Source: Psammoneis japonica (Eukaryota). Taken from it: a stretch of DNA of 64,000 nt. The stretch lies in NCBI GenBank assembly GCA_008632985.1, contig QPGO01000121.1, positions 124,001 through 188,000 on the forward strand, read 5' to 3'. Each line of letters starts with the position of its first letter. Positions within the stretch are counted from its first letter, which is position 1. Of this stretch, positions 1-64,000 are shown in pieces. The position numbers were made by a program, and so were the translations under genes. Below the pieces are notes generated by a model. The model made no database searches. It was not told the DNA's origin and worked only from the letters and a program-made list of their open reading frames with translations.

Positions 1-707
1 GACACGAGCTTTTCCAGAAGCTTGTAGTTTGGTTCGATAACTTTCGTTTCCTCCTTGACTGCAGGAGCCTGCTTCACTGGTGGCTGTGAGGCATTCCCAG
101 TGAGGTCTACCTGCGGCCGAGGAGACTCTCGTGGTGGAGGAGCGTTGTTTGCGGCTCGGTTGGTACTTGGCCGGTTCTTGGAAGTCTGTTGCTGGTCTGT
201 AGGTTTCGGTGCGCTGGGTTTCGGTACTACAGGAGGCTTTACTGCCATTATGGGCTGCTGCTGTTGAAGTGACTTTGATATAAGCGTCATGTCTGATTTG
301 GAACCCTCCTCTGGGTTTTCGAGCTTTTTCTTTTTGAGTCGAGGAATCATACCTGGTTTTGTCGCGGACGCTTCTTCTTGTTCCTTGTTTGATTCCTCCT
401 TTTCGTCAGCATGTTGCGCCTTTCTCTTTTTCGTTCGTCCTCTCTGAAGGCGTTTCCTCGTCTTTGAAACCACGGGTTCATCTTCTTCTTCGTCGTCACT
501 ATCGTCCACGTTAAACACGTCGTCCATGTCGTCGTTGTCCGCTTGACTGCTCGTTGCCGTTTCTTTTTTTGTGGTCCTTGAAGGATTTCTACGTTTTGGA
601 ATCTCTTCTTCTTCTAGTATAGCTTGCACCTCCTCCTCCTTGTTGGAGGCAGCAGCAGCTTCTTCCTGGAGCTTTTTCAGTTGCTGCCGTTCCGTAAGAC
701 GTCCCAT
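1..707 (-). CDS. 5' part of a charged, low-complexity hypothetical protein (runs off window start)
   Basis: Manual translation from ATG at 707 (MGRLTERQQLKKLQEE...DDMDDVFNVDDSDDEEED...) stays open to position 1; no recognisable domain in this part. Confidence 0.65.
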   Translation of the reverse strand, partial: MGRLTERQQLKKLQEEAAAASNKEEEVQAILEEEEIPKRRNPSRTTKKETATSSQADNDDMDDVFNVDDSDDEEEDEPVVSKTRKRLQRGRTKKRKAQHADEKEESNKEQEEASATKPGMIPRLKKKKLENPEEGSKSDMTLISKSLQQQQPIMAVKPPVVPKPSAPKPTDQQQTSKNRPSTNRAANNAPPPRESPRPQVDLTGNASQPPVKQAPAVKEETKVIEPNYKLLEKLV

Positions 708-1280
708 TGTTATCGTTTGCTCGCGGCCACGGCCACCGGCCACGACATGATGGTGCAGCATGTTCTTGTCTCTTGTCTGCGTGTCTTTTGTGTTGGGTGC
801 TGGAAAAAGCACACAACCGGACCAAAATGCTACAATGCAGGATATTCCTACTAGATCACTCTATTTTACTTGTACGGGACAACCTAATCTATCGGTATGA
901 TAGAATAGAGGCCTCGTCAAATAGCAGTTCTGTTATCCTTCACTGACACAATGATGACGAGCACATCATTCTGTGTGTTCTTCTTCCCTTATCTCCTCCG
1001 GCATTTGGCATCCTGTGTGATGACCGCATCGCCATTGCCACGCAAGAGCCATTATTCATTACCCTCATACAATATAACACTCCCATCCTTGACACTGTCC
1101 CTTCTCGTCAGATACACCAACACATTTGCTCCGTTCCATTCGAGCAGTTTCATCGCAGAGAGGCAACGCAGCCAACGAATGTGACGGACGACGACTCATC
1201 CTTGCGCAAAATATTCGAGTGAAACGAAAAAGATACTGGCGCTGCAGGAGTGCTTGGAAACAAGTCTCGTTTTCAAAATC

Positions 1281-4200
1281 ATGGAACAGTCTTCGTCAAG
1301 TTCCAGCAGCAGCATTGACATGTCAGCGGATTGGTTCTGCGCTTTGTCACAAGATGAGCAAGAGGATGTTCGTCGCTTCCAAGAGAATGATCCAACATTG
1401 ACGGTGCTTAATCTCTGGGGCAATTCCATTGGAGACGAGGGTGCCGCGGCCATTGGAAAAGCGCTAGAGACGAATAAAACATTGAAGCAGCTTAATCTCT
1501 TCAGCAATTCCATTGGAGACGAGGGTGCCGCGGCCATTGGCAAAGCGCTAGAGAAGAATAAAACATTGACGAAGCTTGTTCTTGGCTTCAATTCCATTGG
1601 AGACAATGGTGTCTCGGCCATTGGAAAAGCGCTAGAAAAGAATAAAACATTGACGAAGCTTGTTCTTGGCTTCAATTCCATTGGAGACAATGGTGTCTCG
1701 GCCATTGGAAAAGTGCTGGCAATGAATACAACATTGACGGTGCTTGATCTCAACAGCAATTCCATTGGATTTGAGGGTGCTGCGGCCATTGGAAAAGCAC
1801 TAGAAACAAATGAAACATTGAAGGAGCTTTATCTCGACAGCAATTCCATTGGAGACGAGGGTGCCGTGGCTTTTGGAAAAGCTCTAGAGACGAATAAAGC
1901 ATTGACGGTGCTTTATCTCTACAAAAATTCCATTGGAGACAAGGGTGCCGTGGCCATTGGAAAAGCGCTAGAAAAGAATAAAACATTGACGGAGCTTTAT
2001 CTCAACAACAATTCCATTGGAGACAAGGGTGCCGTGGCCATTGGAAAAGCGCTAGAGACGAACCAGACATTGGCGTCAAATCTCCAAAGGCTGGACTTGA
2101 GCAACAATGACATTACAAGACTTCCACGCTCCTTTGTGAAACTTGAGGGAACGTGCGAATATTTTAATGTGATCGGTAATCCACTGTTGGAACCCCCGTC
2201 CGAGGTTGCCGAACAGGGCCTCGAGGCGATTGCTCGTTACTTTGAAGCCGTGGATAAAGGGGGGGCAATCACATCCAGACAGCTCAAGGCGGTGCTCGTG
2301 GGGGACGGGGAAGCAGGAAAGACGAGCCTGCGAAATGCCATTGCCGGCCGTTTCCCGGCGCGGACAGAGGGTGAGGAGGAACGGACCATCTATCTCAATG
2401 TGGAACCTGTGCAGATAGATGCACCCGAAGGACTCAGCGATGATCCAATTACGCTAATGGTCTATGACTGCGGTGGTCAGCAAGACTATGCTGTCGGGCA
2501 AGCGCCATTCATGACAGCGTCGTCACTCTTTTTACTAGTCGTGGCGGCGGATAAGGCACACGACGATTGCTATGAAGACGTAGTGCATCGCTTTCTTGTG
2601 CTACTACAGGCAAGGGCGCCGGGTGCCGTAGTACAACTTGTCCTGTCCAAGGTTGATCTTGTGCCGGACGAGTTGGACGAGGCTGAACGAAAGCAATGGC
2701 TCGAGGAAAGAGTGCGATGGCTCAACGACAAAGTCCAAGGGCAGCTTCAAGCATGGCGCAATGCCGCCGCTATTCGAGAAAGAGAGCAAGTTGCTCTTCA
2801 AGATCGTGTCATTGCAGAGGACGACTCGATGGAAAGAAAGAAGCCGCCGCTGCTCCGGATCCTACCCAATGTCCTGAAAGTATCCGTAACGAGCCGCAGC
2901 GCGATTGCAGGTTCGCAGGAACAGGTGAGCAATACCATCTTTAGGCACACGCAGGATCACGCAGAGCCCAGGTTGTCAAGTGTCGGTACGCTCATCCCAA
3001 AGTCATGGCAAGAGCTGTGGAAATTCTTTGGCGCTGTTCTTCAGTGCGGTACAGATGCCGATGAAGAAGCGCTTTTCTCTGTAGCAAGTTCCGATGATGC
3101 CATTCCATTGGGCGAGATTGGGAATATGAAGACGACTACAGACGGCGAAATGGAGATACCAGCCAAAGGACCATACTGTTCAGTGAAGAGGCTCAAGTCA
3201 TTGTGGAATAAATTCCGCTTCTTGCACTCCCCCTTGGCTGATGACACTACGTTTGGCGATGCACTAGGACTTCTTGAAGCCCGGGGCAGTATTTTTGTTG
3301 ATGCTGGGCTGGCGTATTTGCAACCGTCTTTTGTAACCGACTTGATCAAACCTCTCATAGACCACACGTTGACGCCAGAAAAAAATTGAATCCTCGGAGT
3401 TTGGCAAGGAAGTTGAGACTTTCGTCGAGATTTGCGAGAGCAAAAGAATTGGACTACGACAAGATATAATGGAGGGACTGAGAGATTTGACTCGTAGCGG
3501 AGAGCTGGACGCACTCATCCTTCCCTTTTTGTGGCGTGACTTCAAAATTGATCAAGAAGACTACCGAATGATTCTGCAGATGCTTCTTGAATCGGACGTC
3601 GTATTTGCTTCGTCACCTCATCCGAACTCTTCTACAAAGGAGAAAGCCAGTTCTCGAGTCTCTGCTGATGTTATTCCCGTGGTCCTCTTCCGTTTAAAGA
3701 AAGAAATACCGTCGGATTGGGAGGATATGTGGCCAGAGCGAGTACCAGACGAACACGAGCAGCGAGATTTGCGCTTTATAATGTACAGGGGCTGTCCCAC
3801 GAGTCTTACTGCACACTTTGCTGCTGCAACCCATGCATATGGGAATTGTGTATGTGCATGTCTGAATGGCGCGATTGTGCTTGACGAGAAGGATCGATAC
3901 ATCCGGTCCAAGCTTGTTGAGATAGACGGCGGCGAGCCGTACTTGGTGTTTTCTGTACGATATCCAAAGGATGACGCGCTTAGGGAAGAAATTTGGGGCC
4001 TATTAAACGGTGCCGTTAGTTTTGCTCGTGACGAAGTGAAGGATCACTTTGCAGGTCTGCAGTATGACGTGGTGTTCGCATGTCATTGCTGTGTTAGTGC
4101 TGGTAGAGGACAAGATTCCCAGTTATTTGGATGGTCGAAAGTGACAAATCCAGACAGGAGAATGAGTTCGCATTTTTGTCGTAATTGCAGAAAAAACATT

Positions 4201-5106
4201 AATTTTCGGGTGGGAGAACCCATCCACAACAAGATCGGAAGGGCATCGAGGCATAAGGAGCTGCTGAATCAGATGATGGCTCGTGTTGCTCACTTTCCCG
4301 AAGCTCAAGAAATCGGTCATGATGCCGATGGGCATTGCATCCAGTCTCCTCTCGCTGGCAGAAAACGCACGAGCGATGAGCTGAGCGGCCCCGACGCCTC
4401 GACGAATACAGCTGGTGAACGAAACGTCTCTGGCTTGTACACGCAAACACTGATGGATGGTATCAAGACAGATGTGGGGGAGTTGTCAATGGACGAGGTG
4501 CCAGATCCAAGCAGTGTTTGGCAGGTCAACCTTGGTGGCGATCCGTATGTGTTTTTGTCTCATAGAGGCATCGACACCAAAGAGAGTATTGCTCGTCCGA
4601 CGCGTTGGTTTCTCACCAAAAGAATGGGCGTCAAGACCTTCATGGATGATGGAAGCTTGAAAACAGGGGAAGACCAGATGCATTCTCTACTCGAAGCTGC
4701 GCATACGTGTTCCCATGCAGTGATAATATTGTCACCCAAATTTCTAGAGAGTCGCTACTGTGTCATGGAGCTCAACACTTTCATGATGCGACGGAAGCGG
4801 AAAAATTTGAAGATATTGTCGTATCTTTGGAAGCTAGACGAAGTCGACAGGTTTGCTGAAGCTGTAAAGAGGATGATCTACCTTGAGGCCCGGATAGATG
4901 ATCCCGCAAGGTATCTAGTCGGAAGATTGTGGCCAGACCTCATTGAACGTCTCAAGTGTGATCGAGACAAGCCAGAATGGGATGACTTATCATTGAAAGA
5001 TGAGTTGGTGCGATACGTTGAGGAGCATCGCGTGGACGAAACAACTCCTCCCATTCCCAAAAGTTTGGAAGTATTTGCTCATAATATCGGGCCTGATAAA
5101 GCATGA
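1281..5106 (+). CDS. Roco protein: LRR - ROC GTPase - COR - TIR (frameshift at A7 run 3379-3385)
   Basis: RI-like LRRs; P-loop GDGEAGKTS; DCGGQ; SKVD; COR-like region; C-terminal TIR (YVFLSHRGIDTK...IILSPKFLESRYCVMEL). Removing one A joins ORFs 1254..3389 and 3469..5106 in frame (PEKIESSEFG...). Confidence 0.9.
1395..2066 (+). repeat. 8 x 84-bp tandem LRR-coding repeats
   Basis: Unit TLTxLxLxxNSIGDxGAxAIGKALExNx repeated 8 times; units 3 and 4 are almost identical at DNA level. Confidence 0.95.
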
Positions 5107-5186
5107 GAACTTGTGAACCCAAGATGCGTTCTCTAATGAAAGCTGCGTATAGCTCTTCGCATGCTTTGGTTTTGCTATCACTTTGA

Positions 5187-5480
5187 TTTCTAGAGAGTGG
5201 TTACTGTGTAATGGAGCTTCGTTTCTTCATGATACGTTGGCGCCAGCGAAATTTGCTGCGTTGCCAAATCTCTGGAGGATACGAAAAGTCGACAATGATT
5301 TTGCACCAGCTGCGAGGGAGATCATTCAGCACATGTCTCGGACGAAAGACCGCGCATATTACAGATTGGAGACCCTCTGGCCAGACCTCGCCAAGGTTCT
5401 CAAAGGTGGATGACAAGACCGGTCAGATTGGGATGCGCTGTCATTGAGAGACAAAATATTCCTAATATGCCCTTGAGTAT
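5187..5480 (+). pseudogene. Degenerate copy of the 3' half of the TIR domain
   Basis: tttctagagagtggttactgtgtaatggagct resembles 4741 tttctagagagtcgctactgtgtcatggagct; tggccagacctc and tgggatg...tcattga are also shared; frame is broken. Confidence 0.8.
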
Positions 5481-6247
5481 CTACCAGGCAGTTCTAAGCG
5501 TGACAGCGGACTTTGTTGTCCCATAGCGACGAATCGAGATAAGGGAATTGGTGCTTGGCTTTTTCTTATTTGCAGTCTGATTTTGAGGTAGCGCGCCATC
5601 GTATGTGAACTGTTGTACCGTGCCGACATAATTCTCGGGAGGCGCACCTTGCTGTGTTCTTAACGCCTATGAAAGTGTCGTTGGCTCAGTGCTGACGCGG
5701 TGCAGCGTTCCGAGAGCTTTCGTGGTGGTTACTAAGCTTGCCTTTTGCGGCCCGCCCATGAGTGTTCCAGATCTTGCCATTCACGGCGTGCGCGATATGT
5801 CACATAAGCTACGTGGATTTGATGCCTCTTGCAGGAACAGAACGCACAGAGCATGCTGGTGGCAACTATGTGTTGTGTTTCCGATCTCAGCTGATGAAAG
5901 AGATGCTGCTACCAGCACTCTGTGGAGTGGAAAACCCAAATTTTACCTTTTCTTACTCTCTAGTAGCTCTAGTCTATTCAACCCATAACACCGGTACTGT
6001 ATCTAAGTTCTACTGGCGAGTCTCAAACAACGGTTGTGTTTCTCTCGAATGCTGTAATCGTCGTGCGAACGAGTGACTTAGCTACAGCTGTTACCAGAGC
6101 AATACGGTATGCAACTACTAGGGCCCAATTATAAATGAATCAACCTACGCCTCTATTTCTAACATGTAGTGTTTTCTTAGCTGTAGCGTTTTCTAGTTCT
6201 CCTCTATGCCATGCGCATCTGGCAGAAAGTGCTTCGGCATGAAAAGC

Positions 6248-7746
6248 CTAAACTTTCACGATACGGTCCGGAATAATATCAATTCCAGCCTCAGCGGCTT
6301 GTTTGTAGTGAGCATCATGCCAAAGGCCCACCTGCACTTCACCAATGTGCCCAGTCCTTAGCAATAACATGAGCAGACGGGAAATGCCAAGTCCGCCTCC
6401 GTAGCAGTACGGGAGTCTCTCCTCGATCACCGCCTTTTGAAAGTCCAAGTTGGCTTCGTGCATCACTCCTCGGTGCTCCATCTGAGCCAAGAGTGCGTCA
6501 CGGTCTACACGGATTCCCATGCTACTAATCTCGTGGCGATAGCCAGTCAATGGGTGCTAGCGACGTTGCGAAAAGAAAAAGAAAAAGTGAGCGCAATAGC
6601 AAATCAAGAACACCATTCAGAGGGCGGGATGATTTCGACTTACCATTGTCATAATGTCTCCATTGAGGTTCCAATCATCATAGCCGGGAGCCCTAACTTC
6701 TTCCGGAGGCGAACCGTCCTTCATGGGCCAGCCCATGCCAATAATAAACACCGCACCATACCTCCGAACAATTTCCGTCTCGCGTTCCCTGACGCTGAGT
6801 TCAGGAAAGTGAGCATGCAAGTCTTCCGAGGTGATGAACGTAATTTCTTTTGGTAGCCTCCACTCATAAGTGGAGTGCCCTTCCAGGAGAATCTGAGGAT
6901 ACTTTTCAAGAATGTAGTCCTCCGCATCGGTAACAATCTGCAAAAAAAGGAATTTTGGTGAGAACAACCGTCCAGATGCTTTTGCAGCTGTGGAATTAAC
7001 CAAAGGCTCGGCTTACCTTCCAGATGATCCGCACAAACTCCTTGAGTTTTTCGACTTTTCGATCCTCCTTATTGATGCGAATCTCAAAGTCCCACTGGTC
7101 GGCAACAGCAGAGTGGGTAACGTCTCCCTGCGGCACACATTGAGAAACGACGCGAGTATGAGTATCCTGAAGTGCGCATCAGTCCACAATGGCACTGCTT
7201 GTACTTGCCTTGTATCCCTTGCGAATAGAGGTCGAATCGCAATACATGCCTTCACCAACTTGGATGCCGAGACGGTCAAGCATGATTCTCTTCCACTTGG
7301 CTAGAGACTGCACGACTTCGCAATCCATTTCATACTTACTGTGTTTCTTCATGACTTCTTCGCTAACCTTGATTCCTCGAGGGATGTCTCTGTTTGGTAC
7401 AGTGAATCTCACAGCCTTCTTGGACTCGGTACCATCCAACTCGTCATTGACGCCGGTGCCTCTCATAAACGCGAGTGGTGCCGTATGCTAAATTATCGAG
7501 AACGAATAGTGGGAAACATCCAAACAGTGTGTTAGAAGAATTAAAAGGATGTGACGTGCATAAGCATCACACATTCCATACCTTGACGAGGTTAAGGTCC
7601 TCTTCTAGGCGCTGTTCGACAAAGCGCTTTACGTCAGTCATGGCTCTCTGGAGATCAAGTCGCGAAAGTCGTCGAGTGGAGATGGCAGGCCTGTTGTACT
7701 CCGGCGGGAGTAGGTCGGGAGGCATGTAGGTATCAGAGTCGCTCAT
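6248..7746 (-). CDS. asnA: Ammonia-dependent asparagine synthetase A (aspartate-ammonia ligase), 5 exons
   Basis: Motifs GVNDELDG, EVVQSLAKWKR, HSAVADQWDFE, RAPGYDDW, EISSMGIRVD, GGGLGISRLLM, HIGEVQ. Exons about 7746-7582, 7487-7209, 7127-7017, 6937-6644, 6556-6248. Confidence 0.92.
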
Positions 7747-8154
7747 TGTGGTTTTCGATTCGACTTCCTTTTTTCTTTCTCTTGTGTTGGTTCTATTTGA
7801 TTGCTTTTTCGTTTTTATGAGAGGGAAGTGTTGGAGAAACGAATTGATGTCGCGTGATGGATTCTCTTTCGCGTTCCATGACAGCGGTGATGGTGGTGTC
7901 AAAGTGGCACCTGGATTGACACCATGTCCAGTCTTGGTTCGTTCGTGCCAACGGCTGGCACGGGGTTCGCATTCCAAGTTCGACCTCTTCGACTACCTTG
8001 AGATCAACACCGGGCACCGGGCACCGGGCGGGCACGCACGCACGCACGCACGCACACAATGGTGGCGGAGAAAGTTCACCAAAGCGCAAAGCAGCCACAA
8101 CTGAAAAACTCGAAAACAAGTCCAATACGAAGCAACGTTCTATTTGCTTGTAGG

Positions 8155-8796
8155 ATGAGTGACAACGCTCGTAATCCGCGTCCACAGTCTCCAGTCATGA
8201 TTGAGGAGGAGCCTCCTCATGAGTTTTATGCAAATCTCCTTGGGAAGACGGTTCTGAAATCGACTTCTCTGTCGGCGGCAGCAGCACAAAGTTCTCAAGC
8301 GAGAGACAGGTCCCATTCTTCTTCTTCTCTAACCGACGTTGCTGTCATACCCAACGATTACAAAAATACACCAAAGGAAGAGACGAGTTTTGCACGGGTC
8401 TACAAAAGAGCTCTTTCGGACCCTCCCAAGCTTACGTCTCTGGCCATTGATCAATCCAATCGTGGTTATCAATTGCTGGAGAAAATGGGCTGGAACGAGC
8501 AGAGCGGCGGACTGGGCCGTGAACGACAGGGATCTATGCTTCCCGTCAAGACTGTATTGAAAAAAGATAAGAAAGGTTTGGGCTGTGGAAAGCCTAAGGA
8601 GGCAAGAATTACACATACCAAAGCAAGCGAGTCAAAAGCCAGCCAGGAACCCCCAACAGAAACTAAGGCACAACGGCGACAACGACGGAAACGAGAAGCC
8701 GAGAAGGAGTCTTACCGTGAAAAGCGGATCAGAATGCTACTCAGGTCGGACATAAGTGATGAGTACGAAAAATTGTACATGAACCTTCATCGATAA
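8155..8796 (+). CDS. G-patch domain protein
   Basis: SNRGYQLLEKMGWNEQSGGLGRERQG G-patch motif. Confidence 0.85.
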   Translation: MSDNARNPRPQSPVMIEEEPPHEFYANLLGKTVLKSTSLSAAAAQSSQARDRSHSSSSLTDVAVIPNDYKNTPKEETSFARVYKRALSDPPKLTSLAIDQSNRGYQLLEKMGWNEQSGGLGRERQGSMLPVKTVLKKDKKGLGCGKPKEARITHTKASESKASQEPPTETKAQRRQRRKREAEKESYREKRIRMLLRSDISDEYEKLYMNLHR

Positions 8797-8900
8797 AGTA
8801 CGGTACGAAACCCAGAATGAATCTACTTCTGCTCGCCCGGTAGGGAAATTGAGAGCACAACGATTTGACACAATTGATTACACGAGTTCTAGTTTGGGAC

Positions 8901-9854
8901 TTAATAAACGACGTGACTGAGACAAAGGCCGCTAGCAGGAGCACAATTGACAAGAGACGCAGCTTCGTCGTCACCGGTTAGGAGTCTGGGAATGTCATCC
9001 TGAGACAAGGTGCCTCGGCAGACATCCACAATAACGCCAACCAGGTTACGAACCATCGCACGGCGGAAGCCGCAAGCCTCCAATGTAAACTTTACATTGC
9101 AAACTGGGGCAGGAGAAGATGTATCGTCGCTAGACGGCAAATAATCCACATCGAATCGAGTCAAGTCGATGACATTGTCCTTTTGATTTCTCGCTCTCTT
9201 GTGAACAAAGCAACTAAAGTCATGTTTCCCAGTCAGTATGTCACATACGTCCTGCATAATTGAATCGTCCAATGCCCACGGACACAAGTACAGGCAGTCT
9301 GAATCATGTGCCGTTCTCAAAGTGTGGGGCCCGCTGTTGCAGATAATCAAAGGCTCGTTGTTCTCTCCAAGGACTAAACGGCGAAACCGTATAGTGTAAG
9401 TGTATTGTTTAGAAACGACTCCATGTCGCGGTTCAAACTCGGCAGCACATTCCACCATACTGTGTACAGACACATCGTTTGGTAGGCGAGTGTTGAGGGC
9501 CCGACAGAGCTGCCACTCCTCTAATCCCTCTTCCAAGGTACCTTTGGGCATGTCGACCGCGACAACCTGCCCCGTCGCATGCACACCCTTATCCGTTCGT
9601 CCAGAAACACGTAAACGCAACGTCGCTACAGAGAGGTTGGTCCATCGACTCAAGGCTTCTTCCAGACAATCTTGAACCGTCCGAAAGCCAATTCTGTGCT
9701 GATGTCGTCGTCGCGGCCTCTTCTTGAGCGTGGCGTCGCTTTCGACTTGGACTTGAGATGAAGGCTTTTGCCGTTGAAATCCATTATAGCGTTTTCCATT
9801 GTACTGCACCACAAGCTTGTAAAACACCGTCTCGTTTTCCGGATCAGCCGTCAT
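8901..9854 (-). CDS. tRNA pseudouridine synthase, TruA family
   Basis: YNGKRYNGFQRQ, SGRTDKGVHA, GKHDFSCF, GFRRAMVRNLVG, APASGLCL. Likely start MTADPE at 9854; the longer ORF call runs into the MITE. Confidence 0.92.
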   Translation of the reverse strand: MTADPENETVFYKLVVQYNGKRYNGFQRQKPSSQVQVESDATLKKRPRRRHQHRIGFRTVQDCLEEALSRWTNLSVATLRLRVSGRTDKGVHATGQVVAVDMPKGTLEEGLEEWQLCRALNTRLPNDVSVHSMVECAAEFEPRHGVVSKQYTYTIRFRRLVLGENNEPLIICNSGPHTLRTAHDSDCLYLCPWALDDSIMQDVCDILTGKHDFSCFVHKRARNQKDNVIDLTRFDVDYLPSSDDTSSPAPVCNVKFTLEACGFRRAMVRNLVGVIVDVCRGTLSQDDIPRLLTGDDEAASLVNCAPASGLCLSHVVY

Positions 9855-9917
9855 TGTCGTCGGAACGGCGGCGGTCTTGGAGAGTTTTTTTGCCCAAAAT
9901 GGAAAATCGTCGGCGGC

Positions 9918-10513
9918 TAGGGTTTTCGATCGTAAGGAAGTGGTCAGCCCAAGATAAGGAAGAAGATAAGGAAAAATTTTTATACTAAGATTCACGTAGA
10001 ATCCTACGTAGATTATGACGTCAGCTGTGGCGCTGCGCGTGTTTTCTGCGCGCTACCATGAGCGAAAAAGCACAGGAACAGAACTCGTCTTGCGTGATGA
10101 GCCGTTGTCGACGATGGACAATGCGGGTATCGATAGCCAGAGAAAGCACAAGGAGCTCCTTATTGACAAGTGCATCTGTTGAAAGTCTCTTCTCCCAGCT
10201 TGAGCTTGTTGTGGACTCGATTGGAAAGAACACGCTGGAAGAGAACATGGGAGCATGTTGTCTCTTTGGACCCAAGATTGTGGTGCCTAACGGCGTCTAC
10301 CGTACTCGTTGAATGTAGTGTGTTGAAGAGCATTAGTAGCTTCAGGCTCTACTAGAGACAAGTCGTCGACCGCTAGAGTAGATGAAAGGATCATGTTAGT
10401 TGTAACTACGTAGTAAATCACGATAATTATTTTTCCTTATCTGGTTTCCTTATCTTTCCTCATCTAAGGAAATTCAGGGTCAAATAAGGAATTCCCTACG
10501 ATCGAAAACCCTA
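9918..10513. mobile_element. Non-autonomous hAT-type element (MITE), 596 bp
   Basis: 22-bp TIRs (tagggttttcgatcgtaaggaa / ttccctacgatcgaaaacccta, 1 mismatch); perfect 8-bp TSD tcggcggc at 9910-9917 and 10514-10521; subterminal gataaggaa/ttccttatc repeats. Confidence 0.93.
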
Positions 10514-10993
10514 TCGGCGGCGGTTGATGGTTCCACGTGGACCTTCATCCACCAACACACCGCGCGATGGGAGCGCGTCGGCGTTTGCAGTTTGTCTGTC
10601 GTTCGATGAAGACTCAATGAAGTTTGTTTACTTTTATGCGTACCTCGTTGAATTTATATACAACATCAATAAAAATATGGCTATTTAATTCGAGCTACAC
10701 ACGGTAATAAATTCAAATTTTCGGCTCATTCAAAAGCAAACGGTCAAAATCACAAAACGACAACCTCAAGTGTGCTTGTCTCACGACGTTTTTCTGCAGA
10801 TCAGCGGTATTTTGCTCATGATAGCGGTATGATTGCCCGTTTCTTCCATTCACGAGAGATGAACAAACTAATCGTCCTATAAGGCTTCCAGAGCAAGCAA
10901 GTGTATCACAGACTTTTCTCAGAATCGAGAAGAAGCTTTTGGTGCGACTGTTCTCCTCACAGTTCGTTTTCGGGACGAAGCATACCGTGCACA

Positions 10994-13210
10994 ATGAGCA
11001 ACCTTCATGACGAAGAAGAGGAGGGCAATGGTGTGAATGCGTTGATGGGTCTGTCGTTTGCAGATATCTTTGTCATGATCAAACAAATGGAACTCCAGCA
11101 TGTAACGTCCATGACGAAGATAACAAAGTTGAGCAGTCAGCTGCAGCTATCTCGAAATACAGTGTCAGATCTGAACAGTGATCTCATCGCATATGAGACT
11201 CGAGAAAAAGAAGTCTCTGCTCAAGTGAAGAGTCTTGCCGAGAGTCTAAAGGACAGCCAAGCCGAAATAAAGCGCTTGCTGAAATCACGAGAGCGTGAAG
11301 CGGAACTTGGTGCTGCACAGAACGATCTCGTAGGTGAACTAGAAGAAACCAAAGCACGAGAGAAAGAGACTCTCAAAGAGATTGATGATTTCAAACATGC
11401 GCTCACAAACTGCCAAGCCCGTATCGAAGAGGACACGGCTACAATCGAAGACCTCAATCGCCTCGTGCGGATTTCTCAAGCTCGCGAAGAGGAAAGTACT
11501 GCCACAATTGAGAGTCTGACAATGAAACTGCAAGATCTCAATACATTTGACGATGATAACGATGACAGAATCGAACAAAGCGATCAAGATTCCCAAGATG
11601 ATCAATCCAAGGAAGAGTTAAATGTTTCGTTGGTTAGTGAACTCCGGCAGACGTTGCGGGTCGTGCGAGACACCAAAGACGAGAACGTGTCCGCCGTGCT
11701 GGACCGATTCCGTGACGAGCTAAAACAATGTCATGAACGTGAGAAAGAAAGTATGGAGAGAATCGAAGAACTCACTATTCAACTTAAGAACAGTAAGGAC
11801 GAAGAGAAAAGAATTTCTGCTCAGTACGACAAGCTGAATGAACTGATTACACGAGAGAGAAGTATGTGGGCACTTCAGCAGACAACTACTGCTGTCAGTC
11901 TCAGCCGACAAGACAGTAGCATACAAGACTCCGGATCAATAGCATCGACAAGTAGCGATACGGATCACGTTGACAAGGATAGTAATGAAAGCGAAGTTAA
12001 CGAACTACGGCAGGAATTACAGTCCAGTCAGGAGAAATTGCGAGACTTGGAACAGCAACACAGAGAAGCACAACAAAAAATAACTGATCTGAATAGTCAG
12101 TTGGTGCATACCCAACTTTTGACAACGCTTCACGAGGATCAAGAGACAAAACTTAAAAAGGCCTTATCCGACAGCAAGAGACAAGTGGAGCTTCTCGAAG
12201 GCAAGGTTGTCGATCTTCGAATTGAACTGGAGGAAAATACCGAATATCTGGAGACCTACGTGAAAGAGCTGGCAGTAGCAAAAGGTGAACTTGCAAACAA
12301 ATTGTCATTGACAGATAGAGCAACGCCCTCCAATTCTGGAGGCGCGCAAAGTCTTACTGAGGAACCTCACATGGGAAAGAAAGCCCAGGGATCAAAGGCA
12401 AGAAGGTTCTTCAACTTTCGGCGCCCTGCTTCAATTGCAAGTAGCTCGAGTTCGGTGAGTAGCGACGAAGGCAGTAATGGGGGATTACTAGCTGATAAGG
12501 CAGAAGCGAGTAAGACGTCTCAAAGCACAAGTATTGAAGACGATGCGGGCAGTACGACACAAGGGGGCTTTTTCTCGTTTGGGTTTTCTACCACAGAAGC
12601 CACTCAGCCAAGCAGGGTTTCAATCAGTCCAGTACAGGCCAACCATTCATCCACGGCTTCAGAGGATGACGGGGCGAGTGCGCAAGATATGCCCTTTGAC
12701 GAAGACGAGATATCAACGAAGACAATAGTCCAGCCGACAAGTCATACGGATGGAGACCATGAAGTAATGTCGAAGCTCGATATGGAGCAGTTGAGTGCTG
12801 GCACGGACAATATCTCGCCCACCTCGGTCGTCGGACCACCACCGAATTCGTTTACAAAACTCGTTCGTCAAGATCAGTCAAATGTTCCTTCAGCAGATGA
12901 CGCCTCTGATAGCCTTGGTGTTCAGAACACCTCGCAGACTCCATCTGCAAGTGCTCCTTTAGTGAGTCCATCAGATGGTATTCGTGTTGTTTCTGCTTCT
13001 GGTATTCTGTTAGAAGACGGCGAAATATTGCTCGACAGCAATACCGACGAAGGCTTGGCTGTATCAACATCCAACCTACTGAAGGTTCCTCTCACTGCAA
13101 CAAAATCCGTCACACCAGATGCTTTGTCAGGGCCTTCCATTGTGCAAGAAGACGGCGTGACAGAAGGGGCAGTTTCCACACCGTCGGAATCAACGCTTTG
13201 TCACATTTGA
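10994..13210 (+). CDS. Long coiled-coil protein with Ser-rich disordered tail
   Basis: Long ORF with heptad-like E/K/L/Q composition; no specific family recognised. Confidence 0.8.
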   Translation: MSNLHDEEEEGNGVNALMGLSFADIFVMIKQMELQHVTSMTKITKLSSQLQLSRNTVSDLNSDLIAYETREKEVSAQVKSLAESLKDSQAEIKRLLKSREREAELGAAQNDLVGELEETKAREKETLKEIDDFKHALTNCQARIEEDTATIEDLNRLVRISQAREEESTATIESLTMKLQDLNTFDDDNDDRIEQSDQDSQDDQSKEELNVSLVSELRQTLRVVRDTKDENVSAVLDRFRDELKQCHEREKESMERIEELTIQLKNSKDEEKRISAQYDKLNELITRERSMWALQQTTTAVSLSRQDSSIQDSGSIASTSSDTDHVDKDSNESEVNELRQELQSSQEKLRDLEQQHREAQQKITDLNSQLVHTQLLTTLHEDQETKLKKALSDSKRQVELLEGKVVDLRIELEENTEYLETYVKELAVAKGELANKLSLTDRATPSNSGGAQSLTEEPHMGKKAQGSKARRFFNFRRPASIASSSSSVSSDEGSNGGLLADKAEASKTSQSTSIEDDAGSTTQGGFFSFGFSTTEATQPSRVSISPVQANHSSTASEDDGASAQDMPFDEDEISTKTIVQPTSHTDGDHEVMSKLDMEQLSAGTDNISPTSVVGPPPNSFTKLVRQDQSNVPSADDASDSLGVQNTSQTPSASAPLVSPSDGIRVVSASGILLEDGEILLDSNTDEGLAVSTSNLLKVPLTATKSVTPDALSGPSIVQEDGVTEGAVSTPSESTLCHI

Positions 13211-13239
13211 AAAGTTTTGTAGGGAGTGATTTCCGTGAG

Positions 13240-14052
13240 TTAATTGCGGCTTAACCTAGGATTGTACTGATCTTGATAATGAGTACTCCCATGCTTATTT
13301 GTACTAGAGTTGTGTGTTTGACGTAACGCTCCCTCTCGAAGCGATTCACGTTGTTCTCGTTCTTTTCGACGGCGTCTTAGTTCGTCCATGGAACAGGTTT
13401 CTCGTTTCCTTTTTCGCTTTGACGAGTCGTCGTCGCTTCTCCTTCTAGAATGCTTTCTCTTGTGTCGTTTCTTGTCTTTATGCCTGCGCCTCCTTTCACG
13501 ATGGTGGCTTTCGTCGGAGGACTCTACATCTGAGTCTTCACGACTTCTTAGCGTGTGTTTGGCAATTGAATCTTCGTCTCGGTTTCGTTCCTGCTTATGA
13601 TTAGAAGCAGCTACCGTGAATCTTTGCATGGGATCCATACTAGCTTTGCGCTTGTCTTCTCTGTCATTTACTTCCTTCTCGGTTTTTGTACGGCTCTTCA
13701 TGTAGAACGGAGCATTGTCACCACGATTCTTCAGTTCCGTACCGCCGAGCACGACCGGCATGATGCCCGGGTTTCTCTTTTCCTTCACATCGTCCCCTGT
13801 CAGTGCTTTTTGTACCATGGCGCGTTCCTCTGGTTCAAACAAATTCACATGTCCCTCTTTGGCCGGCGTTTTCTCACTGTTCTTGCTCTTCAACGTCTTG
13901 AGGCGCAGTCGCGATGCGTCCTTTTGTTCTTGCTGCTCCAGCGCTTCTAATCGTTCTTTTTCAAGCCTCTCATCACGCAATACTCTTTCGACATTTTCCG
14001 GCTTCCATGGACAATAACTCTTTTTGGGTAGAATCACAAGACGTCCCGACAT
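13240..14052 (-). CDS. Cir_N-domain protein (LENG1/CIR1-like)
   Basis: N-terminal ILPKKSYCPWKPENVERVLRDE; basic R/K/H tract; C-terminal YQDQYNP. Confidence 0.8.
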   Translation of the reverse strand: MSGRLVILPKKSYCPWKPENVERVLRDERLEKERLEALEQQEQKDASRLRLKTLKSKNSEKTPAKEGHVNLFEPEERAMVQKALTGDDVKEKRNPGIMPVVLGGTELKNRGDNAPFYMKSRTKTEKEVNDREDKRKASMDPMQRFTVAASNHKQERNRDEDSIAKHTLRSREDSDVESSDESHHRERRRRHKDKKRHKRKHSRRRSDDDSSKRKRKRETCSMDELRRRRKEREQRESLREGALRQTHNSSTNKHGSTHYQDQYNPRLSRN

Positions 14053-14262
14053 GGTGGTGGTAGTCTACTAGAGCTAGAGTGCGGTTTGTAACAAACACCA
14101 CCCGCTATCTATCGGTATCTGCTCCTTGCTCCTTCGTTCTTTATCCTGGACCAGGCGGATGTGCTTTTAATAACGTCGAAAAGCTATCTACCATAGATCG
14201 AAGTAAAGGTTACCTCTAAAGAGGGCAGTCTACAGCAGAAAGGCAAAAACTACTTCTTACTT

Positions 14263-16020
14263 TTATTTGCTTGATGTATCTAAAAAGCCAAAGACATCCT
14301 TTGTCGTAAACAATCCTTGCTTGGGTTCGACAAAGGTCAGCGGTGTCGGTTTGCTTTTTTTCCGCCGCTTTTCACCACCACCACCACCTCCGCGCTTGCG
14401 TTCTTGATCAAAGAGTGACTTGTACGTGTGTCCAAAGTCATTCAAATCATGCATGGCTACATTGGAATCCTCCAAGGTTCCAATCGACTTGGCCAAGGTT
14501 GCAATGGGTGCATAATAATGCTTGGAGAGTGCCTCCAATTCCCAAAGCGACGATTCCAATGCGCGTGATTTGTACGGATCGTTGGTTTCCGCATCAAACA
14601 CGTCATTCTCTTCTTTTTTCGGACTGCGATGAATCAAACAGGTGCATTCGGCATGTTGTCGTAATAGATTCGAAACACACGCCAAACAATACAAAATGGT
14701 CGGTGGCGGTGCCGATAGACAAGCACGAAGCAATCGTTTGCAAAAGGAGGCAATCACGTGTGCTGGCAACATGGCATGGCCCGTCAATGATTTGGTCAAG
14801 AGATGTAAAAAGCGTTTTGTGGAAGTTGCCGAATGATGCAACATGCGGGCTTGTACCAATGTGTAGAGACTGGCATAGAATTTTGGATAGTGCAATCCGT
14901 GTTGGGTCTGCAGCACAAACAATCCATCCAATGCCAACAAACTAATGGTAAAGCCATTCTTGGCACCCGTATCATCATGATTGTCGTAGGCTTGCATGAA
15001 AAAGTCCGCAAACAAGAGTGGGTTGGCAACGTGCGGCAGAACGTTTTTGGGTAGTACGTGTAGAGCGTGCTTGAGGGCTCGGGTGGGTAGAGACAGCTTG
15101 AGCACGGCGAGCCACGCATTACACAAGACCTTGCAATGTGAATTGTATTGTGTAAAGTGAAAGGATGACTTTTTCTTTTTCGAAATCTTTTCTTGATTCT
15201 GTTTCTCTTTGGAGTTGTCGTCCTTCTCGTCATGAGATGAGTTTTCGTCCTCGTCGCTTTCGTCATCACTACCCAGAGTATCTGCATCAATGTCGTCATC
15301 ATTACTTTCGTCGTCGTCGCTGTCTTGTTGTTCGTCTACTGGAGTTTCTTGTTTGGGTGGCGGAAATAGATATTTTGAACTCTTATTGATTTCCTCTTGA
15401 GACGATGGAATTGAAATCATGAGCAACAATTGCAACAATCGCTCGGCGTGATTTGTGTTTGGCTGAGATGCCTTGTTGTATTCATCCGTGGCAAGCCGTG
15501 CGATTGTCACCTTGGCATAATACTGTACATCCAAGTATGGACCAAAGAATTCGTCTTGAATCATTCGTACCAATGCCTTGTCATTCCAATTTTCGTGATT
15601 GATTTCCATGACGGCTTGAAACCATGCATACAAGAGTTCCGTATCAACAAACTTGTACAATTCATTCCTCGAGAGCTTGGGACTGGACGCCAAGACACCC
15701 CACATGGTTCGAATAAAGGTCTTGGGTGAAGACGAGCTCGTTCGAATCGTTTCGCATAGCTGTGAAACAAATAGTTTGTGCTGTTTTTGCAAGTACTGGT
15801 TCCACTTTTCCGAAGCCGACAATGTTTCTTTATTACGAAGAGTTCCAAAGGTCAATTCGCCTCGTGCCGTCAATTGACCAAAGATGCGACGCAATTCGTC
15901 TAGCCGAGCCGCATCGGAACGTTCGTCCTTGCATTGTTGTTGTAAGAGTCGCTTAATGGTTTGTGCCGTCTCGGAAGCCCCGCCGCCGCCCGACGGCTTT
16001 TTCGTGACGGCCGCCGTCAT
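14263..16020 (-). CDS. NOC4: Nucleolar complex protein 4 (CBF/Mak21 family)
   Basis: NPLLFADF, LLALDGLF, YPKFYASLY, LPAHVIASFCKRL, ALESSLWEL..L..HY. Confidence 0.9.
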   Translation of the reverse strand: MTAAVTKKPSGGGGASETAQTIKRLLQQQCKDERSDAARLDELRRIFGQLTARGELTFGTLRNKETLSASEKWNQYLQKQHKLFVSQLCETIRTSSSSPKTFIRTMWGVLASSPKLSRNELYKFVDTELLYAWFQAVMEINHENWNDKALVRMIQDEFFGPYLDVQYYAKVTIARLATDEYNKASQPNTNHAERLLQLLLMISIPSSQEEINKSSKYLFPPPKQETPVDEQQDSDDDESNDDDIDADTLGSDDESDEDENSSHDEKDDNSKEKQNQEKISKKKKSSFHFTQYNSHCKVLCNAWLAVLKLSLPTRALKHALHVLPKNVLPHVANPLLFADFFMQAYDNHDDTGAKNGFTISLLALDGLFVLQTQHGLHYPKFYASLYTLVQARMLHHSATSTKRFLHLLTKSLTGHAMLPAHVIASFCKRLLRACLSAPPPTILYCLACVSNLLRQHAECTCLIHRSPKKEENDVFDAETNDPYKSRALESSLWELEALSKHYYAPIATLAKSIGTLEDSNVAMHDLNDFGHTYKSLFDQERKRGGGGGGEKRRKKSKPTPLTFVEPKQGLFTTKDVFGFLDTSSK

Positions 16021-16274
16021 GGTGATTTCTGCGCCAGAAAAACAAAAATTGAAAAAGCGACGAGTGGAGGCAGAGCGTGCCGCAACGTCGGACAGACCAT
16101 GTTGCGCTGAAATCTAGGGATCGCGCGCAAACATGCCGCCAACACCACACAAAATCACGACGACCAACACCTCCTTTCCTCTCTTGCTCTAATTCCAACC
16201 ATCAAGCCAAGTTAGTTGCGTCTCATCCTTTTGCAAAGTTTTCCAAGAGAACAATTGTTTCCATCTTTTGCAAA

Positions 16275-17753
16275 ATGAGAATTTTCACGGGCGACGAATG
16301 TGGTTTGCTCAAGGAAATTCTGCCCGAACTGGGGCGCAAAAAAGAGGACAATGACGAGTTTGATCCCAACAAAAAAGTTGTTGTGGACGATGGCATTCAA
16401 CGAATTGACCCGAGCGAACGACAGAGTCGAACAAGAGGTGTCGTGGACATGAGCTTTACTACCAACCAAATCAATAACAATAATTTTGCCGCCCTTCGAA
16501 TGGACGGTTCACTTGAGTATTGGCAACAACACGATCAACAACACGACAATGAGAACAAGGAGCTTACCTTTGGAGAGTACCGTCGAACAAGAACCATAGA
16601 AAACATTTTTTCAAAACAAAATGACAAGAACAGTGATAAAAAGAAGAATGGACGGCCCATGGCGTTGGGCTGTTGGAGACGAGAACACGAGGATTCCTTG
16701 CTGTGCGCCGCCAATTCGTTGGGTCAATTGACACTGATCAAGGATACTGGATCCGTCGCGGCACACTATGACCCATTTTCCAAACAAACCAAATCGCAGA
16801 CATCCTATTCCAAGGTTCAGTTTGGATATGAAAATGATGTGATTTCCGCCATGGCGTGTGATGCCGCAAATCATGGAAGAATGGCACTCGGAGGTCGCGA
16901 CCGGGAAACGACCTTGATGGATATGAATTCCGACGCGGCCGTCGTGTGGAAGGCCAAGAATTTACCGCCCGATCCACAAACACTGTTGCAGCAACCCATT
17001 TGGTCTACCGCGTTATTGTTTTTGCAAGAAAATTCAAACATATTGGCGGTCGGAACCGCCTATCAACAAGTGCGTCTCTACGATGTACGACAAGATTCCA
17101 AGACACGACGGCCGCTGTCGTATACACCCGAGGGTAGTGTCTTGGAACACCGCGTGACGGCACTTTGTCAAGTAAGTCCACACGGTTTGGTGGTGGGTGA
17201 CACGGCGGGATATCTACACGACTTGGATATTCGTAAACTCGGCAAAGCAAAGAACAATGCCAAGAGTAGTAGTAGTTTGAGAGGACGGTATGTTGGACCG
17301 AGTGGATCCATTCGACAAATGCAAAAGCATCCAACATTACCCATTTTGGCGGTCGTGGGATTGGATCGCATGTTACGAACCTATGATACAACCAATCGCA
17401 AACTGTTGGATTGTGTCTATCTCAAACAACGCTTGAATTGTTTACTGTTTAGTCACGAGGAACGCTCCTCCGAGCCAGATTATAGCAACATTATGGAGGA
17501 ATCCGAAATCTACAAGCAAAAAGATGCTGTTGAGGATTATGTTGATTCAGATCAAGAGCAAGAGTCATCTGGTAGCAGTAGCAGTGAAAAGTCATCATCT
17601 GAAGAAGAAGATGATGATGATGATGATGATGAAGGCAGCAATGATGGGTCCTCAAATGGCAGCACGGAGCAAGAGAGTAGCTCCGAGAGTGAAGACGAGG
17701 AGACAGAAGACTATGAACAAAAGGTACCGAACAAGAGAAGGAAACGACAATGA
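16275..17753 (+). CDS. WDR74: WD40 ribosome biogenesis factor WDR74/Nsa1
   Basis: MRIFTGDECGLLK, WKAKNLP, QVRLYD, GSIR, VGLDRMLRTYD, VYLKQRLNCLL; acidic tail. Confidence 0.9.
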   Translation: MRIFTGDECGLLKEILPELGRKKEDNDEFDPNKKVVVDDGIQRIDPSERQSRTRGVVDMSFTTNQINNNNFAALRMDGSLEYWQQHDQQHDNENKELTFGEYRRTRTIENIFSKQNDKNSDKKKNGRPMALGCWRREHEDSLLCAANSLGQLTLIKDTGSVAAHYDPFSKQTKSQTSYSKVQFGYENDVISAMACDAANHGRMALGGRDRETTLMDMNSDAAVVWKAKNLPPDPQTLLQQPIWSTALLFLQENSNILAVGTAYQQVRLYDVRQDSKTRRPLSYTPEGSVLEHRVTALCQVSPHGLVVGDTAGYLHDLDIRKLGKAKNNAKSSSSLRGRYVGPSGSIRQMQKHPTLPILAVVGLDRMLRTYDTTNRKLLDCVYLKQRLNCLLFSHEERSSEPDYSNIMEESEIYKQKDAVEDYVDSDQEQESSGSSSSEKSSSEEEDDDDDDDEGSNDGSSNGSTEQESSSESEDEETEDYEQKVPNKRRKRQ

Positions 17754-18817
17754 ATAAGCTAGAAATGATAAGGTACGAAAGGTGGCTTATTCGGCTCTAT
17801 ATCTATCTAAAATTTAATTTGTATCTTCAATCTTGACCATCCTGAAAAGGAACTGGTCCGGTGGGTACCGTTGTCCACCCATCCATTGCAATGTCCAGTG
17901 GATCCTCTTCGTTGTCCGATGTAATGTCGGAGGGCTCGTCGTTGCCCACTACAGTAAAAGTATTGTTCGGTGGTGTTGGGGGTATCGGGGGTGTTGGGGG
18001 AGCGACGAAAGGGTTCTTGTCGTTGGTTGGTTGCTCCGGTAGGGATATGTTGTGAAGCAAAAAGATCAACGCGTACATGACACCCAACGAAGTATATGGC
18101 GGGATATTTCCCAACCATAGCTCAACATTGTTGAACGAAATTGTTCCACAAGCCAATCCCAATCCAAAAAAAGCTAAAACGCGACACGATGTCTTGGTGC
18201 CCTTGCGCCAGCGTTTCTTGCTTCCAGCAACTCGGTCAGCTAGCGCCTGTCCCAGCTTGGTCACGTGTCCCGTCATGGCATGGGTTACCGTTCCTCCCAG
18301 TGCATCTACAGAAGCAGCATTCAACATGCCATAGGCAAGCGATAAGAGTGGAACAAACCCCCGATATTCCATGTAGTGATATCCGCCACGAAGCACGAGT
18401 ACATCCACAAGCATAAAGAGGGACAAAATCATGGGCATTACAACAAGCATGCAAGAGGAACGGGATGATGCAGGCGTCGTTGTCGCTGTTGCAGTCGTTG
18501 TTGTTGCTACGGGTGGTCCCGAAACAACCTCCTTTATTTGCGGTCGCGTTTTTAAATCGACAAGTCGAAACAAAAAGATACCCAAGCTATAACACGTGAC
18601 AACCATTCCAAACAACAAAGCGTCGGTCAATCTCAACTTCCGTCAGGGCTGTTCCGAAACAAATGGTATTGCCAGTCATCATGTTGCAATAGAAACCGTA
18701 CCGACGAAACGATAGAATGTCACCAAGACCCGTAAAGAAGGAAATGCATGACGCAACGGTCGACTTTTGTATGAGCCCTTTTCTTGGAGCTTTTTCATCC
18801 TGAACAGCAGCTGGAGG
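17257..18817. repeat. Copy 1 of a ~1.55-kb direct duplication (copy 2 about 20780-22310)
   Basis: Collinear high similarity from atgccaag(a/t)gtagtagtagt to cagctggagg, covering the WDR74 3' end and most of the DUF1275 gene. Confidence 0.95.
17827..18817 (-). pseudogene. 5'-truncated, frameshifted copy of the DUF1275 membrane-protein gene
   Basis: Near-identical to 21333-22310 but lacks the start and signal region and has a 1-nt insertion near 18637. Confidence 0.8.
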
Positions 18818-18938
18818 TACAACAACTTAATTACCGACATCGTACGCAAGCCCAAAGACAAATAATTCATTTCCGTATCGAAAATTCGACGGTTTTTCGC
18901 CATTGTCGATGGTGGCACCAAAAACACTTATGAGGAGA

Positions 18939-20447
18939 TTACACCAGACGTCCACAGGCCGTGTCCATCCAACTTACATCGGAGTTCTTCTTAGTGCGAA
19001 CAGCACTCATATCGAAGACAACAGCCTTCTCCTTCCCTTGCTTGTCAACATATAACCCAATATTTCGCCAGTAAACATCGTCATGGACCAAGCCTTGGCG
19101 GTCAAAATGTTTTTCCAGCGCTTCCTTGACCAAATTCAGCTTGTCGCTACGGTCTTCTGTGCGTACCTGTGCAAAGTGCGGCATCCGTAATGCCGGGTGG
19201 CCACACCATGTCTCGCGAAAGACTGGAAAGGATGGATAGATCTTCTTCCAAAATTCATGCTCCTTGTCCAAGCCGTCATGTTTGTCGTCGAGTGCAAATT
19301 TGAGAACGCATACAGCACCGGAAGAGGAGCATGTCAGCCAGACACGGCCGTGCGCCCCGCGACCAAGATCTTCGATCGCATACAAGAACTTTTGAGGCCG
19401 AGCAATCTTATTCCACTTGGGCTGTACGTCTTTCAAACGGGTCCAAAAGATCGACTTCTCTTCACCTTTTGTGAACTTCAAAATAGTTCTCTGTGGGAGC
19501 CGGTCGAAAGGATTCTCGAAGGGATTCTGACGAACTATGTACATCTTGGCTACTGCTGCAGCAATTACCCGCACAGCATTACTCTTGTAATAGACTTGGG
19601 AGATGTGGAAGTGCCTAGGAGTCTTGTATTCATCTTCCACTTTTGGGTCATCGACTTCGTCTTCTTGATTATCTTCGTCCGGAATCTGAACCTCGTGGAC
19701 AACGGGGTTAAGCTTGCTTGCGGTGGGTCGAAGGGGGGATTCACCTGTTTTCGTCTCCCTTGACTCCGCTCCGTCCGGCGTGCGGATACTCGTATCATCT
19801 CCGTCGTCAAGTTTCTCATCGTTGTCTTCCTCATCGACAACTGTCCAAATCACTTCCTCGGCCGCCATCTTATCAGCATCGGCATCTGGAAGCCATGCAG
19901 CTCTCCATTGGACCAAATTGGTTACGATTCCGAATGCCGGAGTGATACCATAGAAGTTCGGAAGGTGTTCCATGAAGTCGAACAGCTCTCCGAGTACATT
20001 GGGGTGTTCCAATCCCTTCACACCGTCGTCAATATCGGGTTTTTTCACCAAAGTTACACCGATTGGCAAGCCTCCACGAACGACGACCCAAAGATCAGGC
20101 CGGAGGTTGAAGGTTGTGATTTCAGAATAGACAGCAGCGTCGTCGAGGTCAAGGGCAATCAATATACGAGTGACAAGTGTTTTGACGTGTGCAGCGACAT
20201 CGTTTTTAGAGCTGTACTCAACAGCTCCGTGAGTGACGATAAGCCCCATGGGATAGCTCTTGATATTTTCAAATGATGATTCCGCTAAAAGGCCAAAATC
20301 CTTGACGGTCCAAGTAACGGCTGCATGTTCTTCGTCGGATGGAATCGATGGACCTGTTTCCGATATCGTTCTTCTTACCCGTGGGATATCGTCCCCCAAG
20401 GTTGGTTCCTCAATCCACCTCTTTGTTCGCTTACGGCGTACAAACAT
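18939..20447 (-). CDS. Crinkler-type REase-fold + kinase-like protein (DUF5898-like)
   Basis: N-half RPDLWVV..PIGVTLVKKP..GELFDF..FGIVTN..W (PD-(D/E)xK-like); C-half LGRGAHGRVW, VLKF, HDDVYWRNIG, VFDMS. Confidence 0.75.
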   Translation of the reverse strand: MFVRRKRTKRWIEEPTLGDDIPRVRRTISETGPSIPSDEEHAAVTWTVKDFGLLAESSFENIKSYPMGLIVTHGAVEYSSKNDVAAHVKTLVTRILIALDLDDAAVYSEITTFNLRPDLWVVVRGGLPIGVTLVKKPDIDDGVKGLEHPNVLGELFDFMEHLPNFYGITPAFGIVTNLVQWRAAWLPDADADKMAAEEVIWTVVDEEDNDEKLDDGDDTSIRTPDGAESRETKTGESPLRPTASKLNPVVHEVQIPDEDNQEDEVDDPKVEDEYKTPRHFHISQVYYKSNAVRVIAAAVAKMYIVRQNPFENPFDRLPQRTILKFTKGEEKSIFWTRLKDVQPKWNKIARPQKFLYAIEDLGRGAHGRVWLTCSSSGAVCVLKFALDDKHDGLDKEHEFWKKIYPSFPVFRETWCGHPALRMPHFAQVRTEDRSDKLNLVKEALEKHFDRQGLVHDDVYWRNIGLYVDKQGKEKAVVFDMSAVRTKKNSDVSWMDTACGRLV

Positions 20448-20779
20448 TTTCGATCGGATCTTACGACTGTTCAGAATTGAGTAAGAAGACAGAGAAGTAA
20501 CTATTGCCTTGCAACAAGCTAAACAGCTCTTGCTTTTCCTTATTATTATTGTTGCGTCTGTCGCTTTCGCTCGCTGATTTTTCGCTCGGTTCGAAAAATT
20601 TCAAATTCCCTCCGACACACAGGGAATCACGGGTCGGGAGGAAACGATTCATTCACGAGTGTGGGGGGGAGAAGAGGCGGAAACGTTTGACCTGGTCCTT
20701 GGAACAGCTACTCTACTAGAGTAGATTTACTACAGTGCATCGCTACTCTCTACTATTCTCCATAGTGAGTACCATTGAG

Positions 20780-21260
20780 ATGCCAAGTGTAGTAGTAGTT
20801 TGGGAGGACGGTATGTTGGACCGAGTGGATCCATTCGACAAATCAAAAAGCATCCGACGTTGCCCATTTTGGCTGTTGTTGGGTTGGATCGCATGTTGCG
20901 AACCTATGATACAACCAATCGCAAACTGTTGGATTGTGTCTATCTCAAACAACGCTTGAATTGTCTCCTGTTTGTCACGAGGAACGCTCCGAGCCAGATT
21001 ATAGCAACATGGAGGAATCCGAAATCTACAAGCAACAAGATGCTGTTGAGGACTATGTTGATTCAGATCAGGAGCAAGAGTCATCTGGTAGCAGCAGCAG
21101 TGAAAAGTCATTTACCTCTGAAGAAGAAGAAGAAGAAGAAGGCAGCAATGATGGTTCCTCGAATGGCAGCACGGAGGAAGAGAGTAGCTCCGGGAGTGAC
21201 TACGAGGAGTCGAAAAACTACGAACGAAAGGTACCCAACAAGAGAAGGAAACGACAATGA
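20780..21260 (+). pseudogene. 3' fragment of WDR74 (part of duplication copy 2)
   Basis: Matches 17257-17753; no 5' part; 1-nt deletion near 20974. Confidence 0.88.
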
Positions 21261-21332
21261 ATAAGCTAGAAATGATAAAGTACGAAAGGTGGCTTAGTCG
21301 GCTCTATTTCTATCTAAAATAAACTTGTTTCT

Positions 21333-22520
21333 TCAATCTTGACCATCCTGAAAAGGAACTGGTCCGGTGGGTACCGTTGTCCACCCATCCATTGCAATGT
21401 CCATTGGATCCTCTTCGTTGTCCGATGTTATGTCGGAGGGCTCGTCGTTGCCCACTACAGTAAAAGTATTGTTCGGTGGTGTTGGGGGTATTGGGGGTGT
21501 TGGGGGAGCGACGAAAGGGTTCTTGTCGTTGGTTGGTTGCTCCGGTAGGGATATGTTGTGAAGCAAAAAGATCAACGCGTACATGACACCCAAGGAAGTA
21601 TATGGCGGGATATTTCCCAACCAAAGCTCAACATTGTTGAACGAAATTGTTCCACATGCCAATCCCAATCCAAAAAAAGCTAAAACACGACACGATGTCT
21701 TGGTGCCCTTGCGCCAACGTTTCTTACTTCCAGCAACTCGGTCCGCTAGCGCTTGTCCCAGCTTGGTCACGTGTCCCGTCATGGCATGGGTTACCGTACC
21801 TCCTAGTGCATCTACGGATGCAGCATTCAACATGCCATAGGCAAGCGATAAGAGTGGCACAAACCCCCGATATTCCATGTAGGGATATCCGCCACGAAGC
21901 ACGAGTACATCCACAAGCATAAAGAGGGACAAAATCATGGGCATTACAACAACCATGCAAGAGGAACGGGACGAGGCAGGCGTCGTTGTCGATGCTGTTG
22001 TTGCTACGGGTGGTCCCGAAACAACCTCCTTTATTTGCGGTCGCGTTTTTAAATCGACAAGTCGAAACAAAAAGATACCCAAGCTATAACATGTGACAAC
22101 CATTCCAAACAACAACGCATCGGTCAATCTCAGTTCCGTCAGAGCGGTTCCGAAACGAATGGTATTGCCAGTCATCATGTTGCAATAGAAACCGTACCGA
22201 CGAAACGATAGAATGTCACCAAAACCAGTCAAGAAGGAAATGCATGACGCAACGGTCGACTTTTGTATGAGCCCTTTTCTTGGAGCTTTTTCCTCTTGGA
22301 CAGCTGGAGGACTGATGCTGCTGCTTGCTTGTGAAATATTTACCAGTTCCTGCTCGGATGCGACCTTTGGTAAAATCCGACCTCTCTGGATTGATTCATC
22401 AGTCGATTGTTCTGGAAGCGTAGTTTCTACACGAAAGCTTGTCGGAGCTGAGAATTTTGTGCTTGCAGAACAGTGCGCCACAAACAGAGCGAGGGAAAGA
22501 AGGAGGCGTTGTTTCGTCAT
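21333..22520 (-). CDS. DUF1275 (YoaK-like) membrane protein with N-terminal signal-like peptide
   Basis: SFLTGFGD, NMMTGNTI, LAYGMLNA, THAMTGHVTKLG motifs; several hydrophobic segments. Confidence 0.85.
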   Translation of the reverse strand: MTKQRLLLSLALFVAHCSASTKFSAPTSFRVETTLPEQSTDESIQRGRILPKVASEQELVNISQASSSISPPAVQEEKAPRKGLIQKSTVASCISFLTGFGDILSFRRYGFYCNMMTGNTIRFGTALTELRLTDALLFGMVVTCYSLGIFLFRLVDLKTRPQIKEVVSGPPVATTASTTTPASSRSSCMVVVMPMILSLFMLVDVLVLRGGYPYMEYRGFVPLLSLAYGMLNAASVDALGGTVTHAMTGHVTKLGQALADRVAGSKKRWRKGTKTSCRVLAFFGLGLACGTISFNNVELWLGNIPPYTSLGVMYALIFLLHNISLPEQPTNDKNPFVAPPTPPIPPTPPNNTFTVVGNDEPSDITSDNEEDPMDIAMDGWTTVPTGPVPFQDGQD

Positions 22521-23242
22521 GAATGAGACTTGAATGAGTCGTAACAAACTATGAAATTGCTTTACTTTTAAAAAGCTTCAATCGATTGTCGGTATACCGC
22601 GAATGTCTATGCAGGTTTAACTTCACGGCGTTGAGAATGAGAAGACATCACGAAATTGATGATGTGTCTGCTGTGAGAAAAGGTGATGAAATTGTGGCCA
22701 CGTGGGTCGTCAATCATATTAAGTGTATCCAGCAATGAAGCTCCTTGATAAATACGAATTTCGAAAAATTCCCTCCGAAAGCGAATCACGGGCGGGTCGG
22801 GAGGAAACGATTCACGAGTGTGGGGAAAAGAAAAGGCGGGAACGTTTATTTGTCCTGGTCCTTGGAACAGCTAGATTTACTACAGTACATCACTACTCTC
22901 TAGCTAGCTACTCTAGAGTCTCCCATACTGTAAATTTGCATTTTGGAAGAAGATATCGCGCGATGTCTTCGACAGCAAAGTGCGCAGAAAAGCTCGCGTT
23001 GACCTCACCCTTGTCGTCTACGACTATGGTATTCCATGTTACTTGTGGTTGCTCTACTCTCTAGAAGAGAGGGGTAAGCCTCGTCTCATGACAATGCCGT
23101 ACTTTCATTTTTAATCGTTAGGCAAAGCTGCCAGGGTCAAAGGACGATGCAAGACTCACTTCTTCACGAAATGTCCCCCAATTGTTTGTGATTCAGTTTC
23201 GAACGCGTTGATAACACTATAGATCGATTCGGAATTGCAGCA

Positions 23243-23440
23243 AAAAGCAAAGCCAGTAATTGATAATTGCTGCTCAAAAGTCAGTGTAGCAGAAGGAGTC
23301 ATAAAAAGGACAGTTCCGTTGCAATGAAACATCAATTTCACCTTTGCATCATCATTTAATTCATCCCCCCAAGTTACTGCTTTTTGCTCTAGAGCCGACG
23401 GCGACATGCTTCCTCGATTGGCTCTTGCGTGTGCAACCTT
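23243..23440 (-). repeat. Diverged copy of the DCP1 last codons and 3' UTR (original about 27513-27710)
   Basis: agccgacggcgac(a/t)tgcttcctcgattggctcttgc and aaagccagt..gataattgct...ccgttgcaat are shared in collinear order. Confidence 0.88.
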
Positions 23441-23443
23441 GTG

Positions 23444-25978
23444 CTAATTGCGAACCCGCTTGGAGGGGCTGGAAAAAGGGCTTCCTGCCGCATCCACCCA
23501 AGAAGAAAAGTCACAGGGTGCGTAGTAGCGCCTGTTTTTCTTCTTGTAGCATGTGTAATAATGGCGTCCGGGATTGCTGGCGCTGTGGCTTGTTGCCACC
23601 ATTGCTGAGTCCCCGCAGTCACACAAGGGAAACATTTGGATAAAGTCGCATTTTTCGTCACTGTTGTCGAGCCTTCCACAGAGATGAATCTGCCGTCCTC
23701 GGTTTGGTCCTTCCTTGGAGACGGTTCGCTCGGTCACTGGCAAACCACAGTCACACAAGGAGCGAACTCGCTGATAGGCTACCAGAAACTCGACAAAGAT
23801 TCGTTCCGGCTCAAAGATAACATACTCACGAAATGTCTTGACGCGGCCTCCCGGCTCTGCCAGCAAACAAGACGGCTTGGTTCCGTCTTGAAGCGGCGCT
23901 AACGTGCTTCTCGTGGTTTCATCTGTAAAGAGTTTCTCTTGATCCTCGACGCGCGTCTTGCCATCCTTTGTGGTGACCATGTTTCGACCCAAAACAACGC
24001 GAGAAATGAGACAATACCGCACGTGGGTGGCGTGCCGGTGAGAGGTGTAAATCTTTTCATGCAACGAGGCGAGTTCGCCCTCCTTTTGATACCGCTTGTC
24101 GACGCGAGTGTATTGATCCATCTTGGCGGCATGCTCGGCAAAGTACACGCCGCGTCCAAAATTCCCATTGGAAGCACTGGCGGGAACTAAACCTTCAAAC
24201 AAAATACTGTACAAGTTGGAGGGATCGGTACCGTGCAAGAGAAAGACTTCTCCAGCCGTTGCCGTGTCGAGTTGGTCTTTTCCCAGAGCCTTCATGGCAT
24301 CTTGGTACTCTTCCGGCAATGACACGGGGGAAACAGCGCCAATGGCAGCGCTTGACGATGCCTTTGCTTGTTGCTTGGCTTGTTCGTAGTGCTCCATTCT
24401 GGAGGGTTTGCAAATGTAACTGGCTAGCAGGGGGGTCAGACGGTCGGTGATGACGTTTCGTCACTTAGAGGGGTCATTTCATTACTTAAAGGGTTCGTTG
24501 AGTGCCGAGGCGAGTGACCGGGTGCCGAGGCGAGTGACCCAAATATGACGTCAGTAACAGGCTAGTGACCGAGTGCCGAGGCGAGTGACCCAAATATGAC
24601 GTCAGTAACAAGGCGAGTGACCGGGTGCCGAGGAGAGTGACAAATTTACATAACGTAGCTGATAAATTCACATAACGCAGCAATTTATTACAGACTATGA
24701 CCGTAGACTAGTATAATGTATATACATATAAATATTAAGTTTATGCAATTTGAATTTATACATTATTATGTCTATTAAGTTTATTATTATGAAGTTGGAA
24801 TGCCAACGGTAAAAGCCACACGAATGCAGTGCGAGTCATCACGCTGATGCGTCCGACGAACCGGATTGAGCCACGATGACACCCAAAGCGCCGCAAAACA
24901 GCAACAGTGAGCCAAAAAGACGCAACAGGAAAGCACAATAGTGGGGTATCGTTGCACCACTATGAGTAGTTGAAGCGAGCAAAAAAGAGGCGCGCCGCGA
25001 CGAACAAAAGCAACAGCAACACGCACCATGCACGAAACTCATCGAAACGGCGTCAAAACAGCACAACGCAACGCAACAGCAAAAAATCCAACGCTCCCAA
25101 CGAATCACAATCATCAAAATTAGTCATACACATTGCTCTTACCTCCCGAATTGCGGTGCGTCAGTCGATTTATAAGCGGCCTGAGTCCATGGCGTGTCGT
25201 CGTCGTGAAAGTGAGTATTGTGTGTGTGAAATTCTGCACGAAAGCGGTCCCGGAAAATCGATTCAAATTGTGACTGTTACGTAGAATCCTACGTGGTAAG
25301 TATGAGCATTGGCTACTCCGACTGTCTTTTATAGATATATACAGTATATAATCCTGCTTATCCAGTTACCGATATAACTCAGTGCCTGAAGACATGGCCT
25401 GAAGCCTATCAAAAATGTCCGAAGCACGGTGATGGGTAGGCTGAAGTCTTCAGTATCGCCAGTTATTTACAGTGCCAGACTCCCACAACTTGTAGCTTAT
25501 CGTACGGGAAATGAGATCGATCGTGCGCTGCATGGCGCATCTTTTCCGGATCGACCCTCATCATGGTCTCGATCAATTGCACCGTTTTCCAATCCGACAA
25601 GTAGCTGGCAAAACCAGGGAGGGCGGGACGTTTCTTTCGGGGTGGCGTTCCCCGCAGCGCGCTCGCGGGGGCTTCTTGTTGAAACTGAAAATAATCACAT
25701 CCCCTCGGCCACGACGCGCAGCCCCAAAATTTTCGTCCCACGTTTGCACCTCTCTTGACACTTCGTTCCACCGATGCCTTGTTGTATTTGCACAAGGGTC
25801 CGGCTCGGCTCGAAAAGGACAAGGAAGTGGAACCGCCGGCCCAGTCAAATTTGCCACATTCGTTGCATTTGAAATAGCGACGATTCGGGAACTTTGCCTG
25901 AGGACTGGATATACGTTGCTCTCGAAGAGCACCACAGGAACAGAGCGATGTTTCTGACGGGCGGGATGGGCTTTCCAT
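23444..25978 (-). CDS. GRF zinc finger (x2) - PARP/ART catalytic domain - GRF zinc finger (x2) protein, interrupted by a ~1.05-kb insertion
   Basis: 5' part CSCG..PNRRYFKC..C.KFDW and NVGRKFWGC..CDYF; 3' part LLHGT, FGRGVYFA, FREYVIF, then CDCG..PNRGR and CDCG..NPGRHYYTC..CDFSSW. Whether it is intact depends on splicing. Confidence 0.8.
24415..25471. mobile_element. Non-coding insertion with TG..CA ends and short imperfect inverted termini (solo LTR or non-autonomous DNA element)
   Basis: tgtaactggc ... gccagttatttaca; internal tandem repeats, AT-rich tract and TATA-like tract; splits the PARP domain; no TSD found. Confidence 0.6.
24500..24641. repeat. Composite tandem repeat (gtgccgaggcgagtgacc x4; caaatatgacgtcagtaaca x2)
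   Basis: Read directly from the sequence. Confidence 0.9.
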
Positions 25979-26335
25979 AATGGCACAGCGTCGTGTTGGA
26001 TGGAACAAACAGAAGAATCAATCACAGATCAAAATTCTACTTGGGTTCGGATCGATGCGAAGCGGTGTCATGTGGTGTCACGTGATTTCCCCTGCGGTAT
26101 GCGCGACCCGAACCATCAGTTTGACACTAAAAAAGCAATGAACGTCTGCGGCAAAGATATGCCGTCTGAAACGTTCAATACGGGTAAGGCTACCCTTCAC
26201 AAATACATGAGACGATTTATCTTTGTTCCTATCACGCCAAATTGAAAAGACATTTGACGCACACTTGAGGTTTGAGGAGGTATTGAGGACGCAAAAGTAC
26301 TGGTGGTGATTTTTGACATCATTTTTTTCGGCAGC

Positions 26336-27109
26336 ATGGAGTCGGGGTTTGATATTAATGCAAATGGTGGAATTTATGAGCGTGGCAAGCCTTATGACAT
26401 TTTGAAGAAACTTGAGATTGCGACGGTGTATGAAGAACTCAAATTTTCTTCAATGATAGACGAGCCGCCAACGCCTACTGAGATTGCTAGATTGTGCCGC
26501 GTTTCTAGGGTTTTTGCGAAGAAAGTTATGGATGAAGTCGATTTTGAGGGTCGTGTGATTGATCCAAATGAACTGGCTCTAGGTCGAGAGCTGACAAGAG
26601 GTCTTGGAAACATCGCTTTGACTCCAGAGGAGGAGTGCTACTTCCTATGGCTTCAGTCTCATACCATGCCGCCTCTGGCACAGCCAGTCCTTCCTCTAGG
26701 CTGGAGAGCCGCGTATGATATTGCCAGCAACAGGATGTACTATTACAGTAGCACTACGGGTGAAACAAGGTGGGCGAACCCACAGCAGGACACCCCCAAT
26801 CCCATTCCGCCCCCACCTCCACCACCGTTGCAGGAAGAGCAGCAGCTTCCTCCGGGCTGGAGCACATACCTTGATGGTACTAGTAACATGGTATACTATC
26901 ACAATTCGACAACGGGTGAAACAAGCTGGGAGAAGCCAAAGCAACATTCTCAAGAAATTGTGTCACAGTCGACTTCTGCAGCGGCCTCCAGCGCTCCACG
27001 GGCTGAACCCCCACATTCTACCCAACAGGGCAACAACGGGGCACCTACTGCCAGTATCACCACCGAGGAAACTATGGTTCATCATGACACTCCGCAAACA
27101 AAGCTTTAA
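26336..27109 (+). CDS. Chimeric ORF: Tc1/IS630-like paired-type HTH fused to two WW domains
   Basis: INANGGIYERGKPY..KLEIA..EIARLCRVSRVFAKKV..RGLG..L then LPLGW..YYYSSTTGETRWANP, poly-Pro, LPPGW..YYHNSTTGETSWEKP. Confidence 0.7.
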   Translation: MESGFDINANGGIYERGKPYDILKKLEIATVYEELKFSSMIDEPPTPTEIARLCRVSRVFAKKVMDEVDFEGRVIDPNELALGRELTRGLGNIALTPEEECYFLWLQSHTMPPLAQPVLPLGWRAAYDIASNRMYYYSSTTGETRWANPQQDTPNPIPPPPPPPLQEEQQLPPGWSTYLDGTSNMVYYHNSTTGETSWEKPKQHSQEIVSQSTSAAASSAPRAEPPHSTQQGNNGAPTASITTEETMVHHDTPQTKL

Positions 27110-27650
27110 GTTGCCCAGAAGCTTTGCTTGATTTGGCGTCCACTTCTACAGAATGATTGGCAACTACAGAACACGACCGGTTGGTACCGTACAATCTTCT
27201 GCTTTGCATGCTTCTTTTTTCTGGGCTTGAGATTTGTATCCACTCCCGCATTTTATGTACTTGGAGTGCTATTTTGCGAGCGAGTAATTCATTGTATTCT
27301 TGTCCTCACCATGACTCTATTTGCAGCTTTTGTATTTGGCCAAGCTTTGTTTCCCAGATCGGCCAACTTTGTTCTCGTTGCGAGTCGGTGATGACAAAGT
27401 ACAAACACTAGTCGAATAAGTGTATAGAATCATTGATACACAACGGCAACCAGTTATTTGTGATCACGTTTCACGCACGTCAAAGCACTAGATCAATTCA
27501 AATTTGCACCAGAAAAGTAAAGCCAGTTACAGATAATTGCTACGCAAAAGTCGATGCAGTAGAAGTAGTTGAAAATACAGCACCGTTGCAATAAAATCAA
27601 TTTCACTTTTTGCAATATACTGTTTAACTTCTTTCCCCCCAAATTTACTA

Positions 27651-28414
27651 TTACTTTTTACTAGCCGACGGCGACTTGCTTCCTCGATTGGCTCTTGCAT
27701 GTGCCACTTTGAGATACTGTGCATGAATCAAATCCAAAAAGCGTTCATCCTGAATCAACGATAACAGCGACAATTGCAAACTCTTTTTATCCAGCACGAG
27801 CGGATCTACTTGTTGTTGTGGTTGTTTCTGATCTACTTGTTGTTGTGGTGGCGTCTCGGAAGGAGCTTTATCATTCAAAGACAGGGGTGATAGGAGAGGC
27901 ACTTGGTTTGTCTCAGCCTGAGCAGCAGCCGCTTCTTGTGGTTTTTCTATGGTTGTCGTGGTTGCCAATTCCTCTAGTGGCTTGTGCTTTTTCTCCAAAT
28001 CCTCCACATGCTGCAACGATTCCACAACACGTTCCAACAAGGAATACATGGCGAGTCGTTCCGTTTCATCATGAAACCATATACCCCGAATCATGACTTG
28101 ATTGTCTTGTTTGAGTCGAAAAATCAAAAAGGGTGCCGCCTCGTGTTGCATTTGAAAGGTTGGCGTCAGCGGCAGGACCAATTGTCGACGGACGCACGAT
28201 TCAAAATGACCAATTGAAAGCGTGGTGGAGCTTGAGAGCGTTTGACTAAAAAGAGCGATCCCTCGACATTGGATTTCGTCCAAGCGTCTTGAAGAAACTC
28301 GTACAAGACCACGTGCGAAGCAGAACCGACAATGTCCAAGACGGCAGGATCGAACCGTTGGAGTACTCTCAAATTTGCCTTTTTGCGAGCTTCTTCTGTA
28401 ACACTACTGGCCAT
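27651..28414 (-). CDS. DCP1: mRNA decapping factor DCP1 (1-nt frameshift near 28178)
   Basis: NLRVLQRFDP, ASHVVLYEF, VEGSLFLVKR, ILNR, GIWF, C-terminal LIQDERFLDLIHAQY. Adding one G (TGG GTC) joins the two ORFs. Confidence 0.9.
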
Positions 28415-28874
28415 GATGTTGTTGTTGTTGTTGTTGACTTTTGCTCTCTAGTTTTCGATTAACAATAGAGACGTTCTTGCTGACTGTTTCGTTGGCTGTT
28501 GGCTGTTGCATGCGCTTATACACCTTATAGCTTGCCTTCTTGCTTCGTTGTGCGTTGGAGGGAGTTTTTGGCGGGAGAGGTACGGACGGTACTGTATGTA
28601 TCCGCTGAGCCGTCGAGAAGACCAAGATCGTTCTCTCTAATGTTGGTCTAAAATGAAGAAGAGACATTCGTCATATATATAAGTGTGTCCTCAGAAACAA
28701 ATCGATTTCTGCATGTGACGATCCGTTTCGCGCAGAGGATTTTTTCTTGTTGCGGTCACCAAGACACGAGTCACAAAGACACAAACGAACGGCGGTGCAG
28801 TTAGCATTACAGCATCATTGGCTCTAGCATCTACAGCAGTGTCTCTCTCTACAACATAATACTGTATAGTCATC

Positions 28875-31168
28875 ATGTCGGAAAGCCGTCCCAAGAAAAG
28901 CAGCAGCAGCAGCATTACGCTATCGATTGGTAATTTACCCTCCAATCGTTTGGCATTGACAAATCGTGTCTATGTCTCGCCCGCCGTCTTTGAAGGCTTG
29001 GTCCGCAAGCAGTCTCCGGAAAACGCGCAGAGCAATCTCCTCTTGGTCCGCGTCGGTCCTCATCCGTACGCCGCCGAAGCTCATCCCAAGGTTCCCGACG
29101 ATCAAGTGGCATTGAACGGTTTGCAACGTCGGTTTGCTCAAGTCAGTTTGGGCACACCCGTCAAGGTCAAGCCCTTTGTGCCACCACCCAACTTTGCACT
29201 CGCCACGTTGGATCTGAGTGTCGACTTGTTGGCGAAAAAGTCAATCGGTAAAGGCCAGAAACCGCGTGAATTGGATACGGATCGTCTGGCCAATGACGTG
29301 CTGTTGGCCTATGAGGGACAAATCTTTGAAGTGGGGCGGATTCTGGCCATGGACTTTGAAGGGACAAGGTGGAACTCACGGTCAAAGAAGTGGGACAGAT
29401 TGATTTGAATCAAGCAAGTGTCGAAAGCAGCGGTACTGCTACTACAACCACAACCATGGGTCAATTGTTGGCACCAACCGAACTAGTCTTTTCACGTCCC
29501 GAACAGGGCGGCACGAATGCGATTGCTCTCACAGGAAGCCGCATTGCCGGCGGTGGAGCCGCCACGAATATCTTTTTGAGTGACTTTGATTTTGAAAAAT
29601 TGGGCATTGGTGGATTGGATTCCGAATTTAATGAGATTTTCCGTCGTGCCTTTGCCAGTCGCATTTGGCCGGCGCACATTATCAAACAAATGGGAATCAA
29701 TCACGTTCGTGGCATGTTATTGTATGGACCACCCGGATGCGGAAAGACCTTGATTGCACGGCAAATTGGTAAAGTGCTCAATGCGCGGGAACCCAAAATT
29801 GTCAATGGACCGGAAATTCTCAACAAATATGTGGGTGGCAGTGAAGAAAAGATTCGAGAATTGTTTGCCGAAGCGGAACAAGAACAGTTGGAAGCGGGCG
29901 ATCATTCCATGCTTCATATTGTCATTATGGACGAAATGGATGCCATTTGCAAGACACGTGGTACCGTGAGAGATGGAACGGGGGTATCGGATTCGGTTGT
30001 GAATCAGCTATTGTCCAAGATTGATGGAGTGGATTCGCTCAATAATATTTTGTTGATTGGAATGACCAATCGTAAAGACATGATTGACGATGCTTTGCTG
30101 CGTCCCGGACGTTTAGAGGTGCACGTGGAGATTGGATTGCCCGATGCCAAGGGAAGGACTCAAATTTTGGGAATTCACACCAAGAATATGCGAGAGAGCA
30201 ACCGCATCATGCCGGAAGTGATGGAACGCCTAGACGAATTGGCGTCCAAGTGTAAAAACTTTTCCGGTGCGGAAATTGAGGGCCTGGTCAAGGCTGCCAC
30301 GTCGTTTGCCTTGACGCGATGTGTGGATGTCAAGGATTTGACCAAGGCACCCGATGAAAAGAATTTGATTCTCCGCTATGAAGATTTTGAGCGTGCCCTC
30401 AATGACGTGGAACCCAAGTTTGGTGCCAAGAGCACAGAACTCAAGGCTCTCTACCGTAATGGCTTTGTCCCGTATGGCGATACCTTTGACAGTCTCATGG
30501 GGACCATGGAACGTCTTGTCGAACAGGTCCGGACGTCCAGCAAGACGCCGCTCATGAGTGTCTTGCTGCAGGGTCCCCCCAACTCTGGTAAAACGGCAGT
30601 CGCCGCCAAGGTGGCGGTCGATTCGGGCTTTCCGTTTGTTCGAATGATTTCAGCCGATGAAATGATTGGTCATTCGGAAACCTCCAAATGCCAAACCATT
30701 CACAAGGCTTTTATGGATTCGTACAAGTCGCCGCTTTCTCTCATTTTCATTGATGACATTGAGCGTATAATTGAATACGTTCCTATCGGACCTCGCTTTT
30801 CCAACACTGTCTTGCAAACCCTCCTGGTTCTCTTGAAAAAGGTCCCGCCGGATGAGGGACGTCGTCTTTTGGTTCTCGGTACCACGAGTTGTCCGCACTT
30901 GTTGGAAGATTTGGGTCTTGTCCAAGCCTTTAGTGTGCAGCAGCGTGTGCCGCTTATTGAGGAACCCGCCCAAATCACAGAAGTCCTACGGTTGGCGGCA
31001 CACATGAATGAACGTGATGCCGAAAACATTTCTCGTGCCATTACCAAACCTATTGGCATCAAACATCTATTGATGGTGGCCGAAATGGCTCGCCAAGGAT
31101 CCAACCACGCCGGCGGATCTGTGGATGTAAATGTCTTTATGGAGTGCCTTCACACTGTGGGTTACTAG
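28875..31168 (+). CDS. NSF: Vesicle-fusing ATPase NSF/Sec18 (1-nt frameshift near 29365)
   Basis: LALTNRVYVS, GIGGLDSEFNEIFRRAFASR, GPPGCGKT, DEMDAI, LLRPGRLEV, second AAA domain GPPNSGKT, IGPRFSN. Confidence 0.95.
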
Positions 31169-31301
31169 AAATAAGATGCGATTGGGTGGTGGGAGAAGAG
31201 TATGTTGCTACGGCTCTGTACGAAATTATGCACGGTGGCGGTATCAGTAAAATATAGCAAAAAATTAGATAGGACGAGTGTTCTATCCTCCTACTTCTAC
31301 T

Positions 31302-32243
31302 CTAGTTTGCACCGTCACTACTCTTTGCGAGACCTGCTTCGGGCTTGAAACTTTGAAAGTGGACTGTTTGAGTACCAGCTGCGGTATCGTAGTCAATACA
31401 AGTAACGCTAGCGGTTGCAATCTTGAGTCCTGCCATTTCATTTGTTGGAATGCCAAGAGCGTCACTCAGCATCGATCTGGTAACTTGCAAATGGCTAACA
31501 AGTGCACTCGCTTTGCCCGTGTCTGCAGCTTTTAAAAGCTCGTCACGGGCTTGCAGTACCCGAGCTTTTAATGCAGGATACGATTCTCCACCGTCAGGTG
31601 TAGCGCTTTCGTCACAGGCATCAAACCTCTTCATGGCGTCCTTGCCGATTTCTTCTTTCGTTTTGCCACACCAATCGCCTCGATCGAGTTCGGTAAATCC
31701 AATGCTAATCAAAAGGTCGGGATTGTCTGTCTTTTGTAGCTTCAGTACCTCCTTTGCACCAAATATTGCCCGTTTCAATGGACTGCTCGCAACATGCTGG
31801 AGTTGAAACTGCTCCAGGTACTTGGCAGCGGCGATAGCCTCGGCTTCTCCCAATTTGCTCAATGGAACGTCCATGGCGCCATAGTACACCGGTCTATCTC
31901 CACCCGGATTAATCACCTCCCCGTGTCTTACCAAAAAGAGACGCTTTGCATTGACATCAATAGGCGGGAGCTGTGGCTCTCCATTATCATCCTGTGGAAC
32001 CTCACACGCTGCGGCGTCTACTTCGGAACATTCTTCGCTGCTTGTTGCAGCCGATGACATTTTAGTCACCGTTGCAGGACAGCGATGATTTCCAAAAGCA
32101 GCAGTCGAACTAAAGAATGTCAATGAGTATGTGGGAAGAACAAGAGTTGATAACAAAAGCGCTAAACGCGAAAGGTTAACCGCGAATCTCGTCATGGTGG
32201 CGTCGTCTGAGAGAAGAAAAAGTGAGACCGTTTTCGAGAGCAT
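31302..32243 (-). CDS. Histidine phosphatase / phosphoglycerate-mutase-like protein with N-terminal targeting-like peptide
   Basis: LFLVRHGE, SSPLKRA, ELDRGDW, GGES, LVSH; the start could also be 32195. Confidence 0.88.
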   Translation of the reverse strand: MLSKTVSLFLLSDDATMTRFAVNLSRLALLLSTLVLPTYSLTFFSSTAAFGNHRCPATVTKMSSAATSSEECSEVDAAACEVPQDDNGEPQLPPIDVNAKRLFLVRHGEVINPGGDRPVYYGAMDVPLSKLGEAEAIAAAKYLEQFQLQHVASSPLKRAIFGAKEVLKLQKTDNPDLLISIGFTELDRGDWCGKTKEEIGKDAMKRFDACDESATPDGGESYPALKARVLQARDELLKAADTGKASALVSHLQVTRSMLSDALGIPTNEMAGLKIATASVTCIDYDTAAGTQTVHFQSFKPEAGLAKSSDGAN

Positions 32244-32549
32244 GTTGCTGACGTGTGACGAGGTGACCGGGCGACAGAATGACAGGTTTTTTGTTTTTTG
32301 CATTGCAAGTTAAAGCTGAAAGTGAAGTCCTCGCCTCACGACGATAATTGGGACCAACGTTTCTCATGCGATAAAAAACAGTTTCTAAAAGGCATACAGT
32401 GTAAGCTATTTGTCTACAAAGAACTGATATACATTGCCTTCTCTACGTCATTGATTTGGTAACAACTACCTTTACGTCAATAACTACATTGCACTGTCGA
32501 ACGGACCACACCTCTGCTAATTTGAAATTCAACCAGCCACTCATGAGCT

Positions 32550-34073
32550 CTAATAATCACCGTATTCTCGAGCTGGGCTGGCATTCGGACTCGGGCTTGG
32601 ACTAGATGTGCCATAAACACCATCCATATACCTGGTCCTCTCCGCGCTCATGGAAAACGACGCCACGAGATAAATCTTGCTCTCGGATGTGTCTGTCACA
32701 AGCTGTCGCAATTTGTTTCCAGTCACATCGTGCACTCCACATTCATCCTCGTACTCCAGATCCACCCGGGTTGATTCAATACCGTACGTTTCTTGCGTCA
32801 AGTCCATGGGACCGGGATCCTCAAACATAATCTGAGGATCTTCCAATTTCTTGGTGCTCACGCCAATCTTGACGTCATAGAGTTGGATAACGTCCATGGC
32901 ACGCTGCCTGTTGGAGGCGCGAACCGAGACAGACACACCTCGGTTCGCGTCACGGTGCAAGTGTAGCTTGAGATGCAAGTCTATTCCACCAAAAGACGAT
33001 GAATCGCTGCGAAGGCTTCGGTTCCCACTAATGTAGTACCTCTCCATACCAAAAATCAGCTTTACGTGTTCCCGGCGCACACCCGTATCGATGCGCTCAT
33101 GAAGCTCATCCAACGCGTCACTGACAAGCGCGGCGTGTTGTTGCGCCTTGTCGGCGTGGTGCTTGGCAAGATCCTTGCGTGCAATTCGATCCGTACAGCC
33201 GTAATTGTGGAATTCACAGCGAAGCATCACCTCGGGGCATTCCCTGTAATGGCCTTCACATTCGTCACTGGTTGGAACAAACGGCATGCGTTCGCTCATA
33301 ATGGCTTGCAAAAGCTCGCGTCCAGCGGGAGAATCCGTAGGGTTCAAAGTACTGCTGTTGTTGTTGGCAGCAGAAGCTCCCGTCGGTGCTTGCTTCTTGT
33401 CGGAAGAACTCTCCTTTTCTTTGACATAATTCGGGTCTCCCGCTCCCAACAATTCTTTGCGTAGCATGCGCTTGTCACAAAAGCAACAGCTCGTCATTTC
33501 TCGGGGACACTGATGATGAGGCATGGAATTGGAGGGAATCGTAGCCTTGCATTTCTTACACGTGACGGGACGAAATCCACACTGCGACGCGTGTTTCTTT
33601 AAATCCTTACGGGCGACTTGTTCCTTGCAATTGTCAAACTCGCAGGGGACCAATTGAAACTTGCACGAATCCTTCTTGTGGGCTTCCAATTGACACAGGG
33701 GACCGACCCAATCACAGGCGTCTGGAGACTTATTCTTGGCAGCAGAAGCAGCGGCAGCGCTCTTGCGGCGCTTCTTCTTGGGAGGGCTGTTGTTTTTGTT
33801 GTTCTCGTCCGTACTACTGCTGCTGATACTCTTGTTGGGACACTTGACTTTCAAGTCATCAATCAAGTTCCGGAGAGCCAAGCAATTGGTCTTGATCAAG
33901 GATCCTCGACACGATGGACAGTCCGTCACGGTGGAAGGCTCAATACAAGCCTTGCAAAAGGCGTGGCCTTGACCACAAGCCGTTTGGGCTTCCTTCATCA
34001 CCTCACGGCATATCGCACACAACAGAGACGAACTGACCGGCTGGTCAACAAAGAGGCTCGGCTCAAATCCCAT
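32550..34073 (-). CDS. RING + TRAF-type zinc finger protein
   Basis: CAICREV..CGQGHAFCKAC..CPSCR; LKVKCPN; CDWVG; repeated C..C..RKDL..H..C units. Confidence 0.88.
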   Translation of the reverse strand: MGFEPSLFVDQPVSSSLLCAICREVMKEAQTACGQGHAFCKACIEPSTVTDCPSCRGSLIKTNCLALRNLIDDLKVKCPNKSISSSSTDENNKNNSPPKKKRRKSAAAASAAKNKSPDACDWVGPLCQLEAHKKDSCKFQLVPCEFDNCKEQVARKDLKKHASQCGFRPVTCKKCKATIPSNSMPHHQCPREMTSCCFCDKRMLRKELLGAGDPNYVKEKESSSDKKQAPTGASAANNNSSTLNPTDSPAGRELLQAIMSERMPFVPTSDECEGHYRECPEVMLRCEFHNYGCTDRIARKDLAKHHADKAQQHAALVSDALDELHERIDTGVRREHVKLIFGMERYYISGNRSLRSDSSSFGGIDLHLKLHLHRDANRGVSVSVRASNRQRAMDVIQLYDVKIGVSTKKLEDPQIMFEDPGPMDLTQETYGIESTRVDLEYEDECGVHDVTGNKLRQLVTDTSESKIYLVASFSMSAERTRYMDGVYGTSSPSPSPNASPAREYGDY

Positions 34074-34499
34074 GGTTGCAACAGTGTTAAGGAGTCTGAG
34101 AGTTGACAATACAGTAAGTACTTCTACCGGTATCTATCCAATGTCAAACACACAGGGAGTTGCAGGAAAAAACGTCTCCGCATGTTTCCACGCGTTTTTT
34201 CCATAAAAAGGCACCAGCCCGCGCCGCAGATAGTCCAGTGGCTGGCTACTGGTAGTGGAGATAGTGCAGAAAGCCACTACCGTATGTACCGGGCGGCCGT
34301 ACTGTACTGTAGCCTACCAGAGAAAGCAAGAGAGCAGACGATTACGACGACTGCCAGCATGCCGCACGTACGTCGTACGTGCAACAGCGAAAAGCCAAAG
34401 ACGTGAGCACTGCTCGTACTGCCGAGTTCATCACCGAGTCAAACTACAGTCTACTAGCTGCTAGCTAGAGCAGGCCCTGCTGCTGCAGTAGCAGCTGTG

Positions 34500-37400
34500 C
34501 TAAGACTGTTATTGAAAGAATATTTTGTTGTACTAATCAGTTACTAATGATCCTAAATCCTAATCTGTGCATTGTGTAAAATGCGTGTGCATCCTGTCCG
34601 CTGGCGCCCAGCTCCTGGTTGCAGCCAATGAGTCCAACACCGTCGCCTGTGGCATCAATCAACTTGACTTTTGGATTCTCCATAGCGCAGTATGTCGAAT
34701 CTTCCGACTTGAGGTCCACATAAATGATCCTGGACCCCCGACCACCCAACAAATGAACCTTGTTGATTTTCCCAGAGACCTGGATTGGCAAGGGCACGAG
34801 GGCTGTGGAAGACAGGACCTCAGAGTCAGACTGCCTCATTGAAGACAGCTCATCTGAAAGAGCTTCAAGGCGCTTGTAGACGTCACGGAGTTCATCATCG
34901 CCACCGTGGTTTCCCCCTTGGGCAGTGGCTTCATCAAGGAGAACTGCGTGGAGAGCGTCCATGTCCATGGAGTGCTGTGGCCACTGGGAGACGCAACTGA
35001 GCATCCACCCATTGCTCACAACAGACAGCTGGATGCCAGAAAGGTCCGTGGTGCAAACGCCAGATCGAGCCACAACAACCAACACGACATGATTGGTCTT
35101 GGTGACAGAGTCCTTGCAAGCAGCTTGCAAAACCATGGGCTTGAAGCTTTTCCAAGAACCTCCTTGCCCACCACCACGTGACTCCATCACAGAAGCAACA
35201 CCAGCTCCATTCATGACAGCAGCTGCATCGTTGTTGTTTGCAGGAGCTGGAGCCGACACCGTCCGACGAGTGCTGTCAAGGCCACCCGAGAACAGCTCTT
35301 CGTCGCCGTCGTCGGTGTCTGTGGCCAGATGAAATTGAAAAAAGAACACCGCGCGGCGCGGTCAAATGAAAATGCACGCGTCAGCAACAGAGTGACGTCA
35401 CTCACATTTATTTCGAATGCATGTGCGGACACGGTGATGATCAAAACTCACCGTCAGGGTTCTCATTGCTGTTGTTCATCGTTCGACGAAGATTGAACCC
35501 GGTTTCGTCTTTGAGCCTGTGCAAGCCAGTGCGGAACTTGTCCAGTGGACAGCGCATGAACTCTGCGCGCATCTGCTGGATCTCTTTTGGCGTCGCTCCA
35601 GCGCTTGCCCTGCCATCCATCAGCATCTCCTTCAAGAGTTTGCAGTCGGCGGACCCCTTGCGCCACACTGCTCAAAGGGGGCCGGCGGCCTCAGTGTCAA
35701 GAACCGATTTGGTTCGTTGGTTGAGTTTGGGCATGGTTTCTTTGGTTTTCTCTTTTTTATGAGAGGATTGATGGTGCACAGTCGAGAGTCGTCAAGATCA
35801 GCGTTCGCGTTGACGGGCAGCAATGAGAACCCCATTTTTGAATGGGTCACGGCCAACTTACCTCACCACTGTCCACGGGATGCTCTTTTCAAATTTGAAT
35901 AAATTCCAACCGCCAAAATGAGATTTGAGAAAACACCAACCGCCAACATTGAGAAAGGGCCTCTTGACAACGAAGATTCCCTCAAGACCACACGAAAAAC
36001 GTTCCGAGACCATGCAAAAATCGTTCCCAAATCACACCCAAAACGATTTTCAGCTCCAGAACGATGACTTAGGACCATCTCAACTGAAGAATGAGTGGCT
36101 GAATCCCAAGCTTCGGCGTGTGTTTGCGACAGCACCAACGGCAAACTGGCTCCTGATGTTTATTTTGGCTTTTCATTGGCACATTTCCGTGCGCTTTTCG
36201 TCTGTGAAAAGGCGATTTCATTTCGATTTGTAGAATGAGAATGCTTTTTTAATGCCCCACCAATCATGGATTGTGGTTGTGTAATTCTGCATCACATGTT
36301 GCATGCAAACTGCTGTGTTGGTTGAGCTAAGAGCACGCTTTGGAATGGTTGTTCTACCGTGTTCCGGTTGACAAAACGACGTCCAAAGTTGCCCATTGCG
36401 AACGTCCCGAAGTCACCATTCGGAAACCATGCCCGAATCGCATTTTTTTCGTATTTTCTTCAAACACGACGGAATCTCACCAAAGGCCTCTTCTGATGAG
36501 AACCCCAACTGCGTGAAGACGACAAAACACAATTGTCAAACATGAAACAACCACTGCTCTAGAGCAGCCAGCCAGAGACCAGAGACTGGCTGCTGGCAGC
36601 AGAGACTGGCACAAACGGCACAACAGAGAAAAGACCAAAGCAACACACTGTGGCATGTTGCCAATTACTTGTCATGAGACCACCCAAAGAGGCCGCAGAG
36701 TGCTTGGCACAGACAATCATTCAGAAGCCAAAAGGGTCACCTGCAGTGTGGAAACGTCGGTTCGCATCATGCTTCTGTGCCCCAGAAGAAGCAGCATCTG
36801 AGTTGTGGGGGCTTCTCGTTGATGACGGGAAAATGCCACGAGGTTTTTTGCCCACTCACATGCTCTGCACCCTTTGCTTTCTCAAATTGTGTGAATCTGA
36901 GACAGTCGTTGCAGGCATCTGTAATAAAATCCATGAAGACACGCTGAGAAAATGGGTTTGGGTCGGAATTCAACTTGTTGGACAGTTAAATTTGGTGCGC
37001 ACCATTCCAGATGGGACCCACATGTGTGAAACAAACAGACTGACACCTTGTTCTTAGATTCACTGGGAAGACCGCTTCATTGATGACAATGGCAGCAGAT
37101 GTTTGGTGACACTCGACGGCACTGATTTCAGAATCTACGAGCCATCACCATTTGATCCAATGTGGTTCTCCCATAAATTCCACGGTGCTGGGCTGCGGCA
37201 TGAAATTGGAGTGTGCATTCAGACAGGGTGGATTGTTTGGGTCAATGGGCCGCACCCAGCTGGGTTGCCGGATCTGAACATTGCTCGTGAATGGATCATT
37301 GAAGAGCTTGAAGACGGCGAGATGCATCTAGCCGACGGTGGCTGCAGCGACGGGAGCCAGTGCAGCTTGACTCCATCTGGCCTGAGAAATGCAGACGAGG

Positions 37401-37900
37401 CTATGAAAACAACAGCAAGGGCAAGGCATGAGGCTGTTGATGGATGGTTCAAGCGTTTCGGAATGCTTGACAAAAGATGCCGCCACGCGAAGGAAACACA
37501 TTGCCATGTGTTTCATGCCGTGGCCAACATCACACAGTTGGCCCTCATGATGGGTCACTCGCCATTTGATGTGGATCATTTTGACAACTAAAATTAACAG
37601 CAGAAAGCATGTTGTCGCCAAGATGATGTTGCCGTGAACGTTCCTTAATCTCATTGTCGATGCAACGCCTCGCGAGTCGATCGCGAGCAAAAGCGAACCC
37701 CTCCTCCCCACCACAGGCAGACCCACAGCAGGGCCCTGCAGCACTGTCATACGGTGGGGCCCACAGCATGCGCCGGACTGCATCTCCGTGACGCAAGGGC
37801 GGGTGGCGGCAGCGCGCCCGCCCGGGGATGAAAATGCACCCACCGATGACGCAATTGTGACGTGCGCTTCCCACGCTTTTTCGTGGTCAGCCTTGCGGGG
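34500..37900. mobile_element. PIF/Harbinger DNA transposon (divergent accessory ORF plus transposase), TpA-mutated; ends approximate
   Basis: Two-ORF layout: minus-strand ORF about 35734-34537 with an intron, and a plus-strand DDE transposase; TIRs not resolved. Confidence 0.75.
36674..37591 (+). pseudogene. Harbinger (DDE_Tnp_4-like) transposase, intron about 36994-37057
   Basis: LDGTDFRIYEP, WFSHKF.GAGLRHEIG, WVNGPHPAG..D, LADGGC, RARHEAV..FKRF; positions expected to be Tyr read His or Cys. Confidence 0.85.
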
Positions 37901-37999
37901 TGCAGACAGATGCCGGCAGTGCATCAGCGCATGCATTTTTTATTTCTGATGATTCTGCGCGCAGATGATGGGGATGCGACAGAGATGCCGATGCCGAGC

Positions 38000-40900
38000 T
38001 TCAAAATCACACTCTTGTCTCACACCCATTGAAGCTTGTGGTTGGTTGACTCCATTTCTCTTCAACCAAAAGCACTCACTTTTTCCTCTTGCATGGCAAA
38101 TTTCAAGATTCTCAGCAACAAAAATCAAAAGCACAAAACAGCCCTCTGTTCGTTTCCACGACAGACACACCCAGCATGACAACTGGCAGACAAGATGATG
38201 ATGTTGTTTCCGGGGTAATGCGGCAAACAAACAATGCTGCAAAAAAAGCTGCCGCGTGTCACATCATCCGTGCCATCAAGCAGCAGTGCAACAATTGTTT
38301 TTTCCTGCAACTCCCAGGAAGCATGAGCACGCCAGCAATGACAGAAGCCAGTGCTTTTCGTGACAGCCGGCATCTGGCGGCAAGGCAGAAAGATTTGACA
38401 TTTTATTCAGAATTGAATGATTGCATTGTCTTTCCCGCCAAAATTTTCCGTTCCGGCGGTTGAACATGACGTGTCAATTTTCAAAAGGTCTTGCTCCGAT
38501 TGTGTGCAAGCGGCAGGGCCTGTGGTGTGTGCTTGCTCACATGCAGAGTCCGTCCTCACCATGAAAACTCTAGTCTCTACTGTGGCTGCTCTGGAGGGCT
38601 GTCTAAAAGTTCTTGGAGTGGAGATGGCTCTGTGATTTCAGCTCTCGAAGGTGAGAGCTTCCGTCTCATAAAACTCATCACTTTTTGTCTGAATCTTTTC
38701 CCATTTGACACAGCATTCGAGCGTGGAGCTGATGCTGATCTTTGGATCTTGTCCCAGACAGCAACGGGAAGACACCAGCAAGAATCATTTCTGCACATGG
38801 GCAGCTGCCGCAAAACAATGCAGGAACAAGTCCTCCTCCATTTCGCTTTCACAGAACGTCCACTTCGGGTTGGCGGCACCACAGCACAAGCAAGCCGCCA
38901 CGCCTGGGAACAAACGGCTTGGCCTGAAGATGTTGGTTGTTCTCAGAAAGCAATGAAGCACTGACAACATGACATGTTGAGCTGCTTGCAGTGGCTTCAA
39001 CATCAAAAGCACTGAAAAAGAAACTCACATGTCAGGGCTCCATGGCAGCAGAAGTGCAGGGGCGAGGCTCGACTGTCTCTGCACATGGCTGTTGTGCTTC
39101 CGGCACAGCATCAACAGGCCCCACAGCAAAAGATTTTCCAGTGCTGTCCACTTTAGAATTTGTGTCAAGACTTGACAATCTTTCCGTGTGATTGCTCACA
39201 GAGGCAGTGTGTCCCCCGCTGCTCAATCTCCTGTTCCGTCATGACGTTGATGACCCCTGCTTCCGATCATGCAAAATTCAAAGAAAAACAAACATGTTGA
39301 ACAATCCCTGCAAGGGCATGAGAAACTGCAAGAGACAAGTGACTGTGAAACAGTGAAATGTGAGTAAAGAACAGCAAGCATCGATGACAGCGTTGCCGCG
39401 CAGCAGTGCGCGTGCACTAGAAATCGTTCTGCCCCATCACTGTCCTCTGAATGCCAGCAACGTGTCACCAAAAACAGGCAATGACCAGTGCTCCAATGCA
39501 AAGAAAGACCTGTGGCGCCACTTGCTTTGAACGCATTTGCTGGGTTGCTTGCAACTGCCGCCACCCATGCTGTGATTCAAAGTTGCATCAGTCTCTCATT
39601 CGCTCTGTCTTCCAGACATGATGCAACATGACAAAAAAGCAAATTGCTGCAATGACAATGGACAACAACAGTTGTCAGAACATCCAAGTGGCAACAATTG
39701 CATCCAGCAGCCCATGCCAGCAAATTGTGTGCTCTGAGTGGCAACACCACAGCAGATGGAACAAACGCCATGAGATTGTCACAATGTGCATGTGTTGCTC
39801 CACCTTTTCAGTGATCCATCATGGGACTTGCTGTGCTTCACCAGGAGGAGATGGCAAATTGCTGATGAGGCCACATGGCAGACTGCTCCCAAGCCAAACC
39901 CAATCAAGAAGCCATGTGCTGAACACATCTGCATGCTGCCTCTGGCAAAAGCAGCTCCGACAGCACCCAATGGAACAGGGATGCTTGAAAGGGCCTGCAT
40001 GGTGGATGAAATGGCGTGGAGAGTGCTCAGACTAAACATGAGCTGACAGTGCTTTTCTTTTGTTTTGTTCTTCCAATCTTTCACAACAACACCAACAACA
40101 GTGCATGATCCAATGGCTGATGACAAGCCAACAGGAGTGCAAACAATTTGGAGCAGGCAGAGCTGCTCAAGTGCAACGGGCATGGGTGTGCTTCTCCAGT
40201 TGCAGGCTCTTTGGAGAAGAAACTGCAAGTTGGTCACAGCATTGCAACACTTTCTGCTCAATCTCCCAAATGTTTGGCAGCACCTTGAGCCAAATTTAAA
40301 CTTCCAACTCAGTCAAATTGATGCCGTCAGTGACTCTTGAATCTGTTTGATGGCCTGAACAGGAGCAGCACAGCAGCAAACACAGTCCACTGTCAAACCA
40401 AAACAGAAAATAAAACAGTGAGAAATCCCAAACCACCGCATGCTGCACTGTGGCGCTTGGTGCAAAATTGCGCACGCACTTCACCGTGTTAAAAAATTGA
40501 AACCACGGTGAAAGCATGAAGGAAGCATGTGGGGCATGATGATGTGTGCTTGCAGCTGCACCTGGAGTTACAACATGCACCCTCTCTCTCTGTCATGTGC
40601 TGAACAATGTTTTTCACCCCAAATGTGTTGCTGCATTGGGAGTGAACTGCATTGCACTGTGCAGTGGGCAGTGCTGTGTCGCGGCTTTGTGCTGGTGCCA
40701 AAGGGTGCATTGGAGCAGTTGCTCAAAGATGTTGCATGTTTGAGCAATCACACAAACATGTCATGTTTGCAAAGCCTGTTTCAGCAATTGCTGAAAGATG
40801 CTGCATGTTGCTCAAACATTGAGCCCCATTTGCTCAAGCCTGCCACATTTGAGCAAAAAGGTGGTGTCTCTACAAAACGTGATTCAAGCAGTGCACAGGG

Positions 40901-43900
40901 TGCTGTTGGCTGCCAGACTGCACTGCCAGCAATGCCCCATGTCATGCACATGTGCACGCCAGAATGTTTTTGAAGGGTGAGTGTGCTCATGCCACAGACT
41001 GCTGTGGCTCAGCTGCACATCCCGCATGACACATCTGAAAATTTGCTCATTGTTGTGTGCTGAGGAAACCCAAAAGCAAACAAGAGAACACCTGCTGCAG
41101 CTGTGCTGTGTTCTTCAGTTGGTCCTGACACTGGATCAGCAAAGAGAAAAGAGCAGTGGCATGCACCACTTCATTTTGCCTTTCCTTGCCACAACCCAGC
41201 AATGAGCTGGCATTTGTGTCCACTTGGGAACCCATTGAGAAGCTCATGGCTGAGTTGCACCTGCTCCACCTTTTTGCAACGAAGAACTCATTGGGCACAC
41301 CACACAGTTAAGGGGAGAAACAAGAGCACCATTGCCAGCAGCAGACTCTGGCAGGCATCATGTTGATGAGGTCAAGCCATGTGCCCAGAGCCACTGCCGC
41401 TCCACCCCATGAACTCACAGCATCAGACTGTCAAGTGTGAGACAGAGTGGCAACAACCAACAAGATTGCTCCACCTTCTTTTGGCTGCATCTCTGTGTCA
41501 GACAACATGACACAAGAGGAGGGACAGTCATCAGGATCACTGCAAAGAAAGAGTGCATGGCATGGTTGCAGACATGGGAAATGCAATGATTCAGAGAGCC
41601 CTGCATGACTTTTGGATTGTTGCGTGAATGACTTCAATGGTGCCAGATCAGATGTCCAGCAATTGCCCTGGTGAAACCAGCTGGCATCAACAAGCACAAA
41701 GCCAGTGCAGGACGAATGAGATCCAAGGAAAGCCTTGGTCATGGGACCCCAAAGCCAACTCTCAGGAACTTCTTGCAGTGATCTCCATTGTGCTGCACAT
41801 GACATCTCTGCTGGCAAGGAAACCTTCATGAAAACCACAAAGGCTGTTGCCAATTGTGTCAGATCAGAACATGTTGACAAGGGGGGGGGGCATGGGACTG
41901 TCAAGTCTGGAGCTAGAGCCAGCAACTGTGAGCCCCAGGACCCACTGGATGGGGCCACACAAACCCAGCTCAAGCAGGTGGGGGAAGTTGCACACAAGAC
42001 ATTGCAGCACCAAAAGCAGTCCCAGGAGGAAGTGCTCCAACTCAGTCTTTGCTCTGATCTTGTGCCACTGCACCCAACCACTGTGCAATCAAGTGGAGGC
42101 TCACAAGGGCTGGGCGGATGTTCAATTGTGACATTGGTGTCATTTTCCAGCTGGAACTTGGTTGTCCACAGTTGTTTGATGCAGAAGCAGATCTGGAGGA
42201 GTCCTGTGCACACCATTGTCAACACCAAGCACTTCTGCTTGCTTTTTGTCAATCCTGCCACATGTCCAATGCAGGCTGCTGTGACAAGGTGCACTGCTTG
42301 GTTGGCATGGCTGAAAGACTTGCTGGTCAGACAGGGTCACACAGCACCCTGAATGAGTTTGGGCCATGCTGCAGGACATGGTTTTCAAATCAAATGACCA
42401 ACATTTCAATTTCAGACATTGGGTGGAATCAATCTTTCCTTTCCAAACTGGCTCCAAAAGGGTTTTGAGACTTTTCTCATGCATCATCATTGCGTGTCCA
42501 CTTGTGCCATCTTCACATTTTGTGTTGCAAAAGAACAAAAAATCAGCAAAAATCTCTGCCAATTTGTCCTCAAGAAAGCCAAGCACAGCCTCTTTTCTGT
42601 CTTGTCTTCCAAGTTCAAGTTTGAGCAAGTGACCATTTTTGCAATGTGTCATCCAGAGAATTTGTTCCACGGCTCTTGTTTGGAACAGCAGCAGCACAAA
42701 ACATTTCACCACTCTGACAGCTTGCTCTCCATGTGCTTTTCCTTCATCACACTTTTCTTCTCTTGTGATGAAGGCATCAAACCACAAGGCAACAACACCA
42801 CGTGAAACAACAAATTGAGATGATCCAAGGGACAAACACAGAGTGAGCACTCTCTTTCAACAGCGTCTTTTTAGAAATGCTGTTTGCATCAGAGCAATGG
42901 TCAGCAGTTGCCTCCTGCTGCAGCACATGTGACAACAAAATGGTGCAAACAAGTCACAAGAAGCACCCACAAAATGTAAACTGTGTGCAACATTTCTGGA
43001 CAATGTTTGCCTCATCTAGACCACCCATGCTTGCTTCACTTGAACCATTTGCTTTCCTGCACTGGCTGCAGCTTTTGTGGCACAGCACTTTCTTTGTTCT
43101 CAAACTTGATTGCTGCCCCTGATTTGTTCACTTGTTTTGCATTGCTTGCAGTTTTTTTGTGTGGTGGTGGGGGGAGGTCATGTTTCTTGAGCTGCTCTGC
43201 TTTTCAACAACAAATGGCACCAGCACTCATGAGCACTCACCAAACATGACCACTGCTCAATTTTTTGCCCTGTCTTGGCAGTTTTGCTGAGCTTCTTTTG
43301 CTTCTCCATTTGTTGAATTCTTTTCTTCCAAATGTCACCAAGCAAACCCTTGGGAGGGGGGGCTGTTGTGTGTGCCAGTGCTGTTGTCACATGGTGCTCA
43401 TGCATGAGTGCATGAAGATGGTGTGTGACATGGTGGCAGACATCACAAAGTTTTGTCCTTTTTACAGTGGAGTCATTGCATGAGGTCCCAACCCCTCAGA
43501 TGTCAAAAATGTGGCCACAAGCCAGTTTTCATGCTGTCAAAACTTTGATGTCACTTGACTGGGGTGGTCAGTGACTCCACCTTTGACATCAACTCAAGAT
43601 TTTTCAAACTTCTTGAAACCTCTTTTTTGCTGTTCCAAACATTGTTTTGCAGCTTTTCATTTTCCCCTTCTCTGTGTTTTGTTTGGCATTGTGTGCCACC
43701 TGTGTTTGCAAGTGGCTCTCTAATGTTTCAAAATGACTTTGAATGCTTGGCAGGGCTCCAAACTGCCCTTGACTCAAAACACAGTCACACATGCCTCACA
43801 TGCCAAAGTGTCAACAGATGCCTCAAAAACATCAGCATGATCTTTTTTGTAACCAAATGAGCAAACTAAGATGCACAAAAGACCTTCTCTTCCTTCTTTG

Positions 43901-44250
43901 TCAATTGTTGACACTGTCAGATGCTGTGCCTCCCATCAGGTGCTGTTGGAAGCCATCTTGGTTGGCTGTTGCTCAGTCCAGGACAAAACCAACTAAACAG
44001 ATGGTGAAGGGGGGCACCTCTCTCAAGGTTGCACAATGCAGTGCAGAGGATGATGGTTGCAGCAGGCAGACAACAAGATGTGCCAAAGATGTGAACTGTG
44101 AGAAGATCTCACATTTGACCGCAGATGACATTTTGACCTGATGGTCATGTGTGTCACTCTGATCACTGTTGCCAGAAGACTCAAAGGACATTTCTTCCAG
44201 AAGCAGAGATCGATGACCAGAAGCATCATCCATGAATCAGACTTGGCATT
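38000..44250. other. Degenerate TpA/CpG-depleted sequence of unassigned origin (probably TE-derived)
   Basis: Same composition as the flanking TE relics; no motif I can assign with confidence. Confidence 0.45.
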
Positions 44251-44299
44251 TGACTTGTGACATTCCCTTTCAACCAAGCAGAGAAGGAGGACAAACAGT

Positions 44300-46300
44300 T
44301 GCCAGCCCATGAGGGCCTTGCGACCAATTCAGAATGGATCAGCAGTCAATCCTTTGGCAAACTGGTTGGCGAATTGTGCAGCAGAACTGACAGGCTTAAT
44401 CTTGATCTCCAAAGCCTCAACCTTGGTGCAAAGCCAGTGGTGCAGAATGCCAATGTGCTGGGTTTGTGGGGACAATTTAGGCATGCCAGCAAATTGGAGG
44501 CAAGCAGCATTGTCTTCACACACAACAGATGCTGGTGGGTTGGCAGTGTTGATCGGTGAGGCATCTGTGCCATTGCTGGCTTGTGGGAAGGCTTGGAGTG
44601 GGCAATTGCCTTGTTGCAAGTGTCTGGTTGTGCAAAGACATGTGTGTTGGTTTCCTCCAAGATCTTGCAAAGGGGGATGAGATTGCGCATTGCTTGGGAA
44701 AGTGCGACATGCTTGGCTTCCATTGCAGAAAGTGCTGCCAGGGTCCGCAGCTTGGACACCCAGATGATGGGACATCCCCCACACAATGAATGACACAACC
44801 AGTGTGTGACTTGACAGAAGTGGGGTTTTGTCTGTCTTCAATGCTGAAGAGTCCCGCAAAATCAGCACCAACAAGACAATCAAGCCGATGATCTGTGGTG
44901 GGTGCAAGGATGAGACCCTTGTCAGTGGCACCCTTCAAACCCCAAGGAATGCACTTGACAGCAACAGCATGGGAGGCCTTGGGAGCAAAGGAGAACCAAG
45001 CAACTTGGTGGGCAGTGCAGGCAATGTCCCGGCAGCTGTCAGATGCTGGATGCATCAAAACATGCCAACCATGGAGTGACAGTTGCAAGGTTCATCAAAC
45101 AGTGGGCCTTCAGAATCACTGCCAACAGGTGCAGGAAGTGCAGGAGCAAGAGCTTCATTGCAGCTTTCCATCTTGGCAGTGCACAGCACTTTCTTGATTG
45201 GGCCTGGCCAGGTCAGCAGGAATTGGCCATCCTCAAGTTTCTGGATCTTGATGCCCAAAAAGTTGCCGACTCTGCCTTCATCACGCAGGTCAAAGACATG
45301 GCATTGTTCATCATTGGAGATGCCCAATTTAGCAATCTCAGCTTCAAGTTTTTCAGAGGATGCTCCGGCAAACACAGTGTCATCAACATGTGCCACGCAC
45401 AACACACCCTTTTTAAAACAAAGACAAGGGTCAATGGCAGACTCAATCTATCCTCGTTCAATCAGTCCATTGCGCAGCTTTTGATGGAAGCACTTGGGAG
45501 ACTGGCAGAGTCCACATGGGCCTTTCAACAATTTCAGTGCCAAATCTGTGCACCTGATTTCAGCTGAAAACCTTCAGGAGGCTCCACACAGACTTTCTCC
45601 TTAATGTCAGCTTGGCAAAATGTGGCAGTGTGGTCAACTTGACCAGTGGTCCAACCTTCTTTGAGTGCAAATTGATGACCATTGCATGACCGGTGCATGG
45701 AACTAAAAAAAATCAACACCTTGTTTCTGCAAATCACCAGAAACACAATGCTGGGCTTTGTGCTTCAAGGGTGCACCACCAGGGAGTCTTTTAAGCTTGA
45801 CAGCTCATGCACCAGGTGGCACATTCACATTGTTGGTCAAAGGTGCCATTTCCCATGCACAATGGTGGAGAAGCACATTTGTCTTGATTTTCATGGCCTT
45901 GACCCATTTGTCGGCCTTGTGACTGCACATGGCTTCATGCAGGGATGGCACATCAGCGTTCTTGTGTTTCTTTGTAGTTGCGTGAACCCTGGGATCATCA
46001 ATGTTGCAGGTCTGTGAATCAACACAGGCATCCAGAGTGGCAAGATGGGACAACTGTGCTGCAGTTCCATGCAACTTGTCTTTTGGGTCTGCTGGAGCAA
46101 AGAAAACTTCATCCACGAACCTTTTGGACAGCAGCTGACCCTTGTTTGATCAACTTGAATGGTGCAGTGGAGGAGCTCCCTCTGGAGAAGTGGTGGGAGG
46201 AGGCTCCAGTGTCGTTGGTGTCATCGAAGGAACAGGTTCAGGTGGAGTCACGGCAGGTGGTGGCTGACCTTTGACTCTGGTGGCAGTTCCACAGAAGTGG
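44300..46300 (-). mobile_element. Ty1/Copia pol relic (RT-RNase H)
   Basis: QVDHTATFCQADI..VCVEPPEGF, CVAHVDD (YVDD), CRDIACTAHQ, DFAGLF, ALSAMEAKHVALSQ, ANQFAKGL. Confidence 0.88.
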
Positions 46301-46592
46301 GCAGGACTGGAGGGTCATTGGGTGCACCAGGAACTTCAACGCAGCTCAAGCTGGCTCCCTCTGTTTGTGTTGCAGTCCATCCGGGGTTAGCCAATCATCA
46401 TCTAAATGGACATCTTGACCTTTCTCAAGGGGCATCTGCCCTTTCCTGCACTCTCTCTCTCTCTCAAACAAATGAATGAACAAACAAAATCAGTGAAGCC
46501 AATTTTCCATCAAATTTAACTGACAAGAATGCAAGCAGCTGAGGCAGACGCTGCCAGCTTGGATGTTTGTCCAACTGTTCAACAAATGGCAG

Positions 46593-46593
<1 letters not shown>

Positions 46594-46668
<75 letters not shown>

Positions 46669-46680
46669 CTCTCTCTCTCT
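46594..46680. repeat. (CA)n-(CT)n compound microsatellite
   Basis: Read directly from the sequence. Confidence 0.95.
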
Positions 46681-46799
46681 TGAATGAACAAATGAGCAAT
46701 CTCTCTCTCTCCCCACTCTCATGTGGCAGCCCTCTTGCCAGAGCTCCTTGTCCAGCTCAAGGACAAATGCAACCTGATGCTGCCCCATTCTAGGGTGAT

Positions 46800-49700
46800 T
46801 TCTAAATCTGGGGATGGCATCAAAAACCATGTCCAGGTGGCAAACTTGCTTGGTGTGTCCCCTTTTGGGACTCACCATGAGATGTGACTCACAATTTGCT
46901 GGAGCTTCAGTCATCAGCAGTGCTCACATCTGTTGTGTGTTTGTCCTCCCAAGCAAAGTGCACAATCACTGCAGCTTGTGCTTCACAAGTCCTGTGATGT
47001 GCAACTGCACTGTGCTTCTTCTTCTTCAATGTGAACTCTGGTCTGGTTGAGTTCTTGAAGACAACTTTGTTGTTGCAAAAGTCACCAGTGGTTCACCCTG
47101 CCAGGGAAATTCCCAGCATCTGAAGCTTGCAACACAAGGCTTCAATTTGCTCCATGGTGGTCTTCATCACCATGAACTCTGACCCAAAAGTGGATGACTC
47201 TGGGTTCTGCTGCTTGGAGAGCAGCACAAGATGGGTGCTTGCTGGTTGAGCAACAGGATCTCAGCAGTGTGTGACCTGTGCATCACACAGCATCCAGCAC
47301 AATCAGCGCCAACAAAGCAGGCAGCAGTCATGCCATTCCTGCATGCCTCTGGCACATTTGGCAGCATTGGTTCAGCAACACCATGGCAACATCCCCTCCA
47401 ACCACACTCAGCAAACCAACTCTCATCAAAGACAGACTCAGGTGTTGTCAAACACAAATTTGGACTTTGAGTGGGCCCTCCAGTGTGCAAAGATGTGGAG
47501 CACCTCATCCAGCTGTCCCGCTCATGGTGCTGCAAGGCAGGAGAACATGAGCAAGATGGCAACAAAGAACATGTCACTCAACTGCCCATTGGAGCACCCC
47601 GACAAGGCTTTGGCAACAATTTGCCATTTTGTCATTCAACCTCACTGAACTGTTCAGCTCTGGTCTGTGTCCTGAGGTTGACACCTTCATTGGAAGGTGC
47701 TTGTCAGTCTCCCCAAGTTTTAGCTCAACATCTGCCAATGCCCTTTTGACATGCAAGTCAGAGGACATGGCCCAGTGGGTCTTGCCATCCTCATTGGACA
47801 ACTGGCATTTTCTAATTTGTGCTCCTGGGCACTCTTCCAGTTCACGGACACTTCTGTCCTTCAATGTGTGCACCCTCCTCAGCTCATGAAGCCCACAACT
47901 TTCTGAGGGTCATGGGAGATGCATGGCAAGTTGTGCACACATGCAAGTGTGTGTTCCCAGTGCTTGAAGCTATCAGGCTCAACTGCTGGTTGCATCCAGA
48001 CATCCAGATTGGCTTTGCATGACATGAATCTGGCAGTGTCACACAGAATTGCTGCCACATGCTCTCTGAATTGCTCACCTGATGACTTGAGACCACACAA
48101 GGCTTGGACAAAAATTGCCAGCCTTCCTTCATTCTGCTTGGTGCTGAGCTCCAGAGCCAAGCAGCAGCGTGACACTTTTCCTTGGTCTGTGCATTCAAAT
48201 GGGCATTCTGAACATCCACACTCAAGACTCCAATGGTGCAAGCCATTCTCACATGCCATTGCATGACACACCACCAGAGTGGGTCAACTCTTTTCTTTGA
48301 TCAATTGTTGTCACCCATTGTCAGCCTTTGCGGCACCATGAGCATCACTTTGGTGATCAACCATTTTCCTTGTGATCTGGCACACATTGCCTTCAGAGTC
48401 AATCTGGGTGAAAAGATTCTCTGCCACTGCATTGGCAGTGTAAGAAAAAATCCAGGGATCCATCTGGGAACTCCACATCACATGTTCTGGAGTCCAGCCA
48501 GGACTGGGTTGTTGTTCCAGTGCCCACAGGAACACCATTGCTTTTGCATTCACGAGTCACCAGCAATGACTCTTGCATGAGTCAGCTTGCCTCCTTGTGG
48601 CAGCATGACTTGAGTGGTGAGATGCTTGTCTGGCCCCTCCAGGTGTGTGCTGGTTGGCTTCCTTGGCTGCTGCAACCAGAGTCCAGTTCCACAGGCTCCA
48701 GGTTGTTGTCCCAATTGCTGTCCATCAGATCATCTGGAGCACCAGAGAACTCAACCTTTGCATTCCCTTTTGGGTTGCCTGGTTGCTTGATCAAAGCTTG
48801 ATTGACAGAGGCTGAGTTCACCTGAACAGCTGGAGCAATGAGATCATCATCTAGCATGGCCCACAATCTTTCCAAATGACAGGCCTGCCAGATTCAGGCA
48901 GCATGACAAATGCCATTTGTCTGTGAAATTGTCAGCAACTCCAAACCAATGACCTGTGCACTTCTTTTCATGCAGGAAATCCTCCACATGCTTGCAGCAG
49001 CCCACAGGTTGGTGCCAAACAAAGAGGAAGAAAGTTGAGATGTCAGTGGTGGAAACTGAGATCTGCTCCTTTGGCACCCATCCTCTCATGTCAGATGTGT
49101 TGGAAGCTGTGAAATGCTGAATGGCCCATGTCCATTGGGCACAGTGGGACCACAAGCATTGTGGCAGTCATGGATGCCTTGGCTGGGTGCTGCCAGGGGC
49201 TGCATGGCACAAACACCTCTTCTTGATGTGTCCTGCATTCCTTTCAAATGTCCTTGGTCTGGCCTTCTGCCATTTCCAGTGTGCCATCTGACACAGAGGT
49301 TTGAGGAACACTGGTGCAGTGGACAAACAACATCATGACAGCATCAGAATGATCCTGTTTCCTTTTGCAAAGATGGAACCTGTTGCACCCTCTTCTGTTG
49401 GCAAAGATGCCACTCCCCAGCATCTCACCATGCATCAATTTGATCTTCAAAAACATCTGGTCAGAGCAAAAGTGTCCCCCCCTTTTGACAAATTGAGCCA
49501 TGAGAGGCTTTCTTCCAAACCTTCCATTGAGATGGAGCACAAACATTGCAGACCCCAGCCTGGGTTGTTGCTTTAAGTGCATTTTTGGCATCCGTCAGGC
49601 CAATGTTCCATCTCTTGGATGGCATCCAGGGCATGACAGTTGATGCATGACCTGAGGTCAGCAGCACACATCTGCACTTCCACCACTTGTTGCAATCTGG

Positions 49701-51950
49701 GTGGACATCATTGTCACACCCTTCATGCAGCCCATCTCCCCAAATGTTGTCATGGAATGCATTGACCTGGGTTGTCAAGTGGTGATGCAGAGCATCGCTG
49801 TCATCAGATTCCATGCTAACATGCTTTTGCTGTGATGCAAGCACTGGTGTGCAAGTGAGCAGAAGGGGTGCACCTGCTCATGTTTGTCAGTGTTGCCAGT
49901 TCATGAGTCAGAAAATTGGCTGACATTTGGTTGCACACTGGCACATGGCAGCCCCTCAGCAAGAGGCTTCCATTTTGTTGGAGTTGTCAGTTTCAGGCAT
50001 GGAAGATTGTCCAAGTCATTTTGGCTTGGCTTGTGTGAGTTGAAGACCAGTGCAATGCCTGCAGACATGAAGGAATCCCAACCTTCAAGTCAGGGAAAGT
50101 GATGGAATGGGTGCTGCCCTTGTCAAAGTGTCAAGGAGTGTTGTGGACAGTCAATCCATTTGCTTGCAGTTGATGTGTTTGTTGTTTGGTCTCTGAAAAA
50201 CATGGCCTCATGGACTGGCAGTGAGTGTGGTTGGCCGTCATCCAGCACAACCCACACAGCAGCAGCCATGCAAATGGGTGTGTCATTGACATGCTCATGC
50301 TCTTCAGAGCAGCCATGAGTGTGCCATCACAGTGCAGTTGTTGCTGGAGCACATGACAAAATTAGACCCCGCAGAACAAGTGTCAGCGTGCAAGTCCAAG
50401 TTGTTTGTTGCAATGGCATCAAGCTTTTCAGCTAATGCCAGTGATCAACGCATGTCTTTTGGAATTCACCTGGACAAATGTGGAGTGCCAGCAGGTGCAG
50501 GAATGTTCAATCCTGTGCCATTTGGTGCTGATGCAACTGTTCATTTCTCTTTCCAGGGTTTTTTGTGGGTGCCTCATCCAAATTGACCACCTGCATTGGC
50601 AGCAGGCTCCTTGTCTGACTCACTCAAGTCCTTTGGTTCCTCATCAGGCTTGGATTCAAGTTCATCCATCTTTGGGTCAGCAGGGGAACCTTCTTGGCAG
50701 AACAAGTTTCCTCTTCCTTCATTTCTTCTGAAGAGATGGAGCTGACCCTTGCACTTGTGGTCAGCCTTGCACACCTCATGCAGCTTCTTGTTCTGTTCCT
50801 GTTCTTTGCCACTGAGAGCTTTCTGCTTGTCTGCAGGACCTTCTCCTTCTTGGTGCTGTGCTTGTTGCCACCTTGCTCTTCTGCATTGGTTGCTCTCATG
50901 CTGACCAATGTGGGTGATGACGCAGTTGTTGGCATCACAGTTTTTGGTGTTTTCAACCAGAGTTTTGATGTGCAGCTGGCAAGCCTCAAAATCCACAAAC
51001 TTGGTGGGGTCTCCATCCACAACCACACTCTTCCCAGTCTCCAACCTTGGGTCAGAGACACCTTTGAGAAAGTCAGAGACCTTGGTCTTGCCCACCAGCT
51101 TGTCCAACTCCAGTGAGCTATCACGAGCCTTCTGACAGCACTGAGTGCACTGGTTGACAGCAAAACAACCCCGTCTGGTGTGCTTTGCAGCAGCAATCTG
51201 TGCATGCATGTGGTTCTTGCAGGTTGTGGCAGCAACCAACCATCCCTTTAGCCTGCCTCTTCAAGGCAAAGAATGTGCCAAAACCATCCCTGGTGTTGTT
51301 CAATGGCTCAGCAAATGCCCATCTGGGCCCATCTGTCACCAGCTTCTTGAGCATGTCATGGAGATGCTCACGATCCTGCAAGTGCCAAGCCCCTTCCAGT
51401 CATTTAGCAGTGATCAAGTTCTTGTTGATGGTGGCACAGTCATGGACCAGCATCTCTGGTCACTGCTTCATGTTCCCCAACAAAGTGGGCAAGCAGCAAG
51501 CAGGGCCCCCCCGCGCAGTTGCGCTGCAAGATGGTGTCTCCAATGACTCTTGAAAGGCAGGCCAATTTGGAGGTGCTGCTTGTGCTCAATGGCACTGCTT
51601 GAGTTGTCATCTTTACCTGCCATCTTGAGTTGCTCCAGTTCAGCAAGTTGTGCCGTCCACTTGGCAACAATGTTGTTTCCAGCAGAAGAAGCAGACACAG
51701 GAGCTTGGTCTCACACCCTTCTGTGGTCTGCCACATGTTGTCCAATGCAGCACTGTTCTGGTCCTCAGGAGCATTTGGCTCATGTTCATAAATGCAGATG
51801 CACACAAAGAACTTGGCAATTGTGTGAGTGACCATGGGACCAACACGGCGCTCACCCCACAAATTGATCAATTGCAATGATGCTGTTGCACCATTCATGA
51901 TGCCCATTCCAGGCGCATGAACATCACATTGCAGTGGCTCTGACGAAGTG
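46800..51950 (-). mobile_element. Ty1/Copia relic (gag-PR-IN-RT-RH), second lineage
   Basis: gag LHDMLKKLVTDGPRWAF..RDG; IN FCSDQMF; RT DVQNAHLNA, QALCGLKSSG, ANCCQSLVGVLQWAVE; RH FVGADCAG..RSHT. Confidence 0.85.
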
Positions 51951-51956
51951 AACAAA

Positions 51957-52325
51957 TGTTGGAACAAGTTGGAAGATGGGGAATTTGAGGAACCTGGGTG
52001 TGTTGATTGAAGGAAAGATGTTGTTGCTCTCTGTGTGCAGAAGACACAACAACCCATTGAGAGCAAAAACACACCACCACCAATCTCTCCCATCTGTTGT
52101 GTTTGCATCACTCTTTAGAGTGAATCATTTGGTTTGTCAAGAATGTGCAATCTTGCATCGCATTGACATCACTGGGGGGCACCTGTTGCATTGTGAGTTT
52201 GAAGTTTGCACAGACAACTTTGCAAGCAACCCACAGCTGCACAAGTGGCCAAGGCCAGTGGTGTGACAAGAGCACTGGAAGCCTGTGGGATTCTGGTTTT
52301 GTGCCATTAACTTGCTGGTTCAACA
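51957..52325 (+). repeat. 5' LTR
   Basis: tgttggaac...gttcaaca; collinear with 56701-57087. Confidence 0.85.
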
Positions 52326-55300
52326 TTCACTCAAAAGAATCAACAGCACAATTGTGTTGGTGTGTTGGGATGCTTTGCAGCCTGCGGTTGACTGACTGCT
52401 GAGCACCTGCACAATGAGCAGCAAAGGAAACATCAGAAGTGACAACCAAGGCCAAGGACATGGCCAAGGAAAGGGTGACAAGAGTCACAGGTCCTCTCAA
52501 GCAAAGAAGAAGACCACAACTGAGAAATCCCTGCAATGAAGGTTCATCCTTTGTTGCTGAACAGCAACTCTTGGAATGCAACATGTGAAGATGTCAAGGA
52601 AAAGATCACAAGTGCACACAAGGCACACATCTGGCAAGGTCCATTGAAGATGTGGCACACAAGAACTTCAGCAAAAACAAGCCAAAAGTGGGGATGGCAA
52701 CAACAGCAGTGCCAGAAGCTGACAAATCAGACTGCCAGGAAAAGTTGCTGCAGAGACAACAAGAGGAAAAGGAACTGGAGTTCCAGCACAAGGCGCAAAG
52801 TTTCACAAATGCAGTGACAAAGTGAGGCAGTTCAAAGAGATTAAGACTGTGGCTTTTGTCAAGATGCCAAATGACTTCCACACCAAGTGAATGAAGCAGA
52901 GACTGCAGCCAAGCCAGCGCCACTTGTTGTGCCATGATCAGAGTGGAAAATCCAATCAAGCCATTGAAGCTGATCCAGTCACTTGCTTTTGACTCCATGA
53001 GAGGTCGACACCCATTTCACACCCTTGCCAGAGCAATTTTGTGAAACAACAAGAACAACAGTCATTGAGTGACTGTTTGTTTCAGATTCACCAAAAATCA
53101 ACAAGAGATGCTGCAAGTGAGAGTCTTGGCAATGAGATGCTGGACAAGGTTGTCAAGAATGTCAGGAAGCACAAGAACAGTGCTTGAAGGAAGAAGCAAG
53201 GGGAAATGACGCAACAGCATTTAAGACATGGACAATGCACCTGCTTGTGGAAAAAACAGTGACAACAACTCACACAAGAGCTCAGAGAAGAGCTTCATCA
53301 GAAATTGCAGCCTGGGAAAGGACAACAAAGACATGGGCATGGATGAGATCATCCTTGACAATGGTTTGACCCTCAGCATGGCAGCTGACTGGAGGTCAGT
53401 GCACAATGTGTGACCAGCAAAGGTCAAGATGGACCTGTCCATGAGTGCGGGGGCAGACACTTTAGATGTGGACTGCATCATGCCTGGATGGAGAGACATG
53501 AAGCTGGGGCTGCAAAATGTGACAGCAAATGTTTTCAGTTTGAAGGACATGAAGAGCAAACACCACATCATTGCATGTGATGACCAAGTGGTGGACAAGT
53601 TCTGGCTGCTGGACAAGAAGATTGGCGAAAAAGTTGCAGTGTTTAAAGCCAACAACATCAAAATGTGTGCCTTCACACCAAGCCAGAAGTTCTTTGACAA
53701 TGCAAAAGATCTCCAAGAAAGCAAGTCACATGTGAACATGCTGTCAAAGACAAAGACGAAGCTCAGAAAGAAAAGCAGCAAGAAGCACAGGAATGCATCC
53801 AGAATTGCAGTTCTCTAATGGTGGATCAGAGCTCTGCAGGCTGCACCAAGAGGGAGGTGACAAATGCCAAGCAAGTGCTCAGGCTGTGTTGTGAGGCTGG
53901 AAACTCCAGTGTGAGTCATTTCAAGCCATCAAACCAGGTGAAGAATCTGTGCATCACACCTGAGAACGTGGACAGAATGGCAGACATTTGGGGACCACCT
54001 GTTGACACACTAAAAGGAAAGACAAAATGCCCCATCAACCCTGCAAGAGGAACAATGTTGTTGCAATTCCACCTGAGAAACAAAGAGAGAAGGTCTGATC
54101 ATCTGCATTGACATTGTGGAAGTGTGCAGTGTGAAGATCCTGCACGCAATCAGCAACACAATCAAGTGTTGATCAAGTGCAAGACTGTGATCCAAGAAAC
54201 ATGCTGGCTTGTGCAATGGGTTGGACATGATGCTGCACCAATGCAACATGGCTTCACTCAAGATTGACTTTGTCTGGTGCAATCCTGAGTTCAAGGACAT
54301 GCCAGAAGAAGTGGCACAAATCTCAATCTGCTGTCTGCAAATGCCAGTGACCACTTTCCTGAAGTTGAGTGAAGTGTTGAGACCATTGAGAAGCAAACAC
54401 AAGCCACAGTGCACTGAATGCCATGCAAGACAAAGCAATGCCCAAGCTGAAGTGCAAGCATGCCATGATCAAGAGTGCCATGATGGCAAACATGCACCCA
54501 CAAAAGAAAGGCATGTCCAATGTGCAAAGTCCACACTCTGTTGTGCAAAGAAGAAACCTTGATTGTGACAAGCACTTTGTACATGGCTTTGGTGCATTTG
54601 TCCTGTCCCATGTTTAAAACAACCCAACAAACACAATGGATGTGTGTGGTGTTGACAGCACATGCCTCCAATCATGTCTTTGTGTTCCCAAGGGCAGCCA
54701 CCACACAATGAACCTGCTCATGGGGAAACTTCTGAACCCCTGCAAGTGTGCTGCTGCACCACTGACCAACACGCATGCAAAGGCAGCCAGTCAAGAAGAT
54801 GGCCTCTTCACAAGGCATCAAAGACTTTGAACTTGCAAGAAAATGCAGAGACAACCTAAATGTTGTTGGGCTGCAGGAGTGCACAATGGACAACAAAAAT
54901 GACAAAAATGAAGAAAACAAAAACAACAAAAATGACAGCAACAGCAAAGATGAAAGCAGCAGTGAACACACAAGTGAGTGCAAAGATGGCAACTGCATGA
55001 CCAAATCAGAAGACAACAAAGATGGTGAAGAAGAGCCTGACCCAGAAGATGAATGTAAAGAAGCAGACAAAATGCTGTCAGGTGAAAGGTCCAGCCCCAA
55101 TCATCAACACAAGGACCATGACAATGAAGCACAACAAGACTCTGTGAACAGTCCGATGAAGACCCAAAAATGGACAATCTGTTCACTGAAGACAAGAGCA
55201 GAGAACAAAAGCTGCCAGATGAGGTGAATGAACTGCCAGGTGCAGAGTGACCAGGAGCAGTGTAAGATTTGGTGCACCCCATGACATGAAGTCACACAGA

Positions 55301-56700
55301 CACAGAGAAAAGAAAGTTTGATTTGCAGGAGTGACAGATGAAGCAACAGAAAAGGATCACAGAAAGCTTGAGCACTGCCATCACTTAAGAACCCATGTGA
55401 CTCCAAATCCAGAGGACAACGTTGAATGCAACACAGATGCAGGAATGGCACTGGTGCAATTCATGTGTGAGATCAATGACCAACGCCAATCAGGAAAGGG
55501 CATTTTCTTTGCCCAACAGTGCCTGCTGCACAAAGGCCCAAAAGCATTTGGCCAGAGAGGACATGAAGCCTCAGAGAGAAGGAAATAAAACAGCTGCATG
55601 ATGGTGTGCATTTTGCATCAGCCAATCTCAGTGAAAAACATGTCTCTGACTGAAAGGAAGAAGGCCATGATTGCCCCGATGTTCCTGGTGGGGAGGCAAG
55701 ATGGTCACATGAAATTTCAAATGGTTTGCAATGGAAAACCAGCTGGGGCATGGCTGGACAAGGATGATTTGACTGGCCCAACTGCACTGCTGGAAGGAAC
55801 ATTGATGACAGCTGTCATCAATGAAATGTGGAAGAGTGCAACATGACAAGCGGCTGATGTGCTGAGTGCATTTGTGCTGACATGGATTCTCCAAAAGAAG
55901 GCAGAGACCGCCACATCACAATGAAGATTGCAGGAGTGTTGGTTGACATGCCGGTGGTCATCAATTCCAATCCATGTGGACCACACATGGTCATGGAAAA
56001 GTGGAAGAGAGTCCTCTGCATCCAAGTCATTGTGAAGCAACACACAGAATGTTGACCACAGCTGCTTTGCTGTGGCACAAGCAATTCCGCAAAGACTTGG
56101 AGAAGATTGGGTTTGAGCTCAACTTGTGCAATCCATGTGTTGCCAATTGGCTGGTCAATGGCAAGCAGCGCACCATGAGTTTTCATGTGGATGACCTGTT
56201 GTTGAGCCACAAGAGCCTCAAAGACAATGACAAAATTTTGAGCTGGCCAAACAAGATGTGTGGAAGCCATGGTGAGGTTGTTGCACAATTTTTTAGTGTG
56301 AGGTTGTTGAAGCAAAGCCCAGACAAAAGCACAGCTGCCAGCATGAAATGGAATTTTGTCACCTGTTTCCTTGGAGGATCAGTGAGTGGGCAATGGACAC
56401 AATCAATGAGGCGGGTCTGCACATTTGGGAAACAGGAGAAATGGCTCGTTGCGCTTGTGTGAAGAGTTTTGTTGATCAAGTGGAAAGGATGACAAGTGAA
56501 TTTGATGAGCTCCTTGACTTTGATTGTTGTTGTCATGCAACACACAGAGAGTGCAATCTGTCACACTGCAGTGTTGATGAGGCTGAGGCACTTGGCAAAT
56601 TGGCAAAGAGCACACACCGAAGGTGGAAATGCCAAGCCTGAGTGTGGACATGAAGCCGAAGAACACTTGTGGATCAGCGATGCAAGTGGCAGGAGGAGTG

Positions 56701-57087
56701 TGTTGGAATGAGTTGGAAGATGGTGAATTTGAGGAAACCAGGTGGGTTGAAGGAAAGATGTTGTTGCTCCTGACATGGAAGTGAGATGCTGCGGTCACGA
56801 CTTGTTGAGAGCAAAAAACATGCTGCCAGCACCGCCGATCTCTCTTGTCTGTTTTGTTTGTCTCACTCTTTGGAGTGAATCATTTTGTTTGTCAAGAACA
56901 AACAATTGCACTGCATTGTTGTCACCAGGCACCTCTTGCATTGCAAGTTTGAAGTTTGCGCAGACAACTTCTTCGTTGCAGGCAACCCACAGGAGCCACA
57001 CACAAGCTGCAGCCAAGGCGGGCACAACGAGAGCACAGGAAGCCTCACAGGATGCCCATTTGGTGCCATTGGCTTGCCAGTTCAACA
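56701..57087 (+). repeat. 3' LTR
   Basis: tgttggaat...gttcaaca; preceded by a polypurine tract. Confidence 0.85.
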
Positions 57088-57442
57088 ATGAATGCTACCG
57101 AGATAGCTGAGAATTGGCAAAGACAAGACCAAGTGTTGAACAGCATCAACAGGTGCCACCAGGTAGCTAGAGAAAAACTGCATCGGCGACAGTGGACTAA
57201 ACGGCAACGGTAAATTACTGTATAAATATTTGTGACAGTACAGCTTTACGGATCTGAATATATCTATACCATGTTTTGATTTGTATTTATTTGTGTCAGT
57301 GTCAAATACTCTAGGTTGTCTGTTGTTTGTTCTTTCGTCGCCACTTTTTCAGTTACATAAAGGACAACATTCAACATTCTTTTAGGAAAGCTGCACTCAA
57401 CCGTGCGGAAGAAGGAACAGAGAAAGTTTGTTCACACCAGCG

Positions 57443-59212
57443 ATGCTTTTTCGCAACAGCAGAAACAGAAAACCTGCGAATTGTCCGAGGGTGACTCCGG
57501 CAAATGGGAGAAATAATCCACATGCCGTTGTTGACGCACTCCCACAAGAGGAAATCAAGCCAAAACGGGATGGACGGCGCGTATGCTATTTGCTTTCAGG
57601 AGAATCAAGGATGACGCAAAGTGGTATTTCCTCTCGTTCAGTCCTGAAATGGGGAGGGTGTTTAAGCTTTGTAGCCGTAGCCTTTTGTATGCAGTGGAGT
57701 TATATCTCACATCTCACTTTGCATGTGGCGGTGCCCGCCTTCCTTATCGATCGCTATTATGACCGGTGGGTTGAGAAGCATGACAAAGCATTTGTACCAA
57801 GCGAAGAAACAGCATGGAAATCTCATGATAACTTCTCTATCACCTCCGTGCCATCTGTAACGTTGCACGCAGGGATTTCGGGCAGAAAAGGCCTGCTGTC
57901 GCGGCTCTTGCTGTGTCGACCGGAAAAAGGCAACTTCGTATTCAGTGGGAATAGCAGTGGCATCGGTACCCCTGTTGAAGAGTGGACTACGAAACAATGT
58001 CTCAGTGATGATACAAAAACAACGCTGAACAGGCACGTTATGAGTATTGCCAAGCTTATGGCCAATGAGTCGATCTGGGTTGAATGCGCCGAACGCTTCA
58101 ATCAGACCATGTTACGTCTTGATCCTCGCGTGGATCGATTGCCATTGTGGTCTTGTCCATCCTACTCTAATCCGCCATCTTTGCGGCCTGCAGCAAAAGA
58201 AAAAAACAACAACATTCTACTCAAAGTGCCACTAGTAAAGTATGATTCCAACCTTTTCCATACTTTGACCTTGATGTATCCTTGGGGAGGAGGTGTTCCT
58301 GTTTGGTGTGTCTTGTCAGCCGCCGCCAACTTTGCTGACAACGCTGCAAAGAAAAGTAATAAAAGCATCAACTGGCGTCTACAATATAACGCGGATCCAG
58401 GCAGTGAAAGCCACTCTGAATACTTGAAAGAACTATTTGGACTTCTGTCAAACATTGAGAGTGCCTACAGAGATGAAGAGCTCTTCCTTACACCATTCAA
58501 GCTCAACAATCATTGGATGACGCATAAACATTTTTATTCATTGGCTGAGCCATTTTTCTTTCGCCCGAATACAAGAGTCAACAAGTTTCTTGTTGAAACA
58601 GCAGGACGCGTTCGACAAGTCGCTTTTCATGGTTCCAGCAATAATGATACCGTTGCGAAAAGAAACAAGAGCGACAACAGCGAAAGGCCATATGTTTTGC
58701 TCGTACTACGATCATCTGGTGGTGAACGACGTCTAGCGGGGGCGAGAACGGGAACGGCAACCGAAATTGTGCAGGCATTGCTTCATCAATCTTTACCAGT
58801 GCGAATAATTGATCTAAATTATGCACCAGTGGTGGACCAGATTCAATGGTTCGCTAATGCCACGGTTGTCATTGGGATGCATGGTGCCGGTCTCACAAAT
58901 CTTGTGTGGATGCAGACGGGTGGAGCGTCCATGGTGATTGAGGTAGCGGCGAGTTACGGATGGGGACAATACATTGACGAGAAGCAAAATTGCAAACGTA
59001 TGCAGCACGAGCCAACAACGTACAAAAAGGCAGACTATTACAATCTTGCGAGGCGGTTTGGTGTATCGCATCAACTCGTTCATCCAGTGTACGCATCACG
59101 CCCGCCTCCCTTGGCCGAGGCAAATCCCATGACCAAGAGTGTCTACTATGTCAATGCCGACGCACTTGCTGCTACGGCTAACCATGCTTTCAACGCAATC
59201 TTGAGACAATGA
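57443..59212 (+). CDS. Glycosyltransferase family 61 (DUF563) type II membrane protein
   Basis: N-terminal TM segment; NLFH; QIQWFANATVVIGMHGAGLTNLVWM..VIEV; YYNLA. Start could be 57611. Confidence 0.87.
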   Translation: MLFRNSRNRKPANCPRVTPANGRNNPHAVVDALPQEEIKPKRDGRRVCYLLSGESRMTQSGISSRSVLKWGGCLSFVAVAFCMQWSYISHLTLHVAVPAFLIDRYYDRWVEKHDKAFVPSEETAWKSHDNFSITSVPSVTLHAGISGRKGLLSRLLLCRPEKGNFVFSGNSSGIGTPVEEWTTKQCLSDDTKTTLNRHVMSIAKLMANESIWVECAERFNQTMLRLDPRVDRLPLWSCPSYSNPPSLRPAAKEKNNNILLKVPLVKYDSNLFHTLTLMYPWGGGVPVWCVLSAAANFADNAAKKSNKSINWRLQYNADPGSESHSEYLKELFGLLSNIESAYRDEELFLTPFKLNNHWMTHKHFYSLAEPFFFRPNTRVNKFLVETAGRVRQVAFHGSSNNDTVAKRNKSDNSERPYVLLVLRSSGGERRLAGARTGTATEIVQALLHQSLPVRIIDLNYAPVVDQIQWFANATVVIGMHGAGLTNLVWMQTGGASMVIEVAASYGWGQYIDEKQNCKRMQHEPTTYKKADYYNLARRFGVSHQLVHPVYASRPPPLAEANPMTKSVYYVNADALAATANHAFNAILRQ

Positions 59213-59339
59213 GGTTGACCGGGGCGCCACCGATACGTCGCCTCTTGAGTCCGTCAACCGTCTTTGTTGTTAGTGTCACAACCTTCTAATAACATCCATT
59301 TTCAAGACACCGTTTTGGTGGAGTTTTTAGTGTCGCTTA

Positions 59340-60470
59340 AACATCGGCAGCATCTGAATCTTCGTTGATTGGTGTCACCTGTTCTGACGATGCGACCGTC
59401 ACTTGACAAAAAATGAATCACCAGGATCTCACAAGATTTTCAAACCCAGCCATGCCCTCCAAACCTTCGGACAGAGACAATCCTTCTGCACATGGCCAGC
59501 AGGTAGGGTTGTGACCGCAGTTGCAAACGTGAATCCACCGTCAAAACGTGCAGCAGTGTCTGGCATGGGACAAGTCAACTCTTCAATGGACTCTGGACAT
59601 TTGGGAACAATTCCATGGTGGCACTGCTTTTGACAGCCAGAATCATTTGATCTGGCTTTTCCCTCTGGCTCTGCTTTCTTGAACATTGTCTTCATGCAAG
59701 CTTTGATTTTCTTGGACAGATGACCAATGTCCCAACAAGTGGGGTGGAGATGTTTGGAGTTGAGGTCATTGATGATGGTCAACATCACAGCAACAGCAAC
59801 AAAAACTCCAGCCAGCATGTGGCCATGATGACTTTGCCATTCCAGAGTGCCGCACCACAAAGTTGACAACAAAAGCTCTGCAGGTGGGTGCAGTGCACCC
59901 CAGCTGACCATGACCTTCTTCACAACAGCTGTTGCTTCTGATCACTTGTCAGGGCCATGCTGTCACTGGGCCTTTGGACACAGCAGGGTGATTTCAGAAC
60001 AAAGATGGCACCCCTCTTCCCTGCGCAGCCTGCTGCAAGGCCCTGCAGAACATTTGCACACGGAATCTGCACATGATGAATGTGGCACAAAAGCACATGT
60101 GTGGGCCATTGAGCTTTTGGGCCATGTTTTTTTTTTAGAGGCTCTGTCCACTCTTCTCTGTGTTGCAGTGCTCGGCCAGGCAGACGGCGGCTCCAATTTC
60201 TTTTTGACAACCCATCATGTTGTCAGGCTCAATTTGGACACAAGCATCTGTGGCTCAATGCTGACACAAACCATGTGCCCCATTCCATCTGTGCACAGAC
60301 CATCCTTGTTCCCCACACACTGCTTGGCAGGAGATGTGTGTGCCAACACACCTTGAGTGCCTCCGCCCTGGCGAGCCAGCCCCCCGACAGTGGGGTGAGC
60401 AGGAATTGGCAGTTCATTATGTGCTACTGTCGCAGTGGGCTGATTTCTGTCCCAAACTGGCCCTGTGACC
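59340..60470. other. Isolated TpA/CpG-depleted island, probable degenerate mobile-element fragment
   Basis: I see only 2 TA in 59401-60360; broken Cys/His-rich reading frames on the minus strand. Confidence 0.6.
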
Positions 60471-60475
60471 CCATG

Positions 60476-60478
<3 letters not shown>

Positions 60479-60528
<50 letters not shown>
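60479..60528. repeat. (AG)n microsatellite
   Basis: Read directly from the sequence. Confidence 0.95.
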
Positions 60529-60531
<3 letters not shown>

Positions 60532-60696
60532 TGACTGGGGAAGCCAATCGAATGAGTTTTTGGCCATCGCAGTGCGCTCTCTCAGCAGGGCGATTGACAG
60601 GCAGACGGAGCCAGCGGGAAATGCCCGCCCGCCCGCCGCAGGCACGCAATGCACAACGAACAACGATGCCTTGCGGAACAGAGCAAGGGAATTACC

Positions 60697-62454
60697 ATGA
60701 AGCAGAAGGACTCATTCGAGCGTCAGGAAAACGATGCAGATCCTTCTACAAGTATCAGAAGTCCGAGTATACAGAACGCCATGGCAATGACTTGTGGCGA
60801 GCGAAAAGCGCTCGACTCCTCGGGAGCAGCGCACGTTGCGGATGATATGAGGACGTTGGACGCTTTTCTGGAAGAAGCATACGCCACAAAAACTGATTTT
60901 CCGTACCAATATTGGCTCGTTATGCTTTCACTGGGAGTGGCGAATTCTTCTGATGCGTCCGAGATTTTGTGTCTGTCATACATTTTATCAGATTCTGACT
61001 TTGAAGACAACATGCTACGCGATACTCCATGGCGAGCAGGACTGTTGGCCGGGTCTGTCTTTTTGGGGATGCTATTGGGCGGCCTCTTTGTGGGAACAAT
61101 GGGTGACTGGTTTGGTCGGAAACCCATGCTTGTTGTTGGTTTGATTTGCAATGCTGTCGCTGGAATACTATCAGCAGCGGTTTCGAACGTTATTCAATTA
61201 TCCATACTGCGATGTGTCGCTGGACTTGGTATCGGGGCAACCGTCCCTCCTCTCTTTACACTCGTGACGGAGCTTTCGCCGCCAAGTCGTCGTGGCTTCT
61301 TTGTAACTTTCTGTGCTAGCTTTTGGATGGTGGGATCAATATACGTGGCCATTACAGCTCTTGTTTTTCTGGGGCAGTGGGGAACTTCATGGAGAATATT
61401 TGCGGTCGCATGTGCAGTCCCAAGTGCTGTGGGTGCCTTTATGGTCGTAACAACTGTTCCAGAAAGCCCACGGTTTCTAGCTTTGCAAGGGAAACACCAA
61501 GATGCAACGAGGATTGTCAACCACCTCGCGGTACAAATGAGGTACACGGGTCAACCTCTAGAACTTTCAGAGCTGCAACACCATTTTTCGCATTCGGAAG
61601 GAAACAGCGCACCTACGATTCTTACTTCCACACAGTCATGGTCATTACCTTCCACGCGATTGCTCATACGAGAGTCCTTTCAAGATTTCCTCGTGGGTAC
61701 CTCCAAGCTCTACACACCCCAACTCCGCGCCACTACATATCCCCTACAACTCGTATGGTTCTCTTTGAACTTTGGCACTTATGGCATTCTTACATGGGTC
61801 AATACCATATTTGTGGAAGTTCATTTGGAAAATGTCTACTTCAATGCCCTGCTCTTTGCACTTTCGAATCTTCCGGGCAATATTTTGTCGGGTGCGCTCA
61901 TGGATAAGAGTGGACGAACAACCATGCTGGCGGGGAGTTCTTTGTCTGCGGCTGCTTCCCTCCTTGGCTTTGCCTTTTTCGCGTGGGACGCACAGTCCAA
62001 TGGTAAATCACTCAATGCTTTTGGAATCGTGGTTAGTGCCTGTGCGTTTCAGGCATTTAGCATTGCAGCTTGGAACACTATTGATTGCATGACGAGTGAA
62101 CTCTTTCCCACAGCGGTTCGAAGCACGGGTATGGGCGTCTGTGCCGCTTCGGGAAGGATTGGAGCCATGGTGGCTCAGTTTGTCAATGGGGCGCTCGTCA
62201 AGAGCCCTGTGGCTTTGCTCCTTGTGGCAAGCTTGTCGCTCGTCATGAGCGCCATGACGCCATGTCTGTTGCCGGGGGAAGATATGTCGTTGAGACCACT
62301 CGAGGACGATGTTGCAACAACGTATGGAGACGGCTTTGATGGAGCATCTCCAACCTGGAACAAAACACATACGGAAAAGGGAGGAGCGCCGTACCTTCGG
62401 GTCCACAGCCGTGAAATTTCTTACATAGATGTCACAGGGTCCAACGTTATATGA
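60697..62454 (+). CDS. MFS transporter, SV2/SVOP-like
   Basis: GDWFGRKP, ELSPPSRRG, WRIF, PESPRFL, DKSGR, SELFPTAVRSTGMG..GRIGA. Confidence 0.92.
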   Translation: MKQKDSFERQENDADPSTSIRSPSIQNAMAMTCGERKALDSSGAAHVADDMRTLDAFLEEAYATKTDFPYQYWLVMLSLGVANSSDASEILCLSYILSDSDFEDNMLRDTPWRAGLLAGSVFLGMLLGGLFVGTMGDWFGRKPMLVVGLICNAVAGILSAAVSNVIQLSILRCVAGLGIGATVPPLFTLVTELSPPSRRGFFVTFCASFWMVGSIYVAITALVFLGQWGTSWRIFAVACAVPSAVGAFMVVTTVPESPRFLALQGKHQDATRIVNHLAVQMRYTGQPLELSELQHHFSHSEGNSAPTILTSTQSWSLPSTRLLIRESFQDFLVGTSKLYTPQLRATTYPLQLVWFSLNFGTYGILTWVNTIFVEVHLENVYFNALLFALSNLPGNILSGALMDKSGRTTMLAGSSLSAAASLLGFAFFAWDAQSNGKSLNAFGIVVSACAFQAFSIAAWNTIDCMTSELFPTAVRSTGMGVCAASGRIGAMVAQFVNGALVKSPVALLLVASLSLVMSAMTPCLLPGEDMSLRPLEDDVATTYGDGFDGASPTWNKTHTEKGGAPYLRVHSREISYIDVTGSNVI

Positions 62455-62482
62455 CAGGCTTTGTGAATTCAAACAAAAATAT

Positions 62483-63481
62483 CTATAGTTCATCCTCACT
62501 GTCGCTATCTAGCTCATCCATTATATCTCGCTCTGGAAAGTCGCCCACAACAACATGCTTCCCCCTGACAAAGCTTCCATATCCCGGTGTAGCGTCAAAG
62601 TAGCGCTTCTTTCCTCCCGACACAGTCCCATCCGTCTTGCCCACAGGCTCATCAAATATCACCCCAATCCAATACCCACCTCCTCCGATTTCTGCCACCT
62701 CTCCAACAAAGGCAACCATGCCGCGACGCCCACCAGGTTGCACCTCGCATCTCATGCCAACATCCTTTCCATCTACCGTCTCTGGACCGGGTATGTCTGC
62801 CTCGCTCGATTCTTTTTGATCAACCTTACTAGTCACTGGTTCATCGTCCTCTACTCGAACAACCTTACCGGTAGAGTCATAATCAAATCCTTTTGGAAGT
62901 GGCAATCCGAGTTTTGCTTGTCTCTGGGCTTCGACAAGTTCTCGATGCTCTCTCGCGTGTTTGGCTAAAGTAAAGTTTTCATCCTTGGCCTTTTGCTGTC
63001 GTTCCCAGTCTCGGAGTGTACCACGCCGCTTATCGTATTCTTCATCACTCATTCGATACTTCTCAACGAGATTTACATTTTCATACTGTCCATTTCTCGA
63101 CCCAGAATTGGGATCGAGATCAACACAGTGCACTTCCATACCGTGCTGTAGCCCAAAGTAGCCAAGCATCTTGTCGTCATTTTCTGTACCCGGCGGAATT
63201 TCTGCTACAACTACACCCCCTCGTTTGAGTTGCAAATGCTGAAACGCATCCGGAGTCCCCGTTTGCTGATAAATTTTGGTGCGTAAGCGACCAATCGTGT
63301 CGTGCAAATCAAAGCGGATTTCCAAGTGACGCTGCACTAAATTGGAATGCGTCAGATCCAATACCACCGTGTCCTTGTGAAGCGTATCGTACTGCGTTGC
63401 ATCCTTGGCTGTCACATAGGCCTGCAGCATATGCAGGTCCTCGTTGCGGAGGAGGGACGGATGCGGCGTTGCTCCGCTCAT
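62483..63481 (-). CDS. TBCB: Tubulin-folding cofactor B
   Basis: Ubiquitin-like N-terminus, VEKYRMSDEEYDKR, CAP-Gly (WIGVIFDEPVGKTDG), C-terminal DEL. Confidence 0.93.
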   Translation of the reverse strand: MSGATPHPSLLRNEDLHMLQAYVTAKDATQYDTLHKDTVVLDLTHSNLVQRHLEIRFDLHDTIGRLRTKIYQQTGTPDAFQHLQLKRGGVVVAEIPPGTENDDKMLGYFGLQHGMEVHCVDLDPNSGSRNGQYENVNLVEKYRMSDEEYDKRRGTLRDWERQQKAKDENFTLAKHAREHRELVEAQRQAKLGLPLPKGFDYDSTGKVVRVEDDEPVTSKVDQKESSEADIPGPETVDGKDVGMRCEVQPGGRRGMVAFVGEVAEIGGGGYWIGVIFDEPVGKTDGTVSGGKKRYFDATPGYGSFVRGKHVVVGDFPERDIMDELDSDSEDEL

Positions 63482-64000
63482 GGTGTTATTGTGTTGTTTG
63501 TTTGCGATTTTTGTGTGTGGCATTGGGGGAGCGGAGGGAGCAGCGCACTACAGGCGCTTGTGCTTCCGACAGTCAGTCGATTGCGCGCGCGCGCGCTCTA
63601 TCTACGTCGTCGCGAGTCGCGAGCAATGAGCTTGAAGCTGTGATTACCGTAGTACACCTCCCCAAAAAATCGAAGAATCCAAAAACACAGGCTCAAAAAG
63701 GCCTTCGCAGAGCAAGCAATGAGGCCGCTGTGATAGTGAGCAAAAAAGCAATGAGCGACGATGAGCTTTGTATGGATACAATACAGTAAACATGGCCAGC
63801 ATCAGCGAGATCTCTAGTCGATTCTTGACGTTCCTGAAACGATATGTACACCGAAGCCCAACAAAAATCAAATCCTCTTCTGAGTCAATCTCAAGGAACT
63901 CCCACGGGCATGGACGTCCCGAAAGAAGGCATGGAAGAAAGAAACGATCCCAATATCATGTACCCATGGCTCTTGTCAATCGGGACAAGCAAATAACAGC

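Follow-up and report, generated by a model that had tools for sequence, protein, structure and literature searches.

In the 64-kb window, by which we mean the whole stretch of diatom DNA that was analyzed, positions 34,580-57,092 are strongly depleted in TA, and this is very probably the outcome of a TpA-specific hypermutation that acted on both strands of a dead transposon cluster after its integration, together with CpG decay in the older part of the cluster. In the mechanism that we propose, the cluster would consist of one Harbinger DNA transposon plus the remnants of two or more Copia-type LTR retrotransposons, and after integration nearly each 5'-TA-3' would have been turned into CA or TG by a transition on one or the other strand. 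An intact TA would be required, and since a single changed base would make the site immune, CG would never be produced. Conversion would halt close to the transposon edge, to within a few bases. In the older part CpG would have decayed to CA/TG, presumably via 5-methylcytosine deamination; as both routes end in CA/TG, these dinucleotides would be the common sink of two separate processes. Such a pattern would be the mark of a targeted DNA-editing defence that has so far been reported in one unrelated alga only.

By its dinucleotide content the block can be divided into two zones:

34580..39600, no strand assigned: zone A, with 40 TA (odds ratio 0.13), 229 CG (odds ratio 0.71) and G+C of 0.507
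39601..57092, no strand assigned: zone B, with 60 TA (odds ratio 0.05), 114 CG (odds ratio 0.11) and CA/TG at 1.88

In total, 100 TA were observed in the block versus about 851 expected from the flanks' TA share of YpR steps (log10 P = -259). TA observed/expected was 0.01-0.19 in all 22 of the 1-kb bins from 35001 to 56001, compared with mostly 0.45-0.85 in the flanking bins, and the TA counts of the preliminary description (2 in 50041-50640, 1 in 35041-35640 and 15 in 58201-58500) were exact on recount. Odds ratios along the window show that the loss is specific to TA. When strand-symmetrised, the TA odds ratio is 0.13 in 34580-39600 and 0.05 in 39601-57095 (flanks 0.56 and 0.51) and that of CA/TG is 1.54 and 1.88, respectively (flanks 1.16 and 1.32), so that the rise in CA/TG matches the TA loss. 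Apart from these and the co-depleted CG, no dinucleotide shifts by more than about 0.2. The YpR share of steps is 0.241-0.246 in block and flanks alike, and the changes are therefore transitions within YpR steps. Both strands were hit, with 2123 CA versus 1983 TG in zone B, near parity, and CA and TG follow one another in random order along the block (runs z = -0.8 and +0.73). On the right, the edge lies between 57,090 and 57,096, which is the LTR end, and TA is back from 57096. On the left, where the edge is blunter, the last dense TA is at 34577 and the next 300 bp are sparse in TA, with four in 34,580-34,900.

The direction of the change can be read from the DNA transposon in zone A:

36668..37588, plus strand: Harbinger/PIF-type DDE transposase remnant (Pfam DDE_Tnp_4, E 3.6e-6), with one reading frame kept

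The only stop in this frame is an in-frame TAG at 37055, which derives from CAG, so at least one of the surviving TAs is newly made. The remnant has a single Tyr in 307 codons versus 3.5% Tyr in its homologues. It was found by phmmer to have 2570 relatives, and tblastn maps 150 of the 150 listed to 36668..37588. All four conserved Tyr columns read His (CAT, CAT) or Cys (TGT, TGC), while most homologues retain Tyr at the converted columns. The same Tyr loss, with other His/Cys choices, appears in 5 of 80 aligned homologues, and Tyr is at or below 1% in 8 of the 150 listed. Thus the possibility that intact family members are equally TA-poor, raised in the preliminary description against its own claim, is countered by the normal Tyr content of the other 142 of the 150. 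Since zone A keeps its CpG, decay of Arg CGY codons is not the source of these His and Cys residues.

The timing can be read from the retrotransposons, of which we recognized the following parts:

45058..45764, minus strand: degraded Copia-type reverse transcriptase pieces, including ...CVAHVDDTVFAG..., identified by motif and by Pfam RVT_2 matches (E 0.0085 and 0.0047, neither of which reaches the curated cut-off)
47577..48300, minus strand: second reverse transcriptase-like remnant with NAHL, ALCGLK and NCCQS, identified by motifs alone, with no Pfam match
51957..57087, plus strand: 5.1-kb LTR retrotransposon that retains its two LTRs and has a reverse transcriptase-like ORF (55947-56459) with FHVDDLLL
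51957..52325, plus strand: 5' LTR (TG...CA), paired with the 3' LTR
56701..57087, plus strand: 3' LTR, 72% identical to the 5' LTR, or 85.7% if only purine/pyrimidine is scored
51952..51956, plus strand: left copy of the target-site duplication, ACAAA (5 bp), adjoining the 5' LTR
57088..57092, plus strand: right copy of the target-site duplication, ATGAA, with CA versus TG relative to the left copy; the next retained TA is at 57096

The sister LTRs differ by 11 CA-versus-TG double differences, compared with a mean of 0.66 and a maximum of 6 in 5000 shuffles. The ancestors of the LTR and target-site copies carried TA or CG at such positions, and as one copy has CA where the other has TG, the loss followed insertion, took place in DNA and affected both strands. 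The LTRs are also separated by 48 gap columns and 28 transversions, which indicates that the element is truly old.

Between about 39,600 and about 56,950 CpG is depleted as well (odds ratio 0.11), which the preliminary description had missed, and it is only slightly down (0.71) in 34,580-39,600. Deamination of 5-methylcytosine turns CpG into CA/TG and cannot remove TpA. It accounts for the CpG loss in 39.6-57 kb with its CA/TG products, the methylation itself being presumed, and the LTR pair has five CA-versus-CG differences that are in line with it. However, it does not cover the whole anomaly, as zone A, with its G+C raised to 0.507 as predicted by conversion of TA only, and the metagenome locus L026 have lost TA and kept CG. 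Loci L068 and L032 show the reverse, and TpA loss and CpG loss are therefore separable. The decay feeds the same CA/TG sink, and Arg CGY codons could also give His or Cys, which makes the motif examples of 39.6-57 kb ambiguous. The motifs from which the preliminary description argued, HVDD (in two places), NAHL, ALCGLK and NCCQS, are all present in the translations, and the HVDD at 56184 may be native. No relatives were found that polarise the coding remnants of zone B, and these were too degraded for a confident match to Pfam; at the CA/TG-discordant sites of this zone the ancestor may have been TA or CG alike.

Related elements give a graded picture of the conversion. Our metagenome sample comprised 80 loci of the Harbinger transposase family, known from contigs alone, and nine of them contain a 600-bp window with a TA share < 0.03. 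In the series of near-identical loci L051, L011, L010 and L026, TA to CA/TG made up 30 of 55, 19 of 36 and 21 of 39 substitutions, and changes the opposite way numbered 2, 1 and 1. Three control pairs gave 0 of 28, 10 versus 8 among 124 and 2 versus 1 among 32. Between L010 and L026 the frequency of change at TA sites was about 89 times that at other sites, an indirect figure that differs from a de novo rate. The conversions are patchy, saturated (e.g., 20 of 20 TA in one patch) and sharply bounded, and patches common to several copies have the same CA/TG choices. None of the TA sites of L011 became CG in L026, and 16 TA sites (alignment columns 535-850 of the shared element) are unconverted in every copy. 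As judged from these alignments, the same process acts in related elements elsewhere and arrives as contiguous saturated patches. Most of the surviving TAs are flanked as YTAR, and this suggests a preference for T-A-Y half-sites. YTAR sites were also converted in the polarised series, and at asymmetric sites the predicted strand was changed only 14 times versus 9 for the other, so this preference is tentative. Overall, the claim of the preliminary description that T>C and A>G changes hit TpA on both strands of transposon DNA and spare the neighboring genes was borne out by every test that we ran, namely Tyr columns, LTR and target-site discordance, polarised copies and homologue Tyr content.

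A precedent exists in Bigelowiella natans, for which a preprint (Mettrop et al., bioRxiv 10.64898/2026.01.13.699255) describes a hypermutation that is specific to TpA and hits integrated NCLDV and virophage DNA. According to the preprint, of 231 new mutations in two integrated viral regions 230 were A>G or T>C, all at TpA, the de novo rate is orders of magnitude above that of the remaining genome, and DDE endonuclease and reverse transcriptase domains, the same two families that are found in our block, are over-represented in low-TpA coding sequences. As described there, only TpA is hit, on either strand, and becomes CpA or TpG; the process acts on integrated foreign DNA only and leaves a long-term signature of reduced TpA and elevated CpA+TpG in clusters of 1-kb windows. 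In our case TpA is likewise the only site, the TA to CA/TG transitions fall on both strands, and mobile DNA is hit with flanks and a host duplication spared. By analogy, a host defence of the B. natans kind may be at work. The differences are that the present host is a diatom (a stramenopile) and not a chlorarachniophyte (a rhizarian), that transposons are hit rather than viruses, that the loss is near saturation (odds ratio 0.05-0.13 versus 0.45 in the NCLDV region as given in the preprint) and that CpG is co-depleted in the older part. The present data add patch-wise saturation, base-sharp edges, the lack of CG products and the context bias among survivors; the words CpG, trinucleotide, context and diatom were not found in the main text of the preprint. 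The preliminary description knew of no report in diatoms, and a full-text literature search for TpA hypermutation found none there; outside the diatoms, the 2026 preprint reports the same signature.

The chemistry may be an enzymatic deamination of adenine preceded by T, in which A becomes inosine and is read as G, the foremost of the candidate chemistries, which we put forward tentatively. The natural loop of TadA is U-A-C-G and early base editors preferred YAC, and the T-A-Y half-site of the surviving TAs, as far as their slight context bias goes, resembles this preference. We know of no natural adenine deaminase that edits chromosomal double-stranded DNA in bounded domains. Known polynucleotide adenine deaminases (ADAT2/3 and TadA on tRNA position 34, ADAR on dsRNA and the TadA-derived base editors) similarly convert A through I to G with a 5' U/T, and the preprint names an ADAT2-like candidate (Mettrop et al.). 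Within the 64-kb window no deaminase or base-modifying gene was found, in agreement with the preliminary description, which held that the responsible enzyme is not identifiable in it.

Another option, which we consider unlikely, is that the same targeted hypermutation starts from thymine, where an enzyme modifies the T of TpA (e.g., by oxidation to 5-hydroxymethyluracil or a further derivative) and the modified base pairs wrongly with G or is misrepaired, so that T becomes C. TpA is palindromic, so T>C on one strand equals A>G on the other in all of our data and the two are not distinguishable here. In dinoflagellates 5-hydroxymethyluracil replaces thymine preferentially at TpA and TpC. Yet, nothing specific in the block points to it, the window has no TET/JBP-like gene, and the preprint authors prefer adenine deamination (Mettrop et al.).

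A different question is what is recognized. Repeat-induced point mutation (RIP) of filamentous fungi depends on duplication, on a pre-meiotic stage and on a cytosine methyltransferase homologue. Like the process seen here, it makes dinucleotide-specific transitions on both strands of chromosomal transposons, can saturate a tract and leaves dead elements with a skewed index, but its chemistry, C to T at CpA, creates TpA, while here A to G or T to C destroys it, and fungal RIP chemistry was therefore rejected. A RIP-like sensing of duplications in which both copies are mutated by the opposite chemistry is quite improbable. It would fit the identifiable content of the block, which is all transposon-derived and presumably multi-copy, and also the edges that match the element end and the RIP-like saturated patches. 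However, the two copies of a linked 1.56-kb host-gene duplication in the same window, which share 92.8% identity, still have 69 and 64 TA, and among the 76 substitutions between them TA versus CA/TG accounts for just 5. This segment is untouched, so duplication alone is probably not the trigger, although selection on the host genes could mask hits in it. The 16 sites that no metagenome copy has converted also speak against such sensing, as does the single-copy state of the large hypermutable viral region of B. natans described in the preprint (Mettrop et al.). The TpA-specific process would rather appear to be aimed at foreign or silenced DNA than at duplications.

It is very improbable that modified heterochromatic DNA was read as CA/TG at true TA and CG by the assembly or base calling. 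Opposite-strand miscalls could in principle create CA-versus-TG noise between LTRs, but metagenome assemblies that are independent and come from several sources contain the same islands and polarised changes, the LTR gaps and transversions mark an old element and the nonsense codon in the transposase is real. We know of no sequencing platform that miscalls 98% consistently. Moreover, in B. natans de novo events of a like kind were called from Illumina data, as stated in the preprint (Mettrop et al.).

A-to-I editing of retrotransposon transcripts at the RNA level, ADAR-like or ADAT-like, with the changes fixed by reverse transcription ahead of integration, is scarcely credible. Retrotransposons are present in the block and the 5'-U preference of ADAR-type editing, as given in the preprint, fits TA (Mettrop et al.), but this option was rejected, as the DNA transposon and non-coding DNA are converted equally, the strands are near parity, there are differences between the sister LTRs and between the two target-site copies, and chromosomal copies elsewhere gain further patches. 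The absence of any mutator, with natively TA-poor elements or with TA removed by selection, biased gene conversion or polymerase-eta-type repair at WA, can hardly be upheld either: TA is mildly low throughout the window (flank odds ratio 0.51-0.56), but the converted columns are still Tyr in homologues, an ancestral TA or CG is indicated by the LTR and target-site data, the elements are dead, which makes selection unlikely, and AA/TT (1.16-1.25) and AT (0.84-0.92) are unchanged from the flanks, against a W-to-S drive and against the polymerase-eta-type mutagenesis named as a candidate in the preliminary description, which would hit AA as well as TA and was rejected.

Further to the right lies a second, smaller island that has lost both TA and CpG:

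59340..60690, no strand assigned: second island, between the GT61 and MFS genes, with four TA in its 1.35 kb and CG scarce between about 59,548 and 60,548

In the transposon cluster at 34,580-57,092 of the window (hereafter the block), the dinucleotide TA is nearly absent. The preliminary description had based a hypermutation of TpA to CpA/TpG on TA tallies that proved exact on recount, namely 2 in 50041-50640 and 1 in 35041-35640 versus 15 in 58201-58500, and on peptide motifs that were found in the translations. The TA observed/expected ratio is 0.01-0.19 in all 22 of the 1-kb bins from 35001 to 56001 and mostly 0.45-0.85 in those of the flanks. Based on the flanks' TA share of the pyrimidine-purine (YpR) steps TA, CG, CA and TG, the block should hold 851 TA and it holds 100 (log10 P = -259). 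Expressed as strand-symmetrised odds ratios, TA is 0.13 in zone A (34580-39600) and 0.05 in zone B (39601-57095), compared with 0.56 and 0.51 for the two flanks, and CA/TG is raised to 1.54 and 1.88, respectively; the remaining dinucleotides lie within ~0.2 of the flank values. The TA loss is thus as first described, but a second loss had been overlooked: from ~39,600 on CpG disappears as well, with a CG odds ratio of 0.71 in zone A and 0.11 in zone B. The YpR share is uniform in block and flanks alike (0.241-0.246). Such a constant share, with TA and CG down and CA/TG up, makes the block look like local DNA of the usual kind whose TA and CG were swapped for CA/TG through transitions. CA and TG are near equal in number in zone B (2123 and 1983) and follow one another in random order along the block (runs z = -0.8 and +0.73). 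A near-pure (CA)36 microsatellite lies inside the converted block at 46594-46665.

The flanks are gene-dense, with long unbroken ORFs of eukaryotic families, among them an NSF-type ATPase whose best matches are in diatoms (77-84% identity), with no near-identical protein in the collection searched. In the block, 159 stop-to-stop ORFs of at least 75 residues were scanned against Pfam; three gave transposon-related matches, and only DDE_Tnp_4 passes the Pfam cut-off. The elements recognized are:

36668-37588, Harbinger/PIF transposase remnant (DDE_Tnp_4, E 3.6e-6)
within the block, two RVT_2 pieces (Pfam, both below cut-off)
51957-57087, structurally complete LTR retrotransposon, with LTRs of ~370-390 bp ending TG...CA and a 5-bp target-site duplication

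A search for further repeats or inverted repeats in the block, both plain and in purine/pyrimidine recoding, gave none beyond the LTR pair. For an RT-like ORF at 55947-56459 no homologues were found among longer proteins.

TA is dense up to 34577 and again from 57096. On the right the block ends between position 57,090 of the right target-site copy and the first TA kept, at 57,096, which is where the LTR element has its last bases. The left edge is less well defined, with four TA within 34,580-34,900. It is straddled by an ORF of 274 residues without a Pfam match (34537-35361, minus strand), whose C-terminal end, at the low coordinates, retains TA and Tyr and whose remainder is TA-poor. An internal control is offered by a host-gene duplication of 1.56 kb (17257-18817 and 20780-22310; DUF1275-family genes, 92.8% identical). 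Its copies keep 69 and 64 TA, and TA is opposed to CA/TG in just 5 of 76 substitutions. Duplication alone is therefore insufficient as a trigger, with the caveat that selection on genes could mask hits.

Sister LTRs are identical when an element integrates. Here their identity is 72%, and 85.7% if only purine or pyrimidine is scored. The global alignment of 409 columns has 289 identical and 48 gap columns. At 11 sites one LTR carries CA and the other TG; 5000 shuffles of the alignment columns gave a mean of 0.66 such doubles and a maximum of 6. The other 50 single differences comprise 22 transitions and 28 transversions, including five of CA versus CG and two of TA versus TG. The target-site copies also differ, ACAAA and ATGAA, which is CA versus TG at one ancestral TA or CG. 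This discordance in LTRs and target site, together with the balanced and randomly ordered CA/TG, excludes editing of RNA or of a single cDNA strand. The same results also speak against a processive single-strand enzyme; strand-coordinated clusters, as a processive single-strand deaminase would leave, were rejected on the negative runs tests.

The direction of change was determined with the Harbinger transposase of zone A, a zone that has kept its CpG, so that CpG loss does not confuse the result. A HMMER search with this transposase gave 2570 relatives, and in tblastn all 150 of the relatives listed land on 36668-37588, in a single frame with a single stop. For the alignment the first 80 relatives with a length of 150 residues or more were taken, leaving out columns with fewer than 20 residues. 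At all four columns where Tyr is present in at least half of the homologues, the window codes for His (CAT, CAT) or Cys (TGT, TGC), and the window has one Tyr in 307 codons compared with a homologue mean of 3.5%. Intact relatives do not share the same His and Cys residues, as Tyr is kept in 75 of the 80 aligned homologues. The other five read HHH, HCC, CCCH, HCC and YHCH at these columns versus CHCH in the window, and such differing combinations mean that the same ancestral TAY codons were converted independently. Among the 150 listed homologues, eight have 1% Tyr or less, with His and Cys together at 9.5% versus 6.5% in the rest.

By scanning metagenome contigs with an alignment of six transposase sequences we obtained 226 relatives, of which 80 loci (designated L plus a number) were kept. 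Most are ordinary in TA (odds ratio 0.5-0.95), and in nine there is a 600-bp window where TA makes up less than 0.03 of the YpR steps. These nine amount to about seven independent cases, L049 and L054 being the same locus and L010 and L026 members of one family. CpG persists in some of the TA-poor islands (L026, 301-1200) and is depleted as well in others (L034, 1201-3600), with edges that are sharp. Pfam searches with ORFs beside the islands of L028 and L049 gave no pointer to their taxonomy. Two further loci, L068 and L032, show the converse of zone A, with low CG (odds ratios 0.33 and 0.39) and normal TA. TA loss without CpG loss and CpG loss without TA loss both exist, and the two are therefore separable both ways.

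Alignments of 400 bp or more were obtained for 91 locus pairs, and eight of these, hand-picked by rank, were compared: five from a single family and three controls. A substitution with TA in the less converted and CA/TG in the more converted copy was scored as forward, and the opposite as reverse.

Polarised TA changes between copies of one transposase family (identity 95-99.5%)
L011 vs L026: forward 30 of 55 substitutions, reverse 2
L010 vs L026: forward 19 of 36 substitutions, reverse 1
L051 vs L026: forward 21 of 39 substitutions, reverse 1
L011 vs L010: forward 9 of 13 substitutions, reverse 0
L051 vs L011: forward 7 of 17 substitutions, reverse 0

The three control pairs, from other families, gave 0 of 28 substitutions, 10 against 8 among 124, and 2 against 1 among 32. 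Between L010 and L026, 19 of 25 TA sites changed compared with 17 of ~1064 other positions, a rate difference of ~89-fold. In the four-way alignment of L051, L011, L010 and L026 the conversions form contiguous, saturated patches. One patch private to L026 has 20 of 20 TA converted; another, common to L010 and L026, has 9 of 10 converted with identical CA/TG choices; one is private to L011, two converted sites are common to three copies, and 16 TA sites of the shared element are unconverted in every copy. Conversion is hence patch-wise in at least this family. It never goes on to CG, and none of the L011 TA sites became CG in L026.

The TA that survive are biased in context. Relative to the flanks, TTAA is retained at 0.73, CTAA/TTAG at 0.55, GTAC at 0.014 and ATAT at 0. 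Grouped by the tetranucleotide around TA as RTAY, mixed and YTAR, retention is 0.05, 0.22 and 0.48 in zone A, 0.005, 0.044 and 0.43 in zone B, and 0.036, 0.152 and 0.367 in nine metagenome islands picked by eye (L012, L026, L028, L029, L034, L049, L054, L063 and L077). These values fit a model of two half-sites per TA, with T-A-Y a far better target than T-A-R. In the polarised events, YTAR sites within patches were converted as well, and asymmetric sites followed the predicted strand 14 versus 9 times. A T-A-Y half-site preference was therefore rejected as an established fact, since the survivors fit it in three data sets and the polarised events do not clearly do so; we report the bias as real but unexplained. 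At least one surviving TA is newly made, a TAG stop where homologues carry Gln.

TA-specific transitions have thus occurred on either strand of chromosomal transposon DNA, after insertion and separably from CpG decay, and this supports the core reading of the preliminary description. We infer that the process is targeted and enzymatic. As for the chemistry, the simplest option is adenine deamination at 5'-TA, in which A would become inosine and be read as G; this would account for the immunity of converted sites, and we give it a little under an even chance. Thymine modification with mispairing leaves a result that sequence alone cannot tell from that of adenine deamination, and is a rather unlikely second option. 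Polymerase-eta-type repair and biased gene conversion are both disfavoured because AA/TT and AT are untouched. An assembly artefact in the window is unlikely, as independent contigs show the same and the element is truly old; native TA-poverty, like RNA editing, was rejected.

A full-text literature search found this signature described solely in a 2026 preprint on Bigelowiella natans, and nothing on diatoms. The preprint reports that, of 231 new mutations in two integrated viral regions, 230 were A>G or T>C, all of these at TpA, at rates ~1000-fold above background (Mettrop et al., bioRxiv 10.64898/2026.01.13.699255). It also describes 324 coding sequences near-free of TpA, enriched in DDE endonuclease and reverse transcriptase domains, and 124 clusters of windows poor in TpA and rich in CpA+TpG; its authors propose adenine deamination at 5'-TA, with an ADAT2-like candidate (bioRxiv 10.64898/2026.01.13.699255). 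A process of this kind has thus been published before, for a single rhizarian alga, and is now seen in a diatom. The words diatom, CpG, trinucleotide and context do not appear in the preprint's main text (bioRxiv 10.64898/2026.01.13.699255). Relative to that text, we add near-saturation, edges that are base-sharp at the element end, the absence of CG products, a co-occurring but separable CpG decay, the patch-wise spread, the sparing of a duplicated host segment and the context bias of survivors.

Finding the saturated end state both in a diatom and in environmental contigs of the same transposon family suggests that the process is widespread in a group that is dominant in marine primary production and has genetically tractable species. 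It is conceivable, although we lean somewhat against so broad a claim, that a dedicated enzyme system for editing chromosomal double-stranded DNA at 5'-TA-3' is common to diatoms and chlorarachniophytes and perhaps to all of the SAR group. Such a system would find transposons and integrated viruses through their identity or their chromatin state and not through duplication; it would act in bursts, with saturation of bounded tracts a few hundred bases long, and stop at the last bases of the element. If true, it would amount to a genome defence of eukaryotes that mirrors the chemistry of fungal RIP and employs a natural DNA adenine deaminase or thymine modifier. A hunt for the enzyme is now realistic, by comparing the signature with deaminase and base-modifier gene content and by knockouts, and base editing would have a direct interest in a natural enzyme that converts A:T to G:C at a defined dinucleotide of double-stranded DNA. 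In converted transposons Tyr becomes scarcer, His and Cys become more frequent and two of the three stop codons are lost, and such elements evade profile searches, so the repeat content of such genomes is likely underestimated.

Outside the block, a smaller stretch of ~1.35 kb (island 2, ~59,340-60,690), between the GT61 and MFS genes, holds four TA and few CG. It has neither a Pfam match nor likeness to the main block, and Pfam at E <=0.5 gave nothing usable for 25 further ORFs of the block and island 2. A (GA)n run lies within it near 60,470-60,520. Immune-type domains occur in flank genes at 1254-5106, 23444-24397 and 32550-34109 (LRR-Roc, TIR, PARP fused to GRF zinc fingers, and TRAF/RING), and the flank LRR gene contains an 84-bp tandem array at 1394-2075.

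Follow-up and report, generated by a model that had tools for sequence, protein, structure and literature searches.

Classical RIP in ascomycetes is triggered by duplication, converts CpA to TpA and yields AT-rich DNA, and some basidiomycetes have a CpG-directed RIP-like process. Elements of the PIF/Harbinger superfamily carry a DDE_Tnp_4 transposase together with a second, DNA-binding (Myb-like) gene, and are characterized by terminal inverted repeats (TIRs) and a 3-bp TWA target duplication. In the diatom Phaeodactylum, transposons are reported to be CpG-methylated (PMC9998398). For Bigelowiella natans, Mettrop et al. (10.64898/2026.01.13.699255) reported 231 mutations in two integrated stretches of viral DNA; 230 of them were A>G or T>C, and every one of these lay at TpA. 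According to the same preprint, this hypermutation was measured in mutation-accumulation lines, where it reached ~1000-fold over background in some lines only, and TpA-poor, CpA+TpG-rich clusters of the genome are enriched in DDE and RT domains (10.64898/2026.01.13.699255). This 2026 preprint is the one direct report of genomic DNA being edited A>G by a natural enzyme as a defence against mobile elements. Within the literature searched, we found no report of TpA loss in diatom transposons, only papers on fungal RIP and the Bigelowiella preprint.

Here, we analysed a stretch of 64,000 nucleotides from the diatom Psammoneis japonica (the window), which contains a 22.5-kb transposon island. It is likely that this island has been hit by a transposon-confined, DNA-level TpA transition process that has the same signature as in B. 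natans and from which CpG loss is separate. All our evidence is a mutation footprint, as opposed to mutation events. The footprint consists of a dinucleotide signature, confinement to elements, post-integration timing, changes on both strands, a flanking-base preference and decoupling from CpG loss. The features of the window are listed in Table 1.

Table 1 Features of the window, with positions counted from its first base
Feature	Position	Strand	Details
TpA-depleted transposon island, 22.5 kb	34580..57087	.	100 TA, O/E 0.07
PIF/Harbinger-type DNA transposon relic with two divergent genes	about 34578..37939	.	Delimited by composition and candidate TIR
Candidate 12-bp terminal inverted repeat AAAATGCGTGTG	34578-34589, inverted copy 37928-37939		Harbinger ends
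Second Harbinger gene, orfB (35441-35671) + orfA (34537-35361)	34537..35671	-	Homologues at related loci
Transposase gene	36674..37591	+	Exons 36674-36994 and 37058-37591; product 284 aa
Transposase intron, 63 bp, GT..AG	36995-37057	+	Carries the sole in-frame stop, TAG at 37055
Island core, degraded Copia-type retroelement relics	41001..57087	.	TA O/E 0.05, CG O/E 0.11
5' LTR of a Copia-type element	51956..52325	+	Purine/pyrimidine-collapsed BLAST; aligned with the 3' LTR
3' LTR of this Copia-type element, bounding the TA-poor island on the right	56700..57087	+	Purine/pyrimidine-collapsed BLAST
Internal control, duplicated host gene segment, ~95% alike	17256-18808 + 20779-22304 (17256..22304)	+	Not hypermutated

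Composition and limits of the transposon island

TA dinucleotides occur at 4.4 per kb in the island as compared with 37.6 per kb in the background (Poisson P 2e-233), and the genes flanking the island have a TA O/E of 0.56. At the left limit, the edge is abrupt, with dense TA through 34577 and then none before 34683; at the right limit, dense TA resumes at 57096, directly beyond the end of the 3' LTR at 57087. The edges of the island (34,578; 57,087-57,096) coincide with element ends. From the Harbinger relic to the core, CpA and TpG are raised to an O/E of 1.5-1.9 while that of TpA is 0.05-0.16. In the Copia core, CA and TG reach 1.87 each, and the combined loss of TA and CG (86 per kb) is matched by the combined gain of CA and TG (88 per kb).

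The initial annotation had counted 4 TA and about 21 CG at 37081-37560 in Harbinger and 2 TA and 4 CG at 50041-50640 in the Copia relics. These numbers are exact; the TA and CG O/E values are 0.15 and 0.65 for the former segment, and 0.05 and 0.11 for the latter. When the expected numbers are taken from the density in the window's gene-rich background, the whole Harbinger element (34580-37943) holds 31 TA instead of 126.5 (Poisson P 3e-24; O/E 0.16), whereas its 173 CG, with 195.3 expected, represent no significant reduction (P 0.057; O/E 0.78). About 75% of TA has gone from Harbinger, compared with about 90% of both TA and CG from the Copia core, and the two losses are indeed separable, as the annotation had proposed. 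We saw no signal of strand-coherent CA versus TG runs, the pattern of a processive single-strand deaminase, with over-dispersion of 1.2-2.0 in the island and 1.5-2.5 in genes.

Long open reading frames are present in all six frames of the island. An open frame is little evidence here because TA-less DNA cannot contain TAA or TAG stops, and TA-free relics of this kind give rise to long false ORFs. A Pfam scan of 60 stop-to-stop ORFs from the island returned a single weak RVT_2 match (45058-45447, - strand, E 0.0085, below the cut-off), and the Copia assignment for most of the core therefore rests on Copia-like RT/RNase H motifs seen by eye in the frame translations and on the LTR pair. An ordinary repeat search gave only fragments of these LTRs, and both were recovered whole from the purine/pyrimidine-collapsed sequence, a search that revealed no second LTR pair.

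The two LTRs differ by 59 transitions and 18 transversions. Their state pairs comprise 16 CA/TG swaps, 5 CA/CG, 1 CG/TG and 2 TA/TG, and the number of TA or CG sites common to both is zero. Since the LTRs were identical at integration and are now 16 CA/TG swaps apart, the changes occurred in DNA, after integration and independently in each LTR. In the host duplication that serves as internal control, by comparison, the copies differ by 38 transitions and 39 transversions and have 57 TA and 68 CG in common. This 1.5-kb, 95% duplicate, with its copies 3.5 kb apart, is unmutated, and thus repetition alone is not the trigger.

The Harbinger relic and its lost tyrosines

The two copies of the candidate TIR agree in 10 of their 12 bases; the two mismatches are transitions and fall on CG/CA/TG steps. 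A longer TIR was not returned for Harbinger by the repeat finder, and the flanks of the element, GTA/TAA on the left and TTT/TTA on the right, show no clean 3-bp target duplication. The limits of the element are therefore provisional.

The transposase matches Pfam DDE_Tnp_4 (PF13359) with 27.1 bits (cut-off 24.8; E 3.6e-6) and has 68 relatives at E<=1e-3, the best of which is 73% identical. The DGTD, ADGG(Y) and RHE motifs of the catalytic region are retained in the alignment, with invariant Tyr changed to His or Cys, and several relatives have an insert at the position of the window's intron. The transposase frame had initially been described as nearly intact. It is open once the intron is removed, although such openness means little in a sequence without TA.

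Upstream, on the opposite strand, orfB and orfA are probably two exons of one gene. At 3 of 80 related loci (L009 with orfA and orfB, L028 with orfA, and L005 with orfB), weak homologues are arranged as in the window: they precede the transposase, keep the order of the orfs and are encoded on the other strand. Neither orf matched a Pfam family, Myb included, and no Myb/SANT domain was detected in them. There are 32 relatives of orfA at E<=1e-3, and in the alignment the conserved Y of its 'YKD' motif reads C in the window. The best relative, P0190 (79% identical), shows Y>C and R>H where the window retains Y and R, which indicates copy-specific mutations.

To compare tyrosines, we aligned the transposase with 25 of its 68 relatives. 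The peptides LRHEIG, NGPHPAG, EMHLADGGC and LCFLKLCE, in which the initial annotation had expected Tyr, are present in the + frame. Tyr occupies columns Y176 (25/25 relatives), Y224 (24/25) and Y302 (24/24), where the window reads H, C and H, respectively, in line with that expectation; a family consensus of His or Cys at these sites is not what these 25 sequences have, relatives though they are and not same-genome copies. Tyr accounts for 1 of 284 residues (0.4%) in the window's transposase, against a mean of 4.0% in the relatives. Opposite any Tyr of the 25 relatives, the window carries H 72 times, C 58, F 37, Y 6 and other residues 33 times, whereas the control comparison of relative P0002 with the other 24 gave Y 123, F 25, H 4, C 2 and other 11. 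Among 93 conserved columns, the window has 14 changes, of which five fit TA>CA/TG (Y176H, Y224C, Y302H, N256D, which lies after a T, and L297P, as CCA) and one fits CG>TG (R258W).

Because invariant residues are destroyed, these mutations were not selected. The window's Harbinger copy is dead. Both Y>H and Y>C occur in the transposase, so both strands were mutated. This agrees with the earlier argument for a DNA-level process and against RNA editing, for which the LTR pair is the stronger proof. Database transposase 'variants' with His or Cys in place of Tyr may likewise be mutated corpses.

Summed contig depth over Harbinger in run X1 is 580-1068, compared with about 55-65 in single-copy flanks, which suggests a family of ~10-17 copies at a likeness of at least 90%; the contigs of this run are possibly the window's own source and not independent support. 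In the same run, the island at 38.8-43.5 kb is currently single-copy at a likeness of at least 90%. That Harbinger is the youngest member of the 22.5-kb island is the best explanation.

Other copies, target context and competing explanations

We propose that A would be changed to G on either strand, turning TA into TG or CA, by a process that would be confined to transposon sequence. Loss of CpG to TpG/CpA would proceed independently of it, the simplest cause being 5-methylcytosine deamination in transposons that are methylated, and would be complete in the older Copia relics and barely begun in Harbinger.

The related loci are 80 loci from metagenomes, 69 of them non-redundant. The transposase has a TA O/E of 0.35 or less at 8 of the 80, and His plus Cys at the Tyr columns increases as TA O/E drops (rho -0.47, n=80). 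The TA-poor stretches at L004, L073 and L019 have sharp edges and are element-sized, with normal flanks and normal CG. Among the 69 non-redundant loci, five of the seven most TA-poor keep a CG O/E of at least 0.6, and four of the six most CG-poor keep a TA O/E of at least 0.4. L021 shows the reverse pattern of Harbinger, with CG at 0.04 and TA at 0.42. The initial annotation had proposed that TA loss is the faster or earlier process; this fits Harbinger, but L021 indicates that the order is not universal, and the order in the window would be accounted for just as well if the two element types differed in CpG methylation. The extension to aquatic protists considered below is based on TA-poor, CG-normal Harbinger relics such as these, which occur in many environmental contigs.

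One coupled RIP-like machine might instead turn CpG and TpA alike into CpA/TpG, with Harbinger as an early stage or as a weakly hit edge of the island. The Copia core, where both losses occur together and with the same products, is what such a machine would leave; between 35 and 41 kb, CG O/E tapers off from 0.87 to 0.08, which resembles an edge gradient; and within Harbinger, the CG contexts most prone to loss already have the lowest values (TCGA 0.56, ACGA 0.70). Diatoms are also reported to possess relatives of the fungal RIP factor RID, the DNMT4 enzymes (PMC9998398). TA and CG O/E correlate positively across the 69 loci (rho 0.44), which may reflect shared age, but partial coupling fits too. 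However, ~75% of TA was lost without significant CG loss over 3.4 kb, standalone TA-poor, CG-normal elements with normal flanks exist in metagenome contigs next to the reverse case of L021, and the B. natans process, as reported, has no C>T component, with 230/231 mutations being A>G or T>C (10.64898/2026.01.13.699255). A coupled machine is therefore unlikely, and we retain two separate processes.

Near-identical pairs of metagenome loci differ largely by TA or CG to CA/TG in some cases: 19/25 differences in L058/L068, 12/13 in L017/L018 and 18/20 in L052/L066, the last 18 sites being 10 TA, 5 CG and 3 CA/TG swaps (a swap is one site with two bases changed). In four of nine such pairs (L053/L077, L038/L054, L020/L024 and L032/L040), transversions equal or outnumber the context changes. 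In run X1, other copies of the element differ from the window at 124 transition versus 21 transversion places, CA<>TG swaps included. Among the best-supported 40 of 149 variant rows, at least seven sites are CG in every other covering contig and TG or CA in the window, and the CG loss is therefore copy-specific. Of these best-supported 40 rows, none of those inside Harbinger has TA in other copies where the window has lost it, and TA loss may therefore predate the amplification of the family and not be local.

This last result is in accordance with an inherited TA-poor state, in which the 10-17 copies indicated by the summed depth would descend, by amplification in trans, from one master that had been mutated a single time or had a TA-poor origin. 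Among the rows listed, the four CA/TG swap places point the same way, as all covering contigs read TG and the window CA (four contigs each at three of the four places). On the other hand, a transposase without the invariant Tyr beside the catalytic Asp makes the element movable only in trans, and at ~75% loss per copy, sites with TA in all other copies are not expected. Resolution determined by context (T-A-Y) drives independent copies to the same product, the differences between P0190 and the window are copy-specific, and the LTR pair proves in-place action within the same island. We consider inheritance improbable, and even if true, it requires a TpA-directed DNA process one step earlier.

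The TA sites that survive in the island are strongly biased in context: 57 of 100 are YTAR (background 15%) and 4 of 100 are RTAY (background 31%). A four-parameter model of per-adenine survival, which presumes that TA contexts in the elements were originally those of the background, accounts for all 10 tetranucleotide classes, with modelled survival of 0.91, 0.48, 0.13 and 0.11 for adenines followed by A, G, C and T, respectively. The preferred target is T-A-Y; T-A-G is a weaker one, and T-A-A is nearly spared. Exceptions to this rule are Y302H, which a T precedes, and a kept Tyr codon, TAC at 37136, in a susceptible context. At polymorphic sites in the metagenome pairs, the 3' base is a pyrimidine in 27 of 39, which differs from the expectation of the loci's flanks (P 0.003) but not clearly from that of the window's background (P 0.19), a weak support.

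As TpA is self-complementary, T-A-Y is R-T-A on the other strand, and the footprint therefore cannot separate adenine from thymine chemistry. An enzyme could thus modify T in R-T-A, e.g. to 5-hydroxymethyluracil, with repair or replication then giving C. We know of no route by which a modified T would be read as C at a high rate, and an A after U is the natural target of TadA/ADAT2-type tRNA adenosine deaminases, both of which count against thymine chemistry and leave it little probability. An ADAT2-like candidate is indeed named by the authors of the B. natans preprint (10.64898/2026.01.13.699255). We infer that the chemistry is enzymatic deamination of DNA adenine to inosine, read as G, and the enzyme is probably a DNA adenine deaminase, for which the T-A-Y motif is a requirement that any candidate has to satisfy. 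A cue presumably marks the transposons, and the process may well be still active.

ADAR favours a 3' G, whereas the 3' preference here is for a pyrimidine. ADAR-like RNA editing fixed by reverse transcription, to which A>G beside U as the usual ADAR neighbour preference (10.64898/2026.01.13.699255) and the RNA stage of retroelements would lend themselves, is rejected by the 16 CA/TG swaps between LTRs that came from one RNA and were identical at integration, codon or compositional selection against TA is rejected by the destruction of invariant residues, and with a DNA transposon affected in both orientations, introns and spacers included, either of them is extremely improbable.

Comparison with known systems

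With the PIF/Harbinger superfamily, the relic shares a DDE_Tnp_4 transposase with catalytic-region motifs, a divergent second gene and a length of ~3.4 kb. It is unlike the superfamily in that its second gene has no detectable Myb/SANT domain, its TIR is a 12-bp candidate only and its target-site duplication is indistinct.

The footprint resembles fungal RIP in the permanent inactivation of transposons, in dense transitions at a fixed dinucleotide context on both strands and in sharp element limits. The direction is the opposite: RIP creates TpA, but the process in the island removes it and raises GC (0.51-0.54 in Harbinger vs 0.48). Classical RIP is rejected on this ground, TpA being depleted and CpA/TpG enriched. 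The CG>TG/CA signature of the Copia core (CG O/E 0.11) and of six LTR sites is the one that CpG decay through 5-methylcytosine would leave, but such decay cannot act on TpA and would cover only half of the footprint.

The closest system is that of B. natans. Both have A:T>G:C transitions at TpA on both strands, restricted to integrated foreign or mobile DNA with adjoining host DNA spared, and in both, the long-term result is TpA-poor, CpA+TpG-rich clusters in which domains of DDE transposases and reverse transcriptases are found. Repetition is not needed in either, as the NCLDV insert is single-copy there and the host duplication is untouched here. The hosts differ, B. natans being a chlorarachniophyte (rhizarian) and the present one a diatom (stramenopile), and a rate was measured there whereas the process here is known from its footprint alone.

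A broader reading, which we put forward tentatively and with less confidence than the TpA process itself, is that diatoms run an active genome defence that turns T-A-Y into T-G-Y in transposons, and that a wide range of other aquatic protists may do likewise. The agent of such a 'reverse RIP' would be a TadA/ADAT-like adenine deaminase working on DNA, which chromatin or small RNA would direct to its targets; the defence would not require cytosine methylation and would be common to diatoms and the rhizarian Bigelowiella. If true, this would be an ancient defence of the SAR lineage and not one alga's curiosity. Diatoms include model species that can be transformed, and their genome and metagenome resources are large, which opens the process to study; the available text of the B. 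natans preprint does not mention genetic tools for that alga (10.64898/2026.01.13.699255).

The depletion here is also far deeper, with TpA O/E of 0.05-0.16 compared with 0.45 in the NCLDV region of B. natans. A separate CpG loss is overlaid on it, whereas the term 'CpG' is absent from the preprint as available, and a 3'-neighbour preference (T-A-Y > T-A-G >> T-A-A) can be stated, whereas the main text of the preprint, as available, contains no treatment of flanking context. Taken together, the same footprint is found in a diatom in a deeper form, with element-sharp edges, a definable T-A-Y motif and a clear separation from CpG decay, and a TpA-erasing process is thus not peculiar to one lineage.

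Composition and content of the TA-poor island

A 1-kb profile of TA and CG, combined with a listing of TA positions, revealed that the Harbinger element is the left end of a far larger TA-poor feature. Between 34,580 and 57,087 we counted 100 TA in 22,508 bases (4.4 per kb; observed/expected ratio, O/E, 0.07), compared with 37.6 per kb (O/E 0.56) in the gene-rich background (Poisson P 2e-233). The block is sharply bounded on both sides: dense TA stops at 34,577 and the next TA comes at 34,683, and the block's final TA, at 56,294, is followed by dense TA from 57,096. The element itself (34,580-37,943) holds 173 CG against 195 expected at background density (O/E 0.78, P 0.057); CG O/E declines across 38-41 kb and is 0.11 in the core, 41,001-57,087. 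The counts reported in the initial annotation, 4 TA and 21 CG in 37081-37560 and 2 TA and 4 CG in the Copia relics at 50041-50640, were exact on recount. In the core, the combined loss of TA and CG (86 per kb) matches the gain of CA and TG (88 per kb), indicating that both dinucleotides were converted to CA/TG. Since TAA and TAG are impossible without TA, ORFs of 100-300 aa overlap in all six frames of the island (60 of at least 110 aa), and gene callers would predict false proteins across 34580-57087.

The transposase has 68 relatives, of which the only named one belongs to the diatom Seminavis robusta. Its sole in-frame stop lies within a 63-bp GT..AG intron, and several relatives have an insert at the same place. 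Weak orfB/orfA homologues are placed alike in 3 of the 80 related loci, and for orfA by itself there are 32 relatives; orfB and orfA therefore constitute the element's second gene. A search of the Harbinger ends found neither a terminal inverted repeat longer than 12 bp nor a clean target duplication. Three of the small number of TA sites surviving in the Harbinger, at 34683, 34691 and 34721, lie at most 150 bases from the left edge and preserve two orfA Tyr codons; the process may be weaker near element ends.

Features of the TA-poor island
Feature	Position	Strand	Remarks
orfA	34,537-35,361	-	Upstream of transposase
orfB	35,441-35,671	-	Upstream of transposase, opposite strand
Transposase	36,674-37,591	+	DDE_Tnp_4 (PF13359), 27.1 bits (cut-off 24.8)
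Candidate 12-bp inverted repeat	Ends 34,578 and 37,939		10/12 bases match
5' LTR	51,956-52,325		Purine/pyrimidine-collapsed search
3' LTR	56,700-57,087		End coincides with end of TA-poor block

The core consists of badly degraded Copia-type relics; a scan of the 60 ORFs gave a single, weak RVT_2 match, and the LTR pair was recovered once bases had been reduced to a purine/pyrimidine alphabet. Within the core, at 46560-46700, purines and pyrimidines alternate in a low-complexity tract, (CA)n-like then (CT)n-like, where the contigs of run X1 (a sequencing run aligned to the window) seem to be cut. A second small TA-poor stretch (59340-60690; 6 TA per 1.35 kb, CG O/E about 0.6) is flanked by a 608-aa ORF (57386-59212) on one side and by a 618-aa ORF resembling a transporter (60598-62454) on the other, contains a (GA/CT)n run, and may be an old transposon fragment put through the same process. 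The genes in the window are long and almost without introns. The adjoining NSF gene is 86-87% identical to named Asterionellopsis and Helicotheca proteins and about 80-82% to many other diatom proteins. Two adjoining long ORFs at 1185-5106 (734 and 577 aa) combine leucine-rich repeats with a middle part that is GTPase-like and, by eye, a putative C-terminal TIR domain.

Ancestral TA in the Harbinger proteins

The initial annotation had read His or Cys where Tyr is expected in the peptides LRHEIG, NGPHPAG, EMHLADGGC and LCFLKLCE, all four of which were located in the plus frame. Alignment with 25 of the 68 relatives bore this out: at columns Y176, Y224 and Y302, Tyr is found in 25/25, 24/25 and 24/24 relatives, respectively, where the window has H, C and H. 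Opposite every Tyr of the 25 relatives the window has H 72, C 58, F 37, Y 6 and other residues 33 times, whereas the same tally for one relative, P0002, against the other 24 gave Y 123, F 25, H 4, C 2 and other 11. Tyr makes up 1 of 284 residues (0.4%) in the window transposase, whereas the relatives average 4.0% and go no lower than 2.2%. The 14 changes in 93 conserved columns comprise 5 predicted by TA>CA/TG, 1 CpG change (R258W, CGG>TGG) and 8 of other kinds. Both Y>H (coding-strand T>C) and Y>C (coding-strand A>G) are present, so both strands were mutated, as had been proposed, and the minus-strand gene is likewise affected.

The closest orfA relative, P0190 (79% identical), has C/H where the window (34537-35361) has Y/R, as in ILCVDLK versus IIYVDLK and DVCKH versus DVYKR; it looks like a sister copy mutated at other TA and CG sites. 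In two further related proteins, P0195 and P0198, a number of conserved Arg residues have changed (R>H/C).

Separability and target context of TA loss

Contigs of one sample, which may be the window's own source, were aligned to 33,501-53,500. Summed depth was 580-1068 over Harbinger versus about 55-65 for single-copy flanks, which indicates some 10-17 copies at a likeness of at least 90%; 38.8-43.5 kb is single-copy. Variant places comprise 124 transitions versus 21 transversions. Event typing rests on the best 40 of 149 variant rows, which yield 26 in-block events: 16 lie within YR steps, 4 are CA>TG swaps, 7 are CG elsewhere and TG/CA in the window, 2 (both beyond Harbinger) are TA elsewhere, and 3 are TA or CG retained by the window. 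Independent decay that removes much TA and little CG predicts this pattern. Alternatively, TA loss in the Harbinger family may have come before the family's amplification.

TA and CG were also counted in 80 related loci from metagenomes, where transposase TA O/E ranged from 0.14 to 1.01 (median 0.59) and was at most 0.35 in 8, most of these having CG O/E of 0.6-0.9. TA and CG O/E correlate positively and loosely (rho 0.44, n=69). The two losses are separable, as the initial annotation had claimed: CG O/E is at least 0.6 in 5 of the 7 most TA-poor loci, and TA O/E at least 0.4 in 4 of the 6 most CG-poor. His plus Cys at Tyr columns goes up as TA O/E goes down (rho -0.47, n=80). In loci L004, L073 and L019 the TA-poor stretch is the size of an element, its flanks are rich in TA and CG is evenly distributed. 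Locus L021, with zero CG across 750 bases and TA only mildly reduced, is the best single example of CG loss proceeding without TA loss. Its related Harbinger relic, at about 1000-2000 of the locus, has 0-1 CG per 250 bases versus 9-11 TA, the reverse of the window's element. Three of nine near-identical pairs differ almost solely at TA/CG steps (L058/L068, 19/25; L052/L066, 18/20 events; L017/L018, 12/13); in four of the nine, transversions are as frequent as context changes.

The island's surviving TA are enriched in YTAR (57/100; background 15%) and poor in RTAY (4/100; background 31%). We modelled each adenine in a TA step as surviving independently of the other, with a probability set by its 3' neighbour; on the premise that the elements started with the background's TA contexts, fitted survival was 0.91 before A, 0.48 before G, 0.13 before C and 0.11 before T. 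The model fits each of the ten tetranucleotide classes, as seen in TTAA (19 observed, 22.8 fitted, 27.4 under no loss), ATAT (0, 0.7 and 59) and ATAA (13, 12.8 and 127). RTAY likewise makes up 6% in the TA-poor stretches of five metagenome loci versus 20% in the sequence flanking those stretches. Where members of a near-identical pair differ at a TA site, a pyrimidine lies 3' of the changed A in 27/39 cases (P 0.003 against the loci-flank expectation, P 0.19 against the window-background expectation).

Mutation after integration and known processes

A retroelement integrates with identical LTRs. Between the 5' and 3' LTRs there are 59 transitions and 18 transversions; 40 of the 59 transitions lie in YR steps, as 16 CA/TG swaps and 5 CA/CG, 1 CG/TG and 2 TA/TG pairs, and no TA or CG is common to both. 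For a CA/TG swap to arise, an ancestral TA or CG must be hit twice independently; 16 swaps thus correspond to about 32 doubly mutated sites in about 360 bases, close to the 35 TA plus CG expected at background density. RNA editing fixed by reverse transcription is therefore ruled out, and more firmly than by the DNA-transposon argument with which a DNA-level process had originally been proposed. As a control, the copies of a host duplication (17256-18808 and 20779-22304; about 95% identity, 3.5 kb apart) differ by 38 transitions and 39 transversions, share 57 TA and 68 CG sites and have normal TA and CG contents, which indicates that repetition alone is not the trigger. The duplicated segment is a membrane-protein gene in tandem.

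Taken together, these results support the overall interpretation of the initial annotation, and the process is best filed under a very recently described kind. According to the main text of a 2026 preprint (10.64898/2026.01.13.699255), mutation-accumulation lines of Bigelowiella natans gained 231 mutations within two integrated viral regions, of which 230 were A>G or T>C and fell exclusively at TpA; the rate was about 6e-7 per site and generation, and some lines only were affected. The preprint also describes genomic clusters that are poor in TpA, rich in CpA+TpG and enriched in DDE and RT domains, and its authors proposed an ADAT2-like DNA adenine deaminase. CpG, flanking context and diatoms are all absent from that main text, and our literature search for TpA loss in diatom transposons found no report. 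Fungal RIP is opposite in direction and repeat-triggered, and is therefore an analogue of the window process, not family. Compared with B. natans as described there, the window holds a footprint of the same kind in another lineage; it is as a footprint that the process is known here, and we infer its chemistry, targeting cue and present activity. Here the organism is a diatom, TA is depleted much more deeply and with element-sharp confinement, and the window adds a superimposed but separable CpG loss and a 3'-neighbour rule.
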